Source of the DNA: Psammoneis japonica
Lineage: Eukaryota
Length of the DNA: 64,000 bases
Assembly (NCBI GenBank): GCA_008632985.1
Contig: QPGO01000056.1
Location: forward strand, 124,001-188,000
Direction of reading: 5' to 3'
Shown: piece by piece, positions 1 through 64,000 of the stretch
How the letters are laid out: the number at the start of each line of letters is the position of its first letter
How positions within the stretch are numbered: the first letter of the stretch is position 1
Notes under the pieces: generated by a model
What the model saw: the letters and a program-made list of their open reading frames with translations, nothing else
Databases searched by the model: none
Told to the model about the DNA's origin: nothing
Translations under genes and position numbers: made by a program

Positions 1-1390
1 TCAAAAAGGGAGGGAGAACAGTGTTTTTCGGGGAGTTGGGCGATGATTGTGGCCATCTTGTCGATTACTTTGAAGAACGTGGCGCTGCACCGATCGGCAG
101 AGGCGAGAACCCAGCCAACTGGATGCTCAAAGTTATGGGAGGCGGTGTTTCTGATTCTGAAGTGGACTTCGCTGAAAAGTACAAAGAGTCCGACGAAGCA
201 AAAGATGCGCTCGCTAAAATACAAGAAATAAGGGACAACCCAGACCCAGAGAAGGAAGTGAGGTTTGAGAGTGAGTTCGCTGCTCCATTTAACACCAGGA
301 GGCGGCTTCTCAGCAAGCGGTTGCAGACCATATACTGGCGCTCTCCGTCGTACAACCTCACCCGAATGCTTATTTCAGCGGTGATCGGCTTCATTCTCGG
401 GTCGATCTTTCTATCGAACAGGAGGCCAGAGGTAATGTCTGAAGTATACATGACGTCTCTCTTTGGAACAGTGTTTATCTCGTTCATCATTACCGGAGTA
501 AGCGCAATCACCTCAGTGCTTCCCGTGATGTTGCAAATCCGAGATGTCTTCTACCGCCATCAAGCCGCGGGAATGCTTGGCTACAAATCGCTTGCGCTTG
601 CGCTGGGAACGAGCGAGAAGTGGTTCATCGTCATTTCATCGTTTCTCTTTTGTGTTGTGTATATTCCGTGTTCCGGAGTAGCGACAAAAGCGGGGCCGTC
701 AATTGCCTTTTGGGTAAGCTCGAGGCAAAAGTGAAAGCTGCGCAGTGCAGTTGGTTTGTTTCTTTGTTTCTGTTTGGCTTACATGATTCTGTTTGATGCC
801 AATTTTCGTCTAGGGTTTCTTCACCTTCAATGTTGCGATCTACTCATACTTTGGCCAATGCTTTATGGCTTCCGTCCGTGGTAAGTATAAACTTCATAGT
901 TTGCATCAGCGGATCATTGTGAGATTCTTCGGTCTGTCCGATGAACTCACGTTTTCTTCGGTTGTTTCATTTGCAAGGTATGAGCACTGCACAGATTTTG
1001 GCTTCTGTCTTTATCGGGATTAACAATTTCTTCAGCGGCTTTATCGTGAGGCCTCAATTTCTGGAAAGCATTTTCAAGGTATCTGCTTATATCACACCGG
1101 GAAGCTATGTGTACGAGGGAATGATTGTTGCTCTTTTCAAAGAGGATAACCGTACTGTGGTTGCTAGCCAGGGATCTGAGTTCTTTCAAGAACTTGGATG
1201 CGACGAAACTACTCCTATCGGAGAATGTCAAGGATCGGTGATCGACTTTGTGAATTCGTTCTTTGGCGGTGAATATGAGCTATCCAACGAGCGAATTGCG
1301 CGAAACGCAGTTATTCTTGGTGCCTTCCTGATCATTGCAAGAGTGGCGACGGTTGTAGCTTTGAAGTACTTGAGGTATACCTCAACTTAA
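1..1390 (+). CDS. ABC transporter, ABCG/PDR family, 3' part (end of NBD2 and TMD2); 5'-truncated by the window
   Basis: Motifs KRGGRTVFFGELG, ENPANWML and YWRSPSYNLTR. GT-AG introns at 714-813 and 881-977 join the 21..734 and 941..1390 ORFs in frame. Confidence 0.9.
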
Positions 1391-1511
1391 GAAAATGTGT
1401 TGTGTTATTTGCTCTCATGAAATGCGACGAGTTACTCCGGGTGGAGCGAAGCGCAGGATTGTGAGTTGGTAGTTTATTAAAGTTCAGTTATGTCGAAAGC
1501 TTCCAAGTAGT

Positions 1512-2590
1512 CTATTGCTTCTTTTCAAACGCTTCAATCCGGGTAACCATTTCTCTTAGGAACTCTGCCTGGACTCGCTGAGCCATGGATCCACTTTCAA
1601 GTCCTAGAACTTGCTGTTCAATTGCACGTTGTACTTCGCCGAGCAGAGCCCCTGGTGTCACTTCACCCTGCTGCAAGCCCTTGCCGATTTCTTCGTCCCA
1701 TGAGTCAGTGTCAACGTCGAGGAGTTTCTCAAATAGCATTGAAGCAGGACTAGGATCCTTTGATGTCGACTCAGTCTGCGCCCGCACTCGTGTAACTTGT
1801 GTTCCTGCGTACATTTGGAGCACCTTTTGCAGAATCCCAACCATTCCGTCCATTCCGTCCTGATGACTTTTGTTCATCCACGCATCCACTGTCGACAAAA
1901 ATCCCTCATCCAACGAGGCAGGATCCAAATCCTTAATAGCACTTCTCATGGCATCTAAACGTTCCGTGGTGAGAGGAACGAGAAATTCTCCTGAATCCGG
2001 TTCGGCGGCAGCCTTGACCACCTCTTCCACCTGTTTCGCAGTGTCATCAAGCCGCTCTTCTGTTGTCGAAACAATTGCATCGATTGTACTAACCAAGTTT
2101 GTGGCCAAGGCCGACAATTTTTCCTTTTCCATTTCATCCGTAGCCTCGTCCGCCAAAACTGCGATACGCATGAAAAACTGAGGACTGGAAATGACGCGAA
2201 ACGCCCGGCGTACTGCATTTGGCAAGTCGTATGGTTTGGCCTAAGTGATCAAAAGAAGAAAATAAAAGTGATGATCAGCTTCAACGTTCAAAACGAGATG
2301 CTCTGGACTAGTAGTAAGAAAACCCAAAACACCATGTCACTACTACTTACATCTGAAAGCTTTGTAATCATTTCATCCATGATTGCAAGCTCCTCTTTGG
2401 AGGGTTCTCGGGTGTTTCCTTCGATGCGAGACCGTTGCGGGATGCCTTCGCCATCGCTGCCATCTCTGCTACTACTAGCAGCCAACGGTGTCGCGGAACG
2501 AGAATTGACAAACGCACATTGGCTTGACGGGACAAAGCCATAAACTGCCTCTGCCAACAAAAGGACCAACCCTAAACAAGAAACCCTCAT
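1512..2590 (-). CDS. Conserved hypothetical plastid-targeted protein
   Basis: Signal peptide followed by VYG-FVP (ASAFAP-like) presequence. Intron 2350-2241 (gtaagt...ttag) joins MITKLSD to AKPYDLPNAVRRAF. Confidence 0.8.
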
Positions 2591-3051
2591 GGTCGGTTGC
2601 GTTCGTTTCCGTTTTGTGGCGCAATTTTTTTCGAAAAATCGAAGGGTGCGAGTGACAACACGTCACAGGTGTTTCGCGTGATCACACCTGCGAGGTACTG
2701 TACGTAGGTGAAAACGGCCGAGCTCTAGAAATTGTTTCCACGTGGAGATTCAGCAGATGATGCTTCTGTCGTGGCCGGTCGTCGTACCGCCCGGCATTTA
2801 GGACTAAACTTAAGAAGCTCTACTCTAGCTCTAGAGACAGCAAAGATATCAACGCGAGAGCTTCGATGTTGGCATCTAGATATGACAGCACACGCTACTA
2901 CTACAGGTCATGCTCGCGTGAGGGGCAGCTTGCTGTACCAGCCAAAATGCGAAACTGTAGACTGCGTGCTGACGGTCGCATTGTAGGTATCCAGGAGAAA
3001 AGCAAACCAAGTAGAGTTTTTTGTTACCACTACGAACTTATTTTGCCCCTT

Positions 3052-4332
3052 TTACTCGTATTGAAAACACACAAGTTCACAATTGAGATTTTCCAAATTG
3101 ACCAAGACGGCCGTATTGGTTTCGGCAAAGCGGGGCACGCACACGACGCGGGTCTTGTCGTCATTCACCACGGCCGAATCAAATTGCTTGCAATTTCCAG
3201 CAAAATACAAGTGCGGCGTTTCCGTCAAAACCATGGGATCCAATTCGGCATGCGGCCGGGTAGGGACCGCGTCCGGACCCGTGGGACACAAGTGAGACCA
3301 TTTCAACGTGAATTGCATGGCTTGCAATTCGGAAATGGGAGTCTTGGAAGAACTATCCAACAAGACGGTTTGAAGGTGTTGAATGTTGCGTCCGTCACTG
3401 CCAATCACAAGCTTGTCGCCCAATCCACACGCAAATGGATTCGGAGTGCGCGACAACATGTTGTTGGTAAAGGAGCAAGCGTTTTGCAACAAACACGAAT
3501 GCAAGGGCCGTTGCGGCCAATTGGCCGTGGTGGGATCGTCTTGGCCGGGAATCAAGTCGACCGGAATGCCAGCGGCACAAATCTGAGAACAAAACAAGTC
3601 CAAATCTTTGATACCGTCCGTTGCATTCTGCTTGGCACAGGCGCCTCCACAAATCACAACACGACAAATCCGTGCGGCCGCTTGTGGTGACAATTGTCCC
3701 TCGAGATATGTAAGCAACAAATCTCGTGGCAAGGACGAAACATCGGACCCGCCACAGTCGAGACCGGAAATGAGCAAGACATGAGGCGTTGTTGTTGCTG
3801 AATTTTCAATCGCGTCTAACTTTGCCAGAGGGGCAGAGGTTGGAGCAAACATGCGTTCGACATGGAGAATACCGCATGCATCGACTGTTCCCAACACAGC
3901 CACCACTATACCGGTACACCACTCGTGTACATTATCCACCTGGAGCGTCACACGGCCACTCTCATCCTCGAGAAGGAGCGAATCATTTTCGTGACACTCG
4001 GTATTCTCGCATACAGTTTCGCCATCACCGGTTTCCTTGATGAGCGTTCCACAAATGACACTTTTGACGCCCTCTTGCAATTCCAAGATGCGTTCGACAA
4101 TATTGGAGTCTGCTATTGCTTTTGCTGCCTCGAGACACCGGGGTTTGAGTGTCGCCAAGCGCTGCGCATAGACATGCGAGTACTGACGATTGTACGGATG
4201 CGTCTGTTGATTCACATCCTTGACGGATGCCACCTTTTCAGAATGCTCCAATAGAGTGGTTTGAAAGCGTTGCCATTTGGGAGTATGAATGGCATGGGCG
4301 CGTTGGGGTGGTTTGTCGACAAGCAGTGTCAT
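3052..4332 (-). CDS. POLD2: DNA polymerase delta subunit 2 (B subunit)
   Basis: Motifs YNRQYSHVY..RL, LEDESGRV, PGQDDPT..WPQRPLH, HLCPTGPD and PHLYFAGN. First ATG is at 4332. Confidence 0.92.
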   Translation of the reverse strand: MTLLVDKPPQRAHAIHTPKWQRFQTTLLEHSEKVASVKDVNQQTHPYNRQYSHVYAQRLATLKPRCLEAAKAIADSNIVERILELQEGVKSVICGTLIKETGDGETVCENTECHENDSLLLEDESGRVTLQVDNVHEWCTGIVVAVLGTVDACGILHVERMFAPTSAPLAKLDAIENSATTTPHVLLISGLDCGGSDVSSLPRDLLLTYLEGQLSPQAAARICRVVICGGACAKQNATDGIKDLDLFCSQICAAGIPVDLIPGQDDPTTANWPQRPLHSCLLQNACSFTNNMLSRTPNPFACGLGDKLVIGSDGRNIQHLQTVLLDSSSKTPISELQAMQFTLKWSHLCPTGPDAVPTRPHAELDPMVLTETPHLYFAGNCKQFDSAVVNDDKTRVVCVPRFAETNTAVLVNLENLNCELVCFQYE

Positions 4333-4567
4333 GGTTTGTTTTGTTGCAACAGCGCGGTGCTTATTTGTGTCGCTCAATAACGACACGGCAAAGATTTTTG
4401 ACGAATTTTCAATTTATCGTAGCCAGTCGTAGCGTCAGTATTGACGTACACTCTCGTACTGAACCTACGACAGAAAAATGGCGCGAAGCCTTATATAACT
4501 TACAATGAATGCAGATTATTTTGAGGTTCCAAATAGACGAGCATGTAGTTTTGCATATTTTCTGTTT

Positions 4568-4915
4568 AAAGTCGGCTCGCCAACTTGAACCCTCTCCAGG
4601 ACGATGGAAACTTGGACATTTCACATAACAAAGTGTTTGGACTACTTAATTACACTCCCCTCGACTTGTTTATGAAGAGAAGTTACAAGTTTCCATGGGT
4701 TTCTCGTTTTGTATAGCTCTTTAAAACTCGAACGTCGCGATTTCGGCACCTTTCTGATTAGATTCGTTATATATTCTCAGAAACCTATGAAAACTTGTAA
4801 CTTCTCTCCCTTAACAATTCGAGGAGAGTGTAATTAAGTAGTCGAAACACTTTGTTAGGTGAAATGTCCAAGTTTCCATCGTCCTGGAGAGGGTTCAAGT
4901 TGGCGAGCCGACTTT
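4568..4915. mobile_element. Foldback/MITE-like palindrome with 137-bp inverted arms
   Basis: 4568-4704 is the reverse complement of 4779-4915, with about 9 mismatches and a perfect outer ~55 bp. Spacer is 74 bp. No clear TSD. Confidence 0.75.
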
Positions 4916-6284
4916 GGCGATTTGTGTAGAAAACATGCTAAGCTCTACGTGCGTAGAATCTGGCCCACTTTTGTACCCGTGCCACCTTAAGAGTCGTCCA
5001 ATCAGTTTTAGTGGTCGGACAGCACCAAGTCACCCACTGCTTAGTGTTGACCTGCTTGAATTTTGAATTCATCCTGCAACTAAACATGACAAACTTCTTC
5101 CCATTTCTGCTTGTGCTGCCAAAGCTGCTGGCGTTAAAAACTGGCCAACGAATTGGAGTGTGGCACGCTGCAAAACTGTTGCTGCAAGCTGGCCACACAG
5201 GCTGCTTGGCACTTCTCTCCTTGGGGGAGCAGGAGAAAGGTGTGGTCTTTTTGTGTGAGGCTCCTGTGTTGGGGAGCGCAAAGCAGCGCTGTGGTGCTGC
5301 AATGACACCAACCCTTCCCCAAAGTGTGTGAAAACTTGTTGCTGTGGCGCTCCCCCCTGCACAGCCCCGCACCTGTGCATGCAAACACAAAATGATCTGA
5401 CACAGCCTTGCTGGGCATGGCCATGAAAGACATCCTGCTTTCAACATGCAGGAAAACCTGCATGGAGCAAACAAGACTTTTCCACATGGGGCATCAGGAG
5501 AGGGAAGAGCTCAAATTTGCACCCCCTTGACAGCACCTCCTTTCTGGCATTTTGGGCTTGGCATGTTGTGCGGTGCGGACACTTGTGGGTGGTGGCCATT
5601 TTGCCACTCCTGCAATCTTTGACATCATTGACATGAGCCAGCTGGCCTCTTTTAAACAGAGGCATGGAAACTGAATCCAGCAACTGCCAGCACCCCCCCA
5701 TGGGAAGAGGCCCAACCCAGCCCTGCTTTTGCTGGCTGCCTTGGCTGTGCCCATGTTCGCATCACCCCACTGTTGTTGTTGATCACCCTGGCACCTTTGG
5801 GACATTTTGCTCACTGCCTCTTGTCAGCACAAGGCTGGGAGCTGGGAGCACCGCTGCTTTGCCTCTCGTCCCTCCAGCTCCTCCCTCAGCCTGGGTTGCT
5901 GCGGCCTCCTCTTTTCAGCACCCTTTGGCATTTGTCACCTGCTCTCATGCCCTTCATTTGCCCCAAAGCCTTTTCCCATCTGCCTCTGCATCATGGAAGT
6001 TGGCTTCTTTCTCCCAACTTGGAGCTGCCCCATGTGCGCTGCGCTGTCCCCCTGCTCAGTGGGGGTGCAAAGTGCAAAGCCTTGGTTTCACTGTCAGTCT
6101 GCCAAGGCTCTTGCCAGTCAGCTGTCCTGTCATTCACAGAAATTCTGTTCCAAACTTGCCACCCAATCTGCCAAGCACCCACCTGCCCTGCCCTTCACAC
6201 ATGACTCACACACTTCCAGCACCTGCTCCTTGGTCTGCTGTGCATCAGGGCCACACAACATGATCTCATGTGTCATCATTTCTT

Positions 6285-7430
6285 GAATGCAAAATGTGCA
6301 TTTGTTTGTCCACATTAACATGGAACATGGACTTGTCTGGACAGGACCACCAACCTGGCTTGAATTTGTCTGCCACATTCTTGGCTGTTCCATGCATCAG
6401 TCGGGGCACGCACCTCCCAAAACCTGTCCAGACATTGGGGTGGATTGTCTTTGGTGTGTCTCAGAGCCCTGAGAATGCTTTCAAATTGGTCCTCACTCAT
6501 GTGCTTCCTCAACCACAGAGGTGCACCATTGACATCGTTGACCTCCTTTTGTGACCAAAGCCCTTGACACTGCAGGCCAACAAGAGCAGCCATGAGGAGT
6601 CAGATGCCAAGGAAAACCAGGAAACTCCCAACACTCCACAGGGCTTCCTTCAATGGTTTCATTGACCATGTGAAGTGTGGCATTTTCAACAAAGTCCATT
6701 GGAAATGGCAGCTTAAAGAGCTGCAGCTTTGATGGTTGAATGCTTTGATGGAAGTTGAGTTTGGGGTTCTTGTGATTCACAGTGCCCTCTTTGCAATGCT
6801 CACAAGTGCCACTGCAGTCCCACGCATCACATTGGATGGCCCCATTGTTGTCTCTAGCAGCTGGTGCATTCTCTGGAGCTGGGTCATTAACACCATCTGT
6901 TTGGACGATGTCTCTTGCTTTGTTGATGTCATTGTTTGTCAAGATGAGTGTGCCTTTGCTGCTCAACTCTTGCACAACTTGTGGGAGTTCCTCTCTTTCC
7001 TCTGCTTCAGGGCTTGCACCTTCTGCCTCCATGGTGTCAAAGAAAAACTTGCTGCTGCCTTCAGTGAGTGTTTTGCAGCACCTCTCCCAACAGCATGTCT
7101 CTTGATGCTGATCACCAACCTTGAAGTTGTCAGATTGCATCACAATGGCCAAACATGCTTTGTCTCACATGGTTTTCATTTCTTGTCAGAGCGCCCTTCT
7201 CCAGGACAACACAGCCACTTGCCTCTGATGAGCACCAAAGGATGCAGCCTGCTTGCAGCCACCAAAATGATGGCTCCTTTTCCCATCTGCTTCTTGTGTT
7301 GCAACATTGTTGTTGCGCACCAAAAAAATTGTGGCACCTCAGCACGTTGCATCTTTGCCACAAAGATCAAATTTCTGATGATGCAAAATTGCAGACATGT
7401 TGATTGTTGCATTGTCTGACATGATTTTCA
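6285..7430 (-). mobile_element. Degenerate piggyBac-like transposase fragment (N-terminal half)
   Basis: Fragments NDPAPEN, LFKLPFPMDF...VNETI, MSEDQFESILRALRH...DRFWEVR..DAWN and DKSM..WTNKCT (expected DESM..WTNKYT). Frameshifted and truncated. Confidence 0.7.
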
Positions 7431-8370
7431 TTGCTGGTCAACTGTGAAACAAATCCAATGGTCAAGTTCACAAAATTGTTTCTTGAGGTGTCATGCACAG
7501 ACTCATGTGCTGTTGCTCGTGGGGTGCAGACCGCAGCACCAAGGCTGCAACAAGTCCACTGGGTGGAGCAAAGACTTTTGGCGGTGATTATTTTGTCAAC
7601 ATGTCAAGCATCACAAAGAAAGAGGTGTCGAAGGGTCTCAAGCACATGCGGGGGAAGAAGGTTTGGGGGGTCAAACTGCACCTTGTGCCAATGTGTCTGA
7701 GAAGATGTCATCAGATTTCCTCTGGGGGTCACAAACTGGAAGGCACCAGATTGCAAAACTGTGACATCTGCAGACACGCTGGTGTGAGATGCAGTTTCAC
7801 TGTTGCAATTGACACCCACTCTTGATGATCTTTCCACACATGCATGGTTTGTTGGGTCTTGCAAAGAGATGTCATTGTTGCCCAGCTCCTCCTCTGGGTC
7901 ACATCGTGTTGAGTCCCGCACAGGAGTTTGACTCAGAATTTCTGCGGGGCTCACACTGTCAGAGATGGAATCTTGGATCATGGATCAGCACTGTGGTTTT
8001 GCACTGTTTCTGCAGATGATCTGGCGTGAGTCTTGTGCAGCTCTGCGTGAACTCTGCGTGGCAAAGTTGAGTCTTTGCAGGGCACCTTGACAGAATCAAT
8101 TCGGCCGAATCAGCTGAGTTCAGCTTGCCTGTCCAAAATCCAAATCGGAGCCAAGACGGCAGGCCCAGCACAAGGAGAGGACACCTTGTGGGTGGCCCAG
8201 CTCTTGGAGAAGTCACCATGCGATGGCAGCGCGCAGCAGAAGGTGGACAGATGGACAAAACAAAACCCGACTTCTGTTTTTAAGGTGCCACCGCGCTTCC
8301 GCCCAGCAACTCCGGCAACAAGCTAACCCACACCCCCAGTGCACATGTGTGCGGCAGGGGCGTGTGGCGA

Positions 8371-11300
8371 TCAGCCTGTGCCGGCATCTCCCTCAGGTGA
8401 TGCCACACTGAAACAACTGGCGACAGCACGAGTGCCCCTCACTGCGAGCCGTTTCGCCTCCTCAATGCTGGATTTAAACATGGGTCTCACCATTTCCAAC
8501 CAATTTCGTAATCTTCGAGTTGAGTGAGTCAAGTGTTCTTCCACCAAGTCAAACAAAGTGGACCTGTCCTTTGCGAGATGTTTGCTTGAACAGGAGTAAA
8601 TTGCCTTGACTTCTGCCTCTGCATCTCTCCGTTGGGCTGACTTCCTCGTCTCGGCGTCGTGACCATGTGCTGCGTCATTGTGTCGATCCCACAGTTCCCA
8701 CCACTGGGACCAAATGAAGCTTCCCATGGCAGCAGACCAATCCAATCTCCAGATGTTCTCCTCCACATCAGAAGGAAGCACTGTGTTCCTGAGGTGCAAA
8801 GCGTGCGCTGCATTCCATTGGATGGCAAATCTGCCGTCAAACAGGTGCCTCCATCCTGTCAGATCTTGGGGGTGGAAAACCAAAATGACACTGTGGTGCA
8901 AGTCCTCCGGAAATGCTGTTTGATCATGAAACCAAGCTTTGAGGGCTTCCAAGAGAAGATCTCGCAAGGGAGGGGGCATGTGGATGTCATCGCATTTCTT
9001 GCGCAAGCCCTGAAGGAAAGTGCGTTGCCATGATTCATTGTGAGGGCATTTTAAAATGTGGTCTCGATCCTCCATTGGGTGTGAGCAATGCACACAAGCG
9101 TCTGGGCGATTTGGGTTGTGCCGATGCACTGTCTTGTTGGTGGGAAGTAAATCTTGAACCAATTTGACCGCACTGACCTTTCGTCTGATGTTCCTTGACA
9201 TGAGTTTGGAGTGAGACGCCCAATCTATAGACCGAAACACTTCATCTGTCCATGAGTGTTTCTCTTTCATGTGCTGCACAAGTGCCGGGCGAGATGCTTC
9301 GCATCGCATCACCTGCTCAAACTTGGACCCCACTGTGGAATTGTTCAATGCCAGGTTGGCAGAACAATGAGGCATTCGCGGCGCGAGTGGGGTGTCACTC
9401 TGGAACTTTCCATGGCATTGTCCGGTGATCCTGTCTGCGCAGACATTCACTTTGGCAGGTGGAGAAAGCGTCTCATGTGGAGCATTAGAATCTTGGTGTC
9501 CTTTGACCCACTGAACAGCGACAGAAGTGTGTGGAGTGTTCTCAATGGATGATGCAGCCATTGTTTCCATTGACAAATAGATTTCATTGACAACGTCCCA
9601 ATCAGTGGATGTGGTGTTCGCTGTGTGACATCTGCGGTGAAAGTCAAGCAGCGCGGAGTCTGAATCCTGAACAGGGGAGCTTGACAGTGGTGTCTCAAAC
9701 TTCGACACAGGCAGATGACAGCCGAGTTGTTGCAGCACAGGTCGCTTCCCAGAGGACAGCTTGCAAAGCAACATTCCATCACCCGAGTTGAGAATCTCAG
9801 AAATGACAGCACTCCGCATGCCTCTGCTCTGTGAGAAGTCGGGCGAAAACCGAACACTGGACCAGCGCAGTCTACCAGTGCCGCACCATCGATGGTGAGA
9901 GTCCAGCCGAAAGTTGCTGCCTGTCTGATGACCGACCCATCGCTGCCCGCTGTTGACTGGTGCAACTGCAAGCAGTGTGCAATCTCGAAGACGGATGCGT
10001 GCATGTGAACGTCAGCGAAGAGGAATGACTCCCATTGCGGCAATGATGACAACCAAGCTTGAAAGTCCGAAGGAACCGGCATGGTGGGAGGCAGGTCAAA
10101 TGAAGATCCAGTGTGTCCAATGCGCCACCTGCCATCCTTGGCAGTGTCTGCCATCGCTGGAGAAGCCCTTGGTGACAGATCGGGTGCAACCTCAAGAGGG
10201 TCGACAGATTGGGCGGAGCCGTGAGACATGGGGAAAACCTGGAACCCCGAGTCAGACTTTGTGCACAAATGGTCTTCGTTGGGTTCACAGCATGCAGGAA
10301 AGGTCACGCGCATCTCCGTTGCTGGAATTGCCCAAGAACCCAGGGGGCCTTGAAGTTCTAAATCGTCATTCTTGCATGACAACCTGCAGGCACGTTGCCA
10401 TTGTTTCCATGCTCGAGCAGATGGGGCTGCCTGCTCGACTTGGTTCAATGTCAAAATGCTGCCAAGAACTGAGGTGTTTCCTTGGAACTTGTGCTTGTCA
10501 AGTGCTCTGCCATCGGGTGAGGTGATGTCCAAAACTGTGAGGACATTGAGGAACAAGTGACAACAGTTGACCCACCTGACCTCTTTGTCAGAGAAAAGTC
10601 CCGAATCAAGTGCCATGTCCATGAGATGTTGATCATTGTCTCGTTGAAGAGGAAGAACTCCAGGTTCGTCCAGGTCAAAGGAAGCATCGATGCAAGAAAG
10701 GAAGGGTCCAAGTGAGCTGAACCATTTTGACTCAGAATGTGGCAGGCGGGAGTGCACATCCTTCAAAAAGCTGACACCTGCACCCAGATGGAACTGAATC
10801 CAAGACACTGCGATCCATGAAAGGGCATGTGGCTGGCCAACACCTCTCCAGTGTGACAAGAGCTGCGTGACTTGGCTGACTCCTTGTTCGACATCCAAGG
10901 ACCTGAAACCACCATCTCCAAGGGAACATGGGCGAAAAGGACATCTTGTTTCTTGTTGCGATTGTGTCCACATTTCGCAAAGATTGCATGCATGGCTTTC
11001 CTCTGGATCTCCAACAGTTCCTTCGGGAGAAAATGGGTGTTTGGAAGGGTGCACGTCATTGCTGCCAGGTGGCACACAAAGCAATGGGTCCATGCTTCAT
11101 GCCGATCTAACGGGCATGATCAAAGAAACAATGCCACGTCATCGCTCTTCTTCTTTGAGGCCTTGCAGTGCGTCCTTTGCGTTCCAGCCAGAGCTTCACA
11201 GTGGCCCAAAGTCTTGTGGGATGAGTGAGGTGACAGTTGTGTGCTGGGCCTGCTGTCGGACTGATCTGTGGAAGAAATGTCAATTGCAATTTCATCATTG

Positions 11301-14300
11301 CATGCACGAAGGCAAGGCTCTCCGTCCTCCGTAAAGTTCCATTCAATGACATGAAAGGAGCACTTCGGGAGTTCCAGCTCGTGTCCTGCTGTGTTCAGCA
11401 GGTCGCCCAAAGTTGATTGTCTTGCTGCAACATTTTGAATGCCAACTCCAAGCCATCAGGCTGGGGGGATGCTGTGAAGTCATTCACCTGCTTGGATGTG
11501 TCATCCACGCATCCTCGGTTGTAGATCTTGAGTGACACGGAGTGATCAGGAGACTCAAAGAAAGCTCCGTGAGCTTTTTGGTCGAAGAGATCAAACAAAC
11601 TGTCACACACCTGGTTCCAGCACAGTGGAGAGTTTCCACTGCCTTGTCCTGTGCCGTAGATGGGAAAATCCAAAGAGTGGGAGCAAGAGGCAGGAGACAA
11701 CCCAATGGCTGTTTTCAGCCAGCACCGAGCTTGTAGGAGGGCAGATGCAGCTGACTTTGTCACTGTTTTGGGCATGCCGTTGCTTCGACTTTGAGCGCTG
11801 TAGAGCAGGAATGTTCCTGTTGCAGCAGGAGGCACAGTCGCCGTCACTGTGGACAGCCATTTTCCAAGACACCCTGCTGATTTCCAACATCAGTTCTTCC
11901 AAACATGCTGGGACGTCAGCATGCAGGAAAGGACGTGCACCGTAAATGCCTGGGTTGCACAATTTGCGATGCTCCATGTTCTGAGCCAACGAACGCCCAT
12001 GGGACACTTGAGATCAGTTGGAAATCTGCCTCGCAGATGTGAATGACGTGCAACCGGTGAATCTTGTTGTTGCCCGCTTCCTTGAATGTCATCACGTTCA
12101 CAGTGTCCCTCCATCGGTCACAGGAATGTCCCCAGCGCAAGGCGCAATTGAGCAAATTAAGCCGGATTTGCATCAAGGTCTGCTGAGCAGCATCCAGGCA
12201 GATGCATGCATCCGTTGGATCTCCGTCCTTTGTCTTGGCGCGTGAATGAGTGTGGGAAGCATGCATGGCCTTCCAGTGACCGAGGTGCAATCCCGACTTG
12301 ATGGACACAGAGGCAGTTTCCTTCCATGACTTCAACTTACCCTCCAAATCATTGGCCGTGAGACAAGAGGAGACGGCAACAGGTGAACGACGTTCGAGGT
12401 GCTGAACAAAATGAGACATGGCCTCATTGAGTTGGGTGGTGTCGCATTCGCCGTCTAAGATGAGATCAGCGAAAATCGTGTCTGCCTTGCACCGAGGTCG
12501 ACGGACAGTGGAGGAACAGCAGGTGGAGCACCGTGTGCTTGACCAAAATGGCGTTGGTTGCGGTGGCGGATGGCTGAGGCCACATCGTCTGGGGCATCAA
12601 TGGCGACCCAGTCCTCACACTCTTTTGGATTCACCACTGGGTTCCGGGGTGCCTGCATGCTGTTGACACCATTGTCGCTGTCCAATTTGCAGCATTCAAT
12701 CTTACGGAAAAGTTTCTTGGTTTCTTTGGCCTTGCGGACATTCCTGATGATCTTCACTTTGCATTTGGACTCCTTGGTGCCTTCCAATTCAAGTGAAGCA
12801 ATCTTCTTGGCCATTTCATTTTCACGGTGTACGACGCTGTCGGCAGCAACTTGTCCACATTTGGCTTGGGCGGCGCGGAGCTCACACAGACAGTCCTCCA
12901 GGGTTTCCGGGATGACAAAGGAACCTTGCAGCTTGTCTCGGATGGTGCGGATGTGGCTGCCTTGATCCAGGCGAGTGTGCATCATTGAGACCACTCGGCT
13001 GAGAACATGCACCCGATGCCGCAGTTGTGACAATTCTGCTGACCACTCTGGTTCTCTGTGGATCCGACACTTCTTCGCAGCAGCCAAAGAGAACTGCAAC
13101 ATGTCTCAATCTAACCTTTCTGCCAGTTTGTGATCGGGGACGGCTTGATCAAGTGGTGCCTGTGAGCGAGCCAACATGTGTCTGCCAGCTGACATTGGTC
13201 CGATGGCGTCCAAGCAGGTTGTCACTTGGGGTTGAGATGAAGACTGGGCATCCCTGCAGCTGGCCTTGGGCAAGTCAACGGCAGGATTCCCAAACAAGGC
13301 CATTGTGTCAAAGTCCACGATATGAGCATGATGGTCTGACATGGTGCGACAACTGAAAGCTTCATGTCCGCCAAACCTGGCAGCAGACAAAGCACCGGGT
13401 GCAGCAAGCACGAAGTCCAGGCGTTTCCGTCCTCGCGTGCATGTGGAAAATTCATTGCTGCCCATCAAATTATGTGACACATCCGAAAGGGTAAAACGCT
13501 GGGCGAGGGAGGCGAGTGTGTCTGTGTCCATCAAGAAATTGGTGTTGAAATCTCCGCAAACGATGACTTCGCGATTGGAGTGACCAAGAACTCTTGCAGG
13601 TGACGAGATAAATCTGCACAAAAGGCCTTCCTGGGGTCGACAGACTGTCTGCCATTTTGTTGTAGAAGGGCTGCTTGTTGTGCATGAGCCGCAGTCTTTC
13701 CAGGGGTCCTTTGATTTTTTTCACAAACTCTGCAGCACGAAATGAACATGACTTGCTTGCCGTTGCATCCGTCAAACATCTGAGTGGACCAACGGCCCAA
13801 TGGGTCTGATTCTTGGCTGCGGCATCGTGCTGAGATGGAGTTCCCCGACAAGAGGGCCGCACCACCAGGTTTGTGCTGAGCAGTGAAGGGGGTTGAGCTG
13901 CATGAGAAGGTGCCGCGTCCATTGGAAATTGCACTGTAGACAGCAGATCGACACACTGACAGAATGTCATGCTGCGCAGTGTCCAGACACACTTCCAAAA
14001 TGCCCACGACGTCTGCTTGGATCTCATTTGCCATTTGACAATGCTCACGGATGTCACCGCCTCTTTTGTCCAATTTACAACCGTCAGCATTGAATGCATG
14101 CAGACGAGTGAGATGGGGCAGCTCAGGACAAAGATCATCACCAACAGGATCATTTGATGTCAGCTGAGAAAAGTCAACACTTCGAGCGCTTGACGCACCA
14201 TTGCTGGTGCCGTTCAAGAGCAATTGCCATTCGTTGACACGGATGCACTGATGGAGTCACTGCTCATGTTGGGCCACACTCCTCCGAGGAGAAGACTGGG

Positions 14301-16234
14301 GCTCAGAGCTCTGACTGTCAGGTGATGCAGCGCCGCAGGAGAATTTGCGGTGCTTGGCAGTGCGGCGGAACAAATGGGAGATGGTGAGGGACTCGTTTGC
14401 AGGAGATGAGATGTCGGGTGGATGCCTGATTGTTTGAGGGGGTGGAGGTGGCAAAGTCCAACCCCTGTCTAAAAATCCTTCTCCTTGTCACGTGAATCAG
14501 CCGAGCGATCCGGTGTGTCCATGTGATTTGGACGTTTCCTTGCAGATGTTTGGGTTGGATGATTTGCTTGGAGCAGGTGGACTGTCTGATTCATCTGGTC
14601 CTGCACACCCGCAAGTTGTTGAGAGCACTGAGCATGTAAAGCTGCGATGTCCTGCGCGTGTTGTTGTGTGAATGCATTGTCAATCGCCTCCATGTCTCGT
14701 GAGTGTTGAGAACGTAAATCCTCCAAAGCTCTCTGGTTTTCTCTTGCATCTGAGACATGTTGCGTTGGACGTCTGCCAGCTGAACAGAGGGGCAATGGAG
14801 CTGGCGGTGGACTGTGTGGCCTGTGCATGTGAGTGCGGAGGAGAAATCATGCTGGGGCAACTGGAACATCCGGGCAGCGAGGGCAAGTTCTGGGAGTGCT
14901 GGGTGCAGATGTGGGGAGGAACAGCTGATCCTTGTTGAGCACCACGGCCGGGGAAGCCTCGACCTCTGCCATCACATCCACGGCCCGCCGATTGCAAGTG
15001 GTGGGTGTTGATGATTGCCTGAAGCGTTGTTGTCTGTCAAAGGTGAGACATCAGAAAAGGTGAGAAACTCTAAACTGCGGATGCTGGCCAATGCAATGGA
15101 CTTGCCAGTGTCCGACATGTCTTCCATCATGCCAGAAACTTGAGGAGGATCCTTAAAGAGTGGGGTGGGATGGGCTTCTTTCGAAATTGTTGGGATGAGA
15201 TTCATGTCGCACGTGGAAATGGCGGCCCTGGCAGAGTTGAACTCAAGACAGTTGACAAGGACATTGCAGCGGCCGGCAATGGCACTTGATGGGAAGATCG
15301 CTTTCACGTCCTTCAATGCCTTGAGCTGACTCTCAAAATGGAGCATGATGTCCGGAGCAGTGTTCAGCAGTGGAACGACGAAAGCATCTTCGTTCCGATG
15401 AGCTTGGATTTTGACCGCATTGCAAAAGGTGAGGGGGGAGATGTGCCGGGTCTTGGCCATGACAATGTGTGTTGGGAACTTTTCGGACACATGAAGCAAG
15501 GCCTTCCCGGCCGAGCGACAGTCTTCCATCAACACCTCAACAGCGAAGGCAGCAGCACGTGGGGGAGGAGCAAGACCTTTGTTGTTGGCACGAATGGAGG
15601 TGGGCACCAACCTGAACTTTGGCATTTTTGTCTGGCATTTCCCAAGATCACGGAGGAACATTTTTGCAGCTTCGTCGACTGGAGCATGTTTAGTCGCGGC
15701 AGCAATGTGGCATGCTGGGGAGGCCGTTTCGACATCTGATTCGTTCCAACAATGATGTTTCACACCCATGTTGTTAGAATCCAAAATGCTCTGGATGTGA
15801 GGATGAGAGCGAACGTCACAAAGAGGAATTTTTGCAAGGATCCGGTGGCACAGGCGGTGAGTCACGGGACGTTTTTCACCTTTTCGAGTCATTGAAATGA
15901 CGAAGTGTCTTTCGCATTGAAGAGAAGACACCCATTCGGCCACGTTGACGTGGGCAATTTGGTTGTTGTCATTGTCCATGATCTTTGCGTCCTTGTGGCA
16001 GGTGAAGAGAATTTGTTGAAGAACCTGCAAATGAGCGGCAACAAGAGTCGCTGGCTTGCACGATGCTTCTGGGCCACTGATGTCGAAACGAAGGGCAACT
16101 TCCTCAAACTGATGCTTGGTCGGTTTGGAGGAAGGCTTGATGGATGATTGGTCGACAGTGATGTCATCGGCCACAGTCGTGTCATGACGACAGGAAGGGG
16201 TGTGGCTGCCGTCAGCGACGGAAGAAGATGCCAT
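8371..16234 (-). mobile_element. Large non-LTR retrotransposon (LINE, Ambal-like): ORF1 (16234-~14470) and ORF2 with APE, RT, RNase H and CCHC; pseudogenised
   Basis: APE motifs GDFN, RLDFVL, SDH. RT motifs YGTGQGSGNSP, GCVDD, LELPKC. RNase H motifs SDGS, SHRAEACG, QWVKGHQD. Zn finger CVHC..EDRDHILKC. Many frameshifts. UTR limits uncertain (probably ~7500-16520). Confidence 0.9.
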
Positions 16235-17085
16235 GGTGGTTGGCTGTTCTGCGGGGAACCTGGCGTTGAAAATGCTCAGGCACTTTCAGCTGGAATGCGC
16301 GCAGAATTGTGTGGACAGATGGACAGATGGACGATGGCAAGAGGCCATGTCAGTTTCCCTCATTGTGTTTGGCGGACTGCCGGTGATGATGGGATCAGTT
16401 GCGTCGACCCAACATGGGCCGACAATGCTGAAAATTCTTCCCACCCAGCCCAGCCCTCTGTCCACACAGTGTTGGGGAACAAAATGGACGGAATCAGAAC
16501 CACAGATTTGTTCCCTGTTTTCTAGGCTACTGTCTCAGCAGCACCACACGAATGTACATGCTCGTATGTGTTTCTAGAAGTGTGCATTAGATACATTCGT
16601 GTGTTGATTGTTGCGTCCATTCGGTGGCTTGCACCGAAGCGAGGACGAAGGACGAACTGAACACGAACATCCCTGCGCGCGCGCGCTGCATGCATGTTGT
16701 ACGGTATGCACAGGTATGCATGCATCACGCATCAGGCACAAATAATAAATCAGGCACGACGATGACGGGCCGGCATCACACTCTCACATCATACAACACA
16801 TGGGGAGCTTAAACACCAATGAGAGTACGGTATGATGCCGGCATACCTTCGTCACAAACTTATGGCTTGCTGTTTTCACCACGGTGAAGCACGGTGAAAT
16901 TCGTAAAAACTTCATACACCGCGGGAACCGCGAACCGACAAGTGATATTGAACAGGATGCACCTTCTTCCTATATTCTGCACCCGCTCATAAGCATGCTT
17001 AGATGTGTTGAAAACGGGTTCTCCGAGCTTGTCAATATCATGTCTCACACATTCAAAAAGTGTGAGAGACAAGACGAACCACGTC

Positions 17086-18619
17086 ATGATGAAAACTGTG
17101 TGCAGTCATCTCGCATCACTTGCGATCATCTTGGCGGCCTTCTCGTCTGGAGAAGCTTCAGGTGCGAGGAATGTTCGAAAGTTCAGAGTTCAAGATGTCT
17201 GTGCGTTTTCTTGCAGTTCTCTTTCTCACACTTCTTTTCGTTATGTTTCCGTCTTCGTATTGCCGCAGATGTCGCGACAATGCCAGAGCTTACTGAGGAA
17301 GCACCAGAGAACGAATCAAGAAAGCTTAGAAATTCTGCGGTAAGAATGAAAGATGAAGGACCAAATGCGTCCCTGCATTGATGCACTCTAATTGTTCTCA
17401 TACCGGTACTTCTTCTTCTTACTCTCAAACGTCCTGCACGGACAGCTCTACCGTATTGGAGCTTGTTGCTTTCCTAATCTGGGGAATACTTGTGGCATTG
17501 CCAATGAAGCCGACTGTCTTGCTGCACAGTGACTATTCCAGGGCGATAATACCGAGTGCAACGAAGATGCAACTTGTCCCGTTGTTGCCAATCAACGGAA
17601 TGATGAAGCATTGTGTGGCGAACCAACCTACAATAAGAGAAAGGACTTTGGAGTTTTTCTTTGGCGAAAGTGTTTTTCCAACGAGTGGTACCTACAAGCC
17701 GCCGGTGGTAAACAGCCCGTGTCAATCAATGGCACGCTGGTTGCAGATACATCCCATCAACAAGAAGGCCGTCGGTGTTGAGCTAAACAAGGATTTCACA
17801 ATCAATGTCGCGAAGAAAAAGAAGGATGGATTCAATTTCGTTGTCAAGGATGATGGGAGGGGATGTTTGACTATCAAGTCGCCCGAAGATATTCCCCTTT
17901 ACGTTGGTAAGGATCGGGTGGAGCTTGCTACCAAATCCATAAGTGTCCCTGGCTTCAAGCCTTGCGATGGACCGATTCTCGAATACCGCTTTGATTCATC
18001 CAACACCATCTACAAGGACACGGGATCTAATGGATGGGACGGTGTCAGCGTCGGAGGCAGAAGTGGGATAGACTACACCAGTTTAGGTCACTCCAAGTAC
18101 GGCGCCAGCCTTGATGGGAGGAGGAACAACATGATTATCTCCGAATCGAAGGACCTGAAAATGGAGAAGTACTCCATGATGGCGTGGGTTCGGTATACTG
18201 AAACTACAAACGCTGTGAATTCATATGTGATTGCCCACAAAACGGGAGTAATTTGGTTCACCATCAATAAGGAAACTCGTGCAGCGAGGTTCGGGGGCTT
18301 CTTTGGTGGTTGTGCTCGCAAAAACAAGGTAGCGGTCAAGGGTACCAAAGTAATTCCTACAGAGTCATGGACCCACATTGCTGCAACTAATAATGGTGAT
18401 ACCTTGAAGCTCTACATCAATGGAGAACTAGACGGCGAGGTTGACATCGGTACCAAAGCTCCCTACTGTTACAATCAGGCACCATTTAGCATTGGCGCCT
18501 CGGTGGGAGAGACTCGATCGGGCGATCGGGACTTTTTTCGAGGGCAAATGGACACGGTCCGCATCTACGATAAGGATCTCAGTCAAGATGAAATACGTTC
18601 CGAAATGTTTCGCCATTAG
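17086..18619 (+). pseudogene. Secreted protein with a GACC Cys-rich module and a C-terminal LamG/concanavalin-like domain; disrupted
   Basis: Signal peptide from ATG 17086. Introns 17162-17268 and 17340-17445 are in phase. In-frame TGA at 17530-17532 and a frameshift near 17752. LamG motifs WTHIAAT..G..LKLYING and FRGQMDTVRIYDKDLS. Confidence 0.7.
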
Positions 18620-19149
18620 TTACACGGAATGGTTTCTGTAGAATGGTGCTAGGCTGTAGTCCCTGTAGTTATGATGTGTTGCCAAAAAATGAAGGAGTGT
18701 TTCCTATTTTTTTTAGTCTTCGGTAGAGACAGTCTCAAAAAGCTTTTTGTCTACATCATAATACACACCCACACACACCTTCTCAAACTATTAGTACAGC
18801 ATAGCATGCGGTGCCCGCCAAGGCAAAGATAACATGAAAAAAGACAGTCCCTTTTGAGAAAATTGGTCACGGCGGACTCTGTCATGTCGACGTGCTCGGT
18901 TTCGTAAAGGATTGTACTGTATGTAATTACTGACAAAGTACAAAGATCAACGAAAAGGAAGAACGTTTGGCAAAAGCAGACTCGAAACTCTCGCTCCAAG
19001 CAATGAACGCTGTTGGAAAATGAAACAACGAGGAAACCTGAAATCCGTTCCGAAATGTACCGCATCTTGGGCCCCCAGTCTCTCTAGTAGAGACACTTGG
19101 GGTGTTGTAATTGTTCGAAACGGTGCATGTCAGACTGAAAGATACAACC

Positions 19150-22100
19150 GCTGCAGCCAGTTGAGTCAGCGCATGTCATTTTCTCAGACAACAATTGTTG
19201 CAATTTTAAATTTTGTGTGGTGCGGGTCGTGTGATTTCGACCACTCTTGCTTTGTTCCTAAGCTGGTCTCCACAATTGCATGACAATTGTCTCTGATGCA
19301 CAATCTCCACAGTCTTTCTGATGCAACGATCACAACAGCAAGAAGCGGTGTGGTTCACGAGGCTTCTAACATGTTGACAAAAGATTTTGAATCACCAGAA
19401 CAAGCAGACGAACACCCCATCACCTGCTTCTTCAGAGGTTTGGACAACACTCTGGTGCTGCCATCATGTCACCACACACAGAACTGCTGCTCTGAGCATG
19501 CTGGTCAGCTCTGTGGTGCTTCCTTCTGTCACCTCAATTTGGAGCAGGAGATGGCTGCATTGGCAGCCAGGCGGCCAGGCGGAGAACTCCATTCAAAGCT
19601 TTGCTGCATTTTTTTGTTGGCTCCTGTCTCTCTGTGCTGATCTAAAAACATCCTCTGCTGCAAAGGGTTTGGCAGCTTTGCCAATGCTTGGCCATGAAAA
19701 ACATTCTGCTTTCAATGCAGAAAAACCTGAACAAAACAAACAGGATTTTCCACATGGGGCATCAGGAGCGAACAGCTCATTTGCCCCCCCCCCCCCCCTT
19801 CTGGCTGGAATTGACATAATTTGAGCAGGATTTTAGTTGGTTTGTCACACACAGATGTGTGTGCTCTTGGCTCTGGCTCTGCATGCATTGCTGTGAGATG
19901 CAGCTTTGCTCTCAAGCCACTCAGCTCATGAGAACAACAAGGCTCAACAGCAGTGCCAACATCATGGCACACGTCTTTTGGGCTCCTGCAATGGTCTCTG
20001 CACGGAGACTCATCTGCCATTTAGACAGCAGCAAGGATTTGTCATTTTCTTCCACTTCAGTTTCTGTCAGATTGACAGTCTTGCTCATTTTCATTCATTG
20101 AGCATTTGTCATTGTCGTCAACAAATTTTCAATGACGCACATTGCATTGGTCAAAACAACATGTCAAAACTCCCTCATTGCTGAACACATTTGGATTGGA
20201 TCAGTGTCTTCTGATCCATTCAGAGTCCCTCATCATCAGATGTGTCTGTTCAACCGATGGTCAATCAATCAGGAATGTCCGCATTTTTTCAATGTCTGAG
20301 GTTCTGAATTCCCTGCATTGGCTCCTGCCCAGGTTGACAGACAGGCCAACCCATCACACACACATGCACGCATGCCTGCACCTTGACTGTGGTCTTGCTG
20401 CACATGTGCTGAGTCTGCTGCTCCACATCTGCCCTGGACTGGCTGGTCTTCTGCAGCTCCACAAGGTCTGCAAGGACAACTGTGAGAGGAAGCAGCTGTG
20501 ATTGCGGTCTGTGTTGGTGTTGAAGATGCGCTTTTCTGCACTTTTTTGTTTGTCCTCAGCATCTGATCAGGTCACCCAAATGACACACAAAAAAGAATAA
20601 TTTGGGGGACTTGTTCACCTCCAGTGAGCTTGCTTGCAGTGGTTTTTAGCCCATGCACACCACTTGCAAGTGACCCAAGAAAGTGCAGCCAGCTGCAAGT
20701 TCAGACATGCTGGCACAAGAGCTCTGTGGACTGGATGGGAAGCTCAGCACTCAACTGCAAATGCCGGGGTGGCATGACCCAGCGGCTTCTGATTCAGGAC
20801 ACACTTCAAGGTTTCAAGTCAAATTCAGTTCAAGTCAAGCTTGGCTTTTAGCTCCAGACTCTCTGCAGCTTCCTCAGTTGCACCGTGGTGCTCACCAGGC
20901 AGGCAACAACAAATTGACAACCTTGAGCACATTTTGGGCACTGTCCCAAACCAGGCTGAAGACAGCCCATTGTGCTCTGCCCTTGCCATTGATTCAATGG
21001 ACTTGTGCAAGGACCTCTTCACGTTTGCTCCTCAGGGCCAAATTGACTCTCCAGTTTATGATGACAGAACCAGCCAACTGCCTTTGCCACGTGGACACAA
21101 ATGCCTCCCAGTGGCATTGATCAGTTTCTGCACTGCAAAAGCATGCCAGGGCACTGACATTGGCAACAGCCCTTTCTTGTTCACGCTTGATGAATTTCAT
21201 GAATGTCATCTTGGTTCCGATTGTGATGGCATCCATCTCTTTTGGCATGGATGTCTGCTCCCATGTTTGGCTTGCTCCCTCCCAAACCATGTGACCCAGT
21301 GCGCAACTTCTGACAAGGTGTGAAATGTGATCCACTCACCTTTGAGACTCTCAAGTCTGACAAGCAGTGGCACATGTGGCACACCTCTGTCATTGTGCAG
21401 ACCCACTCCCAGGATGTTGACTGCACTCTTGATTTGATGCACAAGCCCTCTACACCCAAAGACAAGGTGCTGTTCACTGAACAATGGAAGCACATGTTTG
21501 CCATCTTTGAATGCATCTCACAAAATGACAAAGGCAGGGCACTTGTTCATGAACATGTGGACTCCTCTGATGCCCAAGCCATGTGATGCAAACTCTCTGA
21601 CTGAGTGTGCTCTTGCATCAACTCGTGCATCACTTGAGTCATCAACCCTTCTCAAGCACCTCACCACCACTCGCCTTGGTGATCACACTTGGAAGGGATC
21701 CACCCAGACCTTTGTGCTCCACTGGCAAGACCAGCTTCACAAGTGTGAGACCCTGATTCAGTCCTTGACCACTTCTCTGCTGGCCAGCAATGTGTCATGC
21801 CAGAGAATGCAGTCCACAATGCTGTTGAAGAACTCCGTTCCATCGAGAATCAAGCTGTGACCAATGTCGCACACAGAATGGCGCAAGCCTTTCCTGTGAA
21901 CAATGTTGCAGCCTGCTGCTTTCTGCAGCAGCACAGCATGACAGCACTTTTGCAACCAAGACAGCCTCCTGCACCCCATGCAGTGCTGTCTGCACCCATG
22001 ACCTGGCCCCTGGCAACCCTGATGATGACATCAACATTCTTCAGTCTTGTGCCTCATCCAAAATTTGTGGCCCCAGTCTCTCTGGAAAACAGCAGCATTG

Positions 22101-25100
22101 CATTCTGCTGGGTCACCAGCGCATCTGGGACACCCTGCCTCAGTCTTGGCTTGCTCATCCCTCCTGCCAGCAACTCCCGTGACTTGGCAGCTGTCAATGT
22201 TCACAACCTCTGCCTGGGGAGTGATGGCAATGTCAACTTGTCTCCCAACTCTCATTGCCTTGTGTTGGCTCCTGGATGACCAACAATGGATGCTGCTGAT
22301 GCACAGCTGATGATGACCCATCCTGGTGCACCACCTTAAAACACAAGCCTCTGCCACCCTGCGACATCCAACACCTGTTCAACCCAACAAATCATCTGGC
22401 AAGAAATCCACTGCACCCCCACCTGAAACTGCTGACAATGTCAAGATTGATGGCCACACGCATCATTCACAACAACCACAATGTTGTCTGCTCCACCTCC
22501 ACCCACAACTCAACATGCTCTGGTGCTCTGGTGGATTGCGGTGCCAATGGCAGAGTTGCTGGTGATGATGTTTGTGTTGTCATTTGTGCTGACCACCAAG
22601 TCAATGTGCAAGGCATTGACAATCATCAGCTGGTTGACATCCCCATTGTTGCTGCTGGTGGTGTCATTCCCACACAGCGTGGACCTGTCATCATCATCCT
22701 TCACCAGTGCACCTGCACTGGAAAGGGCAAGACCATGCACTCTTGCAGCCAGCTTGAGTGGTGAAAGCATGACATCAATGACCTGTCACTCAAGGTTCCC
22801 AACAGCCTGCACTGCATTGCCACCATTGACAGCTGCATCATCCCCATTGACATCAAAGAAGGTGGTCTGCCACACACTGGCATGTGTCTGCACACCAACA
22901 ACAAGTGGGACACTGTGCCCCATGTTGTTCTCACTGGCAATGACACCAACTGGGATCCATCTGTGCTTGACCACCAGTTGAACAATGATGACAACTGGCA
23001 CGATGCTGTGTCTGACCTTCAGGACGATCCCACCACCAACCTCTTTGACAAGTTTGGCAACTGTTGCCATTGCCGTGTCATGCACAGTGCAATGTTGGCT
23101 GACTCCATTCTCAATGTTCACATCCGGCTGACATGTCATGAGCATGATGTTGCCCCCAAGGATCCCAACTGCTGGTCCCTTTGCCTCCACTTTGGCTTCC
23201 TCCCACAAGACATGGTTCGTTGCATCTTTGACTGCATGACGCAGTGCACCTGCATGTTTGCTGCTGCATGTCTGAAGAAGGCATGCAAGTCAACCAATCC
23301 AGCTTTCAATGTTCACTGGTGCAATGAACTCATCATTGTCACTGATGCCGCATTCTCCAACACCCCCACCATTGACTCTGGGTGCATCAGGGTGCAGCTT
23401 TTTGTTGGCACACAGAATCTCTTGTCACTGATGTGCACAGCAACAAGACAGACAAGGAATTTGTCAACATGCTCAAAGACAACATCCACAACCATGGTGC
23501 TCCCTCCAAGAAGCTCATTGGCAATTGTGCTCAAGTTGACATTAGCAACAGGGTCCTTGGCATTCTCCATGCCCTCTTTGTGTCTGGTTGGCAGAGTGAA
23601 CCCCACCAACAGCACCAGAACTTTGCCAAGCAGTGCCACCAAACTGCAAAAAACATGGCCAACACCATCATGGATTGCTTCGGCTCCACGGCCCACACCT
23701 GGTTGCTCACCCTGATGTTTGTGTGCTTCTTGCTCAACCACACAGCATCTGCCAAGCTTTGCTGGTGCACTCCCACCAAAGTGCTGAGTGGCTCCACTCC
23801 TGACATCAGCCACCTCCTCCATTTTCAGTGGTGGGAACCCGTGTGCTGTCACCTGGATGATTCCAACTGGCTGTCCAAATCCCGTGAATTACGTGGTTGC
23901 TTTGTTGGCATTGCCAAACATGCAGGTCACCAAATGACATTCAAGATTCTTTCTGATGACACTCAGAAGATTCTCTGCCAGTCCAACGTGCATTCCACAC
24001 CATGTCACAAGTGCACTGCTCTCTGGAAGTTCCATCACATTCTCTCACACAAAGGGCCATTGAGACCTCCTGACTCTTCTTGGAAAGGCTCAAGCTGCAA
24101 TGTCATGCTTGAATGGGAGAGCAGGGAGATCACATCCAAACCTCTTGCCATCATTGCCAAGGATGACACCATCACTTGTGCCATCTGCACATGCAAGAAT
24201 GGTCTCCTCAACACTGAAGGACAGAAATGCTTCTGTGCCAAAGAGTGGCACAGTTGCCCCTGGCTGGGGGGCTTTGGTGGGTTGTGCCAAACTGGGATGA
24301 GGAGGCTGGTTTTTTGTGCCACAGAGGTTGTGCAGGGCAACAGCAGAGCAGATGAGCTGTTGATGGGTGAAGCAGTCAATTGCACTAAGGTGATTGGCAG
24401 AGAATGGCAGGGTGCAAATCCCAGCAAGGTTGGGGTGGTCAGCAATCACAGAGGGCTGCGTTGTGTCTGTGGTTGTGGCGTGCCTCAGCAAGTGGTGTGG
24501 GTTGTTGACAGAAGAGGCAGGCCAGCCAGGAGAAGGATGAGCAAGGGGGTTGATGACAGCTGTGTCAAGAATGGCAAGGCAGGCATGGTGGGTGGGAGAG
24601 TGAGCCATGCACCAGCGCGCCAGCACGGCACTCTCAAGAAGGGCAAATGAGGAGGGAGCGCAGGTTGGCGGGCTCATGGTGCACAGTGGAGGAGTCACAG
24701 CAAATGCCAGAGAGGGGGGGCAACAGTCTGAAGGACAGCAAAGAGGGCATTGCAGATGTTCTTGTTGTTGGAGGGCTTGTGCTGCTGTGGGGAGAGGAGA
24801 GCAAGAGCACAGCCCCTGGTGGCATGTTGCTTGGCTGGCTTGCCTTGCACAGGAAGGACTCTGTGATGTGGTTGGTCAGTGGTGGGGAACAATCAGAAGG
24901 GAGAGCTTGTGTCACAGCATAAAGCAAAATGGATCAAAGGAGAGCCACTGCCCTGTGTGACAGAGGCAGCCAGAGAGCACTCAGGGCAGGAGGCTTGCAC
25001 AGAACAAAGAGGGGGGCGGGCGGGGGTGCTGGTGTCGGCGGGGCTTGAGCGACCTGAGGGGGGCCATTTTGGCACAGAGTGTCAAGTTGGTGTTGGATGT

Positions 25101-25270
25101 GAGCATGACAGAGCCGGTGGGAGACATTTAAGACAGGACATGACAAAAGAGTGCAGCAAAGGGGGGCACACCATCCAGTGTCCAACACAAATCAAATTCA
25201 AAAAATCCCCGCGCATCCGACGGACAGGCAGAGCAGATCGTGGAGGTTGTTTGGTCCATCCGCCACCCGT
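19150..25270. repeat. TpA-depleted repeat island 2
   Basis: About 17 TA dinucleotides in 6 kb by manual count. CpG is also strongly depleted. Confidence 0.9.
20700..24240 (+). mobile_element. Degenerate Ty1/copia (CoDi-like) LTR retrotransposon: gag, protease, integrase; RT/RNase H missing
   Basis: gag fragment QNDKGRALV..H..DAQ. Protease ALVDCGANG. Integrase TDKEFVNMLKDNI...WQSEPHQQHQN. Downstream motif NVMLEWESREITSKPL..IAKDD.ITCA. LTRs not identified. Confidence 0.85.
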
Positions 25271-25386
25271 CACTGTTATGTGGAGCTACGACCACGCTCA
25301 GTATGTTTCTACACAAACACACAACATGTTCCGCAACCGCGTGTGTGTGGCAACACAATAACGCAGTCTTTCTCGTTGCATCGACC

Positions 25387-26504
25387 ATGTCTCGACCTTA
25401 CAATACGCAGCAATCGGGCAACCTTCGCGATGACGGTACCTTTACAGCAGCTGGAAAGGGAGCCGTTTGTATTCCAACAGCAGAAAAGAATGCGCAATTC
25501 AAAAAGCTAAAGTCGCTGCGTGAGAATACTACCTGCTTTGGTACGTAGCGCTGTCATACGTTTCTACAGAAAACAGTCATTGTTGGAGAAAAAATGCTCA
25601 CTTTTTTTCTTTCTCAGATTGCAACAATACCCGCCCGACATGGGCATCCGTAACACATGGTGTCTTTTTGTGTTTGGATTGTTCCGCCACACACCGGTCC
25701 ATGGGTGTGCACTTGACCTTTGTACGGTCGGTCGATTTGGACGAATGGACGCAGCGTCAGATTGATGCCATGAGGCTCGGTGGCAATGGCAATGCCCGCG
25801 AGTATTTTCGAAAGCACGGATTCAAAGACTTGACGGGGGGTAAAATCGATAAAAAGTACAAATCCAAAGCGGCCGTTTCGTATCGAGCGGAATTGCACAA
25901 ACTCGTGGAAGCTGAAGCAGCCAAGCGGGGAGAAGGGACCGAAGTTGTGGATGACAATGCGGCCGGACAATTGTTGGAAAATCTCAATCTCGCGGATCAA
26001 AAAGAGCTCGAGGCAGAAGCACGGGCCAAACTGGCGGCGGCGCGGGGCAGTGGTCCCGCCAAGGTGTTGCAGCCCAATGCAAAATTGGCATCGTCCATGC
26101 CGGGTGCTTCGAAATTAGTCGTGACTCCGCCCTCGAGCGGCGGTGTTCCCTCGAGCTCCATGCTTCGCAAACCGACCGGATCGACGTCTGCCGGATCTCG
26201 TTTGCTCAAAAAGAGGGGATCCAAGTTGCGTAGTAGCAAAATTTCTGTGAAATTGGGCAAGGACGACGATAATGCCGGTTTTGAACAGGATGTGGAAGCT
26301 ACACAAAAGGCAGTCGCCGAGGCTGAAGCCAAAGAGGAGAAAAAAACCGAGACTGTTCCAATTCCAGCAACAAATGGAAGCAAGCCACCCACTCCTCCTA
26401 AACCGGCAGAGGCACCAAAGCCAATAGAAAACAAGGGATCTGCCATGGAACAAAACATGGCCAAGTTGCAAGCCATGAACAGTGATTTCTTTTCTGATAT
26501 GTAG
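25387..26504 (+). CDS. ADP-ribosylation factor GTPase-activating protein (ArfGAP2/3-Glo3 type)
   Basis: Zn finger [32 protein letters not shown], with intron 25541-25617. Confidence 0.92.
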
Positions 26505-26669
26505 TAGAGCTCATTATTGAATACCACGACTTTGAAATAAGTCTAGAGATGACAGTTCGCTTCCGCACTCACGACGAAAATAGCGTACCAACAGCCAACC
26601 ATGCGAAAGCTCACTGTTTATCCATGTCTGTATCCATACGCTCTAGAGCCACCGCCAATTCTTCTTACT

Positions 26670-29600
26670 CTGTGCTGAGTGCGCTTGGTCCATTCATTCC
26701 ATCATGGCGTTCCAGCCAAAACAAAGTGACTCTTCAAATTGGCATCAACAATGAGTTCCACCGTGGCTGAAAACTCTCAAAGAACCTTTTCATGGCCCGA
26801 TGGCGTGCAGAGAGCTCAACCAAGACACCAACGACATGTGTTCTTGTCGATCGGATGCCACGACTGTGAAATTTTCCAACGTTCAGTCAAAAACAGCAAG
26901 TCATTTCGGTTTCTTGGAACTTGTCGCGTGACAGCTCCATGCATCAATGTTGCTTTTGCGGAAAGGCATTGAATTGTGCATTTTTGGGGACAAAGGAAAA
27001 AGGAAAATGTTCTTCCATCTGCACCATCATGGCCTGTCGCAGCTCTCTCCCATGCCCCTTGCCGCATGTGATGCAGTGGGGGGTCAAGTTTCCATTTGTT
27101 TTCACTTGCTACTTTGTTTTTGTTGGATGCTGTGTTTTGGTGACACCATCCCCTTTCAAATGCTCAGTGTGTTGCATCTTCCCTTTTCTTTGATTCATCA
27201 ACCCAGGACATCCGCCAAGTGCCCTGACATGTGAGAAGGGGCAGCACCTCACTGACAGTTGCAAACTGTCTGCTGACTCTCATGTTTGCTTTTTTCCATT
27301 GCTTTTTCCATTTTCAAACAAAAAAGACAAGCAACTTGGCCGGCTCCTTGACGAGCTTGTAGATCCCATCAACCATGACTGTCTGTTGGCCTCCCTTCAT
27401 GGCATCCAAAGCATTGTGGACAACCATCACTGTGCTGGTCTCTTTGGCCTCCATGTGACTTTCACAGGAAACAATGCTCCCCTTGATGCCATTGAATGCC
27501 TCTTTCTGCTCCCTGCTGTTCAATGGAGGTGGGTGATGTTGCTCATCATGAAGCACATTGAGAAACTTTGAGCTCCATCTCGTGCAGATGTGTCAACCAG
27601 GGTGCAGGCCAGACATGTCATCCCCCAGTGGTGGCAGCAATGAAAACACCCATGGAAGGGCCAGAGGGGATGTGTCTGACACTGCTGTTGTTGATGATGG
27701 CACCAGCATGGCTTCAACTGAGGCTTCATCTCAATCTTGATGGAGATGCAGTGTGATGCACCAGAGTGCAATTCCCAGAGTGAGTGCTCAAATCATTCCT
27801 TCCAAGCATTTGGCGGGCTGCAGAAGCTCCATTGACTGCAACTGTCAGAACACCAAGACTCCAATTTGAAAATGAGTTGCCAATCTAGAACAAAGTTTGA
27901 GCAACTCTGAAGTGCCTGCACCCAAAATTCTGCATCTGTGATTTTCTCAAACCCAGTTGTTGTTGCACTCTCTTTCTCTCTTGAAGATTTGTCAGTTTGC
28001 AACACAGTGCAAACAAAACTGAGCATTGCACTTGCTCTGGCACACTGTGCAAGAGCCAACAGAGTCCCAAACATGGCTCACTGTGGCCGCTGCATCTCTG
28101 GAGACCTTTCTTCTGCTGTTGTCTGCTTTGAGTTGTCGCAGTGAGTGAAATGGCTTTGACATCCCTTCATGGGAAAGCGCACTGCCTGCTGAAAGTCCAG
28201 GCAGGGATGACACCATGAATGGCTCTTGCAAGTGACAAGATGGTGCCAGAGATCCATCAGATGAAGAAGCCAGGGGATTGGCAAGTGGGGGCTGCAGCAG
28301 TCCATTTGGAGGGAGACAGCATCCCATCACATGGCAGAATCAACCCAACAGAATTTAATCACTTGTGGATGCTTTGAGTGCCAAAGAATCCTGAATCTGA
28401 ATGAGCCCAACTTGGGATTTTCTTTTTAGGGCAGCAGTTGGAAGTTGGGGCCACACACTTTGTGTTGTCATTGCACAACTTCAGACAACATCTCTCACAT
28501 TCATTTCTTCCTTGGGGGCTTCCTTTGGGTTTTCAACAAAATCTTCCTCCTCCCTGCCAAAATCCACATTTGCAAAACAACAACAATTGAACATGTGCTC
28601 TTCATTTTTCACAACAGCCAAGTCTTGTTTGGAGCAAACCAGGGCTCCTTGTTCTTTCAAGTGTGACAGCAATGGTGGGGTGTCTCTTTTGCCAAACCAG
28701 ACTGAACTTTTTTCTCCATGGATGAGAGCAGTGCAAAGAATTCAAGCTCCATCCTGCCACAGCAGAATGGATCAAAGAGTTTGTGCATGAAAGCAATCTG
28801 AGCTTCACTTTTGGACCCTGCCACACTCAGTGTGTGGCAACCACATGGCCAACATGGGTGTGGTCTGCCAGTTCCTTGATGAGAAGGCACACCTGGAGCA
28901 ATCGCCAAAGCTCAGGCAGGCCACAGCAATGCAGTTTAAGCTGATTTGCATTCTTGAGTGTGGATCTGCCAGGTTGTCCTTTGAGACTACATTGTTGTGT
29001 TTGATGAAGCAATGAAGCCAAGGCCGCCATTGTGTCATTTTGTGGAGTTCTTTCAGCAGTGAAAAAAGCAACAAGGTGCTGACTCAACAGTTGATTCAGG
29101 GCAACTGCTGAATGCAAGCTCTGCCTGATGTCTTCCTGCTGTGCAGTGGGCTGGGTGGCAGAGCTGGAGAGAGAGCTCACACCACATGCAGATTGAGAAA
29201 AGATGCACTCCACCAGCTCCAGGTGGGACCTCCTCACACTGCTGCATGGTGGTGTGAGAGTTTTTTGGTCATGCACCACCACATGTTGTGTGTGAGCAAC
29301 ATTTCCCATGGCTTTTCATTTTTTCTTTGTTTGTGAGAGCAAAAATGGGCTGGACATTTTCTTTGACATCTGAAGAAAGCATCTCAGCCAACCAGAAATG
29401 GCGCGCATCAAGTGTGGAGGAGCCCACACATTTGCCAATCTGTTGGCAATCATCTGCGATGTGTTTGTGGCCTGACAATTTTGCTGCGGAGCTCACACAC
29501 AGAGTTCTGCTGGCCAAGCATCACATGCAACCCCACCCAGCAGGGGAGCTGGAGTGTGCCAAGACCTGGATTGTGCAATGACTCAGCCAAGCCAGGATCA

Positions 29601-29960
29601 AGACCAATGTCGCCAGCAAACGAGAGTGCGCCATCATCATTGGTGAGACAACAACAAGCACCACAAAATTGTCAATTTTAGCATTGTCAATGACACACAG
29701 TGCTTTGTTGCAATGAGGCACAAAGATGACTTGAGAGACCGCAAAGAACAGCCAAGTTGGTGCAGCGCACCTCTGACTGCAAATCTTCTCAGTTGCGGCC
29801 ACTGACACGAGCTGGGAGATGACAAAATGTGGGGGGTCTGGTGTCTGGTTGAAGAAGTGGTGTGAGCCACATGATGCATGGGAGGTTCAGAATGCACATG
29901 CACAGCAGCTGACAAAGCAGGACAGCAACAGACAACGAATCCCCTCGTGGGTCCTGCGCA
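26670..29960. repeat. TpA-depleted repeat island 3 (unclassified degenerate element)
   Basis: TA loss throughout. 28460-28720 is homologous to 34530-34800. Confidence 0.8.
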
Positions 29961-30154
29961 CAAAAACACTGTAGTTGCGGTGGACGATGGGCCCCACAGC
30001 ACAACGGTGCGTTTGTTTCGCCGGCGATTGAGCGCGACAGAAAAAACTCATAACCTTCCACGTCCGACCGCCGTCCGATCTTCCACGGCTTTCCGCGCTG
30101 GCCGCTGGCCGCTGGTCACGGTAAGAAACAAAGCGAGCAGGAGGTGCAACACAG

Positions 30155-33100
30155 ATGAACGCCATGGCTGCGGTGGAAATTGAAACCAGTCCCTCCGATA
30201 AGAGGTTATACAAGTCCCTCGTGTTAAAGAATGGTCTTGAATGCCTCTTAATCCATGACGAGTCCTCAGAAAAGGCCAGTGCGGCGATGGACGTGAGGGT
30301 CGGCCACCTGTTGGATCCGATTCCTGGACTGGCTCACTTTCTGGAGCACATGCTATTCCTAGGTACTGAAAAATACCCTGATGAAAACGCTTATAATGTG
30401 TATTTGAGTCAACACGGTGGCGCTTCCAATGCGTTCACCGATATGGAATCTACAAATTACTTTTTCGATGTTGCTGCTGATAAATTTGAAGGAGCGCTCG
30501 ATCGATTCGCTCAGTTCTTCATCTCTCCTCTTTTCACCGAGTCGGCGACCGAAAGGGAAATTCAAGCGGTCGATTCAGAACACGCCAAGAACTTACAGAG
30601 TGATATGTGGAGATCCTTCCAGCTGACAAAGACGCTCTGTCGTGAAGAGCACCCTTTTTCAAAGTTCGGGTCCGGCAATATCGAATCACTCAAAGTTGAC
30701 GGCATTCGTGATGCGTTGATTGAGTTTCACGCAAAACACTACTCCGCCAATCTCATGAAACTGGTGGTTTTGGGGAGTGATTCATTAGAAACACTGGGGG
30801 AGTGGGTGACTTTGTATTTTTCTGAGATTCCGAATCAAGATCTTCCCGTGCCTCAGTTTCCTGGCGAGCCATTCACGAGGAACGAATTGGGCAAGATTGT
30901 CAAGTTGATACCAGTAAACGAGCAACGAACAGTTGAGATGCACTTTCCACTCCGGGAGATTGATTCACTCTACAAATCAAAGCCCACTCGGTACCTTAGT
31001 CATCTCCTTGGTCACGAAAGCGAGGGCTCTGTTCTGGCCCTGTTGAAGCGGCTTGGTTGGGCCAATGAATTATCTGCAGGCGAGTCTCGTTCCTGCAGCG
31101 ACTGGGCTTCCTTCTCTGTTAACATTGATCTAACGGAAGAGGGCTTTGAAAGGTATGAGGATGTGGTTTATGTCGTATTCTCTTACCTTCAAATGTTGAA
31201 AAAAGTTGGTCCTCAGCAATGGATACACGAGGAAACTGCCACTGTCGCGGACTGTTCGTTTCGGTTCTTGTCCAAGCGCAATCCAATGGATTACACTTCA
31301 TCTTTGGCCGGTCGCATGCAAATATATCCAATAGAGCATGTCCTGTCTGGTCCTTTTCGCTTCTACCAGTACGAGCCTCAACTGGTGACAGATATTTTGG
31401 AAAAGATGATTCCATCGAACATGTTGCTAATGGTGATCAGCAAGAAGTATGAAGGAAAAACTACGGAGCAAGAGAAGTGGTATGGTACTGACTATTCCAT
31501 CCAAGACATCAACCCTGACCTTTTGAATAGATGGACCTTACTAGATTCGCCTCAAGACCAAGAGGGTGCGGATTGGATGATGGAGGATGGACGATGCTTG
31601 CTTCAGTTGCCAGAAAGAAACGACATGATCGCGACAGACTTCAGCATTGTGCACCTTCCTGAGGCAGACTTTCCCAAAGACGAGCCCCGCCTACTGTTGG
31701 ACGAATCCAATTGTCGACTTTGGTACAAGCCTGATAACGTTTTCGACATGCCAAAAGTAAACATTATGTCCATTTTGAGAACAAGATCCGTGTACGACTC
31801 GCCAGAAGCTTCCGTAATGACGTCAATGTGGGTTCAGTTGCTTCAAGAACACGCTAATGAGTTCACCTATTTGGCTAGTATGGCAGGATTGCACTGCGAG
31901 TTTTCCGATGCTAAGACCGGTGTGGAAATTCATATTTCAGGGTACAATCACAAAGCGTCGGTCCTGGTCGACCGAATCGTCAAATGCATCATGGAGCTTC
32001 CGGAAACAATATCCCCTGAATTGTTCAATCGCATCAAAGATAAGGTCCAGAAAGAATACGAGAATTTCATGGTAGCTCAGCCTTACCAGCATGCTTTCTA
32101 CGTTGCGGAACTTGTTCTGGAACAAGACAAATGGACTGTGGAGGAAAGACTCACGGCGTTGTTCAGTATCACGCGTGATAGGATGGAAGAGTTCTCCCGT
32201 CGTATTTTGTCTCGTTTTCATTTAGAGACATTGGTGCATGGGAATGTTTCTCCAACGCTTGCTAAGGATCTGGCACTCGCTTTGTTGCATGGGCTGAAGC
32301 CAAACGTTGCTTTTGCTTCGTGTTTGCCACAGCGACGGGTGGTTCAACTGGAGGCTTCTTGTGACCACGTTCACAGGTTCAAGGAATACAATGAAGATAA
32401 CACCAATAGCTGTTTGGAGGTTGTGTATCAGATGGGACCAATGGACCTGGCTACGAATGCGGCATTGTCTTTTCTTCACCATCTCCTGCGGGAACCCGGT
32501 ATGTAACTAGCTTCTGGTGCACTTGCTTAAAGCGTCTCATTCTCATTATCTTGTGGTTCATCCACTCCGTTCCTCCATCAAAGCCTTCAACGAACTTCGA
32601 ACCGAAGAGCAGTTGGGCTACATTGTGCACACTGCAGTCAAAACTAGCGGGGATAATATCAAGGGATTGCTCATTTTGATACAGAGTGACTCATTCGATC
32701 CAATTCATTTGGATGATCGGGTGGAAGCGTTTTTGGATCGCTTCCGATCCAAGCTCGTCAACATGAGCCCAGACGAGTTCCAGTCGAACATTGATGCAGT
32801 TGTGAAAAGTTTTCTCGAAAAGGTGAGTTTCATGACAGTATCAACGAGGAAGATCTTGTTTACGTTCGACCTCCTTACAATAGATTTTCATTCCTTAATC
32901 TATTTCAACAGAATAAAAACCTTGGTGAAGAAAGTACCAAATATTGGAATGTCGTCACGAACCGCTCGTATATTTTCAAGAAGTACCAACTCATTGGGGA
33001 GCACGTCGGCAAACTCTCCAAGGATATAATGCTTCGTTTTTTCGACAGATTCGTTGGACGTGGCGGGGTATGTCGTCAGAAGCTCTCAGTTCAAGTTTTT

Positions 33101-33244
33101 GCCAAGGCACACGTTGAAGAAATGGACAAGGCGTTGCCTTCCGAGCAAAAACTTATTACTGACGTTGTGGAGTTCAAACGGACTGCGCCCCTTTTTCCTC
33201 TACCCGAAAACGTCGATGTGGAGCATTTCAAACATCACGAGTAA
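30155..33244 (+). CDS. IDE: Insulin-degrading enzyme (peptidase M16A)
   Basis: Inverzincin motif HFLEH, plus REIQAVDSEH and ELRTEEQLGYIV. Introns at about 32499-32582 and 32823-32911. Confidence 0.93.
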
Positions 33245-33699
33245 AAGTGTTGTTGGTCAATTCAATTGTGCTGTGTTTACTTTATTCTAGACTGATCGTC
33301 AAGTTGCAATTCCCAGGGTGTGGGAGCGTGTGCCTGTGACAAAAATATTTCAACTCGCGACTAGAGGGTAAAGGCCACCGGTGCAGTGAAGGAGGCCGCC
33401 GCATTGTAACTGTAGTGCTGCTTGAAGTAGCTAGAGTAGCGGCTAGAGTAGTAGAGGAGCTCCCGCTCACGACGACACTCCCCGACCCAGAGTCAGCACG
33501 GCTACCGAGCCCCCGATACCGCATCAGACCGCTACGTGTCACTCTCAAGACGCGTCACGGGGTGGGACCGAGACAAAATACTACCGTACACTTTTGGAAA
33601 CTCAGCTACTATGTCACGTCCTTTGTTCCATGCCACTAAGATATCTGTGTTTATCCGAATGCACCTGTTCAAATCCATTTTCAGTTGTACCTAAAGTGC

Positions 33700-35320
33700 T
33701 GCAATGGCAGCACAGGCCCACATCTGCATGCTGACAGTGAGACGCGCCTCTCCAGAGTCGAAAAGGTTGAAAGTTGGGCTGTGCCGCATTCGGATTGGAA
33801 GAACGAGAAAGAGCTGTGTGCTGAGTTGTCACGTCATGTGTGCTGAGACGACGACGTCGCACGGTGTTTTACTCAACAGAATGAGGAATGCACACACACA
33901 AATGGCACAGCGCTGTCACTGCATCTGAATTGCATCATCTGTCCATGCCATGCTGAGAAAAAGACAGAGTCTGTCCCACAAAGGACTGACAATCCTGTCC
34001 AACTCCATTCTCAATCTCTCATCACATGTCTTTACACTGTGGGCATGGGCGTTTGGCTCATTTTGGGTGCATCAATGGCAGACTGAATGGGTGATTGAGC
34101 ATCGCTGTGGCATGGGCGGCTTCCATGCGGCTTGACATTTCTGTGAATTCAACAACATCTCCAAACAAAATCAGCACTGTCACAAAAAGGTCTGAAATGT
34201 GATGGGGGTCTTTTTGAAGGGGTGTTGCAACACCTCTTCTGCAAGAGATTCATCAGAAGCTCCTCAGCGGCGCACTTCTGGACAGCCATCCTGCTGCTTC
34301 CTTTTCTTTAGCAACATCTTGGAGAAAGGCAACCAAAGGAGTCAAATGCTTTTCTGACAGCTTCTTGATCCCAACAATGCAGGGGAGCTCTGTCGAGCTT
34401 TTTGAAGCACACTGAAATGAGGCAGGTGCGCTCCTCAGCATTTCAGATGTTGATGGGGAGACAGTGGCTGCTGCTTGACAATGAACAATGCACAGTCAAA
34501 GGCTGGAGGATGCCAAAGCTGTGCATTCATGCTGTCATCATGCAACTTCAGACAATGCCTGCCTTGCTCATTTCTTTCTCAGGAGGTTCCTTTTGGGTTT
34601 GACAAACATCTTCATCCTCCCTGCCAAAATCCACTTTGCCAAACAGCAGCTGTCAATGTGCCCGCTGAGTGTTGCACAGTGGTGGCCAAGTCTGGTTTGG
34701 CACAAACTGGCTTTTTTTCTTTCACATGTGGCAGCAACAGTTGTTGTGTGACTTTGGCCCAACCAGACTCAAGTTTTCCTCCACAGGATGAGACAAAGAA
34801 CTCCCCCACAGCCATCCACTGTGAAGTTCATTCTCCAGCTGGATGCCAGGACATTGTTGCACACAAGAGAGATGGGTGCAGCGCGGCATACAAAGGACAA
34901 TGTTGGATGACTGGGGGGCAAGGATCTTGCTCATTTCTCACCAGGGCAACAAAACCAGTGTGACGCTGGAGAGAGTTTCTTTTTGTGGGCAGTGTGAAGA
35001 GAGTTGTCTGACACCAGGTGGGGCATCTGCTGTCATCAAGTGAGTCTCCCAACTCTGCAGCATGCCATTTCAGCCAGATGGGCACACTTCATTGAGGGCA
35101 CCAAGCCAGTTTGGCAAAGATCAGCCCACCTCAAATCCCTTGCGCTCGTCACATCTGAGTCTTGCTGGCTGTGATCATCATGTTGAAGCTCCTGCAAGCT
35201 TCAGAGTCATCATCATTCTTCTTTCCCAGCTTTCTGATTGGACGCCGTCATCCTTTTGTGACTCGTCATTTGTTGCTCTTTGTTGTGGTTTTCCACTCTT
35301 CTTCTTCTTCTTCTGGTTTG
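33700..35320. repeat. TpA-depleted repeat island 4 (same family as part of island 3)
   Basis: TA loss, and shared sequence such as caacttcagacaa and ctccctgccaaaatccac with 28460-28720. Confidence 0.8.
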
Positions 35321-35488
35321 TAAAGCAGTGCATCATCTTTGATCTTTGCATCTTCGTACGTCGCACGGACTCCGCATGCTGCCTAAAGCGCAAGCGCGCG
35401 ATTTTCGCGCAGAGGCTTCGCGGTGCGGATTTTCGTTCTCTTTTTCTCACAACACTTTTTGTCGACGACAACAACAACAGGCAACATC

Positions 35489-37152
35489 ATGACGACGACA
35501 ATTTCAAGGCTTCGACTGGTGGCGATAAACGATGTATACGAGCTCAAGAACTTACCAAAACTCCAGACCTTTCTTTCAAAACTAAAGCCAGCTCCGAGTG
35601 CCGTCTTGCTTGCGGGCGATTGCCTCTCTCCGTCGACCTTATCTTCGATTGACGGTGGCCGTGGCATGGTGGATTCGTTGCGAGCGAGCGGTGTTTCTCA
35701 CATGTGTTTTGGAAACCACGAAGCCGATCTACCACTGTCGACATTGAAGGATCGTGTGTCGGAACTCTCTAAATCCATAACGCTTGTCAATACAAACATG
35801 CGCAATCCTCCTCATCCAAGCGCGTTGTGGCTCACGTCACCGTTGACTCCACCGTATTCCATCGTTACGAGTCCTTGTGAAACGATAAAAGTAGCCTTTT
35901 TGGGTTTGATTAGTGACGAGGAAAGCACCTTTCGAGATGGAACATTCAAGGGAGTTCCCGTCGACAATGTGTTGTCGAGCTTTTCGAATTCTTTCAAAGA
36001 TCTCGTTCCAAATCTCGCTCATTATGTCATTCCCATTACGCACCAGTCCATGGCTCGAGACCGCGATTTGGCACGTCACATGCTCGAGGTGGAACAGATA
36101 GAACGTGGACTTGTTATTGGTGGACACGAGCACGATCCGTTTGACGAAAGCCTGGAGCATCCGAGCAAGCCAGATCGTTTTGTACGAATACTGAAATCGG
36201 GTTGTAATGCCAGAAACGCCTCGCTTGTCGACCTTGATTTTGATGTGTCGGTGGATCCACCGCAACTAGTGGAACTTTCAGCATCGCTTGTAGACTTGAC
36301 AAAGTACGAGGACTCGGTTGTGGTGAAAAAGATTGTAGAAAAGCACATGGCTGTCATTAAGAATATGGAAAACGAAATCATTATCGACGACACAATGGTA
36401 CCGCCGGGTGTCGTTTTGAGCTCGGAAGATCGAGATACAACCAAACAACAGTCGGTTCCTTTATTTGTCAAGCCATTAAGGAAGAATTGGAGGTGGATGT
36501 TGCAATTATCAACGGTGCGTCCATTGCCGGTGACACAATCTACGTGGACAACAAATTGAGTTATGCCCAATTGAAAAATGAACTTCCGTTTCCCACCAAG
36601 ATTGTCGTTGTTTCCATGACACGAGGAGACTTGCAGAATGCCATTTATCACTCCCGGACAGACACAGAAGAGCAGTACAAGGATTTACCAGCAGATGAAG
36701 TCCCCCGAAAAGGGTATTTGCAGACAGACTTTGGCTGGGACGATGTGATTGGCGATCAAAACGATGAACTTCTTGTTGCTCTACCACGCAACCTTATGCG
36801 TGGATTTTGCAACAACAAACCCCTCATGGAGGTGGGTGAACGACTCGGTGACAAATTCCCAAGCGAGGATGACTACATTCCTGCTGTGGATTTGGTGACA
36901 CGGTATTGCTGCAAAAACAAATGGGCAAGCATTGTAGAAGACAATTTTTCCTTTGATGAGTTTGACCTGAACCACGACGGCAATCTCGACAAGGATGAGG
37001 TCAAAACGGTATTGAAGAGAATTCTAGGGCATGAGCCACCCGATTTTGTTGTGGAAGACATGATCAAGAGTATAGATGAAGATGAAAACGGAGTGGTCGA
37101 TCGGGGAGAGCTGGCTCATGTGCTTGCCAAGATGGAGAGAGACTCGTGGTGA
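35489..37152 (+). CDS. 5'-nucleotidase/metallophosphoesterase with C-terminal EF-hand pair; 1-nt frameshift near 36428
   Basis: Motifs INDVY, AGD.LSPS, GNHE, THQ and GGHEH. EF-hand loops DLNHDGNLDKDE and DEDENGVVDRGE. The alternate frame gives RSRYNQTTVGSFIC. Confidence 0.85.
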
Positions 37153-37396
37153 ATTGTTGAAGAACGATCTTTAGTTTTGAGCAGCCATATACTGTAGGGT
37201 AGAGGCTCCTCTGAGGACGCGATTGTACCGTGTAATAATATCAGAATTTTGAATTTTGCTTCGTCTCATTTTCAGTAACCGGAATACTAGCTGACGGTTA
37301 AAACTTTGCTTTTTCTTAGCTCTCGTGTTTTATGACATTCGTAATTCACCCTACATTCAATGGTATCAATGGTTTTCTCTGGTCTGTGATAACGGA

Positions 37397-38628
37397 TTAC
37401 ACCTCAACGTTGGTGCATTCCGCCGTCTTGCTGAACCGTTTCAAAATGCCAGCGGTCACCTTTCCGGGTCCAAGTTCAAAGGCTTTTTCGAAATCCTTCG
37501 ACAGCATGGTATCCATGGTGTTCTCCCAGAGTACTGGCGAAGTAACCTGCGTTGCCAACAGCTTCTTGATGGTATCAGGGTCTGAGTGAGGCTTGGCATC
37601 AACGTTGCTGATTACTGGGATTCTTGGCTTTTTGATTTCGACTTCCTTCAAAACTTCCTCGAGAGCGGCAACGGCGGGTTTCATAAAGTCAGTGTGGAAG
37701 GCACCGGCAACAGCAAGCTTCACTGTCATGCGTGCTTTAAATTCCGGCTTTGCAATCTCTGCAACGACATCACAAGCCTTGGAGGAACCACTCACGGCGT
37801 AGTTGCCGTTGCAGAGGAAGTTGGCAATTTGAATAGATTCACCGCTTTTCTCCGATGCCATCTCACAGAGTTCAGCAACTTTGTCCGAACCAAGCCCAAT
37901 CACCGACACCATGCCAGAGTCAACTGCGTCAGAGGCGGCCTGCATGGCTTCTCCGCGTGCCTTGGTGATCTTGACACCATCCGCAAAGGAAAGGGCATCC
38001 GCAAAGCAGAGAGCAGAGTACTCTCCCAAACTCAGACCCATGGCACAAGTAGCAGCATCAATTGCTTCTTCTCCTTGTTCTTGACGCAACTTTTCGACAG
38101 CCGCCATGCTTGCAACAAAAATGGCTGGTTGAGACACCTCGGTCGAGTCCAAAAGCTCCTTTGGTCCGTTTGTGCATCGCTCTAGCAAATCATAACCGAG
38201 AATCTCACTGGCTTCGTCGAAAAGAGCCTTTGCTGCCGGAACCTCCTCGCAAACGGTCCCACACATGCCTACAAACTGTGCGCCTTGTCCAGGGAACATG
38301 AACGCAACCTAAAACATATTGTAAAAAAATGAGGTGCTTCTTTGTGAGAAAGATATTTGAAAAAGGATTCAGTTCCGAGTGGAAACCCCTACATGACAGC
38401 GTTTTTTTTTTTTCGTGATTTGCTCCACAAACTTGGAGAACAAACGGTTTGTTGCAATAGTATATCCGCAAAAACAACACTCACCTTGGTTGAGAAATCG
38501 TCAAAATCGTTGTCACTTGCAAAAATTGACATGGCACGTCTTCCAACGCTTTTTTGCGCGGGAACAAACGCCGCGGCGAATCTAGTAGCTGTGATGAGCA
38601 TCATGCCGAGAGAACAAATACGAGCCAT
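37397..38628 (-). CDS. fabD: Plastid malonyl-CoA:ACP transacylase
   Basis: Motifs FPGQGAQ, SQPAI, GLSLGEY and VAGAFH. AAA-FVP presequence. Intron 38484-38309. Confidence 0.95.
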
Positions 38629-38947
38629 GTTGTCTTGGGATACCTTCTTGCGCGACTGTATGTTGCTTGGTTGGATTTGCGTTCGTTTACGAAGAATCGA
38701 AAATGTGATGCAACATCCACAAAAGCCGTTTGCCGATTGCGTCGTCTTGCTTTCTCAAAATCTTGTGCGGTCGCCACGCCGCAGTTTGTGCGACGAAACG
38801 TCGCATACGTCATCGTGGGTGTTTGGTCGAAGTGGTCAACTCTAGCCACATGCTCACGCCAGCTTGCTAGAGTACGGTACTAAAGGCACCCTACTTCTAC
38901 TTCCTTCTACTACTCTCTAGTAGCTACTTCAGAGTAGTAGTAGTAGT

Positions 38948-39130
38948 NNNNNNNNNNNNNNNNNNNNNNNNNNNNNNNNNNNNNNNNNNNNNNNNNNNNN
39001 NNNNNNNNNNNNNNNNNNNNNNNNNNNNNNNNNNNNNNNNNNNNNNNNNNNNNNNNNNNNNNNNNNNNNNNNNNNNNNNNNNNNNNNNNNNNNNNNNNNN
39101 NNNNNNNNNNNNNNNNNNNNNNNNNNNNNN
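38948..39130. other. Assembly gap (N run)
   Basis: Run of n, preceded by a (TAG)n tract. Confidence 1.
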
Positions 39131-39449
39131 TAGGATCTCTCGAACGATCTCAATGTGTGGATTAAAGTCACGGCTTTTTGATGTGGTTGAGAGCAGAGTT
39201 GGTCTTAGGTAGAGTGTGATTAGCTTCATCTAATTACTTTATGAAGTGCCCTCGAATCACAAACAACCACATCGAGTATGCTGCAAGGCAGTCACGTGAT
39301 ACGTGCCAAGAAGAGAGTCCATTGTTACAAAATGTCTTTCGTCGTCCCCATCCGTTCGCGTACATGATGATATCGATGGGTGTCAAGCAGTTTTCCTGCC
39401 CAGTCTTAATACTTCAGAAGAAGAGAGCACAATACACGTATTTCCTATT

Positions 39450-42137
39450 TTAGAACAAGGACTGTGGTATTTCTAAATTGCCAGTTCCACCAGGAACCAA
39501 TCGATGCAGCTGATGTGATGAGAGCTCATCATCTGTCACCCTCTGACAACATTGAGGCATCATCGTCCGACTCAAAGTGATGCTGTTCATCATCTTGCTC
39601 ATCCATTGCGTTTTCTGCATGATGGGACTCATTTGAGACAAATTGCCAGCTTCACCAACAAACTCTGCCAAGTCACCATCAACGCTGCTGGCGGAGGAGT
39701 CGTCCGAGTCACCCGTCCCAGGGCTGACGACACCATCATCATCTGACGATACATTCAAACGAAGGCACTTTAAGCTTGGCAGCTCGCTTTGCAAGTTTTC
39801 CAACCCTGGACCACTTTCAATGCCTCTGCAGCCGTATAGAGCCAGTGACTGTAACTTGACGAGACCACTGAAGAAGCGAAGGGCTGCAGAATTCACCCGG
39901 GTGTTGCTAAGATTGAGCGCCTTGAGGTTGCTGAGAGCCGCAAGAGCTGCGGCACCTCTATTTGTAATTCGCTCATTCTGGGATAGATTGAGGCTTTCTA
40001 GATTCTCAAGAGTTGCCAGCAAGGTGCAACCCAGATCCCCAATGCCCCCGCCACAAATTTCAAGACACTTGAGGGATTTGATTCTTGAAATGTGAGCACA
40101 ACCAAGATCTGTTACGCGACCAGAGAAGATGTCAAGAGACTGGAGGTTCGACAAATTGCGAAGGTAGGCAAGGCCATCGTCGCCGATCTCTCTGCTATCC
40201 AGATTGAGCACCTCAAGGTTGGTCATGTTTTCGATATGTCGAAGGCCAGCATTCGTCACGTTACAGTAAAAGAGCGACAGCTTGGTCAGCATGGTGAACT
40301 TTGGGAGATGCTGCATTCCCAAATCGGTGAGATCGGTGTCAGCAAGGTCTAGGGCGTTGAGATTTGGAACGACATTGTTATCGGCCAGTGTGAAATAGCC
40401 CAGTCGCCTACTGGGCACGAATCAAGGTTCAATTCTTCAAGCGAAGGCAAGTGCGTCACCTTTGCAAGATGTGAATCTCTTACTCCAGAATAACACAGCT
40501 CCATGATCTAAGAGAATTGATCTTTCCTTGCCATGACGAACGCCTAAACATAAAGATGGACAAAGTCACGGGTGAGTGACAAACAAAACCTATTCGCATC
40601 GGCAACACTTGCGGCATGACTTACAGGATACCCGGGCAGTACGATACGTCAAGTGTACGGAGGTTTGGTAACTTTCCAAGTGTATTTCCAAGAGCTGAGC
40701 TACCGACATTGGAACAACCGTTTAGGTCTAGCTCCTCCAAGGCCGTCAATGATCCAACGTGATCAATACCAGCATCTGTGATGGGACAGCGAGCCAAGCG
40801 TAGCACCTTGAGTGTGATGTTTCGACCGGCTTGTTTCGTGAGGATCTCAACCCCGCGGTCTGTCACAGAGCGACACCAGCCCAACGAAAGCTCGTCAAGT
40901 AAATCCAGGTCGCCAAGATAATCCAAACCGTCGTCCGTGAGAAGATCACACTGCGATAAATCAAGCTTGCGGAGATCGCACAAGCCAGACATGGCCGCAA
41001 GAGAACGGTCCGTGAGACAACGACATCCATCTAGAGACAATGCCTCCAGAGATGTCAAGTGGGAAATGTTGATGACAGCTTCATCCGTAAGACGCCGGCA
41101 GTTTGCCAAGGAAAGCGTATGGAGACGATACGAGGAAGAAAACGCCAAAAGGCCACGACCAACCAGAGCGTGGCAGTTGTCGAGCTTGGCAACCTCGAGA
41201 GAATGCAAATCGTTCCTCAATTGGAGTAGGCCCTTGTCCGTGAGTCTCTGTGACCCACGCAAGTCCAACACGGCGAGATTCGACGTGAGTGATGGTGTAA
41301 GTGTCACCGGTATCGGTATGTGCTCCATGTAATTCATGGAAAAATCTCCCATCGGATACGTCGGCGGGGAGGTTTGCGTCAACGCAGCGTTCGAGAAACT
41401 CTCCATGTTGGTCTCGGACATTCTTTCTTCATGAGAAGGAACATATGGCGTGGATGATGCAGAGACAAAAGAGGAAGTGGAGCAAGACGAAGATTCGTCC
41501 ACAACCTCTTGGTGCTTAGTCCCGGTAGCCAACGCCTCATAAGGATCATCCAACTCCATCGCATCAAAGTTCCCATCAGGCTGGGACAATGGCGACACCA
41601 CCGGTGAAGATGGGAGGCTTCGAGTGGTCAAAGGGGCTAGCCATTCATCCGTCACACCACGGCAGCCAGCAAGAGAGAGTGTTCCAAGTTCGCAGTTCTG
41701 AAGAGCTCGAAGTGTCGTGGCGTTGAGAGCTGAATGCTGCATCAATGAACGGACAATATCGTCCACAACATCTTGAGGAAGGCCGTAAGGTAAGACGCCA
41801 TCAAGGTCAGGAAGAGACCTACAAATCTCATCAGTACAGAGCTCTACGAGGCTCTTAGGAGAACGCCGGCTGTCGCCTTCGGGAACATAATTGTCTTCGA
41901 CTGGATAGAGCGAAGCTATTGATCGATCCGGAACCTAAACATAAAAGATAAGCACAACATTGTTAGATCTTGTAACAATAGGGAAAAAGATATGATATCA
42001 GTGGTGATAGATTCTACACATTCGCGTACCTCAGTATCGACAGAGTGTCGAAGAGCACGAGCGGTTACCGGAGTCCCGTTCCCATTTCGAGAACTTGTTC
42101 CACTATCCCTCGCCTGTTTGGATTTTTGAAAAATCAT
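39450..42137 (-). CDS. Leucine-rich-repeat protein (cysteine-containing LRR, FBXL14-like)
   Basis: Many LxxLxLxxCxxLTDxGL repeats and an N-terminal PKSLVELC motif. Introns near 42027-41936 and 40624-40545. Apparent frameshifts near 40420 and 39600, so the ends are approximate. Confidence 0.8.
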
Positions 42138-42811
42138 CAAGGCACAAGAGGCTGGTAAGACAAGAACACGAAATACAGCAAAGGATGCAACTGTATTTAG
42201 CCGCTACGCCTCAAAGGCGACGCACATGCGTCACTGTGACAGAAAAAAATCGCACCTGATGTCTTCGTCGATGTTGATGCCACTGTGACGCCCTTTGTCT
42301 CTGCAAAGAGCAGGAACCACCCATCATGATATGCCAGATACAAGTAAGCTATACAGATGCCTCAATACTCTGTGAAAAGCCGTTCTGGAGACCCTGATGC
42401 GGTTTGTTACAACTGCAGACGTGCCTAAAACGATCACAACAGAACAAAAGATGAGAGCAACATCATCAGCGAGGTGCAAGGTGTGTCACCAAATTCTCAA
42501 AATTCGAAATGCACATCTTCATCGATGTTGTTTGTTTATTTTGGAAAAACCCGGAAACTTGATGCGCTTCAACCGCGCGTTAGTTTCCCGCGCATTTTTG
42601 GAATTTGGAGTTCGCACCGACGACCGACAGGTTGACGATGAACTACAATATGTACGGTATTACATTCATCCTGCTTACTTTTGGCTTGTGGCTAATTGTT
42701 GTTAAGAAGTGCGGACCTACTTTGGCCTCCCCATACAAATTGTCAAAGTCAAGCACCTCTGAAGAAGATAGGTTTCATTTTCAATTTGTCGCAAATTGAG
42801 TTGAAAATAGG

Positions 42812-44416
42812 ATGGAATCGCTTTTCTGTGCAATCGGAAGCGAGACCAGTGTATTGACGGACGACGATATCCGACCAAAGCTCGTTTCATTTCTTGAATC
42901 GCTGGGGCCTCGTGACGATGTGCTGGTTCTACCCCCCGATTACACACGGTTTCATTCGCAAGCAGGAAAAATAACGAGATTTGTGGCAGAGTACTACAAC
43001 GTTGTTGATACCGCGACGACTGACAAGCCTTTACCAAAGAAACAAAAATTGATGGATAACGTGGCAACACCACCCGAGTTTAAAATCATGCCGGCTTTGG
43101 GGACCCATGCGCCCATGACGGAGACTCAGATTAGGGCAATGTTTGGCGGGGAACTTGCAAACATGCAGCCCACGCCTTTTCTTGTTCATGATTGGAGAAA
43201 CGACGTTGAAACAATTGGATATGCACCGCCCGAAATGGTACGAGATCGACTGGTTTAGATACACGGCCAAACGGCGTATTATCCCTAGCTAATAGTTGTG
43301 ATTTTCTTTCCGCAGGTTAGCCAGGCAACCAATGGAATGGTCAACCAACCTTGGCCAGCGCAGCTGAACAAACTAGTGTGGAGCAAGCGGCATACGAGTC
43401 GTCGGGATGGCAAGAAACCCCTCGTGTTGTCCGTTGGTCAGGTCGTGCCGCACGAAGTGACTGGAATGGCAAATTTCAACAAGAATCTCTTTGTGGGGGT
43501 CGGTGGTGTCGAGGCCATCAATCTTTCTCATTTCATTGGTGCCGTTTACGGAATGGAAAACATGATGGGGCGGTCTTCTAATCCTCTTCGATCAATTCTA
43601 AATTATGCCAGCAACGAGTTTCTTCACAATGAGCTTGATTTGTGGTATATTTTAACAGTCATGGGGACCGACTCTGATACAGGAAATCTAGTGATGCGGG
43701 GATTCTACATTGGGAACAACGTTCAATGCTACGAAGATGCTTGTGCCTTGAGTCTCAAGGTGAACTTTAACCTGCTTGATAAATCTCCCACAAAGTTTGT
43801 CGTGCATCTCGACAAGGATGAATTTCACTCGACATGGTTGGGGAACAAAGCCATTTATCGCACTAGAATGGCAATCGCGGATGGCGGTGAAATTGTGATT
43901 CTTGCTCCGGGTGTGGAGAGGTTCGGAGAAGATGATCACGTTGACAAACTCATTCGCAAATATGGATACGTTGGAACGAAAGCTATTTTGGATCGAATGG
44001 AAGAGAATGAAGAACTGAAAGAAAACCTCTCTGCGGTTGCCCACCTCATACATGGAAGCTCCGAAGGAAGATTTCGCGTGACGTACTGTCCGGGGCACTT
44101 GACAAAGGAGGAAATTGAATCAGTCGGATTTGAATACGGGGATCTTTCAATCATGAGTACTCGCTATGACACCAAGGTTCTTCGAGATGGTTGGAATACA
44201 GAGGTGTCTAGCAATGGTGAGAAAAGAGACTTTTTCTACGTGAGTAATCCGGCTCTTGGTCTCTGGGCAACAGAAAGTCGTTTTGAAAACGCAAAGTCTA
44301 CCAGTAGCGACAACAAAGCCGACACGATAGCGACGATTTCCTCAAGACAAGTTCCACCAGCCGGAACTGGTGATGTTGGTGGTTGGGCAAAGTCACCTCC
44401 ACTTTCTGACCCATGA
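42812..44416 (+). CDS. LarA/DUF2088 (lactate racemase-domain) epimerase-like protein
   Basis: Motifs PPDYTRFHS, PALGTHAPMT, HDWR, GQVVPHEV.GMANFNKN and STWLGNKAIYRTR. Intron 43238-43315. Confidence 0.8.
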
Positions 44417-44837
44417 GTTATTAGTGAGATGTGAAGGTCACTTCTATAAACTGCCATAAGAACAAGTTCATTGTCGGCTCGGGATTTGCTCAGCTGCGTT
44501 TAGAGCATCGTTGCTGCCAACCAAAGCACGTCTTGACATAAGTTCAATCCACTTCAGCTCTAATAATCAAAAATTTTGAGCACCAATTGTTTCTCATTGT
44601 CCCATGGTTATATCCCCTGCAAAGTACTTCTATCTGTTGTTGTTTTTGGTGGGAAGTTCAAGGACCAAAAAAGCAGTACCCGGCAAGCAGACAGACGAGA
44701 AAGAGATATAATAAAATTATTATGTCTGAATATGTTTTTACCGAGTTGTACCCTACGTACGTTTTCTACTGTGTCTACGTACCGCGGTTTTGCCAGCGGT
44801 CTTTTTCGCCATGGTGCGGAGCGACAATTGCTCGCCA

Positions 44838-46794
44838 ATGACGTTCTTTAGCAACATGCTTCCACTTGGGCTTTTGCTCCTATCGTTTCTCCCCGGTGTT
44901 ATTTCCGAGATAAGGAGCTTTGAGGGAAAAATTGACGCGACATCCAAGTTCATTCATTACAGTGACGGATATCTCAATGCGCCGGGATTTGTCTCGTGAG
45001 TAGTTGCTGTTTTGTTCTCTTCGCAATTTCCCCCGGTCTTTTCTCTGATTTTAGTTCCGTGATTTTTCTTCCTTTTGGTATATCATTACAGTCTTTCGGA
45101 TTTAGTATTTAGTACTGTGGATGATGAGTCTGAGAAAAATGACGACGAATCCGGTGATGATGCCGTGGACGACAACAAAGCCAGTTCTTCTGTAAGTCTT
45201 TCTTTCCGAAACTCTTGACCGGCTTTTTTTTTTCAGAGTCCTAAACAGATTTTGTTTCCATGACTTTGTATATAGGTGGATATTGTCTTTTTTCATGAGG
45301 TGAGCTTTTCCAATTTTCTCAGCTGTACATAGCGTTATGATACACAGGGCACTCTGTCTCTGAAACTTTTGATTGTCTTTCTCCTTTTTTACTTTTAGCC
45401 GAGCAGTTGTGCCAACAGTCGAACTGGTTGTGATTGGACGGAACTGGGTGTAGGCGCCTTTGATCCCGACGAAGGTCTTCGGTGGTGTTGTTCCCAAGAA
45501 GCTGCCGACCTGGGCATGTGCGACGGCGGGAACCAGTATGGCAGACTGATTGTAAACGTGACGAAATTTACGGGTCTTCATCGTTTTATTCCTGTTCCTC
45601 CGACGGGAAAGATGGAAAGCAGAATCAAATATGGCAAGCTGGAGGAACCCACGGAAAGTGGGAAGTACGTGATTGTGTTTGCAAACTGTAATGACGAAGG
45701 TCGCGATGTCATGGTGTCTGGGGAGTATATTTGGAAGTCGGTGCACGGGTATCTTCCAGGAAATCTATTCCCGGCCATGTACTTCTTCTTGGCCTTGACA
45801 ATTGTCTACTTATTGTATTTTGTTGGTACGGGATGAGCATGAGGCTGTATGAAGATTCCATCATTCCTATTCAGAAATGGGTGCTTTTGACGATTTTTCT
45901 TGGTTTTCTCGAGACTTTCTTCAAGACGGGCGATTACTTTGTCTGGAATGAAGATGGTACTCGGTTCTGGTTTACAATGTACACTGGTAAGTAATTTGTT
46001 CGGTATATCCGTTATGTCAAATCCACGGAATTCCATGCTTATTTTCTCGTCGATTTCTGAGTTTAGGCGTCGCTATTGGTGTAATGAAGCGAGGGATTTC
46101 GCGCTGTCTGGTCTTGGTAGTTTCTCTTGGGTGGGGTGTCACTCGCAACGACCTTGGGAACCAAATGAAAAAAATCCTGGCTCTCGGTATTGTCTATGTT
46201 GGTACTGCCGCTGCTAGAGACATTATGGCTCTCTTTGCTTACTCGGAAAACCAGGTACTAAGTATTGACGAGGAAGAAGAGCTGTTCAGCATTGTCACGA
46301 TACTTGCATTCGTCGTGGCCGCTATCGATGTTGCCTTTTATTTATGGATTCTCGATGCACTGAACGGAACAATGGTTTACTTGGAGGACAGGAACCAACG
46401 GATGAAACTGAAGCGGTACCTTCGGTTGCGTTGCATTCTCCTAATATCAATTCTTTTTGCTGTAATATGGTCAGTCTTTGGGATTGTGAACAGCGTCATG
46501 GATGATGCCATTTTTGAAGAGACACAGGAATGGGCAATGTTGGCCTCCTGGGAGTTTAATTACCTCTTTGTTCTAGTTTCTGTCGCCATTCTTTGGAGGC
46601 CGACCCCCAATGCGAAAGAATACGCGTATGTTATGGAGCTTCCGGCCATCGGAGGAAACGCGGAATTCGAAGGCACGGTCCCTTCGGCTAATGATGAAGA
46701 AGACGGGGAGGAAGAAAAGTACGATGGTAATGGCTACACCGACGAAGTTGACAACGATGAGAAACTCAAGGTCGATGATGCGGTAGACGCTTAG
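44838..46794 (+). CDS. GOST-family seven-transmembrane protein (TMEM87/GPR107-like)
   Basis: Signal peptide, luminal domain, GYLP motif, KRGISRCL..VVSLGWGV and ILWRPTPNAKEYAY. Multi-exon, with an apparent frameshift near 45820. Confidence 0.85.
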
Positions 46795-47296
46795 TGATAA
46801 AATTCGATACAGTAACGATCTCAGCGAAAGTTAGAATTTTCCTCAGTCTAGTAGAGAGAATCGTCAAATGTGTACTAGTAGATTCTTTTGGGTTGAATTT
46901 TGATTGGAGTCTAAGGTATTCATATTTGCCCTTGGTAGGAACTCCTTCGCTTTCACCATGGCTGATGCAAATATTATGTACGGTATCTCTTGGACAAACA
47001 GATGAATCATCCAAAGTTGTGACTAAAACACGAAAAACAGAGCAGACGACAATGCACAGAAAGTGACGAAGCAGAGCCTAGACTATTTTACAGAACTTCT
47101 GGTTTACAAGACTAGACCCAAGGTTTTCGCCACTATAATCACGGGATCAGCATACAGCTGTCCAAAATACAAGTAGAATGTAAAGGCAAGACCACGCTAC
47201 AGCTCCAATGTAGGATACTTTCTACTGCAACCTTCTGAGAGAAAGTAGTGGAACCCCATCAAGGAGTAGTTGTACGTAGGATTACCCACATGCCCA

Positions 47297-48269
<973 letters not shown>

Positions 48270-48840
48270 GGCGTCGTTTGCTTTGGTTGCAATCGATGTT
48301 GTTGTGTTGTGTTGTGCGCTCGCAGTTTGTTCGTTGATTTCGTGGTGGTTCCTATGTACGTGACTTTTGTACCAAGCCAACGCATTGAGATTTTGATTTG
48401 AATGCATCCGTTTCGAATCGATGCGGCGACTTTTTTGGTCATTGAAATGTTCATGCTGTTGCATGCCGCGACGACAGCCGCCATTTTTGCCGTACAATTG
48501 TCGTACATCTGCACGGGGTCATATTCATAACCAACCATATTAACGATTGATGATGCGAGCGATCCCGCCCAGAAGTTTGAATAATAAAGGTTATAAGAGC
48601 TTAATAATAGATATTAAATAATTCCTTTCTTAGCACTGTACAGAATTTCCATACATATCTCTATATTTTATTAGTATACGAATACATAAATAAAGTTGGG
48701 CCCATAAACGTCGCATATGCGCGCGCATCGCATGTCAGACGGACTCCGCCAATCATCGAGCGAGGGAGCGCGCGCGCCAGCGAGCTCCTCACCTCGATCG
48801 ATAAGCCATGTGCAGGGGTTATGACTCCCGAAAAACAGGA

Positions 48841-49298
48841 TTTGGGCCGATTTCTGGTACAAAACTCACGTAGAAAATTCGCGTAGAATATCTTGTTCGT
48901 CGTGCTTTTCCCGTGCTTTGCGAAAAATAGGCCACGACCTCAAGGAATCGATTTCAGTCATAACGGTTGACACTTTGCGTACTTACTTTTTGATGACAAA
49001 CACGACGATGTCCACCGTTCGGCAAAATTCCATCATTGGAAAATGTTTGCCGTGGTGGTACCGTGGTGAAGTGTTGATCGAATTTCTGAAAATGGAATTT
49101 TGAAGTGTTCACGCACAGAATCGTGTTACTTATGTAAAAGTCATCATGTAAAGTGTCAATGGTTTCAGGGGAAAACGATTCCTTGAGGCGTCGGTGGAGC
49201 AGAGAAGCACGGTAGAAGCACGAGAAAAAAATCGGCCCAAACCCTTAATTTTTATATAATTTTTTCTACGTAGAATTTCTACGTGATTTTTGTACCAG
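48841..49298. mobile_element. MITE-like element with imperfect inverted repeats
   Basis: ctggtacaaaactcacgtagaa (48854) is inverted at 49264-49298. Further inverted blocks pair 48900-48918 with 49205-49223, and 48841-48853 with 49229-49241. Confidence 0.55.
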
Positions 49299-49611
49299 TG
49301 CACATGGCATAGTAGAGTCGGTCGAGCGGATCGCTTGATGGCGATGGCTGATGCGATGTTCAATGAATGTTGTTGGCACACAACTGACGACATACGTCTA
49401 CAGATTAGATCCAATCTATCCTTGTCAACGCCAACTTCTGTAGAGTCAATCGGCACGTAGTTCCAGATTCCAAGAATCCTGTATAGTGATCTAGATGGCC
49501 CGCGCTCTTTAGCTTTGAGCGAGGAAGCTCTAAGGTCGAATAGGATTCTATCAAGAAGAGTACTTAAGAAAATTGTCGGTGATATAGCCTTGACTGCGGA
49601 AGAATTAAAAA

Positions 49612-50841
49612 ATGACATCGCTTCACAGAAGGTTCAATCAAGCAGGCGCTACAACACTTGTAGTGCTGCTTTTCCTGCTGGGTGTCAATGAGACACACGC
49701 CCTCTTTTTTCAGCCAAAGGTCGAACGCAAGCCGTATCCTAGCCTGAAACTTCGAGAAACTGACCGCCTTGGTATTCCTTACAAAGGAATCGCTGATGAT
49801 GCTGGAAAAGCTGCCTCTCTTCCTGGCTTTGCTCTCTCGTTGAACGCCGACTTTGGCACAACTCTTACCGAATCGCAGTTTGAAAAACTCAAAAAGACCT
49901 ATTGTGTTTGGTCCGAGACAAAGTCTCGTGTCAAGTGGAAACCAGGACGAAGGTACTACTTGTTGGACTTTTTGCCGCCACTTCTTCAGGCTGTCTCTGG
50001 CCTCCATTTTCGATCATCGCGAACCAAACAGAAAGGCCGACTTCCGTCCTTCTTGGGCGGACGGGTCAAAAAATATGTCGAGCAGGAAGTCTTGCTCACG
50101 AGCAACTGCTGGGGTTTTGCGTGGGAGGTCTTGTTCCAGGCTGACAATGCGGATACCCAATCAATGACCATTTCTACTGGCGATCCGACGAGTGCTTGGA
50201 GAGCTTTTACAGGTCCTGGATTTGACTTGATCCAGAGTAGTCGCACCAAACCAGCACTGCTTTCTGACCCTAAAATGAGAAACAAAAAGATCAAAGGCGG
50301 TGATGTTCTTCTCATTTGGCATCAGAATCCGTCAACGGTATCCGGGACGGACTTGTATTTGGATCATGTTGCTACCGTAATTGACGAAGATGTTTATTTC
50401 GAAAAGTCTGGAAGTGGTGACAAGGTTCCGTTTCGGGTCAACACTTGGGCCGGTTTGGTGGCAAACTTTCCTCCTTCAGTCTTCTTCTGGGAGTGGAGAC
50501 GCTTGCATCGGAATAACCCACTCTCTAGTGCTGTATATGGTAGTGTGGATAAGCTTCAACCAGCGACAGAGGTCTTTGGTGTGGACGCTCAGGAGCTGCA
50601 AGATCGAGATCGATTTTCTGTGCTTACCAAGCTTCGGCCTAATGTGGCCAAACGAATAAGTTTGCAAGCAGACACGGGAGACGATGGCCTCGTTGCGGCA
50701 CAAACCTACACGGGCATTATCGTGTTGGAAGATCTTGTGTTTGACAAGGAGACAGGACGTGCGCTTCTTCCAAGGAGTGCCTTTACGCCCGAGTGGTACA
50801 TGAAAGGTCTCGATTTGATACCCAGAAATCCTTATATTTAG
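49612..50841 (+). CDS. Hypothetical signal-peptide protein (possibly plastid-targeted)
   Basis: 409-aa intronless ORF with normal composition, a hydrophobic leader ending THA-LFF, and motifs NCWG and DHVA..YFEK. Confidence 0.75.
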   Translation: MTSLHRRFNQAGATTLVVLLFLLGVNETHALFFQPKVERKPYPSLKLRETDRLGIPYKGIADDAGKAASLPGFALSLNADFGTTLTESQFEKLKKTYCVWSETKSRVKWKPGRRYYLLDFLPPLLQAVSGLHFRSSRTKQKGRLPSFLGGRVKKYVEQEVLLTSNCWGFAWEVLFQADNADTQSMTISTGDPTSAWRAFTGPGFDLIQSSRTKPALLSDPKMRNKKIKGGDVLLIWHQNPSTVSGTDLYLDHVATVIDEDVYFEKSGSGDKVPFRVNTWAGLVANFPPSVFFWEWRRLHRNNPLSSAVYGSVDKLQPATEVFGVDAQELQDRDRFSVLTKLRPNVAKRISLQADTGDDGLVAAQTYTGIIVLEDLVFDKETGRALLPRSAFTPEWYMKGLDLIPRNPYI

Positions 50842-51589
50842 AGGGCAAGAGTGCATTCATTGGTTTCAGCGTTTTGCTTCAAATACGACTCTTTCACATG
50901 ATATCGACGAACTGGTTCCAACTCTTTCATTCTAGTACCTTGCAATGACGTCCACTCCAGATGAATTGGTAGAGTAGAACACCGTATATACACTACACAG
51001 CGAGTTCCATACTGTTGTCCGAATGACAGGAGGAACAGTTTCAATCGGCCTACGGCAACATTCTGGTTTTCTACTGATGTGAACGACTTAGCCGTTCTAC
51101 GGTACAGAACGAAACTTTGTAGTCAGAGAGACTTCTCGATAATGTGGCAGACTAGAGAGTCTACTCGAGGTAAGACTACTCGCGGTAGTAGGAATCCACG
51201 AACGTACTAACTCCAGCCATTGGTCATGCCAGTCATCAGGAAAGCATACAAAACTAACCGTGTGTCAATGTCCATTGCTGCTCATCCGCCACTCCACTAT
51301 GGTAACAGGTTGTGATTTTGACGATCAAAACAACTACAAGAAGTACCGGTATCCAACGCACGAGGTCTGGAACGATGTTTTCCGGCGCGCTAAAGCTCGC
51401 AAGAAGCAACTTTTCAAAAAATTTGAAATTCCAAAACGCAAGCACAACTTTTCGAACTTGGTCAAAAACGTGCCCCCTCCTCCCCATGGATTCAATGATG
51501 AACGACAATCCAGTTGGTGCCATCCATCGCACAATACTACCGTGGTGGCTTGCCCTCATAAATTGAACCATTCAGCACCCCAAACGACC

Positions 51590-53425
51590 ATGCTTTTTTC
51601 CAGTCAAGCTTTGGGCGCAGTTGTACGTCGGATCGCACCCTATGCACTTGGAGGAGGAGCCTGTAGCATTATTGTCAAAGAACTACGTGTTCCCCAGCTC
51701 TCACCAAACACTGTGCTTGATATTGACCACGACACCATACAAGTCACGGAGCACAATTTTTCAGCGAAAGCCCAACTTGATCCTAAAGCGCTCCAGTCTC
51801 GTGACATTTTGCGGGCTTTGGACGCGGCTGGGAAGGATCCAAATATCTCCGGCATCCGAGTAATGGGTAACACCACCAGCGAAGAGCTTCCTTGGGTAAA
51901 AATAGAAGAGCTCAACCGGGGATTTGATCGTTTCCGGCAGGACCATGGCAAGCCTTTATCCTTCGCATGCAATGCAATGTCTAAACCGACTGTGCGACAG
52001 CAGTTCCTTGCAGCTCCCTTTTCTTCTGTTGAATGGGGCTCTGGCCCCGATTCTGATATCCTTACAGGAATCTCGTCTATACACACATACTATGGTGACA
52101 TTTGGAAGAATTTCGGCGTTCGCTTTTATGTCGTTAAAAACGGAAAATTCAAGGCTGTGCCGCAAATGGCATCTTCTGGATCGACTGGACCCGAAAGCTC
52201 AAACCGAAAAGATGTTCTGACAAGCATCTACAACATTGTTTCGGAAGCTGTTGTAGCTCGCCATAATCGACAGACTGAACAGGTTCCCTCTGCCAGTGGT
52301 TACATCCCTCTTCATGTCTACATGGAGCGACTTGAGAAGGAAGAAACGATGAAGAATATTGTGACGAATTGTGAAAAGTTCATCAATGATATCTTTCTCG
52401 TCACTAGTATCCAAGCCAAGAACCAGGCTTTGCATAATGACGACCCATGCGATAGTCTTGAGATTCCTCATTCAAACAAGCCACCTAAGATCCCCGTTGT
52501 CTACATACAAGGTTCACTAACAGCAAGTGATAAAGGGACAAGAGCTGCGATGGAAGCTTTGCAACAAATCAAGGACGAGATTGAAGCTGGGGTCAATATT
52601 CCGCACGTTGTTCTCCGAGTCGATTCACCGGGAGGCGACGTTAGCTGCACCATGGAGGTCCACTCTCTCATTGAGAATCTCAATGTACCCGTCACCGTCT
52701 CTTTTGGAGAATATGCTGCCAGCGGTGGGTACCTGATCTCGGCTCAAGCAGATCGGATATTCTCGAACAGGACTACGATTACCGGATCTATTGGAGTCTA
52801 TGTCATTTTTCCCAATTTTGCTCAGGGTTTGAAGCAGTTTGGGATCAACATTGAGCGAACAGTTGTCGGGCACATCGATGACCAGCATGACCATGAACTA
52901 AATGCATTGCTTCCAATGAATCGACGATTCAAAGCATCTCTCGAGAAATGGTCTGCCACAGTCTATCATGCATTCAAATTCCTTGTTGCACGAGGACGTG
53001 GCATGTCGATGCGTCAGGTCCAAGCGATTGCACAGGGACGTCTATATACAGGCGATCAAGCAAAAGACAAGGGACTGGTTGATGAGATTGGAGGTCTGCA
53101 AGATGCAATTGACTATGTTCGTGAGAAGCACACCATGCCGGGTGAAGATGATGCCATTGTTGAGTACTATCCAAAGCCTGAGCCAGTTACCTTCCAACAC
53201 CATGTCGAGCATTGGTTGCTGGGAGTGGAAGATACGACGGCAGCAAAAGATGCGTTGTTGGACTTGCTCCCTGTGAACCTTGCGGGTGGTATAATGAGTC
53301 AAATCATGGGAAACAAGGAGTGCACACCAAATGCTTCGTCTATGACGCTTTTGGTTGCTGACGAAAAGACTGCCACTGAAATGGTCATGAAGGAGCTGGG
53401 GTTCGAATCATCAAATAGAAGTTAA
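51590..53425 (+). CDS. sppA: Signal peptide peptidase A (protease IV, S49)
   Basis: Motifs VVLRVDSPGG, YAASGGY, TITGSIGV, AQGRLYTG.QA..GLVDEIGG. First ATG used is 51590. Confidence 0.88.
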   Translation: MLFSSQALGAVVRRIAPYALGGGACSIIVKELRVPQLSPNTVLDIDHDTIQVTEHNFSAKAQLDPKALQSRDILRALDAAGKDPNISGIRVMGNTTSEELPWVKIEELNRGFDRFRQDHGKPLSFACNAMSKPTVRQQFLAAPFSSVEWGSGPDSDILTGISSIHTYYGDIWKNFGVRFYVVKNGKFKAVPQMASSGSTGPESSNRKDVLTSIYNIVSEAVVARHNRQTEQVPSASGYIPLHVYMERLEKEETMKNIVTNCEKFINDIFLVTSIQAKNQALHNDDPCDSLEIPHSNKPPKIPVVYIQGSLTASDKGTRAAMEALQQIKDEIEAGVNIPHVVLRVDSPGGDVSCTMEVHSLIENLNVPVTVSFGEYAASGGYLISAQADRIFSNRTTITGSIGVYVIFPNFAQGLKQFGINIERTVVGHIDDQHDHELNALLPMNRRFKASLEKWSATVYHAFKFLVARGRGMSMRQVQAIAQGRLYTGDQAKDKGLVDEIGGLQDAIDYVREKHTMPGEDDAIVEYYPKPEPVTFQHHVEHWLLGVEDTTAAKDALLDLLPVNLAGGIMSQIMGNKECTPNASSMTLLVADEKTATEMVMKELGFESSNRS

Positions 53426-54201
53426 ATGCTGGCACGCCATCTGTTGAATCATAATGTATTTAACAAAGAGACATTCGACACAGTACTGTAGTCAAGGCGC
53501 GAGAATTGGAATGTCGTAACTTCTAGTTGTACGATAGTGAAACACTTGCATTTAATGGAATCTTTTAAGCTCAGCGTGTCGCCAGACCTGTTTGTCGCAT
53601 AAGGCGAACGTAGTCAGTGTGAGAAAGCGTATCTCTCATAACTGGATGTGTATGTGTTAAGTGTAAAGAACTTCCCGCCAAAAAGTCGTGCTTTGAGTCT
53701 TGTGTGCTGAATTTGCTTCGTTTTTCTTCACACCTTCAAAAGACACCATAAAGACAACTTTGAACTTCAAATGATGGAGGCAATCTCTAGCAGAATCCAA
53801 CAAACAAGCCCAAGTTGCGTATCGCCGGATGCACTAGTACGATTAGGGGCTGATCAGTTGCTTGCTAATACCATTTCGTGACGAAGCGCCGCATACGGTA
53901 CTGCGTTTCTTGGACCTGTTGGGTAGCTTAAGATAGTGGTGAACTTGAGGAGCAGCAATGATGAGCATGCAAACGATATCTGCTAGTCGATGACGACAAT
54001 GTTCCAGTAGACTATTTGAGAGGATGAAAATCATTTGGTGGGACTTAGGTGAGACGGGTTTAGCTACTCACGGACATAGAAAATCCACAATAGCTAGTAA
54101 CCACGTCACACATTTCTTTAGTATGCCTCAATCCCACCCCAAAGCATGATGGAGAACAGCACTACGTACTGGAATGCCGTAAGGCAACGAGCATACACAA
54201 A

Positions 54202-55690
54202 CTAAGGCAATTTCGGCCACTCATACCCTGACTTGTACGCCGCTCCATTTTGCAAATCACAATACATCTTCATTGCCTGGCGATACAATCCCTTTATCCT
54301 CTTGTCCTCTTCTGACCCTTCCTCGTATCCGCTATCAAAATCTCGAACAATGCAACCGGCGCCGTATTCTGCAAGAATTCTCTGTTTGGATTGCTCCTGC
54401 TTGAGTTTGTTGTGATGCAACTTTGGATCCACAAACTTATCCACAATAGTCTTGTCGAGTCGTCCAGGTGGTTTTTGGACGTTGCACTTGGTTGTCAATT
54501 CGTCCGCTATCCGTTGCACCTCGGTGAGTGGGTCGGCAAGGATGGCTTCGTTGCTCGAAAGTACCCTTCCATTGTCATTTTTAGAAGAGAATTCACATAT
54601 TATGGAATGGACAAAAAGCCAAGTCAGTTTTTACCGGTTCAATGCATGGTTCGTACACAAGTGAAAAAAAATGAATCAACCACACAATCAAAACACAAGT
54701 AGTAAGTTTCACCTACCGACACAAGCCTTTTGAATTTTGAATGGCACGCATATTATAGACAATCCACAAGCGGAGCCCATGATCTAATCCAAAGTTTGCT
54801 TCCCTCTTGTTGAGTGACTTGGCAACCTCAAGCGGATGTCGATACGTAAACACAACAGCCGGTTCCGACTTGAGCAGCTTGAGCCACGTAGGCAGCGTAA
54901 TGCACATTCGGGGATCCTTCTGTAACCACGGCGTATTCGCAGGGTCATTTAGAAATCTTAATCCTTTCGTACCCTCTTTAAACGTGACGACACTGTCGCG
55001 TTTGTGTTGCAGTGCTTTTTCCGCATCATAGTTAATGACATTCTGTGACCATGAGATCCTCTGCGCAGCCATGAATTCATCGTTTTGTAGGACAACATCG
55101 ACTCTCTCAAAAAAGCCCTTTTCATTGTCAAAGGCAGCCCCGATTAATGGTTCACCAACCTTGTAGCCCATACCTGTAACTAAAAGACCCGACAGTAACG
55201 ATGTACCAGAACGATGCATTCCCAAAACAACAAATCCCGAGCGCTGTCCACGAGTATTGAGTTTCTGTTGCGAAACTCGTTTCCGGGCTCGCAACACTCG
55301 AAACTCCGCTTCGGCTGCTTTCAACAAGCTCTCATCCGTCACATCATGACCTTGTCTGAAATTATGAATCTGTGACTTTAACAAACTTGCCGCCTTGGAA
55401 ATCTTTTCTTGTCCCACAGATGCCGCATGATGGGCAATCTGTCCCCCCGGTGCGTGGGGGAGATGGGCACCTTCCAACGGACTCGATGGAGAGACATTAT
55501 TATCACCCAACATTGGAACGAGACATGTCAAGATGAGAATGTAAAGACAGAGGAAACATGCAATACCAGCTGTAGCAGGGAGCCCAAACGACAAGTAGTA
55601 CGAGAATTTGTCGGTTCTGTGGTATCGTCTTTTTGATGACCTTTGTGAATTATTACGGGACGATCGCTGTCGATCTGTCGATTCAATCAT
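54202..55690 (-). CDS. Type II membrane sulfotransferase-family protein
   Basis: N-terminal TM segment, VLGMHRSGTS (PAPS loop), DNEKGFFE, KDPR and RHPLEVA.SL. One intron at about 54715-54565. Confidence 0.85.
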
Positions 55691-56742
55691 ATTGGAAAAA
55701 AATTATCGGGTGTCTCGAATATATATCACAAAAATTCTTAAAAGCACAACCCGCTGACAAGTTTCAAGAAGTGCAGGGAACATGCCATTGCCTCTTGTAG
55801 TATTACCGGTGGGTCATTGCCGTATCATGCATACAGTGTACGGTACATTGTCTCGACCGTGCTAAGGATCTGTCCGACGTCCGCAAGCGACATCCAGTTG
55901 CCTTTCGCGCGATCCGTGGGATTTAGCGCGGAGAGACGTTTTTTTTTCGGAGCGTGGATTTTTGTGTGTTTTTGGAGATGACGCTGCGGCGTCCCATGCT
56001 CGGCCTTGTTTGTGCTATTCTTCATCGTTTTCGTTCATTTGAAGACACGGATGTTACTTTTAGGAGGTCGACTGGTTAGACAAGGGCCTTGGTTTGGCGA
56101 GGAACGGTGTTGTGTGTATGGAAATCGAAACATGGGTCTTTTTGCTTTTGTCAGCCACATTTCTGAGCAGCAAAACCCACACTTTGATCTTCATTCGTTC
56201 AGTTCACTTCCACTGATGACACCCACTGTTGATGACAATTGACCACAGTCACGAAAAGTTTCCCATGTCTTGGTCATGCTGTGTGTTTGATTTGTGGCGA
56301 GAAACATTGCACTGTCACATTGACAGGAATCGCCACAAAAAATGAGGATTTGTGATGACCCACACTTGGATCTTTGTTTGCCCAATGCACCTTTTCTGTT
56401 GCTTGCCTTTGGCAGTGCATCTTTGTCATAGATGCAAAAAACATCTCCTGTCTTGTGCATGTTGTGTCTTTGATTTGTGGCGAGCAACATCGGCCACACT
56501 CGTGTGGTCTCACACTGGCATTTTTTGACTGACACCGACCCATGTTTTGATGTTTGTTTGTTCATTTCCTCTCTTTGCTCACACTTCTTTGATTGAATCT
56601 TTTCGTTTTACAGTTTTGAAAGCTTTGTGCTCTCTTGCACTTGCTTTGGGGGTGGGGTCTGTCATCTCACAGCTGTTGCCTCAGAGAACCTTGTCGACAG
56701 AGCAACTGAAGAAAAGCATCCTCTGGTGCTGAGAATGATTCT

Positions 56743-59700
56743 TTGAATGAGACCACCAACAGTGGGTCCAGCTCTGTTGTGGTGGGTCAGACCAGTGAGG
56801 AAAGTCTTTGGTCCAAAACAAGCAAGGACAAGCTGAACTTGACAGGGCATCCTGAAGTGTTTGACCTCGCCCTCATTCGACCCGGGCACATCGACAAGAA
56901 ACTCATGTTGGGTTGCATGGCCACTGCGGATGTGATTGACATGCTGCAACACTCCTGCTTCCAGACCACACTGACCAACATTCAATGAGAACATGTGCAA
57001 CATGTCACTTTGGACAGCACATCCAAGGATCGCCCTTGGCAATTTTTGACCTGGTGTGGGCAGAGCATGTTGATTGACTCAACTCCAGTGCAGCAAGAGT
57101 CAACAACACGCCAAAGCAACCTGGATGTTAAAGCATTGGAACAAATGCATGACAACAACTCAATTCAATCCTAAAATTTGAACAGCCCTTGCTGACTGCT
57201 GCCCATGCCAAGCCTTCAACAATGCCTGGCATGCCATTCAATCTACAACCATGGGGGGGGGGGTCAGAGTGCACATGCAATGGTGCAAAACAAGTGCAAC
57301 TCAGCATTTGCAGTTGTGGGCAGAAACACTGCACAAAACTGAAAGTCATCTTGGATTCCCAATCAACATCAAATGCAGTGACAGCTGTTCCTGCCACTGA
57401 TGCTGCTTCTGGCCAATGTCTTTTGCAGTCCTGGTCTTCTGCCAGGACTGCCTCCATTGGTCTGGTGAGCCATCACATGTGAGATGGTGGTTCAAGGTGG
57501 GGTGGTCACAAAAATTCTCAAATTCTTCTTTGATGCACCCATCCAGAATGCTGCAAGTTTGCAGAAGGCTTTTGCAGTGCCAGGCAGCAATCACAACCCA
57601 GGATGACTCTGCCATGTGAGATGTTGCATGTCAAGTGCAAGAAAGTGAGTTTGTGGATCATCAAACAGATGCTTCCCCACTCCCCACGACAAGCACTCTG
57701 ATCACTTTCCCTGCCTGGAATCTGATTGACACCGTGGCATTGGTGTGAGTGACCTTCTGATGGAAACAACATCACATCTGGTGCTGTTGCTGCCTGTTGT
57801 TTCCTTGAATTGGCTGTCTGCCACAATGTTGGTTGTTCCTGCAATGGTTTCTTCAGCAAGCACAGATTCATTGGGTTGCTGTTGTGTGGCAGGCAGGACC
57901 ATTCAATGGGGTCAGTCTCCTTCTCAAGTTCCATTGATGTGAAGCTGGTGGTCGTGAGCTTGTTGCTTTCATTTTGCATCACTTCAGTTGGGGGAGAATC
58001 CCTGGGCAATTTGTTCTCATGGTCCACTTGGATGGCAGACTTGTTTCCCTCTGCTGCGCTGTGTTGAGGATGTCTTGAGTGGCATTCCATGCCCTTGAGT
58101 CATCCCTGATCCCCTTTTGCTTGCTCCTTCTTGTTGTCCCTCCAGTCTGCCTCACTCTGCTGTGCTGCCTTGCCAACCCAACCAATTCTGCCCAACACCT
58201 GGCACTGCAAAGCCTCAGTCATCTGCACAATGGTTTCCACACTCTTCAATCTGTTGAGAACGAACAAATTGAAATGCAACAGTTGTGAGAAAAGAGTTTG
58301 AATGTCTCAGCAAAATCTCAGAATGAGAGTTTGACCATTTTTGGACTTTCTCCTGCCTCTCTTTTCTCATGTGCACTTTTCCAAGTGCAATGAAGCATGT
58401 CATGCATTGGCATTGTTGGCAGGAAAAGTTTGGCGGCAGCAAAGTGGCATCAGCTGTTGTGAGATTCAAGCATGAGTGGCAGGAGCAAGAAAATCACAGA
58501 AGGAGTTTTGTCCATTGTTCTTGGACTTTGTCTTGCCTCCATTTTCATGGATGCACTTGTCAGAGTAAAATGTGGCATGTGATGTGTCAGTGTTGTTGGT
58601 GGGAAAAGGTTTGGCAGCACAATCCAGCATTGGCTGTTGCTGCCGTCATGGTTGCTCTGTTTCCTTGTGTTGTTTGGGCGAGCAACGTCTGGGAGTTGTG
58701 CATGCAAATTCACTGTTGTGAACAATGACTCATGTCAAGCAATTGATTGATTGTCTTCATGCAGCACATGGGTCGATGCCTCACGCAGCTTGTGAACTTC
58801 CCTCATGCAGCATGTGAAGTCATGAGCCACACAAGGTTGAGCAATGAGAGTTCGTGTTGTGCAGCATGACTTCCCTTGTGCAGCTTGTAAAGTTGCAAGC
58901 TGCACAAGGGAGATTTGCTTGTTAATGCCAATCACATCAGATCCCCATTTGGCATTGAGAACTTTTCCATTTTGGACTCAGCAATGAAGGATCTGAGATT
59001 TTGTCAGGACTCCTCTGTTCCTGTCATTTGTGCTTCTCATCCCGGTGGCCCACTCATTTGAGGTCCATCCAAAATGTGCAAATGCAAGCAACAAACCAGC
59101 TGAGCACCATCCTGGCCATTGTTGACAATGAACCTTGGGAGTTGCTGCAACCTCCTTGTCTTCAGCAGTTTTCATGTTCTTCCTCATCCTTTGCACCTTG
59201 GTGTGCTGTCATTTCTTCCTTGGACACTTCGGGCTCATCACCCTCTTCTTGCTTGTGGCTCATGGCTGCTGCTCAAATCATTGCTGGCCACCGCATGTTC
59301 ATCCTCAACTTGCTTTGCTTGCATCAGCTGAACCAATCGTCTTGTCTGGAGCTGACACATTGTCATCCTCTTCTGAAGAGCTCATTGTTGGAACAGACAC
59401 AACATTGATTTTTCCCATGCAAAAACAACAATGAGACAAGCTTTGTTTTAAAAGAATTGTGGCAAATTTGCGGCCCACATGTGGGTCGCAAAAATTTGTG
59501 ATGAGAATTTTGCGGCCCACATGTGGGCCGCAAAATTGCACGTTAAGCGTCTGATGCGATTGGTGTCAAAGAATGACCATTCACTTGAATGTTGTCACCC
59601 CGTGGCTTTGCCCATGCTGTTTGATGAGCTGCCCACCCTTTCTGCCACCCCAGCACAAGTGGATCAACTCACAGCAGAGCAAGACAATGTGGAAGACATG

Positions 59701-59760
59701 ATTTCAGTGTTGAAAAAGAAAGCCGCATCTCTGTTGTTGCACGCAAGATGCACCTTGGAA
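56743..59760 (+). pseudogene. BCS1-like AAA ATPase gene fragment split by a ~2.5-kb insertion
   Basis: KDKLNL...HPEVFDLALIRPGHIDKKLMLGCM at 56820-56920 and TPAQVDQLTAEQDNVEDMI at 59645-59705. Confidence 0.65.
59464..59537. repeat. Two adjacent palindromes
   Basis: Perfect 32-bp palindrome aattttgcggcccacatgtgggccgcaaaatt at 59506-59537, with a near-identical copy at 59464-59497. Confidence 0.9.
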
Positions 59761-60409
59761 AAAGCTCAACCTCTTCCATTCATTTCAACCTTTGATCTTT
59801 CAATTTCTCAAACTTGTCATTCCATGCTTCCTCACATTGCGCACATGGCACAATGACATGTCCATGGTGCATCCATGCTTGCCAGCTTTTGGATCCGATC
59901 AGACAACTGCAGACCTCCCACTTTCAATTTCAATGGTGATGATGTCTCCTGTGACATTGCTCTCTGCAACTGCAGGTGGAGGCCATGACAGCTTTGAAAC
60001 CACTGCATCATGCTCTCCAAAATGGAAGGTCATCTCTTCTCATCATGGCTGCTGAGGTGGTCAAATTGTCCACATTCACATGGCGCAGCAAACGTTTCAG
60101 TTTGTCTGAGCTTTTTTCAAGCTCTTGTGGAGCAAACTGGCTTTCTTCTGCTTCTTCCTCACCATGTCAGCCATGCAACATGGGTTCTTGTCAGGCACAG
60201 GCTCTTGAGGCAATGCTTCAGACATTGACACACCAAGAAAGTCAGTCTGATTCGATTCTCCCATCAAGACCCATCCACAGTGCAATTTCTGCGGCCCACA
60301 TTTGCCTTGCTCAGGCGACACTTGCGGCATGTTTCTTCCATCCACACTGACAGTGGAACCTCTGCCCAAGCATCTTCACTCAAATTCTCAGTGCCTTGTT
60401 TGCACTGGC

Positions 60410-61320
60410 GACTTGTTCCAGACTTAGGTGCCCTCACGCGCGAAAAAATGACCCTTTTCGCATGAAACGCGCGGTCCACACTTGCGGTACCATTTTCGAT
60501 AGTAAAAACATAACAATTTTCAAATGTGTTGTTATGGGTACATACAGAAAGGTCTTGTGCGTGTACCCATGTATTCGAAACTGTGGATGGACTCAGTTAT
60601 TAGTCCCTAAATTGTACCGTAAGTTGAGAGCTCTGTTTTCCGAGGAGCGATTTATAGATGTCTAAATGTGTGTAGAAACGTATAAAATATTATTCTTATA
60701 TATAAATGAACCCTCTAACATAACATAATTAATCTTTGGTTACAATGCGCGAATACAACTTTGATTCAACGGATCGAATAAAACATACGTTGATTGATAA
60801 GTTTCGGACGACGTGAGAAGAAGGGTAGCTCAGCCCACGCAATGGCGTCGACTTCGGACCATTTTTCACTGTTTAAGAGGCATAAACGATTGAGACACTT
60901 GAATCCGTCGAATATATTGAGGAAGTATACATGGTAATGGCAAAGAAATGGTCCTTAGAGGCAAATTGTGAGTGAATTGAGGCTCAATTGTTGTTGCTGA
61001 CAGATTTAGTATTATTGTGCCGCGCTGCAACCTGTAACAAGCATTTTCACTATTGTTGTTGATGCCATAGACTATATCAAATACGGAGGTCCTCGTCATG
61101 ACATTAAATTTTCCATAAGGCTGAAAAAAGTGGGCCGTCATGGTCACTGAAAGCCATGGCCGGTTTGGCTGTTTGTTTGTTCGAGTTTATTCTGTTTATT
61201 TTACTTAAAAGCAATTGATATGATCAATATAATGAAATATGTACGATGTTGTATAAAGCATAAAAAAATTTTTTTCTGCGAAAAGGGGCAGTTGCGCGCC
61301 ACCTAAGTCTGGAACAAGTC
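60410..61320. mobile_element. Non-autonomous DNA transposon (MITE) with 21-bp perfect TIRs and 4-bp TSD TGGC
   Basis: gacttgttccagacttaggtg (60410-60430) pairs with cacctaagtctggaacaagtc (61300-61320). tggc lies at 60406-60409 and 61321-61324. The interior is AT-rich and non-coding. Confidence 0.88.
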
Positions 61321-61629
61321 TGGCAGCCAGCAGCAATTTTCAACCCATCTTCACTTTTGTGTGGAACAAAAAAAAGTCACACCTGGGGAAGGAAGCAAAC
61401 ATGGGAGCCGCAACTGCCTGCAAAACTTGCCTTCTCAATGATGCCATCAATGGTTCTTGCACTTCTCTTGCATGACATTGTGTTCATTTCCACATGACTT
61501 TGTATTTTTCCTTGTTTGAAATGTCAATCATGACTCACGTGACATTTTTGAATGATTCCCATTGTGTTGTGCTCAATGGCTGGCTTGGAAAACATGACAG
61601 AAATGCCAGGATTGGCTTCTGTGCAACAA

Positions 61630-62320
61630 TTTGGACTGATGTTGTGTGTTTGATTTGTTTGGTCATGCATGCACCCTTGGAGAAGTTGAGCATGATCAAT
61701 CTCGAGCTCATCTCATTGTTGGGCATGCTGCAAGCAACAGCCCTTTTGCATCGTTTGCATGCAATGCCTCTCTGCTTGGAGCTCAACAATCAGCAATGCC
61801 TGGATTGGCTTTAACACAACAAGAAGTTTGGACAACATTTGTGCATTTGATTTGTTTGGTTCACATGCATTTGCAGTGAGCGTGATCAATCTTGCACTCA
61901 TCCTCATTGTTGGATGTGTTGGAGCTGCTTTCGCGTCATTTGTGCACAATGCCTCAGCTTGGAACTCAACAATGACACATGGATTTTCTTTTGAACAACA
62001 AGTTTGGAAAACATTTGTGCGTTTGATTTGTTTGGTTCACATGCATTTGCAGTGAGCGCGACCAATCTCGCGCTCATCCTCATTGCTGGACACACTGGAG
62101 CCGCTTCTTTTGCGTCATTTGTGTGCACGATGCCTCAGCTTGGAACTCAACAATGACACCTGGATTTTCTTTTACACAACAAGTTTGGACAAAATTTGCA
62201 TGTTTGATTTGTTTGGTTCACATGCATCCACAGTGAGCACAATCAATCTCGCGCTCATCCTTGTTGTGCGGCGTGCAGGGACCGCTTTTTTGCATCGTTT
62301 GCATGCAATGGCTCTGGCTG
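61630..62320. repeat. Tandem repeat, ~180-195 bp unit, about 4 copies
   Basis: tttgatttgtttgg recurs near 61649, 61846, 62022 and 62203. Confidence 0.9.
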
Positions 62321-63406
62321 CTTGGCATGCATTTGCATTTCAATCTAATTCAGGTGCCATGTTACACAAGCACGGAACTGTTTGGCTCTGCCAGATGGCA
62401 GCTCATTGCATTTTGTCCAGAGCTCTGCTGTGGCCATTTGCTTTTTTTAAGTTGCCATGTGCCCTGCTTCGCATGGTGATTTTTTGGTGTCATTGACAGA
62501 ATGACAAAAAAGAGGGGAGGAGAGAGAGAGGAGAGAGAGAGGAGAAGAGAGGAGAAAAGAGAGGAAAGAGAGGAAAAGGGAGAAGAAGGCAGAAAGAGTT
62601 CAATGCTGCAAGTCCAAGTGCGTGTTGTCATGCTTTGTTTTGATGCAAAAAAGCATGTTCTTTAGTGTGCCTCCGATGAATGTGAAAAGACATAAAGTTT
62701 GTAGAAACAAAGCACAAGAAAAAGTTTTCCATGTTCAAGTGAGGGTGCACCCACGACACCCAGACAACGCAGTGCAGAAAACCATCCATCACAAAAAACC
62801 ACGTGCTGCAGAAGCAGCCGATGCTCGATCATTGCCGTCAAACCTTCTCTTGCAAACAACACATTAATGCAGGTCAATTCCACAATTTGCTCTGTTGTTG
62901 TGTGTCCAAGAAAACAGAGGTGAGAAAGTCCCAAAATGGGTGAAAACTCCTTCTGTGTTTTTGCTGCTGTTGGCATTGCTTGATTCTCACAACTTTCACA
63001 CTTCAATTTTGTTTTTCTCGACAGATCGAAGAGCACAGACCATCCTTGTTTTGAGAATGTGTTTGATTCAACTCCTTCCCATGGAGTGAAAGAAAACACC
63101 TTGATGAGCATCGTTGCTTTATTTTGCCGCCGCCACCACGTGCTGCATGAGGCAAGAACATGCCCTGAGCATTTCTTTCATGCGATTCCACGCAGTGAGT
63201 GGTGCTCCCTTGTTCAGGGACCAAAAGGGCATGGGAGTCAGCTGTGTTGGAGAAGATGGCATTGGAGCAGGTGGTTTTGGAGCAGTGGCTGCGTGCAGGG
63301 GCTGCGATGTTGCCGTCCATGGTTGGCAAGGAGTTGGGCCACTGTGACGCCATCGATGGATGTTGGGAATGCAGTCAACTCTGCTGAAGAGCACACGACA
63401 AATCGC

Positions 63407-63773
63407 AGCTGTGAGTGGGGACTGCAATGCGACAACGCCGTCAATGGACCTCAGGAAAAAGCAGGGGTTGCGGGAACGCCAAGGGGCTGTGGTTGAGCCA
63501 TCGGGCTGTGGTGTCACCATTGGGACACCGGTCAAAAGTCGAAACAGCAGCGGCAGCAAGAGATGGAAATGGACGTGCCTGTTGTGAGGGCACATGTCGT
63601 AGCTTCGAGTGGGGACTGCAATGCAATGAAGCCATCAATGGACCTTGGGAAAGGGTGGGGGCTGCGGAAATGCTGAGGGGCTGCAGTGATGTCACCATTG
63701 GGATGCCGGTCGAAAGTCGAAATGGCAGCGGCAGCGAGAGATGGAAATGGATCTGCCTGTCATGAGGGCACAT
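63407..63773. repeat. Tandem duplication, ~175-190 bp unit
   Basis: gagtggggactgcaatgc...gagatggaaatgga...gagggcacat occurs twice. Confidence 0.9.
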
Positions 63774-64000
63774 TTGCTTTTTGTTTTGACAGAAGGCAAG
63801 TTTTGATTGCTCTTGCTGGTGATTGCCAGTCTAGCTGCATGGCACAATGATTTCCCAACTGTGGATGCATCTGGTGCTCACATGAATGTCTGCCTCCATG
63901 TCCTTTGCAGTCTTGACATTGGCAGGCACGGCAAGTCCTCCTGCCCCTTTTCTCTTTGTCAGGGCCATGCCTTCCAGGACAATGATTTTGCAAGTTTGGT

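Follow-up and report, generated by a model that had tools for sequence, protein, structure and literature searches.

Six islands in the DNA examined here hold almost no TA dinucleotides, while the genes between them have kept theirs, which raises the question of what has removed TA from the former and spared the latter. Across the window, i.e. the whole analysed stretch of 64,000 bp, 100 TA were counted in 29,352 bp of island DNA (frequency 0.0034, observed/expected ratio 0.05, range of the individual islands 0.034-0.070), versus 1,385 in the 34,465 bp outside (0.0402 and 0.57), which bears out the contrast drawn in a preliminary description made from the letters alone. Three or fewer TA were present in 100 of 255 sliding 500-bp windows, all 100 of them at islands, the chance of such a count in one window at the host TA density being 2.9e-6; the longest TA-free runs extended over 1,322 bp (57244-58566, within island 5) and 1,206 bp (22337-23543). 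The island edges, drawn from the positions of TA, were sharp to about 50-150 bp, and three genes between islands (Table 1) retained normal TA. The Laminin_G_3 gene displayed observed/expected TA of 0.49-0.83 in the windows covering it; the ArfGAP gene, where a spliced run X2 contig covers 25539-25617, is separated from island 2 by 396 bp and from island 3 by 163 bp; and the insulinase gene, whose best named homologues are from Ditylum and Odontella (55-57%) and which served to assign the DNA to a diatom, encodes 28 Tyr.

Table 1. Islands, their recognisable parts and the host genes between them (TA, CpG, TG and CA ratios are observed/expected).
Feature	Position	Strand	Remarks
Island 1	5136-16522		parts 1a and 1b
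Island 1a	5136..8329	.	unclassified, TA-free, CpG-poor; border with LINE approximate; 8 TA (0.04), CpG 0.22, TG 1.79, CA 1.77
Island 1b, degraded LINE	8330..16522	-	weak Exo_endo_phos and zf-RVT matches; 2,167 homologues (of ORF 9447-11096)
LINE, endonuclease	~13106-13720	-
LINE, RT motifs	~11395-12596	-
LINE, C-terminal part	8371-11096	-
LINE, possible ORF1	14972-16285	-
Island 2	~19100..25128	+	3'-truncated copia-like retrotransposon and unclassified upstream DNA; 19 TA (0.052), CpG 0.18
Copia-like element, protease	~22300-22764	+
Copia-like element, integrase	22765-24650	+
Island 3	26667..29971	.	unclassified, TA-free; assembles uniquely with flanks; 8 TA (0.036), CpG 0.21
Island 4	33693..35320	.	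unclassified, TA-free; 4 TA (0.038), CpG 0.30
Island 5	56118..60424	.	unclassified, TA-free, internal repeats; 10 TA (0.034), CpG 0.22
Island 6	61305..64000	.	unclassified, TA-free, extends past window end; 13 TA (0.070), CpG 0.43
Tandem array	61602..62330	+	four units of ~180-193 bp, inside island 6
Host gene, Laminin_G_3 domain	17357..18619	+	between islands 1 and 2; Pfam E 2e-24
Host gene, ArfGAP	25524..26504	+	Pfam E 3.7e-28; TA normal
Host gene, insulinase (M16 peptidase)	30125..32506	+	between islands 3 and 4; Pfam

The affected elements had been given as LINE, copia, piggyBac and a host-gene copy. The first two were recovered by Pfam and homologue searches, the copia-like element with 59 homologues, some of them carrying PF07727; neither piggyBac nor a host-gene copy was found in the islands by Pfam, homologue and Atlas searches, which also returned no match for island 1a. 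Frameshifts and other substitutions mark the elements as truly decayed. As for duplication, the family of island 2 is multi-copy, with many related read contigs, while island 3 is bridged to both flanking genes by one contig; the repeat-targeting proposed in the preliminary description stays a conjecture. A 272-bp repeat is common to islands 3 and 4, and islands 5 and 6 have inverted repeats in common. That all islands are mobile DNA is an extrapolation from the two that are proven transposable elements, about 15 kb being unclassified.

The islands were enriched in TG and CA (observed/expected 1.70 and 1.77 over the 29 kb of the six blocks). The summed frequency of the pyrimidine-purine steps was nearly equal inside (0.2423) and outside (0.2409); relative to the rest of the window TA was lower in the islands by 0.0368, CG was lower by 0.0336 and TG+CA was higher by 0.0717, and the remaining 12 dinucleotides had the same observed/expected ratios in both. 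Since the pyrimidine-purine total is unchanged, TA and CG in the islands have been converted to TG and CA through transitions. ORFs 9447..11093, 14972..16234 and 23382..24650 were confirmed to encode no Tyr, with 3.3-6.4% Cys and 4.9-5.9% His, compared to 19 and 28 Tyr, 1.4-1.7% Cys and 3.4-3.8% His in two host ORFs; in DNA without TA the absence of Tyr is plain arithmetic and not separate evidence.

The loss of CpG (observed/expected 0.18-0.50 in the islands), to which the preliminary description did not refer, is accompanied by Arg>His/Gln/Cys replacements, and in both respects the islands resemble DNA undergoing decay of methylated CpG (for the DNMT background in diatom transposons see PMC9998398). 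As the sole cause of the TG/CA excess such decay was rejected: the CG loss covers less than half of the gain, TA loss supplying the remainder, and methylated-CpG decay leaves TA alone, as seen in 13 of 80 related metagenome loci, in which CpG was at most 0.25 of expectation and TA still 0.45-0.78. Within the window the two depletions also differed in depth and in edges, island shoulders having CpG of 0.33-0.81 where TA was about 0, and the LINE having TA of 0.08 although its CpG was 0.61. TpA loss is thus independent of CpG decay.

The direction of the change was read from residues conserved in relatives of the two identifiable elements, polarity being that of a cross-species consensus at the amino-acid level and not of unmutated copies from the same genome. 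The copia-like ORF was identical to the consensus in 128 of 180 conserved columns, and had Tyr in none of the seven conserved Tyr columns (3 Cys, 2 His, 1 Phe, 1 Trp); the LINE ORF was identical in 97 of 150, with Tyr in none of nine (4 Cys, 1 His, 3 Phe, 1 Thr). Pooled, 0 of 16 conserved Tyr were retained and 10 were replaced by Cys or His (Fisher p = 4.8e-9), the other six, now Phe, Trp or Thr, not being one TA>TG/CA step away. Single-step A>G/T>C replacements at conserved residues numbered 16 at TpA and 6 elsewhere, although TpA makes up just 15% of A/T bases (p = 2.3e-9), so that the predicted enrichment at TpA was indeed observed. The TA-free, Tyr-free state is not native to these families: homologues of both families have a median of about 3-4% Tyr, and TA was 0.45-0.98 of expectation in 79 of the 80 related loci. 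Taken together, these comparisons clearly indicate that the change ran from TA to TG/CA and was confined to TpA. With the rest of the window as a stand-in for the ancestral composition of the elements, TA survival was 0.364 in TTAA and 0.008-0.014 in GTAC, ATAT and ATAC; survival of T-A-A and T-T-A provides a first specificity profile of TpA loss.

The preliminary description had the process converting A to G and acting on adenine. The transition at TpA stands, but TpA is self-complementary, and adenine and thymine as targets look alike in sequence. The same island-confined DNA process could have attacked the thymine of TpA, e.g. by TET/JBP-type oxidation to 5-hydroxymethyl- or 5-formyl-uracil, which pairs with G and yields T>C; we consider this improbable. 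Every result fits either base, TA>CA being TA>TG on the other strand, and the survivor rule reads equally as resistance of T-T-A; base J and the hydroxymethyluracil of dinoflagellates are also placed preferentially at T-A steps. Set against this, we know of no thymine-modifying enzyme or base of the TET/JBP type in diatoms, and no feature of the window speaks for one. Adenine deamination is also the reading favoured, as a proposal, by the authors who described a comparable process in Bigelowiella natans (Mettrop et al., bioRxiv 10.64898/2026.01.13.699255, preprint 2026).

Both strands of the DNA were affected within single ORFs, as had been claimed: in sense orientation the TA-type replacements in the two ORFs comprised 10 TA>TG and 6 TA>CA, the Cys (TG) and His (CA) outcomes were interleaved, and no strand runs of TG or CA were found in the islands. 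CA/TG was the most frequent doublet difference in 7 of 7 repeat comparisons inside islands, versus 0 of 5 doublet differences in a TA-normal palindrome. The tandem units of island 6 differed mainly by CA/TG doublets and by CG versus TG/CA; among their variable pyrimidine-purine columns eight held only CA and TG, eight still included CG and none included TA. Changes on both strands of one ORF, together with tandem units differing by CA/TG, point firmly to islands that were mutated in place, as DNA. ADAR-like A-to-I editing of retroelement RNA, fixed by reverse transcription and insertion, would have suited the fact that both identifiable elements are retroelements, and RNA adenosine deaminases do prefer a 5' U. 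Such editing, however, predicts only TA>TG in sense orientation, and with 6 of 16 replacements being TA>CA this candidate was rejected as very improbable; about 95% of TA is gone, the tandem units have been hit to the same degree, as has unclassified DNA that assembles uniquely, and ADARs, which act on RNA, are to our knowledge confined to animals.

An equally improbable scenario is a sequencing or assembly artefact, in which a modified base in heterochromatin was systematically miscalled. The pattern is confined to probably methylated (CpG-poor) regions, as this would require. A contig of run X1 (9,303 bp, word depth 60.8), possibly from the assembly's own sample and of an accurate short-read nature inferred from that depth, covers 24092-33406, from which it differs at 19 letters and by 12 gaps, which would suggest that at least part of the assembly came from other, less accurate data. 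Yet this contig contains island 3, the end of island 2 and the flanking genes, and TA is not restored in it. Since an accurate contig built from reads agrees over an entire island and the genes on either side, a base-calling artefact is unlikely. The same state was found in an independent metagenome contig (L042, TA at 0.04 of expectation) and in a protein (P0297, Cys or His in 5 of 6 conserved Tyr columns), and the frameshifts and other substitutions speak for genuine decay. A bias towards GC in repair or in gene conversion between repeat copies, or a biased correction of T:G mismatches, would fit the net A:T-to-G:C change and the multi-copy family of island 2, but is hardly credible, as TA alone was lost (AT, AA and TT at 0.91, 1.18 and 1.15 of expectation inside islands, 0.91, 1.17 and 1.19 outside), GC reached just 0.50 versus 0.47 in the rest, and island 3 assembles uniquely.

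The core of the preliminary description, a process that acts on genomic DNA, converts TpA to TpG/CpA on either strand and is confined to repeat- or heterochromatin-like DNA, has thus held through the tests it named. We consider it about 80% probable that the islands represent defunct mobile DNA in the nuclear genome of a diatom, changed by CpG decay and by a TpA-specific A:T-to-G:C process. A LINE, a copia-like element and a number of unclassifiable pieces would have been mutated after their arrival in the chromosome: ordinary decay of methylated CpG would have acted beside a far more thorough production of TpA-specific A:T-to-G:C transitions on both strands, both with TG/CA as the end product, and the latter would halt no more than about 100 bp from an island edge, leaving genes 160-400 bp away untouched. 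Inactivation would proceed by missense (Tyr to Cys/His, Leu to Ser) and not by new stop codons, and TA-containing signals (TATA, AATAAA, TTAA) would also have been erased. We infer that an enzyme drives the TpA process, as a defence directed to foreign DNA that has been silenced. Our leading, still tentative, guess for the enzyme is a TadA/ADAT2-like deaminase, which would turn the adenine of T-A steps in DNA into hypoxanthine, less efficiently at T-A-A. The natural tRNA substrate of TadA/ADAT2-ADAT3 has a U before the edited A, and the chemistry would give A>G. The one ADAT2 shown to edit DNA, that of amphioxus, is however described as preferring adenine in GAA rather than in TA (and cytosine in TCG; PMC10354150). 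The window itself contains no TadA/ADAT-type adenosine deaminase gene.

Two further known systems invite comparison. As in RIP of Neurospora and other ascomycetes, mobile DNA has undergone wholesale in-place transitions on both strands and within sharp limits, with genes intact. RIP, however, turns C:G into T:A mostly at CpA and creates TpA and stops, whereas in the islands TpA is destroyed, stops are removed and GC is slightly raised; with TpA at 0.05 and CpA/TpG at 1.7-1.8 of expectation the signature is the opposite, as already recognised, and fungal RIP was rejected. The statement that no equivalent had been described did not hold, since the B. natans preprint (10.64898/2026.01.13.699255) measured hypermutation restricted to TpA in integrated NCLDV and virophage DNA. 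In its two viral regions 230 of 231 mutations were A>G or T>C, those all on TpA, and in mutation-accumulation lines the de novo rate was locally raised about 1000-fold. The islands carry the same signature, here as a footprint: as far as the accessible part of the preprint goes, both systems change TpA to TpG/CpA only, on both strands of foreign DNA in an otherwise normal genome, TpA loss goes with CpA+TpG gain, and a single-copy region can be affected. The low-TpA class of B. natans coding sequences, enriched in RT and DDE domains, has a TpA frequency (0.0018 vs 0.041) similar to that of the islands, which at the ratios given above lie beyond the B. natans cut-offs (Rho TpA <=0.43, CpA+TpG >=1.52).

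The two differ in host, a rhizarian (chlorarachniophyte) versus a stramenopile (diatom), and in targets, giant-virus inserts in B. natans versus retrotransposons and unclassified repeats in the islands. All six islands are depleted nearly to saturation, whereas the NCLDV region of B. natans has a Rho of 0.45 and its virophage region shows no depletion; CpG decay accompanies TpA loss in the islands and is not mentioned in the accessible part of the preprint; and the mutation rate was measured in B. natans, the islands being known from a footprint, with three TA<>TG/CA differences of the X1 contigs from the window (19058, 24921 and 27388) as the only hints of recent change. Our literature search returned no report of TpA hypermutation in diatoms, the B. 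natans preprint being the sole account of such a process. A second and far stronger TpA footprint, in a diatom, suggests that the process is not one species' curiosity, and that it reaches retrotransposons besides viral inserts, beside CpG methylation and not through it. It is conceivable, if rather unlikely, that a single ancient TpA-directed defence is common to stramenopiles and rhizarians, perhaps to all SAR, with a dedicated DNA deaminase whose recruitment to silenced foreign DNA does not depend on cytosine methylation and which acts, in this diatom lineage, on all mobile DNA classes to saturation. If so, and with a distribution among diatoms as patchy as 1 of 80 related loci, presence/absence profiling could lead to the enzyme, possibly a natural DNA adenine editor; as most related elements from other sources keep TA, genomes bearing the footprint can be set against those lacking it.

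The depletion also bears on annotation. Both strands of the islands contained 143 TAA/TAG triplets versus 1,448 TGA/TCA, and ORFs of at least 110 aa occurred at 3.00 per kb, compared to 1.93 outside. Where TA is absent there can be no TAA or TAG, and long, false ORFs are therefore inflated in every frame; true domains also escape detection: only 2 of the 225 island ORFs scanned gave a TE-domain match, both weak, and repeat content and gene counts in TA-depleted genomes will accordingly be misjudged.

TA content along the window followed a two-state pattern in sliding windows, and six islands were bounded from the positions of the TA dinucleotides (see table). The islands contain 100 TA per 29,352 bp (obs/exp 0.05), compared to 1,385 per 34,465 bp (obs/exp 0.57) outside them, bearing out the TA-free blocks amid normal DNA reported in the preliminary description. 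At most three TA were found in 100 of the 255 windows of 500 bp, all 100 of them at islands; at the host TA density, the probability of such a count in a single 500-bp window is 2.9e-6. The island edges are abrupt: at the left edge of island 3, TA occurs at -1, -23, -30, -36 and -48 from the first base of the island and then not until +443, and genes 160-400 bp away from islands have kept normal TA.

Islands and other features, in window positions
Feature	Position	Remarks
Island 1	5136-16522	Unclassified to 8329 (island 1a), LINE from 8330
Island 2	about 19100-25128	Copia-like element and unclassified DNA
Island 3	26667-29971	Unclassified
Island 4	33693-35320	Unclassified
Island 5	56118-60424	Unclassified
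Island 6	61305-64000	Unclassified
CpG-retaining shoulders (examples)	26667-26916, 33693-33942, 19100-19349	
LINE ORF	9447-11096 (-)	2,167 homologues
Copia-like ORF	23376-24650	Part of the copia-like element
ORF in island 1a	6493-7164 (-)	No homologue among longer proteins
Tandem array	61602-62330	Four units
Inverted repeats common to islands 5 and 6	58242-58643, 62808-63033	
Spacer between islands 5 and 6	60425-61304	880 bp, AT-rich
Palindrome	4566-4917	352 bp, 220 bp before island 1
Insulinase ORF	30125-32506	
X1 contig	24092-33406	9,303 bp
TA/CA or TA/TG differences from X1 contigs	19058, 24921, 27388	At or inside islands
Segments skipped by X2 contigs	25539-25617, 17158-17266	77 and 107 bases, GT..AG ends
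Assembly gap	38948-39130	183 N

The losses of TA and CG are a redistribution via transitions. The four pyrimidine-purine steps sum to 0.2423 inside the islands and 0.2409 outside; the change in the islands amounts to -0.0368 for TA, -0.0336 for CG and +0.0717 for TG and CA together (obs/exp 1.70 for TG and 1.77 for CA inside, 1.16 and 1.17 outside), with the obs/exp of the remaining twelve dinucleotides maintained. When pairs of in-island repeats were recoded as purines and pyrimidines their identity rose from 77 to 90% and from 72 to 88%, indicating that most differences between the repeats are transitions.

The change took place in DNA, in place and on both strands. CA versus TG was the commonest doublet difference in all seven comparisons of in-island repeats (6, 2, 11, 8, 8, 6 and 2 cases). 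In the tandem array, eight variable pyrimidine-purine columns contain only CA and TG, eight include CG and none includes TA; CpG loss in the array is only about half, so that most CG-derived columns should still show CG, and the columns restricted to CA and TG most plausibly go back to TA that was converted separately in each unit. A runs test on the order of TG and CA in the islands (z from -1.07 to +3.38) revealed neither clustering nor strand runs. Sense-orientation replacements in the LINE and copia-like ORFs comprise ten TA>TG and six TA>CA, interleaved, and the earlier claim that both strands were hit within one ORF therefore holds.

The three ORFs singled out in the preliminary description do contain no Tyr and show raised Cys and His. 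This argument calls for caution, as the islands lack Tyr because they lack TA. The absence of TA also excludes TAA and TAG (143 such triplets in the islands versus 1,448 TGA or TCA), and long ORFs are consequently commoner there in every frame (3.00 per kb versus 1.93 elsewhere).

The direction of change was examined by comparison with homologous proteins. All 59 homologues of the copia-like ORF, some with PF07727, have ordinary Tyr (2.1-5.0%) and ordinary Cys. Fifty-five were aligned, the four weakest being left out, and of the 180 columns that reached 60% consensus 128 are identical in the ORF, yet none of the seven conserved Tyr has been kept (now Cys 3, His 2, Phe 1, Trp 1). For the LINE ORF, median Tyr was 3.6% among 150 listed homologues; of the first 80 listed, 62 had an HSP of 250 aa or longer, and their alignment gave 97 of 150 columns identical at a consensus of at least 50%, yet the nine conserved Tyr now read Cys (4), His (1), Phe (3) and Thr (1). 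When both ORFs were pooled, the consensus residue was kept in 0 of 16 Tyr columns versus 225 of 314 other columns (p = 4.8e-9).

Each replaced conserved residue was then classed by the single base change that would explain it. With ambiguous cases assigned to TpA first, a bias toward that class, the copia-like ORF yielded 7 replacements of TpA type, 20 of CpG type, 1 other A>G/T>C, 0 other G>A/C>T, 11 transversions and 13 multi-step changes, and the LINE ORF 9, 6, 5, 6, 14 and 13, respectively. A>G/T>C replacements fell at TpA in 16 cases versus 6 elsewhere, the TpA share of A/T bases being 15% (p = 2.3e-9). Replacements of Arg by His (4), Gln (3) and Cys (2) and of Glu by Lys (4) in the copia-like ORF indicate CpG decay.

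CpG, little stressed in the preliminary description, is depleted in the islands as well (obs/exp 0.18-0.50 per island). The LINE combines CpG at 0.61 with TA at 0.08, and island 1a CpG at 0.22 with TA at 0.04. Within 250 bp of the edges of islands 2-5, CpG obs/exp is 0.33-0.81 versus 0.10-0.20 in the interior, with TA already about zero; TA loss therefore extends beyond CpG loss, and these contrasts together indicate two processes of different depth and different spatial extent. From these CpG-retaining shoulders, a mark sharing the TA-free borders is predicted to be something other than 5mC. CpG survival by flank ranged only from 0.28 to 0.73 and was not diagnostic.

Among 80 related copia-like loci from metagenomes (359 kb), 79 have a TA obs/exp of 0.45-0.98; 13 of these have a CpG obs/exp of 0.25 or less and still keep TA at 0.45-0.78. 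The remaining locus, L042 (1,025 bp), is TA-free (obs/exp 0.04) and alone has a TA-free run of at least 300 bp. Among the 150 LINE relatives listed, only P0297, a fragment from a 1,032-bp ENA contig, has less than 1% Tyr, and it carries Cys or His in five of the six conserved Tyr columns that it covers. On these comparisons, the loss of TA is neither a property of the TE families nor the same as CpG decay. L042 and P0297 are two independent public sequences in the same TA-lost state; the two TA of L042 both lie within a conserved Tyr-Tyr pair.

A base-calling artefact, which the preliminary description had considered, was checked against sequencing reads. A contig from run X1, whose word depth of 60.8 suggests accurate reads, starts in the last part of island 2 and takes in the ArfGAP gene, island 3 in full and the insulinase gene; it differs from the window by 19 letters and 12 gaps, and TA is not regained through the differences listed. 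X1 is possibly of the assembly's own sample, and the result therefore tests the base calls and not the biology; L042 and P0297 derive from other data sets. Three differences of TA against CA or TG between the window and X1 contigs may be polymorphisms of a still-active process, or assembly differences. Related read contigs numbered 1,997 for island 2. Island 3 was bridged uniquely, so that a high present-day copy number is not required, and 'repeat-targeted' in the strict sense is not supported by these data. A tiny run, X3, matched island 2 only (80-95%).

Pfam, homologue and Atlas searches recovered neither the piggyBac element nor the host-gene copy named earlier. Pfam searches of 225 island ORFs (13 + 77 + 135) gave two weak LINE-type matches and otherwise chance-level hits; the Atlas search returned no usable match and the viral_contigs search no relative, and a search for an LTR pair was negative even after purine/pyrimidine recoding. 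The proteins encoded by the host ORFs are ordinary eukaryotic ones, and introns are few. The best named homologues of the insulinase ORF are from the centric diatoms Ditylum and Odontella (55-57% identity; best overall 70%), and the window is, as judged from its proteins, diatom nuclear DNA. The segments skipped by X2 contigs are introns lying within or ahead of the ArfGAP and Laminin_G_3 genes, which suggests that X2 is cDNA; most of island 2 is without X2 cover, and this was not taken as evidence on expression.

Survival of the 100 remaining TA is non-random. The TA-normal part of the window served as a proxy for ancestral composition, which makes only large contrasts trustworthy; against it, survival ratios were 0.364 for TTAA, 0.19 for CTAA/TTAG, 0.12 for GTAA/TTAC, 0.014 for ATAC/GTAT, 0.010 for ATAT and 0.008 for GTAC. 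Many survivors lie where a T-run meets an A-run at the TA. The poor target is T-A-A if adenine is attacked and T-T-A if thymine is attacked. Gain and loss of tetranucleotides by flank, confounded by TE-versus-host composition, hint at T-A-C over T-A-A. The agent may be an adenine deaminase, a tentative assignment to which we give a probability of about 0.4. A route directed at the thymine of TpA, to which the survivor pattern can equally be fitted as T-T-A, appears unlikely. Eukaryotic 6mA is known from ApT and not from TpA, and deamination of 6mA was rejected on this motif.

The finding is real, and the proposed conversion of TpA to TpG or CpA by hypermutation is supported. The preliminary description knew of no equivalent, but a 2026 preprint (bioRxiv 10.64898/2026.01.13.699255) provides one in Bigelowiella natans. 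Of the 302 nuclear mutations in its mutation-accumulation lines, 231 fell in integrated giant-virus and virophage regions, a rate about 1000-fold over background; 230 of the 231 were A>G or T>C, all 230 on TpA. The preprint also reports 324 TpA-poor CDS (frequency 0.0018 versus 0.041) enriched in reverse-transcriptase and DDE domains, as well as 124 clusters of TpA-poor, CpA+TpG-rich windows, and proposes an ADAT2-like protein as a candidate; diatoms, stramenopiles and CpG are not mentioned in it. Amphioxus ADAT2 is described as deaminating DNA, in an adenine context, GAA, unlike the TpA seen here (PMC10354150). Diatoms are described as having RID-related DNMT4 genes of unknown function, which concern cytosine (PMC9998398). 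A search of open-access papers and bioRxiv found none that describes a loss of TpA from diatom TEs. With the window, a kind of targeted hypermutation previously described once is seen in a diatom, where it affects retrotransposons and has reached saturation.

Several further features were noted. The palindrome, with arms of about 176 bp that are 83% identical (90% after recoding), has normal TA content and no CA-versus-TG case among its five doublet differences; a foldback element is one possibility. The spacer separating island 5 from island 6 has a GC of 0.37-0.40 and a normal to high TA content, at an obs/exp of 0.7-0.86; it may represent either host sequence or a recent insertion. The flanks of the assembly gap are AT-rich and TA-rich, with a GC of about 0.29-0.32.

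Follow-up and report, generated by a model that had tools for sequence, protein, structure and literature searches.

In RIP, which is known from Neurospora and other fungi, CpA is changed to TpA, and the DNA that results is rich in TA and in stop codons. In animals, the editing of retroelements by host deaminases is well known, with ADAR giving rise to A>G and APOBEC to C>U changes, and ADARs display a loose preference for the 5' neighbour of the edited base. A fast mutator directed at TA has so far been described only in one preprint, on the alga Bigelowiella natans, which is unrelated to the organism studied here; the preprint reports that NCLDV and virophage DNA integrated in its genome is hypermutated at TpA (Mettrop et al., 2026; 10.64898/2026.01.13.699255). 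According to this source, two integrated viral regions acquired 231 de novo mutations, of which 230 were A>G or T>C; these all lay at TpA and arose about 1000-fold faster than the background. The hypermutation is ongoing and active only in some lines, and a comparison with RIP is also drawn there (10.64898/2026.01.13.699255). In diatoms, CG methylation of transposons is described as established (PMC9998398). A search of the literature for TpA loss in diatoms was negative; the only 'TpA' match in a paper on a diatom (PMC4504042) turned out to be 'Tpase' and was discarded.

The window analysed here is a stretch of 64,000 nucleotides (64 kb) from the diatom Psammoneis japonica, in which the first-pass annotation had described a near full-length LINE that lost TpA faster than CpG. 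The near full length of the element was borne out by tblastn, as its ORF2 aligned end to end with the homologues P0005, P0007, P0008 and P0009 (residues 78-1973 of the 1982 residues of P0005; the homologues are 1,936-1,989 aa long). An exact 15-bp direct repeat on both sides sets the borders of the element (Table 1), which are slightly wider than the coding-only stretch at 8371-16234 given previously; the two repeat copies are identical, and each is free of TA and CG. The element displays the features of its class, namely a TSD without terminal repeats, an EEP/APE endonuclease located N-terminal to the reverse transcriptase (RT), and an RT with an x-V/A-D-D motif. When the 64-kb window was compared with itself, no second LINE copy and no LTR-like terminal repeat were found, and in a tblastn search of 157 homologues against the window all 433 of 433 HSPs fell inside the LINE and none elsewhere.

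ORF2 is made up of an endonuclease, a reverse transcriptase, an RNase H-like part and a zinc finger. Its frame changes are located near 13581, 12490, 11998, 11800, 11404, 10934 and 9666, and the codons 11120-11122 and 13106-13108 are its in-frame stops. In the Pfam search for the endonuclease domain, Exo_endo_phos matched the ORF of the window with an E value of 4.7e-4, below the cut-off, and P0005 with 27.2 bits against a cut-off of 24.5; a family profile built from 16 sequences matched only EEP endonucleases in the PDB, including 3teb and 2v0r, and phmmer of P0005 against the PDB gave 0 matches. RVT_1 scored 21.6 and 22.6 bits on P0005 and P0007, respectively, below the cut-off of 29.6, and all 41 homologues compared share the V, D and D of the xVDD motif without exception. 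The label RNase H found no support in the Pfam or PDB searches, and ORF1 had no Pfam match.

Table 1. Coordinates of the TA-erased tract, the LINE and its parts, as positions in the window
Feature	Position	Strand	Basis
Whole TA-erased tract containing the LINE	5135..16523		TA and CG position lists; right edge sharp at 16523
LINE (non-LTR retrotransposon), 8,053 bp, dead copy, TA-erased, CG largely kept	8258..16310	-	TSD; ORF2 homologue alignment; TA/CG counts
TSD, left copy, 15 bp, GTGGACAGATGGACA, at the 3' side of the LINE	8243..8257		Longest exact direct repeat, 8200-8300 vs 16270-16380
TSD, right copy, 15 bp, GTGGACAGATGGACA, at the 5' side of the LINE	16311..16325		Same exact repeat as 8243-8257
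ORF1, ATG at 16234, 420 codons + stop	14972..16234	-	Intact-looking
ORF2 remnant, 7 frame changes, 2 in-frame TGA stops	8389..14163	-	tblastn
AP-type (EEP) endonuclease domain, STCTRG where the family has T-Y-x-R-G	13106..14163	-	Pfam and structure-profile matches
Reverse transcriptase core	11359..12596	-	Homologue columns; RVT_1 weak
RT motif starts (first base of first codon): GHSCDRW, IHICEAD, GCVDD	12131, 12044, 11514	-	
SHRAEACG, putative RNase H part; family has S-Y-R-A-E-x-Y-G	9813..9836	-	Homologue columns
Zinc-binding region, zf-RVT type	9040..9192	-	PF13966, E 0.0016, 19.5 bits, below cut-off 27.5

The dinucleotide counts agreed with the earlier statement that the element retains many CpGs and very few TAs. 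The 7,864 bp at 8371-16234 contain 38 TA (o/e 0.08) and 327 CG (o/e 0.62) next to 685 CA and 846 TG, each at an o/e of 1.56. Composition predicts about 480 TA in this stretch, and the local background ratio about 260; a count of 38 is far beyond chance. In unaffected stretches of the window, the o/e ranged from 0.44 to 0.69 for TA (about 0.55), from 0.80 to 1.03 for CG (about 1.0) and from 1.16 to 1.32 for TG and CA together. In a rough balance of these ratios, the LINE lost 0.47 of TA and 0.38 of CG against a gain in (TG+CA) of 2 x 0.39; the corresponding values, equally rough, are 0.51 and 0.8 against 2 x 0.65 for the old tracts. The LINE is part of a longer TA-erased tract (Table 1), the left part of which, at about 5170-7950, is also poor in CG (TA o/e 0.04 and CG o/e 0.21 at 5210-8309). 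Similar values were obtained for older erased tracts in the window (TA o/e 0.04, CG o/e 0.16-0.21), and 1-kb intervals with a CG o/e below 0.5 occurred only where the TA o/e was at most 0.31. Among 26 ORFs of at least 130 aa in the other erased tracts, none had a Pfam match. The neighbouring Laminin_G_3 gene and the gene island at 35-56 kb have normal TA, and the adjoining expressed host gene is unaffected by the erasure. Within the LINE the erasure is incomplete, as two Tyr codons (TAC) and 40 TA are left; among the contexts of the leftover TA, TTAA is enriched, and ATAT and GTAC are absent. Tentatively, a TA with a pyrimidine after it would be the preferred target, with TTAA escaping.

For the polarised mutation spectrum, ancestral states were taken from up to 157 homologues, which are only 25-48% identical, and not from copies of the element's own family; some Y or R columns may be columns that never were Y or CGN in the LINE's family. 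TpA specificity was scored in 514 conserved columns. A or T had changed at 18 of 23 TpA sites (13 A>G, 5 T>C) versus 2 of 175 sites in other contexts (p = 4e-19), i.e., TpA was mutated far more often than other A/T sites, the comparison that the first-pass annotation had proposed. The 23 conserved Tyr codons now read TGY in 13 cases, CAY in five and TTY in three, and two were kept. Accordingly scored, 18 of 20 traceable Tyr codons were lost (95% CI 0.68-0.99) versus a decay of 6 of 24 conserved CGN Arg codons in the same copy (CI 0.10-0.47; Fisher p = 1.6e-5), which corroborates the proposal that TpA conversion proceeds faster than CpG decay. At second codon positions, A>G was found at 13 of 23 sites after T, but at only 1/31 after A, 0/55 after G and 0/35 after C, and at first positions T>C was found at 5/23 sites before A, 1/20 before T and 0/34 before G. 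Where the preceding base is T, 10 of 15 codons with A as their ancestral first base now have G there, versus 3 of 60 in other contexts (p = 8e-7); as this effect crosses the codon boundary, it is independent of the reading frame. At 28 Tyr sites, 17 TG and 11 CA outcomes formed 16 runs (14.4 expected), and no strand-coordinated clustering of the two outcomes was found among these sites. With respect to CpG, codons whose ancestral first base was G now begin with A in 9 of 42 cases when the preceding base is C and in 3 of 105 cases otherwise (by preceding base, 9/42 for C, 0/37 for A, 3/32 for G and 0/36 for T), and the CG loss calculated from the o/e ratio is about 38%. These counts establish in which context and direction the changes occur, that they affect both strands irrespective of the reading frame, and that the order is TA before CG. 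With losses of about 90% for TA and about 25-38% for CG, TA conversion is shown to outpace methyl-CpG decay and to be separable from it in degree, and the LINE provides an internal calibration in which both losses can be measured in one copy.

The consequences for the encoded proteins are pronounced. Tyr amounts to 0.31% of the residues in the ORF2 frames versus a homologue median of 3.55%, and the lowest content among the 157 homologues is 0.91% (P0125). At 33 columns with a Tyr majority the LINE has kept Tyr at only two, while 117 homologues have 17-100% and almost no Cys there. Because of this loss, the copy is dead in a manner that is impossible for an active master. The Tyr>Cys/His pattern occurred in 0 of 117 homologues, a set in which unhit copies are to be expected, since it consists of predicted proteins. 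Changing TA to TG or CA cannot create a stop. It had been suggested previously that the proteins are disabled by removal of Tyr and not by stops, and this holds for both reading frames, as ORF2 has only two stops, both TGA, and ORF1 has no internal stop and no Tyr along with 14 Cys and 23 His residues. The motifs that had been listed as hits differed in this respect. Y is the residue of 29 of 32 homologues at the C of IHICEAD, of 60 of 97 at the H and 70 of 98 at the C of SHRAEACG, and of 13 of 23 at the C of STCTRG, all as had been read. In GHSCDRW, the H is supported (Y in 24 of 29), but the column of the C is mixed (Y 11, F 10, L 8). GCVDD does not represent a clean TpA case, as 39 of 41 homologues have F in this column and only two (P0012 and P0015) have Y; its Cys therefore requires a subfamily ancestor that carried Y or a T>G transversion. 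As erased DNA lacks TAA and TAG, many long spurious ORFs arise, and 47 ORFs of at least 80 aa overlap the region 8000-16600. Dead elements that lose Tyr and gain no stops mislead gene callers as well as estimates of transposon age that are based on stop counts or CpG alone.

The changes at the LINE are almost exclusively A>G or T>C, restricted to TpA and regional, with host genes being spared. This closely resembles B. natans as described in the preprint, where likewise only A:T>G:C changes occur, only at TpA and with both TpG and CpA as outcomes, and where TpA depletion is coupled to an excess of CpA and TpG and is restricted to integrated foreign or mobile DNA (10.64898/2026.01.13.699255). 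The preprint also reports an enrichment of RT and endonuclease-RT domains among TpA-poor CDS; the element here is a LINE. However, the host here is a diatom, a stramenopile, and not a chlorarachniophyte, the targets are a LINE and old repeats, and the depletion is near saturation (o/e 0.04-0.08 versus a Rho of 0.45 in the NCLDV region). In addition, CpG decay accompanies the TpA loss here, whereas 'CpG' has 0 occurrences in the main text of the preprint. The locus shares with RIP the dinucleotide-specific transitions that inactivate repeats and mobile DNA in sharp tracts; the direction is the opposite one, as TpA is converted to TpG or CpA, which eliminates TAA and TAG and leaves no way for a stop to form. 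RIP was therefore rejected, a TA o/e of 0.08 and a CA/TG o/e of 1.56 being the reverse of its direction. As in 5mC-driven decay, CpG is changed to TpG or CpA in CpG context (9/42 vs 3/105), most strongly in the oldest repeat tracts, but removal of TpA is beyond the reach of that process, which leaves the larger half of the footprint unexplained. As in editing by deaminases, A>G changes in a retrotransposon copy disable its proteins; in contrast to such editing, both strands are affected in an interleaved manner, the TpA rule is strict and flanks outside the element are affected as well.

The most probable explanation is a TpA-directed mutator that acted on the DNA of the LINE after insertion, together with a slower decay of CpG. 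Alternatively, the LINE RNA (by an ADAR-like activity) or the cDNA or RNA:DNA hybrid may have been deaminated before integration so that the copy arrived poor in TA. Although the TA-free zone ends only about 200 bp from the 5' end of the LINE (16523 vs 16310), the flanks outside the LINE including the TSD are equally TA-free, and the context is far stricter than that of ADARs, with A after A changed at 1/31 sites. In addition, editing of a transcript would produce sense A>G only, but on the sense strand 17 A>G changes are interleaved with 11 T>C changes without runs; on these counts, ADAR-type RNA editing carried into DNA was rejected, and pre-integration editing as a whole appears highly improbable. 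It is almost inconceivable that the scarcity of TA is untargeted and reflects family composition, selection against TA or GC-biased gene conversion in a repeat-rich region. TA is scarce even in unaffected DNA (o/e about 0.55), but a general AT>GC bias would not restrict A>G to 1 of 121 sites after A, G or C, and the tract edges are sharp, the effect spans codon boundaries, and catalytic or structural Tyr residues conserved in up to 29/32 and 70/98 homologues have been replaced.

The same footprint might also be left by a chemistry that targets the T of TpA, such as its oxidation to 5-hydroxymethyl- or 5-formyluracil, which can pair wrongly with G. TpA being self-complementary, T>C and A>G on opposite strands are indistinguishable by sequence. 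The data hold no evidence against this chemistry, as the leftover TA fits a 3'-pyrimidine rule for A and a 5'-purine rule for T equally well; we consider it a minor possibility. Finally, one deaminase or repair bias might remove both TpA and CpG, TpA being the faster, with no separate 5mC decay. Both losses end as TG or CA and occur only in the same tracts, the window contains no place where CG is depleted and TA is not, and ADAT2 enzymes are reported to deaminate A and C in DNA, according to the preprint (10.64898/2026.01.13.699255). However, the losses are strongly uncoupled in the LINE (18/20 vs 6/24), CG methylation of diatom transposons is an established and sufficient cause of CpG decay (PMC9998398), and the de novo spectrum given for B. 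natans is almost free of C>T (1/231 neither A>G nor T>C; 10.64898/2026.01.13.699255), so that such a single process is unlikely.

If a mutator acting after insertion is accepted, the LINE copy would have inserted into already erased repeat DNA of the diatom chromosome, and A:T of TpA would have been converted to G:C on either strand (TA>TG or TA>CA). The enzyme would act by deamination of adenine to inosine or by oxidation of thymine, and may be directed by silent chromatin or by repeat status. The timing after insertion is what we infer for this locus, which by itself cannot order erasure and insertion, since the DNA on either side of the LINE is likewise erased. The TpA process would be about eight-fold faster per site than CpG>TpG/CpA decay in the same copy, a ratio that presumes that both decays are first-order with the same start. 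The decay of CpG is probably attributable to deamination of 5-methylcytosine on what would be a methylated transposon. Ageing would thus occur in two steps, the LINE representing a young stage with TA almost gone and CG mostly kept, and the unrecognisable neighbouring tracts an old stage with both TA and CG converted to TG or CA. The kept CG could, instead of a young element, mark an unmethylated one. More tentatively, and with some doubt on our part, diatoms may own a dedicated, domain-targeted TpA editor that is functionally related to that of Bigelowiella and possibly old in SAR. It would rewrite both strands of newly integrated mobile DNA soon, before methyl-CpG decay, removing Tyr, Ile and Leu codons and leaving frames open, and the CG o/e in erased tracts would then be a slower second clock that dates silencing. 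If true, the TpA hypermutation described in the 2026 preprint for one alga would also operate in diatoms, major primary producers of the ocean, and would there act on ordinary retrotransposons and near saturation.

In public contigs of run X1, 1,618 related contig pieces were placed on the stretch, with 2,168 differing places. With all contexts pooled, the LINE differed from these copies by 488 G>A, 425 C>T, 398 A>G and 343 T>C changes and by 491 transversions. The summed contig depth, which is not equal to copy number, was 2,337 in the bin 8273-8806, 314-663 in the body of the element and about 61 in the flank. Loose ends at 8255 in nine contigs correspond to the 3' end of other LINE copies, and 1-base indels in the copies were located at 13581, 12490, 11998 and 11792-11800, i.e., at four of the seven sites of frame change in ORF2.

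The element is a near full-length LINE, as the first-pass annotation had it: its ORF2 remnant aligned end-to-end with public protein homologues, and an exact 15-bp direct repeat, the target-site duplication (TSD), flanks it on both sides and thus delimits an element of 8,053 bp. In tblastn alignments ORF2 shared 25-48% identity with its homologues and displayed seven frame changes. Its N-terminal part corresponds to an EEP/AP endonuclease: the Pfam domain Exo_endo_phos scored above the cut-off on homologue P0005 and weakly on the window's own ORF, and the family profile matched 3teb and 2v0r. The reverse transcriptase motifs are located in the middle part, and a weak Pfam match to zf-RVT lies at the C-terminal part. 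Searches in Pfam and PDB yielded no match confirming the label 'RNase H' for a part of ORF2.

Coordinates of the LINE and of other features in the window
Feature	Position	Strand	Description
TA-poor zone	5135-16523		TA-sparse by position lists, TA-dense on either side
CG-sparse part of the zone	~5170-7950		CG dense from 8025 onward
TSD copies	8243-8257 and 16311-16325		exact 15-bp direct repeat
LINE	8258-16310	minus	coding-only span 8371-16234
ORF1	ATG at 16234	minus	420 codons
ORF2 remnant	after ORF1	minus	tblastn end-to-end with homologues P0005 (residues 78-1973 of 1982), P0008, P0009 and P0007
Spliced-RNA-like region	16886-18237		run X2 contigs omit 17159-17265 (GT..AG) and 17339-17435
Laminin_G_3 ORF	17357-18619		expressed host gene
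Gene island	35327-56261		unaffected
Transacylase ORF	37397-38308		malonyl-CoA:ACP transacylase
Assembly gap	38948-39130		183 N, between two LRR-protein ORFs of the gene island
Erased tract	61455-62248		CG o/e 0.39
Tandem array	61567-62325		period ~190 bp, copies 72-77% alike
Erased tract	62864-64000		CG o/e 0.47
Tandem array	63403-63773		period ~190 bp, copies 72-77% alike

In the coding span only 38 TA dinucleotides were counted (observed/expected ratio, o/e, 0.08), together with 327 CG (o/e 0.62) and an o/e of 1.56 for CA and for TG alike; the tract-wise values for the LINE were 0.54-0.67 for CG and 1.55-1.58 for TG+CA. The corresponding ratios in the gene island were 0.56 (TA), 1.00 (CG) and 1.17 (TG+CA). 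The depletion of TA extends beyond the coding span of the LINE.

Changes were polarised with up to 157 homologues, keeping 514 codon columns that were covered by at least 10 homologues with at least 60% agreeing. The 23 conserved Tyr columns now read TGY (13), CAY (5), TTY (3) and TAC (2), whereas the remaining 19 types of conserved residue were retained in 47-100% of their own columns, 16 of them in at least 67% (e.g., D 33/37, W 24/25, H 15/17 and F 16/20). Least retained after Tyr were Ile (9/19) and Thr (12/23), whose codons start with A or can hold TA. At the second codon position, A>G occurred in 13/23 cases after T, compared with 1/31 after A, 0/55 after G and 0/35 after C; at the first position, T>C occurred in 5/23 cases before A, 1/20 before T and 0/34 before G. 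Pooled, 18/23 TpA sites had changed, as opposed to 2/175 A/T sites in other contexts of the same copy (p = 4e-19). The rule is independent of the reading frame, as across codon boundaries the first base of ancestral codons for conserved T, I, M, N or K had changed from A to G in 10/15 cases after T and in 3/60 otherwise (p = 8e-7). TpA sites were hence mutated far more often than other A/T sites, the opposite of the outcome that would have refuted the proposal. Four of the five motifs in which Tyr loss had been proposed earlier (IHICEAD, GHSCDRW, SHRAEACG and STCTRG) hold against the homologue columns; GCVDD is not a clean case, since 39/41 homologues carry F at the position where Y or F was expected.

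The TA that remain may reflect a sequence preference. In the LINE, T precedes 21/40 of them on the sense strand (8.7 expected); in the other erased tracts (5210-64000), leftover TTAA is enriched about 7-fold and YTAR generally, and ATAT and GTAC are absent. A purine precedes 8/10 Tyr>His changes, compared with 6/15 Tyr>Cys changes. Tentatively, the mutator might prefer TA followed by a pyrimidine, but few sites are involved, and some TA could be new ones created by other mutations.

A change of TA to TG or CA converts TAY to Cys or His, TAG to Trp or Gln, and TAA to TGA or Gln, so that by the genetic code no stop is created. In agreement with the proposal that such a process disables proteins by removing Tyr, this residue makes up 0.31% of ORF2 codons (homologue median 3.55%), and ORF1 contains neither Tyr nor an internal stop. 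The aligned ORF2 frames hold two stops, both TGA, one of them at a position where the homologues mostly have Arg; it would be a CGA>TGA, a CpG change. Counted on both strands in all frames, TAA and TAG occur at 4.1 and 2.5 per kb (17.9 and 17.6 in unaffected DNA), and TGA at 45 per kb (38 in unaffected DNA). Across six frames, 47 stop-to-stop ORFs of at least 80 aa, including antisense and overlapping ones, overlap 8000-16600, owing to the near absence of TAA and TAG. Spurious gene calls are therefore to be expected in TA-erased DNA.

CpG-specific decay in the LINE is real but modest. Conserved Arg columns encoded by CGN now or formerly were lost in 6/24 cases (CI 0.10-0.47), now being CAY, CAA or TGG, and cross-codon G>A at the first base (ancestral D, E, G, A or V) occurred in 9/42 cases after C, 0/37 after A, 3/32 after G and 0/36 after T. 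By o/e ratio, the loss of CG amounts to ~38% (0.62 vs ~1.0). Traceable Tyr codons, in contrast, were lost in 18/20 cases (CI 0.68-0.99; Fisher p = 1.6e-5 against the Arg columns), which bears out the claim that TpA loss outran CpG loss in the same copy. Assuming first-order kinetics and a common start for the two decays, TA loss would have run about 8 times faster per site than CG loss.

The window contains seven other TA-erased tracts with a TA o/e of 0.04-0.06 and a (TG+CA) o/e of 1.64-1.99. Five of these, among them the one adjoining the LINE on its left, have a CG o/e of 0.16-0.21. The old tracts are no longer recognisable: 26 ORFs of at least 130 aa in them gave no Pfam match, nor did the LINE homologues match there. 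The two tracts near the window's end, with CG between that of the LINE and the old tracts, may represent intermediate ages of the same series. The tandem arrays lie in or beside TA-erased tracts. No 1-kb window combined a CG o/e below 0.5 with a TA o/e above 0.31, and in the LINE and the old tracts the gain of TG+CA roughly equals the summed losses of TA and CG (in o/e units, assuming a background-like ancestor). The simplest reading is that TA was lost first and fast, and CG later and slowly.

Among 28 changed Tyr sites, 17 had become TG (sense A>G) and 11 CA (sense T>C), in 16 runs of like outcome where shuffling gave 14.4. Both strands were mutated, and there are no coordinated blocks, which argues against transcript-only editing as well as against a single one-strand event. 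RIP acts in the opposite direction. The TSD copies do not differ from each other and are devoid of TA and CG, which fits an insertion of the LINE into already erased DNA. With the flanks erased on both sides, this locus alone is no proof of erasure after insertion; since a master without the conserved Tyr could hardly have been active, the erasure more likely struck this copy, or a progenitor of it that was itself dead.

Contigs of the public sequencing run X1 indicated a multi-copy family, with 1,618 of them matching at 80% likeness or more. Nine had loose ends at 8255 and thus represent 3' ends of other copies. Summed contig depth, which does not equal copy number, was 314-663 in the LINE body vs ~61 in the left flank. 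At the 3' end (8273-8806) it reached 2,337, several times the value of the body and again not a copy number; a depth pattern of this kind might be expected if most copies of the family were 5'-truncated. It was raised in flank bins too, so that the LINE sits inside another repeat family. Other contigs (depth 63 and 51) bridge the element, running from 8243 straight on to 16322 or 16361 except for 7 or 25 intervening letters, which suggests paralogues, or alleles, of the flanking repeat that lack the LINE. Other copies differ by 1-base indels at 13581, 12490, 11998 and 11792-11800; four of the seven ORF2 frame-change sites coincide with these, and those frameshifts are hence private to this copy.

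The best taxon-named matches of the transacylase ORF (85-88% identity) were from diatoms only (Odontella, Ditylum, Eucampia, Fragilariopsis, Seminavis, Cylindrotheca and others), indicating that the host is a diatom and not Bigelowiella. The closest known case is described in a preprint by Mettrop et al. (10.64898/2026.01.13.699255), according to which two integrated viral regions in mutation accumulation lines of B. natans mutate ~1000-fold faster than the rest, with 230/231 single-nucleotide mutations being A>G or T>C, all these on TpA; RT and endonuclease-RT domains are over-represented among the TpA-poor coding sequences there, and an ADAT2-like deaminase is proposed. The footprint in the LINE matches that system in chemistry, context, involvement of both strands and regional confinement, and differs in its diatom host, near saturation and the CpG decay alongside. 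The words 'CpG' and 'diatom' do not occur in the preprint's main text. It is established that diatom transposons carry CG methylation (PMC9998398); literature searches turned up no account of TpA loss in diatoms. The observation of a LINE with TpA loss ahead of CpG loss is confirmed, and the data support its interpretation as TpA hypermutation, of a kind known from that one preprint, in a new lineage.

The expressed Laminin_G_3 gene, only ~360 bp off the edge of the erased tract, displayed normal TA and CG.

Follow-up and report, generated by a model that had tools for sequence, protein, structure and literature searches.

TpA erasure with a flank rule in decayed transposons of a diatom genome

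Why does a 6-kb stretch of DNA from the diatom Psammoneis japonica lack almost all of its TA dinucleotides, and what can the few that remain tell about how the others were lost? Between positions 19200 and 25200 of the window (the whole 64,000-nucleotide stretch of contig QPGO01000056.1 that was analyzed), 18 TAs are present, versus approximately 360 expected from base composition. Twelve of these have the context YTAR: TTAA at 19207, 22337, and 25129, CTAA at 19259, 19367, 19643, and 24386, and TTAG at 19834, 20022, 20647, 20849, and 23543. The remaining TAs, at 19817, 20598, 21057, 21451, 23890, and 24920, are mixed (three ATAA and one each of TTAT, CTAC, and TTAC), and none is RTAY. With 18.6% YTAR and 32% RTAY as the baseline, at least 12 YTAR sites among 18 (p = 1e-5) and a complete lack of RTAY (p = 1e-3) are both significant. 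This recount agrees closely with an earlier note on the same DNA, which had tallied about 17 TAs, about 11 of them TTAA, CTAA, or TTAG, with RTAY absent. The note also saw this trend at the left edge of a neighboring island, where the five TAs at 4988-5135 are indeed TTAA, TTAG, TTAG, CTAA, and TTAA, which are exclusively YTAR.

The 6-kb stretch makes up most of one of six sharply bounded, TA-poor islands in this 64-kb nuclear region: island 1 (4980-16520), island 2 (19150-25270, the main finding), island 3 (26670-30190), island 4 (33700-35520), island 5 (56120-60480), and island 6 (61310-64000), which continues past the end of the window. The islands have TA observed/expected (o/e) ratios of 0.02-0.12 alongside TG/CA ratios of 1.5-2.5, and in island 2 the TA, CG, and TG/CA ratios are 0.02-0.16, 0.09-0.35, and 1.65-2.5, respectively. 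This corresponds to a 20- to 100-fold loss of TA that is approximately 95-99% complete. Within each island, TG and CA occur in balanced numbers, GC content is slightly raised, and the changes at TpA do not create stop codons. Windows of 500 bp are bimodal for TA o/e (56 below 0.2, one at 0.2-0.3, and 68 at 0.3 or above). Across the island edges, TA density jumps from 0.45 to 6.1 per 100 bp; since TA positions served to place these edges, the contrast is in part circular. Intact host genes (LamG, ArfGAP, M16 peptidase, and metallophosphatase) lie between the islands, and host genes only about 100 bp away from them are untouched by TA loss.

Islands 1 and 2, 3 and 4, and 5 and 6 each share a segment. 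Island 3 is a repeat, the segment it shares with island 4 is 265 bp long, and the segments common to islands 5 and 6 are inverted. Within island 6 there is also a tandem repeat of 181 bp at 61818-62261. For most bins of the islands, numerous paralogous contigs exist; 5300-7300 and 24643-25299 are found at single-copy depth only, at a likeness of at least 80%, and we infer that these two parts are repeats as well. The island sequence is also present in contigs of run X1, which come from another assembler at a depth of about 61, with 0-8 differences per piece, and this run may be the window's own sample and hence not independent biology.

The islands are decayed diatom transposons. Island 2 contains a Ty1/copia-type (diatom CoDi-like) gag-protease-integrase fragment on the forward strand (21254-24233), which was recognized by tblastn with P0121-P0125 and 150 representatives and by a codon table. 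This fragment is frameshifted, lacks the reverse transcriptase part, and has zero Tyr codons left. A repeat search detected no LTR for it. The right-hand part of the island (24250-25270) is repeat debris with the opposite GC skew (+0.25) and only three TAs. The 6-kb stretch as a whole is a dead copia-type retrotransposon fragment with adjoining debris of this kind. In island 1, the reverse strand carries the ORF of a LINE-like non-LTR retrotransposon with endonuclease, reverse transcriptase, and zf-RVT regions (8347-14181, approximately 1900 codons). This ORF is nearly continuous, with few frameshifts, and about 95% of its Tyr TAs are lost. Pfam gives no match for any of the six ORFs of island 2, and among 20 ORFs from other island parts it gives none above its own cutoff and three weak hits.

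Comparison of these elements with their intact relatives indicates that the TA deficit is real mutation and not ancestral composition, as the relatives carry Tyr at 54 positions. At these positions the islands have TGY 20 times and CAY 15 times, and TAY is kept only twice, in both cases as YTACG. Changes from A to G are rare in other contexts (GAY 1/84, AAY 0/41, CAY 0/40, and AAR 4/65), as are T to C changes at TTY (1/63). The rate at Tyr (20/54) differs from that of the pooled GAY, AAY, and CAY codons (1/165) with a Fisher p = 5e-13. Nearly every island TpA has thus become TpG or CpA by transition, a T before the A is strictly required, and the two strands are struck about equally. The direction of change depends on the preceding base: Tyr codons that follow a pyrimidine have become TGY or CAY in a ratio of 14:2, versus 6:13 for those that follow a purine (Fisher p = 0.0016 with a relaxed consensus of at least 60-66% of references; 5:1 versus 1:4, p = 0.08, in the strict subset). 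The base 3' of the A therefore matters.

The same context rule is found across all six islands. Their 108 surviving TAs comprise 53 YTAR, 50 mixed, and 5 RTAY sites, and YTAR accounts for 22/48, 12/18, 5/11, 2/7, 6/11, and 6/13 of the survivors in islands 1 through 6. The window background is very different (241 YTAR, 687 mixed, and 453 RTAY sites, n = 1381; chi-square p = 2e-17). A second baseline of 79 metagenome copia-like loci, which leans to intact copies, has 4569, 12150, and 7870 sites in these classes (n = 24589) and agrees with the window background at approximately 18/49/32%. The earlier note had named a match between residual contexts and background as the result that would count against a motif, and the survivors match neither baseline. 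Relative to baseline, the density of YTAR is 0.17-0.25 (approximately 75-83% lost) and that of RTAY is 0.010-0.013 (approximately 99% lost).

These values correspond to an approximately 3-fold difference in rate per strand, and overall an A before a pyrimidine is about 3-5 times more likely to be struck on each strand. This preference explains why the leftover TAs are enriched in YTAR, particularly TAAA/TTTA. A logistic model with all four bases at +1 fits better than a purine/pyrimidine model (p ~ 1e-5), and survival per strand falls from A to G (0.47-0.57), C (0.26-0.35), and T (0.12-0.13). The +2 base matters too. TAAA is enriched 4.4-fold and TAGA 2.25-fold among survivors, and either an A at +2 or a CpG directly after TAC accompanies survival. 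TACG is among the best survivors, and TACR survivors number 33 of 42 versus 46% expected. Sites with a pyrimidine at -2 are the least hit. Whole-island tetramer bookkeeping indicates that lost YTAY sites mostly reappear as YTGY (a gain of 11.7-14.4 per kb) and less as YCAY (4.1-6.5 per kb), in agreement with the directional Tyr test. The reasoning that YTAR is the one context that is TAY on neither strand is consequently supported, as is a strand-wise 5'-TA-Y preference. The summary that YTAR is spared and TAY is hit needs qualification: RTAY is hit most and the 3' neighbor matters, but most YTAR sites are also lost and the preference is graded.

The islands have lost CG to TG/CA as well (CG o/e 0.07-0.7). 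This is a separate, slower process, the decay of methylated CpG, which also affects other diatom-type copia loci: CG o/e is below 0.4 in 14 of the 79 metagenome loci, whereas TA o/e is below 0.45 in none of them. Conserved Arg positions in the islands show CGN changed to CAY or TGY, and the LINE-like element still has 12 of its 18 conserved CGN Arg codons. CG has a flank dependence unlike that of TA, RCGY is not its most depleted class, and the extents of the two losses are uncoupled. Decay of methylated CpG spares TpA, and thus it accounts for the CG loss but not for the 20- to 100-fold TA loss.

A TpA-specific, flank-dependent mutation process very probably made this pattern, judging by a single 64-kb window with six islands, 108 TAs that survive, and two elements for which protein references could be used. 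The bimodal windows, the intact host genes between islands, and the LINE-like ORF that is nearly continuous and keeps most CGN codons speak for a rapid and targeted process. The most likely mechanism would be a trans-acting base-modifying enzyme that is directed at repeats in chromosomal DNA. In its chemically simplest form, this enzyme would deaminate adenine to hypoxanthine at 5'-TA, and the product would then be read as G on replication. Repeated action to near saturation could serve as a RIP-like genome defense in which elements would be killed by the replacement of all Tyr and many Ile, Leu, and Val codons, not by stops. We consider in situ action of a repeat-directed enzyme, taken as a whole, to be reasonably probable. 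Adenine deamination is a tentative candidate for its chemistry. It is a slightly bolder conjecture that diatoms, or at least this lineage, possess a RIP-like defense in which a candidate repeat-directed DNA adenine deaminase acts at 5'-TA on both strands with a T-A-pyrimidine preference and erases TpA and every Tyr codon of mobile elements. A scan of 64 distinct ORFs of the window yields no deaminase domain, and a trans-acting gene could lie elsewhere.

If there were no motif preference, then the leftover TAs might be regenerated from TG and CA or might reflect ancestral composition, artifact, or selection against UpA. Some survivors must be new mutations, and 108 is a modest number. However, TGN and CAN in the islands show almost no bias at +1 (24-32 per kb for each base), so regenerated TAs would carry each base about 25% of the time, yet A follows 48% of survivors and T follows 8%. 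The survivors differ from both baselines, which are themselves concordant, the directional Tyr test does not draw on the survivors at all, and the destruction of conserved Tyr and Arg codons is not adaptive codon choice. This reading is largely refuted and barely credible. The same repeat-directed process could instead use thymine chemistry, such as oxidation or modification of T in 5'-R-T-A that leads to mispairing with G and a T to C change. An A struck in TAY corresponds to a T struck in RTA on the opposite strand, and since the sequence pattern is symmetric, A-directed and T-directed chemistry are indistinguishable and fit all counts equally. A T to C change takes a mispairing intermediate and not a simple deamination, and near saturation seems harder to reach by this route, which we regard as unlikely. 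A repair by-product is also conceivable, in which deaminated methylated CpG recruits error-prone patch synthesis with polymerase-eta-like errors that mutate nearby TAs. TA loss always occurs alongside CpG decay in the same islands. The signature of polymerase eta is A to G at WA motifs, where the A follows A or T, but the AA contexts have A to G changes in only 0/41 AAY and 4/65 AAR codons versus 20/54 at TAY. Furthermore, the LINE-like element is nearly without TA and has little CpG loss, and the 14 metagenome loci with strong CpG decay have no TA loss. These observations make this explanation highly improbable.

The sharp island edges also fit editing before integration, whereby ADAR-like or APOBEC-like restriction of retroelement RNA or cDNA would deliver copies that arrive already mutated. 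The edges coincide with element-sized blocks next to untouched host genes, and both identified elements are retrotransposons. Editing of RNA or minus-strand cDNA is one-sided, however, and the islands have TGY and CAY in a 20:15 ratio. A single round of editing is not known to reach the approximately 99% loss seen at RTAY, ADAR preferences include AA contexts (0/41 here), and the 181-bp tandem array and noncoding debris are as TA-poor as other island DNA. Hyperediting of the ADAR type, with A to G changes on the sense strand and a loose 5' preference, can be rejected on these counts. Editing of the APOBEC type, with plus-strand G to A changes at GG or GA, is rejected because the dominant non-CpG change is A:T to G:C at TpA. 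Enzymes of these types do produce context-biased clusters of transitions that kill retroelements (PMC4866542), and in this respect such clusters resemble the islands. In general, ADAR and APOBEC editing affects one strand (G to A or A to G in the sense strand), stays well below saturation, and lacks a strict TA rule. Overall, we find arrival in an already edited state very doubtful. The speculation in the earlier note about a TadA/ADAT-like deaminase has a sound component in the T that precedes the target A, which mirrors U33-A34 and separates TAY from GAY, AAY, and CAY. Work on TadA gives a core consensus of UACG, an extended consensus of YUACG(AA), and Tyr UAC to UIC recoding as a known outcome (PMC11472039). 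Another study describes ADAT2/3 activity on DNA (C to U in trypanosomes; C to U and A to I in amphioxus), with the amphioxus enzyme favoring GAA for A (PMC10354150). TadA-derived base editors share the preference for T before A. The extended specificity (Y at -2 with CG at +1 and +2) does not fit, as RTAY is most depleted, T exceeds C at +1, and TACG is relatively protected, and the known substrates of these enzymes are single-stranded loops rather than chromosomal repeats. Equally good candidates include other deaminases restricted to stramenopiles, such as the deaminase-SAM-Tudor proteins (PMC3239186). A TadA/ADAT-family enzyme retargeted to DNA is therefore quite unlikely to be the editor.

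An in situ, repeat-directed enzyme would have its closest counterpart in fungal RIP (RID/DIM-2 dependent), which also hypermutates repeats and transposons by transitions on both strands with sharp borders, near saturation, and a dinucleotide preference, and inactivates them permanently. RIP of the fungal type can nevertheless be rejected here. RIP is described as turning CpA into TpA by C to T changes, which raises TpA/ApT, and as lowering GC. The islands instead lose TpA by A:T to G:C changes with Tyr TAY becoming TGY or CAY, and their GC rises slightly without stops. The host is a diatom, and cytosine deamination is ruled out as the chemistry of the enzyme. Fungal RIP requires a sexual stage as well as a protein of the RID/DNMT4 type. 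RID-related DNMT4 genes are carried by diatoms (PMC9998398).

We found no description in the literature of a process like the one proposed here. We also know of no natural eukaryotic enzyme with TA-specific deaminase activity on A in double-stranded chromosomal DNA, and to our knowledge, fungal RIP (C to T) and APOBEC-type retroelement editing are the only established cases of hypermutation targeted to repeats. The erasure of TA with a flank rule looks like the fingerprint of a DNA-editing genome defense. If this is true, erasure of TpA by A:T to G:C transitions would add a third and chemically distinct way of inactivating transposons, in a major marine algal group. A repeat-directed DNA adenine deaminase, if it exists, would be the first natural A-to-G editor of chromosomes to be turned against transposons. 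The flank rule (a strict 5' T, a +1 order of T>C>G>A, and a protective effect of A at +2 and of TACG) provides a fingerprint for testing candidate enzymes, and NTAN survival is a simple index for scanning other genomes. Base-editing work could profit from a natural TA-specific enzyme whose A-to-G activity is directed at double strands or chromatin. TA-poor islands hide transposons from homology searches, as the near-complete failure of Pfam on their ORFs illustrates, and the repeats of diatom genomes may consequently be undercounted in current annotation.

The window is nuclear diatom DNA. It includes an intact ORF for malonyl-CoA:ACP transacylase (37397-38308, minus strand) whose best matches (85-92% identity) are diatom proteins. 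The evidence base comprises this one window, the related sequences fetched for it and one set of public contigs. A dinucleotide scan delimits six TA-poor blocks: island 1 (about 4980/5060-16520), island 2 (19150-25270), island 3 (26670-30190), island 4 (33700-35520), island 5 (56120-60480) and island 6 (61310 to the window end). Within these blocks the observed/expected (o/e) ratio is 0.01-0.12 for TA, 0.07-0.7 for CG and 1.4-2.5 for TG and CA; elsewhere TA lies at 0.3-0.75 and CG near 1. The TA ratio is bimodal, with 56 of 125 N-free 500-bp windows below 0.2, a single one at 0.2-0.3 and 68 at 0.3 or above. Between the islands lie intact host genes (a LamG-domain gene, an ArfGAP, an M16 peptidase and a metallophosphatase); the remaining non-island ORFs are also ordinary host genes, and an assembly gap of 183 N (38948-39130) falls between host genes. 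Across the 11 internal edges TA density goes from 0.45 per 100 bp inside to 6.1 beyond, with no gradient outside; this step is partly by construction because the edges were placed by TA positions. In the last 200 bp inside these edges CG is at the outside level (4.5-4.7 per 100 bp) and TA is still low (0.45-0.73); TA erasure seems to reach a little farther out than CG depletion.

The islands contain degraded transposons. Island 2 carries a frameshifted copia-type gag-protease-integrase (21254-24233, plus strand) of the Ty1/copia kind common in diatoms, which aligns to the intact copia-type polyproteins P0121-P0125 at 31-62% identity per segment, lacks the RT part and falls in a family of 3034 representatives (E<=0.001). 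Its flanks (19150-21250 and 24250-25270) are repeat debris as TA-poor as the fragment itself; no LTRs or terminal repeats were detected in island 2, and none of its six ORFs matched Pfam. A run of about 14 C (19787-19800) also occurs here, and the sequence beside it (19686-19790) shares 82% identity with 5415-5526 of island 1. The minus strand of island 1 holds a LINE-like ORF (8347-14181) that is close to full length at about 1900 codons, matches the LINE references P0276-P0278 and has few frameshifts. Candidate piggyBac-type ORF fragments (6318-7164, minus strand) match DDE_Tnp_1_7 below the cut-off (E=0.013, 15.3 bits against 22.4), and neither PDB nor Atlas searches backed this match, so that 5060-7200 is a lead only. 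Pfam matches to ORFs of the other islands were likewise sub-threshold (zf-RVT, Exo_endo_phos and DUF5635). Island 6 includes a 181-bp tandem repeat (61818-62261, 2.5 copies, 86% matches) and a purine-rich GAGGAGA-type microsatellite (62517-62588). Self-BLAST of the window gives nine weak pairs; because the islands are not close copies of one another, no ancestor could be built from within the window.

Codons conserved among intact relatives (agreement of >=60% of at least four copia references, or of at least two of the three LINE references) reveal which changes have occurred. At 54 positions where the references have Tyr (TAY), the window has TGY at 20, CAY at 15, another codon at 17 and the original TAY at only 2. 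The corresponding A-to-G change is found once at 84 Asp (GAY) positions, and never at 41 Asn (AAY) or 40 His (CAY) positions, so that A>G affects 20/54 Tyr codons versus 1/165 of the pooled controls (Fisher p = 5e-13). T-to-C change is similarly rare at Phe (TTY), with one case in 63. A>G is restricted to A with a 5' T. Both strands are changed in similar numbers, and raw TG and CA counts are balanced in each island. On the evidence of these sequence comparisons, the TA-poor pattern is a product of mutation.

The few TAs that survive are strongly biased in context. Base composition predicts about 360 TAs in 19200-25200, and 18 are present: 12 YTAR (TAY on neither strand), 6 mixed (YTAY or RTAR) and no RTAY (TAY on both strands). 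These counts agree closely with the manual tally of about 17, about 11 and none in the earlier note. The trend holds in every island, and the 108 pooled survivors divide into 53 YTAR, 50 mixed and 5 RTAY. Two baselines are concordant: the window outside the islands (241/687/453, n = 1381) and 79 metagenome copia-like loci (18.6/49.4/32.0% of 24589 TAs). The latter derive from the best 80 of 332 confirmed matches and are biased to intact copies, which is right for an ancestral baseline and says little about the frequency of TA-poor copies elsewhere. Survivor contexts, which the earlier note had expected to depart from background, do so significantly (chi-square p = 2e-17), and in 19200-25200 alone both the YTAR excess (P = 1e-5) and the RTAY absence (P = 1e-3) are significant. 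The survivor observation is therefore confirmed. Relative to baseline, density is 0.010-0.013 for RTAY, 0.06-0.08 for YTAY/RTAR and 0.17-0.25 for YTAR. The earlier description of YTAR, the least depleted class, as spared is too strong, because at least three quarters of YTAR sites are lost. The model in which survivors are TAs regenerated from TG or CA is rejected, since TGN and CAN are near-even at +1 (24-32 per kb each) and regeneration would give about 25% of each +1 base, versus 48% A and 8% T observed. Regenerated TAs may add noise, but they cannot be the source of the bias.

A 5'-TAY preference had been proposed from these survivors, and it is supported and refined by their counts, by the direction of change at Tyr codons and by bookkeeping of YTAY products. 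In a per-site logistic model with exposure on both strands, an R/Y neighbor term beats the null (p about 6e-18) and a four-base term improves on R/Y (p about 1e-5). With A at +1 as the reference, survival per strand is 0.47-0.57 for G, 0.26-0.35 for C and 0.12-0.13 for T. Survivors are also enriched for TAAA (4.4-fold) and TAGA (2.25-fold), and TAC survivors have a purine at +2 in 33/42 cases versus 46% expected (p = 3e-5). A +2 effect is inseparable from an opposite-strand -2 effect because sites were counted from both strands. In a two-strand exponential model TAY receives a dose per strand of about 2.2-2.3 and TAR one of 0.7-0.9, so that TAY is preferred 2.6- to 3.1-fold; for mixed sites the model predicts 2.9-3.2, versus 2.5-2.8 observed.

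If only the top-strand A of YTAY lies in a TAY context, then YTAY should become YTGY, and RTAY should give either product. Tyr codons after a pyrimidine became Cys 14 times and His 2 times, with 2 kept, and those after a purine became Cys 6 and His 13 times (Fisher p = 0.0016); at fully conserved Tyr positions alone the ratios are 5:1 and 1:4 (p = 0.08). Sorting codons by a preceding pyrimidine or purine is robust because transitions leave that class unchanged. This comparison tells a +1 pyrimidine rule from rules based on -2. A preference for a -2 pyrimidine would leave RTAY as the best survivor, which it is not, and a preference for a -2 purine would give His, not Cys, in YTAY. Against either baseline, YTAY falls by 9.3 to 13.0 per kb as YTGY rises by 11.7 to 14.4 and YCAY by 4.1 to 6.5; with the lost YCGY split evenly, about 0.8 of YTAY became YTGY.

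TA loss is separable from CpG decay. In the copia fragment all seven conserved Arg CGN codons have become CAY/TGY. The LINE-like ORF retains 12 of 18 CGN-type Arg codons, yet about 95% of its Tyr TAs have been erased. TA loss is thus not simply CpG decay at another pace; TA erasure either precedes CpG decay or is independent of it. Loss can be near-complete even in an otherwise young element with few frameshifts. Flank dependence also differs, with RCGY not the most depleted class of CpG. The island/background ratio varies with the 5' base (TCG 0.34, ACG 0.37, CCG 0.44 and GCG 0.60). Among the 79 metagenome loci, a set biased to intact copies, 14 have CG o/e <0.4 with TG/CA excess (low-CG loci with normal TA include L069, L021, L034, L059, L025, L053 and L077), and TA erasure was not seen, with TA o/e <0.45 in none. 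Methyl-CpG decay of copia-like elements is common in environmental diatom-like DNA.

Contigs that another assembler made from X1, a public run (mean word depth about 61), differ from island pieces at 0-8 places over 0.5-2.3 kb. The X1 library is unrecorded and may be the window's own sample, so this agreement shows only that accurate reads carry the island letters. Destroyed conserved residues and frameshifts indicate real, old sequence, and together with the X1 reads they reject a basecalling artifact. Many of the X1 contigs (2900 aligned) are paralogous, and their differences from the window, known as summary tables rather than as copy-by-copy ancestral states, are mostly transitions (1897/2485 places); some paralogues have TA or CG at positions that read TG/CA in the window. 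Runs X2 and X3 contain next to none of the window's words. X3 is a second run from the same sample, and small contigs from it align to the copia fragment at 22596-22763 and 23691-23914 (about 80-85%). They differ mainly as window T/A versus read C/G (24/46 places), the pattern to be expected if that sample contains a relative with its CpGs intact. A scan of viral contigs for copia relatives gave 33 pattern matches, none confirmed.

The process consists of TpA-specific, strand-symmetric, flank-graded transitions; it appears confined to transposon blocks and is near saturation. An absolute neighbor base is a habit of nucleic-acid deaminases and methyltransferases. The changes outpace methyl-CpG decay and have an absolute -1 base, from which we infer that an enzyme makes them. 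Change on both strands and loss of about 99% at the best sites suggest that it would act in situ on chromosomal DNA, repeatedly, and it would be directed to repeats. The simplest chemistry would be deamination of adenine to hypoxanthine, which then templates as G. Modification of thymine at R-T-A, if the product mispairs with G, would leave an identical pattern and is a possible alternative.

Other explanations fare less well. Editing of RNA or cDNA before integration agrees with the sharp island edges, but is at odds with the strand symmetry and with the untouched AA contexts. If the piggyBac-type match is real, then a DNA transposon has been TA-erased too, which would be evidence against editing in the course of reverse transcription. 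A polymerase-eta-like by-product of CpG repair fails because A is unchanged in AA (0/41) and because the LINE-like element contradicts it. Strict TA specificity and the loss of conserved residues rule out both GC-biased gene conversion and selection against UpA.

In its strict 5' T and Tyr>Cys outcome the process resembles editing by TadA, the type of enzyme put forward as a speculative candidate in the earlier note, and ADAT2/3 enzymes with DNA activity exist, according to passages of PMC10354150. The extended motif is a poor fit to the TadA consensus, YUACG(AA) as quoted in an excerpt of PMC11472039, and does not match it: T at +1 is hit more than the consensus C, a -2 pyrimidine marks the least-hit sites rather than a preferred one, and TACG is protected, with both kept Tyr codons being YTACG. 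One conceivable reason for the protection of TACG is obstruction of the enzyme by a methylated CpG cytosine beside the A; in that case the process would act on DNA that already carries methylation. Stramenopile-restricted deaminases listed by Iyer et al. (PMC3239186), including the deaminase-SAM-Tudor proteins, would be candidates at least as good as TadA. Diatoms also have RID-related DNMT4 genes, whose function is given as unknown in the relevant passage of PMC9998398. Fungal RIP, the sole kind of dinucleotide-biased repeat mutation among the literature matches, runs in the opposite direction. Full-text searches of the openly accessible literature returned no account of repeats hypermutated from TpA to TpG/CpA, whether in diatoms or in other organisms, and the diatom CoDi paper (PMC2806351) does not contain 'hypermut', 'dinucleotide' or 'point mutation'. 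There is a real chance that TpA erasure represents a new enzymatic class of repeat-directed hypermutation.

Follow-up and report, generated by a model that had tools for sequence, protein, structure and literature searches.

Fungi and animals are well known to defend their genomes by targeted hypermutation, through RIP in the former and through APOBEC and ADAR in the latter. RIP is a mutational defence that introduces transitions in a dinucleotide context and ruins repeats, and it can ruin duplicated host genes as well; it needs repetition, mutates both copies, and changes C to T mainly at CpA, so that TpA becomes enriched. ADAR hyper-editing and APOBEC3 act on RNA or on one strand as single-stranded cDNA, before integration. 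To our knowledge, hypermutation directed at TpA has been described once so far, in a 2026 preprint on a chlorarachniophyte. According to the available text of that preprint, mutation-accumulation lines of Bigelowiella natans showed de novo TpA to TpG or CpA hypermutation that was confined to regions and reached about 1000 times background, integrated viral DNA was hypermutated, the 95 Mb genome held 124 clusters, and the list of enriched Pfam families included 24 'of likely host origin' (Mettrop et al., bioRxiv 10.64898/2026.01.13.699255). Diatom transposable elements are reported to be CG-methylated through DNMT5 (PMC9998398). A limited full-text search of the literature found no description of TpA hypermutation in diatoms.

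The window, by which we mean the whole 64,000-nucleotide stretch of diatom DNA analysed, contains eleven TA- and CG-depleted blocks, which have sharp borders and lie between host genes of normal composition; one of them stops at position 30049, just 76 bp short of a host ORF whose composition is normal. The block studied here is at least 8 kb long. Its left border follows a TA at 56117, after which none occurs until 56429. Within a MITE-like insert TA returns at 60425, and the depleted sequence resumes at 61321 and runs to the end of the window at 64000. The observed to expected ratios (O/E) for 56206-60353 were 0.04 for TA, 0.22 for CG, 1.80 for TG, and 1.89 for CA; almost every TpA and most CpG in the block have turned into TpG or CpA. 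Two traits recall B. natans, namely transitions at TpA that give TpG or CpA according to strand (here nine listed sites, including both kinds, in the comparison with a paralogue described below) and confinement of the changes to regions while the rest stays normal. The differences are that B. natans is a chlorarachniophyte whereas the window comes from a diatom, that CpG is not mentioned in the available text of the preprint whereas CpG O/E is 0.16-0.24 in most blocks here, and that the B. natans regions, as far as described there, are single-copy viral inserts whereas the target here is a host-gene duplicate among repeats. Furthermore, about 43% of the window is depleted, against the 124 clusters of the entire B. 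natans genome, and a paralogue-based test of polarity, which forms no part of the available account of B. natans, is present here. These comparisons suggest that a diatom carries the TpA signature seen in Bigelowiella, with CpG loss added, on a host-gene duplicate and at much higher density.

The duplicate was recognized from a 92-aa frame on the plus strand (56710-56988), which reads ...LNLTGHPEVFDLALIRPGHIDKKLMLGCMATADVIDML.... In a phmmer search against 1.84 billion representatives, the frame generated 184 matches at E ≤ 1e-3, of which the best reached 3.3e-14; identity was 50-65% over residues 44-92. A Pfam search with the frame alone generated no score; however, the matched part of the proteins aligning to it corresponds to positions ~81-131 of PF00004, and a PDB search returned AAA chains (NVL, 1.1e-5; AFG2 homologue A, 2.9e-5; BCS1, 0.0057), so that the frame's place in the AAA domain follows from its homologues and from these chains. 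Among 137 candidates, none was a longer homologous protein of the 92-aa frame at E ≤ 0.001, and the TPAQV frame alone returned nothing meaningful in Pfam or PDB. In tblastn, 147 of the 150 best homologues matched 56692-57051, and 53 of these also matched 59473-59796 in the same order, with a spacing of about 0-29 residues, or an overlap, between the two matches. The TPAQV segment is therefore the continuation of the protein encoded by piece A, located where the original prediction had put it, about 2.6 kb downstream and beyond an insertion. Of 130 full-length homologues, only the part beyond 74% of the length matched the window, with nothing consistent elsewhere in the window, and the Walker A/B part, searched for with these 130 proteins across the 64-kb window, was absent; the copy is thus a fragment rather than a working ATPase. 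Self-BLAST revealed no second copy of the gene piece within the window. Overall, the stretch is a dead, 5′-truncated duplicate of an expressed diatom AAA+ ATPase gene that retains the last ~26% of the protein and downstream non-coding sequence. It was interrupted by a repeat-derived insertion of ~2.6 kb and subsequently by an apparently young MITE. The coordinates are collected in Table 1. The in-frame TGA listed there may, as a guess, derive from CGA.

Table 1. Features of the ruined gene copy and of the depleted block that contains it (positions in the window).
Feature	Position	Strand	Description
Left part of TA/CG-depleted block	56118..60409		10 TA left in ~4.3 kb
Piece A	56692..57030	+	C-terminal half of AAA domain, ...LNLTGHPEVFDLALIRPGHIDKK...; begins ~74% along full-length homologues
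His codon CAC	56887..56889	+	Paralogue Arg CGT, homologue consensus R; CG>CA, plus TA>CA across codon border
Cys codon TGC	56914..56916	+	Paralogue Tyr TAC, consensus Y; TA>TG
Second Tyr>Cys (TA>TG)	56956..56958	+	As at 56914-56916
In-frame TGA stop	56989..56991	+	Inside homologue-matching region; homologue consensus K
Insertion, ~2.6 kb	57031..59625		Borders ± ~10 bp; TA-free; ~4-13x single-copy depth in run X1; no Pfam domain in ORFs; absent from paralogue's transcript-like contig
Piece B	59626..59856	+	C-terminal TPAQV segment, LPTLSATPAQVDQLTAEQDNVEDMISVLKK..., up to frame's stop; collinear with piece A in 53 homologues
Non-coding stretch 3′ of frame	59857..60409	+	TA-free; part 60085-60311 matches paralogue contig, 30 differences, 19 gaps
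MITE-like insertion, 911 bp	60410..61320		Perfect 21-bp terminal inverted repeats; 4-bp TGGC target duplication
Copy's continuation past MITE	61321..61464	+	TA-free; matches paralogue contig, 14 differences, 25 gaps
Tandem repeats, ~180 bp	61567..62307		TA-depleted

The homologues form a family of AAA+ ATPases of about 740 aa conserved across diatoms (708 proteins at E ≤ 1e-30), and because of this diatom-wide conservation the stretch is a copy of a host gene, not of a transposable element gene; the proposal that the process reaches duplicated sequence outside transposable elements is thereby borne out. The gene had been called a BCS1-like AAA ATPase. Membership in the AAA+ family stands, and several family members are labelled 'chaperone BCS1' by their sources, but the BCS1_N domain was detected in none of 15 homologues at E ≤ 0.001, and 'BCS1-like' is an annotation label only. 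What the family shares with BCS1 and the classic-clade AAA+ ATPases is an AAA domain that includes the ...DPALIRPGRIDKK... segment. In the PDB, a full-length homologue (P0133) matched AFG2 slightly better (4.1e-23) than yeast BCS1 (1.3e-21), although the latter gave the longest aligned stretch, which runs through the C-terminal lid. Besides the undetected BCS1_N, the diatom family differs from BCS1 in its length and in a long insert that splits the AAA domain. An origin of the window in B. natans, considered at first, was rejected because the nearest named proteins to those of the window are from diatoms and because its host ORFs extend without a break for up to 793 codons.

A less-mutated paralogue, as had been sought, was present in contigs from the same sample, with ~87-90% identity to the window copy. 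Contig 11 of run X2 (1801 nt, depth 46) aligned to 56848-57007, 59638-59833, 60085-60311, and 61320-61464, with 17, 25, 30, and 14 differences, respectively. It lacks both the ~2.6 kb insertion and the MITE. Since it joins its matches to the first two segments across only 32 nt, the reading of the intervening 2.6 kb as an insertion holds, where, the paralogue being known from contigs and the joining contig being transcript-like, a pure insertion and an enlarged intron fit alike, as do DNA duplication and retroposition for the origin of the copy. The segment 57029-57051 (RPWQFLT) resembles the same consensus columns as 59629-59649 and was considered as a long target-site duplication, but only 10 of 21 bases are common and the resemblance was taken as chance. 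Run X2, recorded as 'DNA?', looks RNA-like, as judged from one spliced contig (contig 9, which skips 151 bp with GT..AG ends) and from the depth pattern, which falls almost to nil across the greater part of the depleted block. Letters specific to the window copy were not found among the X2 contigs, which show presence and not absence. In run X1, the depth was 56 for the window's own contig and 44-68 for the variant contigs, against 58 for a single copy; as each is near single-copy depth, the window copy and the paralogue are two loci and not two alleles.

Comparison of the two loci revealed the direction of the changes. Both letters are listed for the 27 best supported of at least 86 differences, the first three of the rows for 56744-56779 having been classified by reading the sequence. 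Sixteen of these 27 have TA or CG in the paralogue and TG or CA in the window, nine being TA to TG/CA and seven CG to CA/TG, and none is reversed. Among the 21 listed transitions, these 16 exceed the 43% expected by position (p = 0.0024), while all 27 listed differences taken together show a weak excess at TG/CA positions (p = 0.07). The expectation of a perfectly polarised spectrum against the parent gene was therefore realized in direction but not in exclusiveness, as 11 of the 27 are of other kinds, including six transversions. The predicted Arg to His (CG>CA) and Tyr to Cys (TA>TG) changes proved exact at the codons in Table 1. The homologue consensus at four changed residues is R, Y, Y, and R, which sets the direction of change. 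Both strands were affected, with TA>CA at 56889 and 56895 close to TA>TG at 56915, 56957, and 56973, and CG>CA and CG>TG both occur. A reversal test at the protein level against the homologue consensus was non-discriminating, as among 22 mismatches, reversal of TG/CA repaired five (32 possible sites) and other transitions also repaired five (34 possible sites). The four paralogue-matching pieces contain 0 TA and 11 CG in 833 nt, compared with 2.0-3.6 TA and 4.7-7.2 CG per 100 nt in host ORFs of the same window, a depletion far beyond chance; with homology to AAA+ proteins and a spared paralogue, this confirms the claim of a hypermutated host-gene copy. The twin gene elsewhere has kept TA and CG, so the changes are confined to the window copy. 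As to whether the parent is affected too, the paralogue retains TA or CG at all 16 polarised sites, eight of them synonymous and third positions included, and one double difference, at 56778-9 (CA in the paralogue, TG in the window), leaves room for rare changes; the paralogue could also be mutated now and then.

Outside the gene fragment, the block consists largely of multi-copy sequence (X1 depth 250-1300 against 58), and segments of one to two copies (59678-60345, depth 69-115) are as TA-free as those of 4-20 copies. A Pfam search of 55 ORFs of at least 70 aa in 55982-64000 generated just two sub-threshold chance matches, Cortexin and CRPA, and among 144 ORFs of at least 115 aa, taken from the whole window, none of those in the 56-64 kb block carried a domain. 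The MITE-like insert that interrupts the block reached a depth of ~5000 in X1, equivalent to ~85 copies, and has normal TA and CG content. As this abundant repeat lies unmutated inside the block, block composition does not track repetition alone, though the MITE may simply be very young. Another block, at 8475-16415, is LINE-like, with an Exo_endo_phos match in Pfam at 13109-13720. It is far depleted in TA (O/E 0.06-0.11) but much less so in CG (0.51-0.67, against 0.16-0.24 in the other large blocks), which suggests that the losses of TpA and CpG proceed at two speeds.

Judged from the letters of this one locus (n = 1), the changes probably arose in place, through a context-specific transition process acting at the DNA level and directed at the entire repeat-rich and putatively silenced block, not at duplicated sequence in itself; being a single locus, it fits both mutation by position and mutation as a duplicate. 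The gene fragment would then have been mutated owing to its location. One component would be fast and saturating at TpA, through deamination of adenine to inosine, the route proposed for Bigelowiella, or through thymine modification. The other would be slower and act at CpG, most simply as putative 5-methylcytosine deamination on methylated repeats. Such decay of methylated transposons, which yields TG or CA from CG and is restricted to repeat-rich DNA, may underlie the seven listed CG sites and the CG ratio of the block, but it accounts for nothing of the faster and more complete loss of TpA. The MITE would have arrived after the changes, or too recently to be marked.

The process had been likened to RIP, and the likeness holds in the defence-like character, the sharp borders, the dinucleotide context of the transitions, and the ruin of a duplicated host gene. 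If the cell detected any sequence present twice and mutated it wherever located, a host-gene duplicate of about two copies by depth would be an expected target, as would the multi-copy sequence that makes up most of the rest of the block; diatoms, mostly centric ones, are also reported to carry DNMT4, a relative of the fungal RIP factor RID with no known function (PMC9998398). We nevertheless consider such duplication sensing unlikely, because the direction is opposite to that of RIP, with TpA lost rather than made in a block that is now nearly TpA-free, and because the paralogue, which RIP would have mutated along with the copy, was spared even at synonymous sites. In addition, RIP is triggered by repetition, and yet the ~85-copy MITE-like element in the same block has escaped, though perhaps through youth. 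Editing of RNA or cDNA before integration, ADAR-like (A>I) or APOBEC-like (C>U), would have delivered an already mutated retrocopy, and the 5′ truncation, the collinearity with the transcript-like contig, maintained across more than 600 nt of non-coding 3′ sequence, and the LINE-like element in the same window are in keeping with this. Clustered, deaminase-driven transitions on parasitic sequence and the ADAR preference for a U before the edited A (bioRxiv 10.64898/2026.01.13.699255) add to the resemblance. However, TA>TG and TA>CA within 30 bp, together with CG changes of both kinds, are impossible from a single edited strand, and the changes extend over both strands of resident DNA of mixed origin, with the unrelated flanks and the 2.6 kb insertion equally saturated and the signature ending at shared sharp borders. 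The parts of the sequence inspected showed no trace of a poly(A) tail, and we regard a pre-edited retrocopy as very improbable.

An in-place regional process could also rely on other chemistry at TpA, in which thymine is modified, for example through hydroxylation to 5hmU, a silencing mark set by a TET/JBP-type enzyme, and is subsequently read or repaired incorrectly as C. As TA is self-complementary, T>C and A>G are indistinguishable from the sequence, and dinoflagellate 5hmU is reported to replace T preferentially in TA and TC and to mark and silence transposable elements (PMC11572971). A matching deficit of TC and GA is absent from the dinucleotide table of the whole window (O/E 1.07 and 1.09, respectively), and this route appears improbable. 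Scarcely credible is an artefact, in which consistent misreading of modified bases in repeats, at the sequencing or assembly stage, would have produced a TG/CA excess that the DNA itself lacks. Methylation or modification of both affected dinucleotides is plausible, and the supporting run may be the window's own assembly source, hence not independent, but X1 contigs with depths of 56-70 agree with the block over 403-778 nt, showing 0-1 differences, the copy differs from the paralogue also by transversions and indels, and it bears amino-acid changes, an in-frame stop, and two insertions, like a real old pseudogene.

A ruined copy and its intact, expressed twin fix the direction of change without any model, and the pair demonstrates that sequence other than viral or transposon DNA can be a target. 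Beyond the preferred reading of an in-place process aimed at the block, diatoms might possess an enzymatic DNA-editing defence that is specific to TpA and of the type reported in the rhizarian Bigelowiella, working with CpG methylation decay on any DNA in a silenced block, host-gene duplicates included; we hold this tentatively, at somewhat under an even chance. If true, the defence system would be old and widespread within the SAR supergroup, and would also shred young gene duplicates and thereby influence how gene families evolve in a major group of ocean algae. With the spared paralogue there is a built-in polarised ruler for rate and sequence preference, TTAA for instance appearing to be a poor substrate. 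The locus makes testable whether position, silencing, or duplication marks the DNA, at what pace TpA and CpG decay compared with background, and which enzyme acts.

The window holds two parts of a dead AAA+ ATPase gene copy, piece A (56692-57030, plus strand) and piece B (59626-59856, plus strand), split by ~2.6 kb of foreign sequence (~57031-59625). The 92-aa frame of piece A, which ends at an in-frame TGA at 56989, had no Pfam score; phmmer against PDB aligned it with AAA+ proteins (NVL, 1.1e-5; AFG2 homologue A, 2.9e-5; BCS1, 0.0057). HMMER against 1.84 billion cluster representatives generated 184 matches at E ≤ 1e-3, eight of them at ≤ 1e-10 (top 3.3e-14), with 50-65% identity over residues 44-92. 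The frame containing piece B generated no hits when searched alone in Pfam and PDB. When the best 150 of the 184 homologues were used as tblastn queries against the window, 147 matched 56692-57051 (+), and 53 of those 147 also matched 59473-59796 (+) in the same order, the two matched parts lying ~0-29 residues apart, or overlapping, in the homologue. This alignment shows pieces A and B to be parts of one protein. With 130 full-length homologues (700-830 aa, E ≤ 1), consistent matches occurred only at the same two places, the rest of the window giving scattered matches at E 0.04-1. The match began no earlier than 74% of homologue length, and therefore the window contains just the final quarter of the protein and lacks the Walker A and B motifs.

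Features of the window discussed in the text
Feature	Position	Strand	Details
LINE-like element	8374-16285	-	open frames of 546, 549 and 437 codons; Exo_endo_phos match at 13109-13720
Insulinase ORF	30125-32503		793 codons
Host genes between depleted blocks			among others, ABC2 transporter, DNA polymerase delta subunit B, ArfGap, insulinase, LRR proteins, GOST, S49 peptidase (Pfam)
Intron	54565-54716	-	151 bp, GT..AG; sulfotransferase-like gene (ORF 54716-55702); spliced X2 contig
Piece A frame	56710-56988	+	reads ...SLWSKTSKDKLNLTGHPEVFDLALIRPGHIDKKLMLGCMATADVIDMLQHSCFQTTLTNIQ, then TGA stop; 92 aa
Piece B frame	59452-59856	+	reads ...LPTLSATPAQVDQLTAEQDNVEDMISVLKK...
MITE-like element	60410-61320		911 bp; perfect 21-bp terminal inverted repeats; TGGC target duplication
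X2 contig 11 (1801 nt, depth 46), match	56848-57007		17 differences
X2 contig 11, match	59638-59833		25 differences
X2 contig 11, match	60085-60311		30 differences, 19 gaps
X2 contig 11, match	61320-61464		14 differences, 25 gaps

The gene belongs to a conserved diatom protein family of ~740 aa; one full-length homologue, P0133, retrieves 708 proteins at E ≤ 1e-30. Source names include Cylindrotheca, Nitzschia, Thalassiosira, Attheya, Cyclostephanos and Seminavis; nearly all named members are from diatoms, one record having an incomplete organism name. The label "chaperone BCS1" stands in many JGI records and in that from Seminavis; others carry "SpoVK/Ycf46/Vps4 family AAA+ ATPase" or "FtsH". 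In all 15 homologues submitted, Pfam found no domains other than AAA-type ones, which in the near-full-length proteins form separate N-terminal and C-terminal parts; BCS1_N was found in none of the 15. Against PDB, P0133 matched AFG2 (4.1e-23) about as well as yeast BCS1 (1.3e-21), which gave the longest aligned stretch. Thus, of the BCS1-like AAA ATPase named in the original prediction, the AAA+ host gene is well supported, and "BCS1-like" is an annotation label rather than a tested membership.

Three runs of one sample were compared with 54000-64000 at 80% likeness. Run X1 contained the window's own sequence at a depth of ~56-58, with block contigs of 403-778 nt differing by 0-1. Run X2, recorded only as "DNA?", looks like RNA from a spliced contig and its depth pattern: contig 9 omits 54565-54715, with GT..AG ends on the minus strand once the cut point is moved by a single ambiguous base, and depth is almost nil across most of the depleted block. 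In X2 contig 11, just 32 nt separate the first two matched pieces, and 98 nt occupy the place of 98 nt and the 911-bp insert in the window. X1 contigs with the same variant letters had depths of 44-68, compared with 56 for the window's own contig; as each is at full depth, these are two loci, not two alleles. The contigs thus reveal a ~87-90% identical, apparently expressed twin elsewhere in the genome, lacking both insertions. This twin and the conserved family bear out the reading of the stretch as a host-gene copy, and the 32-nt spacing, with the collinearity in 53 homologues, that of a TPAQV segment displaced ~2.6 kb downstream by an insertion. At 57954, 60048, 62766 and 63838, the whole X1 contig depth contradicts the window letter; these mismatches are assembly errors or strain differences. 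At 57954 the window has G within CG and X1 reads A, another CG>CA.

The best-supported 27 of at least 86 gene-piece differences were classified in local context, three rows in 56744-56779 being read by eye. The paralogue had TA where the window has TG or CA in 9 of the 27, and CG where the window has CA or TG in 7; the reverse direction was seen in none of the 27. The other 11 comprised 6 transversions, one CA/TG double difference (counted as two) and three others, so the spectrum is polarised without being the perfect one predicted. Of the 21 transitions, 16 lie at TG/CA positions, where the composition of the piece itself would predict 43% (p = 0.0024); for all 27 differences together the TG/CA excess was weak (p = 0.07). 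The predicted Arg>His (CG>CA) and Tyr>Cys (TA>TG) changes match the paralogue letters exactly (CGT>CAC at 56887, TAC>TGC at 56914), and Tyr>Cys recurs at 56956. As the homologue consensus reads R, Y, Y and R at four of the changed residues, the polarity is fixed independently. At synonymous third positions the paralogue still carries TA or CG (CGT|A, GAT|A, two cases of CTA, CTT|A, ACG, GCG); on the question of whether the parent is affected too, these sites show that the paralogue did not decay in the same way. At the protein level the comparison failed to discriminate: among 22 mismatches to the consensus, 5 were mended by TG/CA reversal and 5 by another transition, and homologues at 50-60% identity substitute poorly for the parent sequence. 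Within the differences that are visible, the sequences support a change from TA/CG to TG/CA in the window copy.

Over the whole window, O/E (observed/expected) is 0.35 for TA, 1.42 for TG and 1.44 for CA, an average that conceals two states: segmentation on TA density delimits 11 depleted blocks covering 27.6 of 64 kb, and host genes with Pfam domains sit between them in sequence of normal composition. One depleted block stops at 30049, 76 bp short of the insulinase ORF, whose best named relatives are from Ditylum brightwellii (57%) and Odontella aurita (55%), with pennate diatoms at 42-46%. These relatives, with the membership of the AAA family, show the window to come from a diatom and not from Bigelowiella. 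Around the gene copy, the last flanking TA is at 56117 and only 10 TA occur from there to 60425; O/E across 56206-60353 is 0.04 for TA, 0.22 for CG, 1.80 for TG and 1.89 for CA. Depletion resumes at ~61321 and continues to the window end. TA loss also deletes TAA and TAG stops, and long ORFs in depleted blocks are therefore no evidence of coding. The LINE-like block (8475-16415) has TA O/E of 0.06-0.11 yet retains at least half of its CG (0.51-0.67), whereas CG O/E is 0.16-0.24 in other large blocks, indicating that TA and CG decay at different speeds. Strand skew was seen in the LINE-like element at 13622-16415 (TG 319, CA 222). Surviving TA in the 27.6 kb is non-random: 19 of 87 lie within TTAA, with survival of ~0.46 relative to normal sequence, compared with ~0.22 for CTAA/TTAG and ~0.01-0.02 for ATAT, GTAC and ATAC/GTAT. 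Surviving CG is enriched in GCGC and GCGG. These contexts may reflect a flank preference of the process or newly arisen sites.

The gene copy (summed X1 depth 69-130, ~1-2 copies), the 2.6 kb insertion (250-780) and the upstream repeat (860-1300) are equally saturated, up to common sharp borders. Such shared saturation across origins and copy numbers fits a context-specific process that would act in place on a delimited block. We read it as having a fast component at TpA and a slower one at CpG, the latter most simply 5mC deamination on methylated repeats. TA>CA and TA>TG changes are interspersed within 30 bp, and CG>CA and CG>TG are both present, so both strands were hit; editing of the copy as a single RNA or cDNA strand before integration is accordingly very improbable. 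The first two pieces (356 nt) together show 42 differences; if the share of other kinds (11/27, ~41%) holds among them, background divergence is ~4.8%, two lineages combined, and ~93% TA loss would then be, as a rough estimate from few sites and not a measurement, on the order of 100 times background per site.

Why the gene copy was hit can be weighed at this one locus only, where we lean towards its position within a targeted, silenced repeat block rather than its duplication. Duplication as a RIP-like trigger is unlikely, since the paralogue has not decayed alike and the MITE-like element in the same region, at an X1 depth of ~5000 against 58 for single copy (~85 copies), has normal composition (42 TA in 60501-61000); high copy number alone is thus no predictor of depletion here. 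This element, whose ORFs have no Pfam match, is nearly identical to its other copies (one difference listed, at 61268), and either was inserted once the decay had taken place or is too recent to bear its traces. As to the chemistry behind TA>CA/TG, a modified T, not A, is distinctly unlikely; in its favour, TA is its own complement, so that changes of T and of A look alike, and dinoflagellate 5hmU, which marks and silences transposons, replaces T preferentially in TA and TC (PMC11572971).

The original prediction likened the process to RIP, an analogy that fails on direction and copy symmetry and probably on trigger: fungal RIP makes TpA, mutates both copies and is triggered by repetition, whereas here TpA is lost, the paralogue is spared and the ~85-copy element is unmutated. 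The closest described case is TpA hypermutation in Bigelowiella natans, for which a 2026 preprint proposes an ADAT2-like adenine deaminase as candidate enzyme and notes briefly that 24 of its enriched Pfams appear to come from the host (bioRxiv 10.64898/2026.01.13.699255). In the preprint text available, CpG is unmentioned and a paralogue comparison absent, whereas the window blocks lose CpG as well and the copy was compared with its twin. On sequence grounds, the process in the window appears to be of the Bigelowiella kind plus CpG decay, in a diatom and on a host-gene duplicate. Full-text literature searches, limited in scope, listed no paper that describes diatom TpA hypermutation or a RIP-like decay. 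DNMT4, which is related to the RIP factor RID and has been reported in diatoms, mostly centric, with no known function (PMC9998398), may serve as a lead for the CpG component, no more.

An X1 contig at single-copy depth (61) links the insertion end at 59633 back to its start at 57038, with ATGCAG between, and could stem from the inserted element in tandem or circular form, or from a differently arranged copy. Near the 3' end of the insertion, the perfect or near-perfect palindrome TTTGCGGCCCACATGTGGGCCGCAAAA is present in two adjacent copies (59462-59539), with a third, partial copy 750 bp downstream (60285-60314); these may be the terminal hairpin of the inserted element. The upstream repeat (55900-56700), whose X1 depth is ~15-22 times that of single-copy sequence and which is very deeply covered in the RNA-like X2 (1230 at 56004-56337), holds an internal 183-bp duplication (56175-56307 and 56358-56490), and the TA-depletion border at 56118 falls within it.
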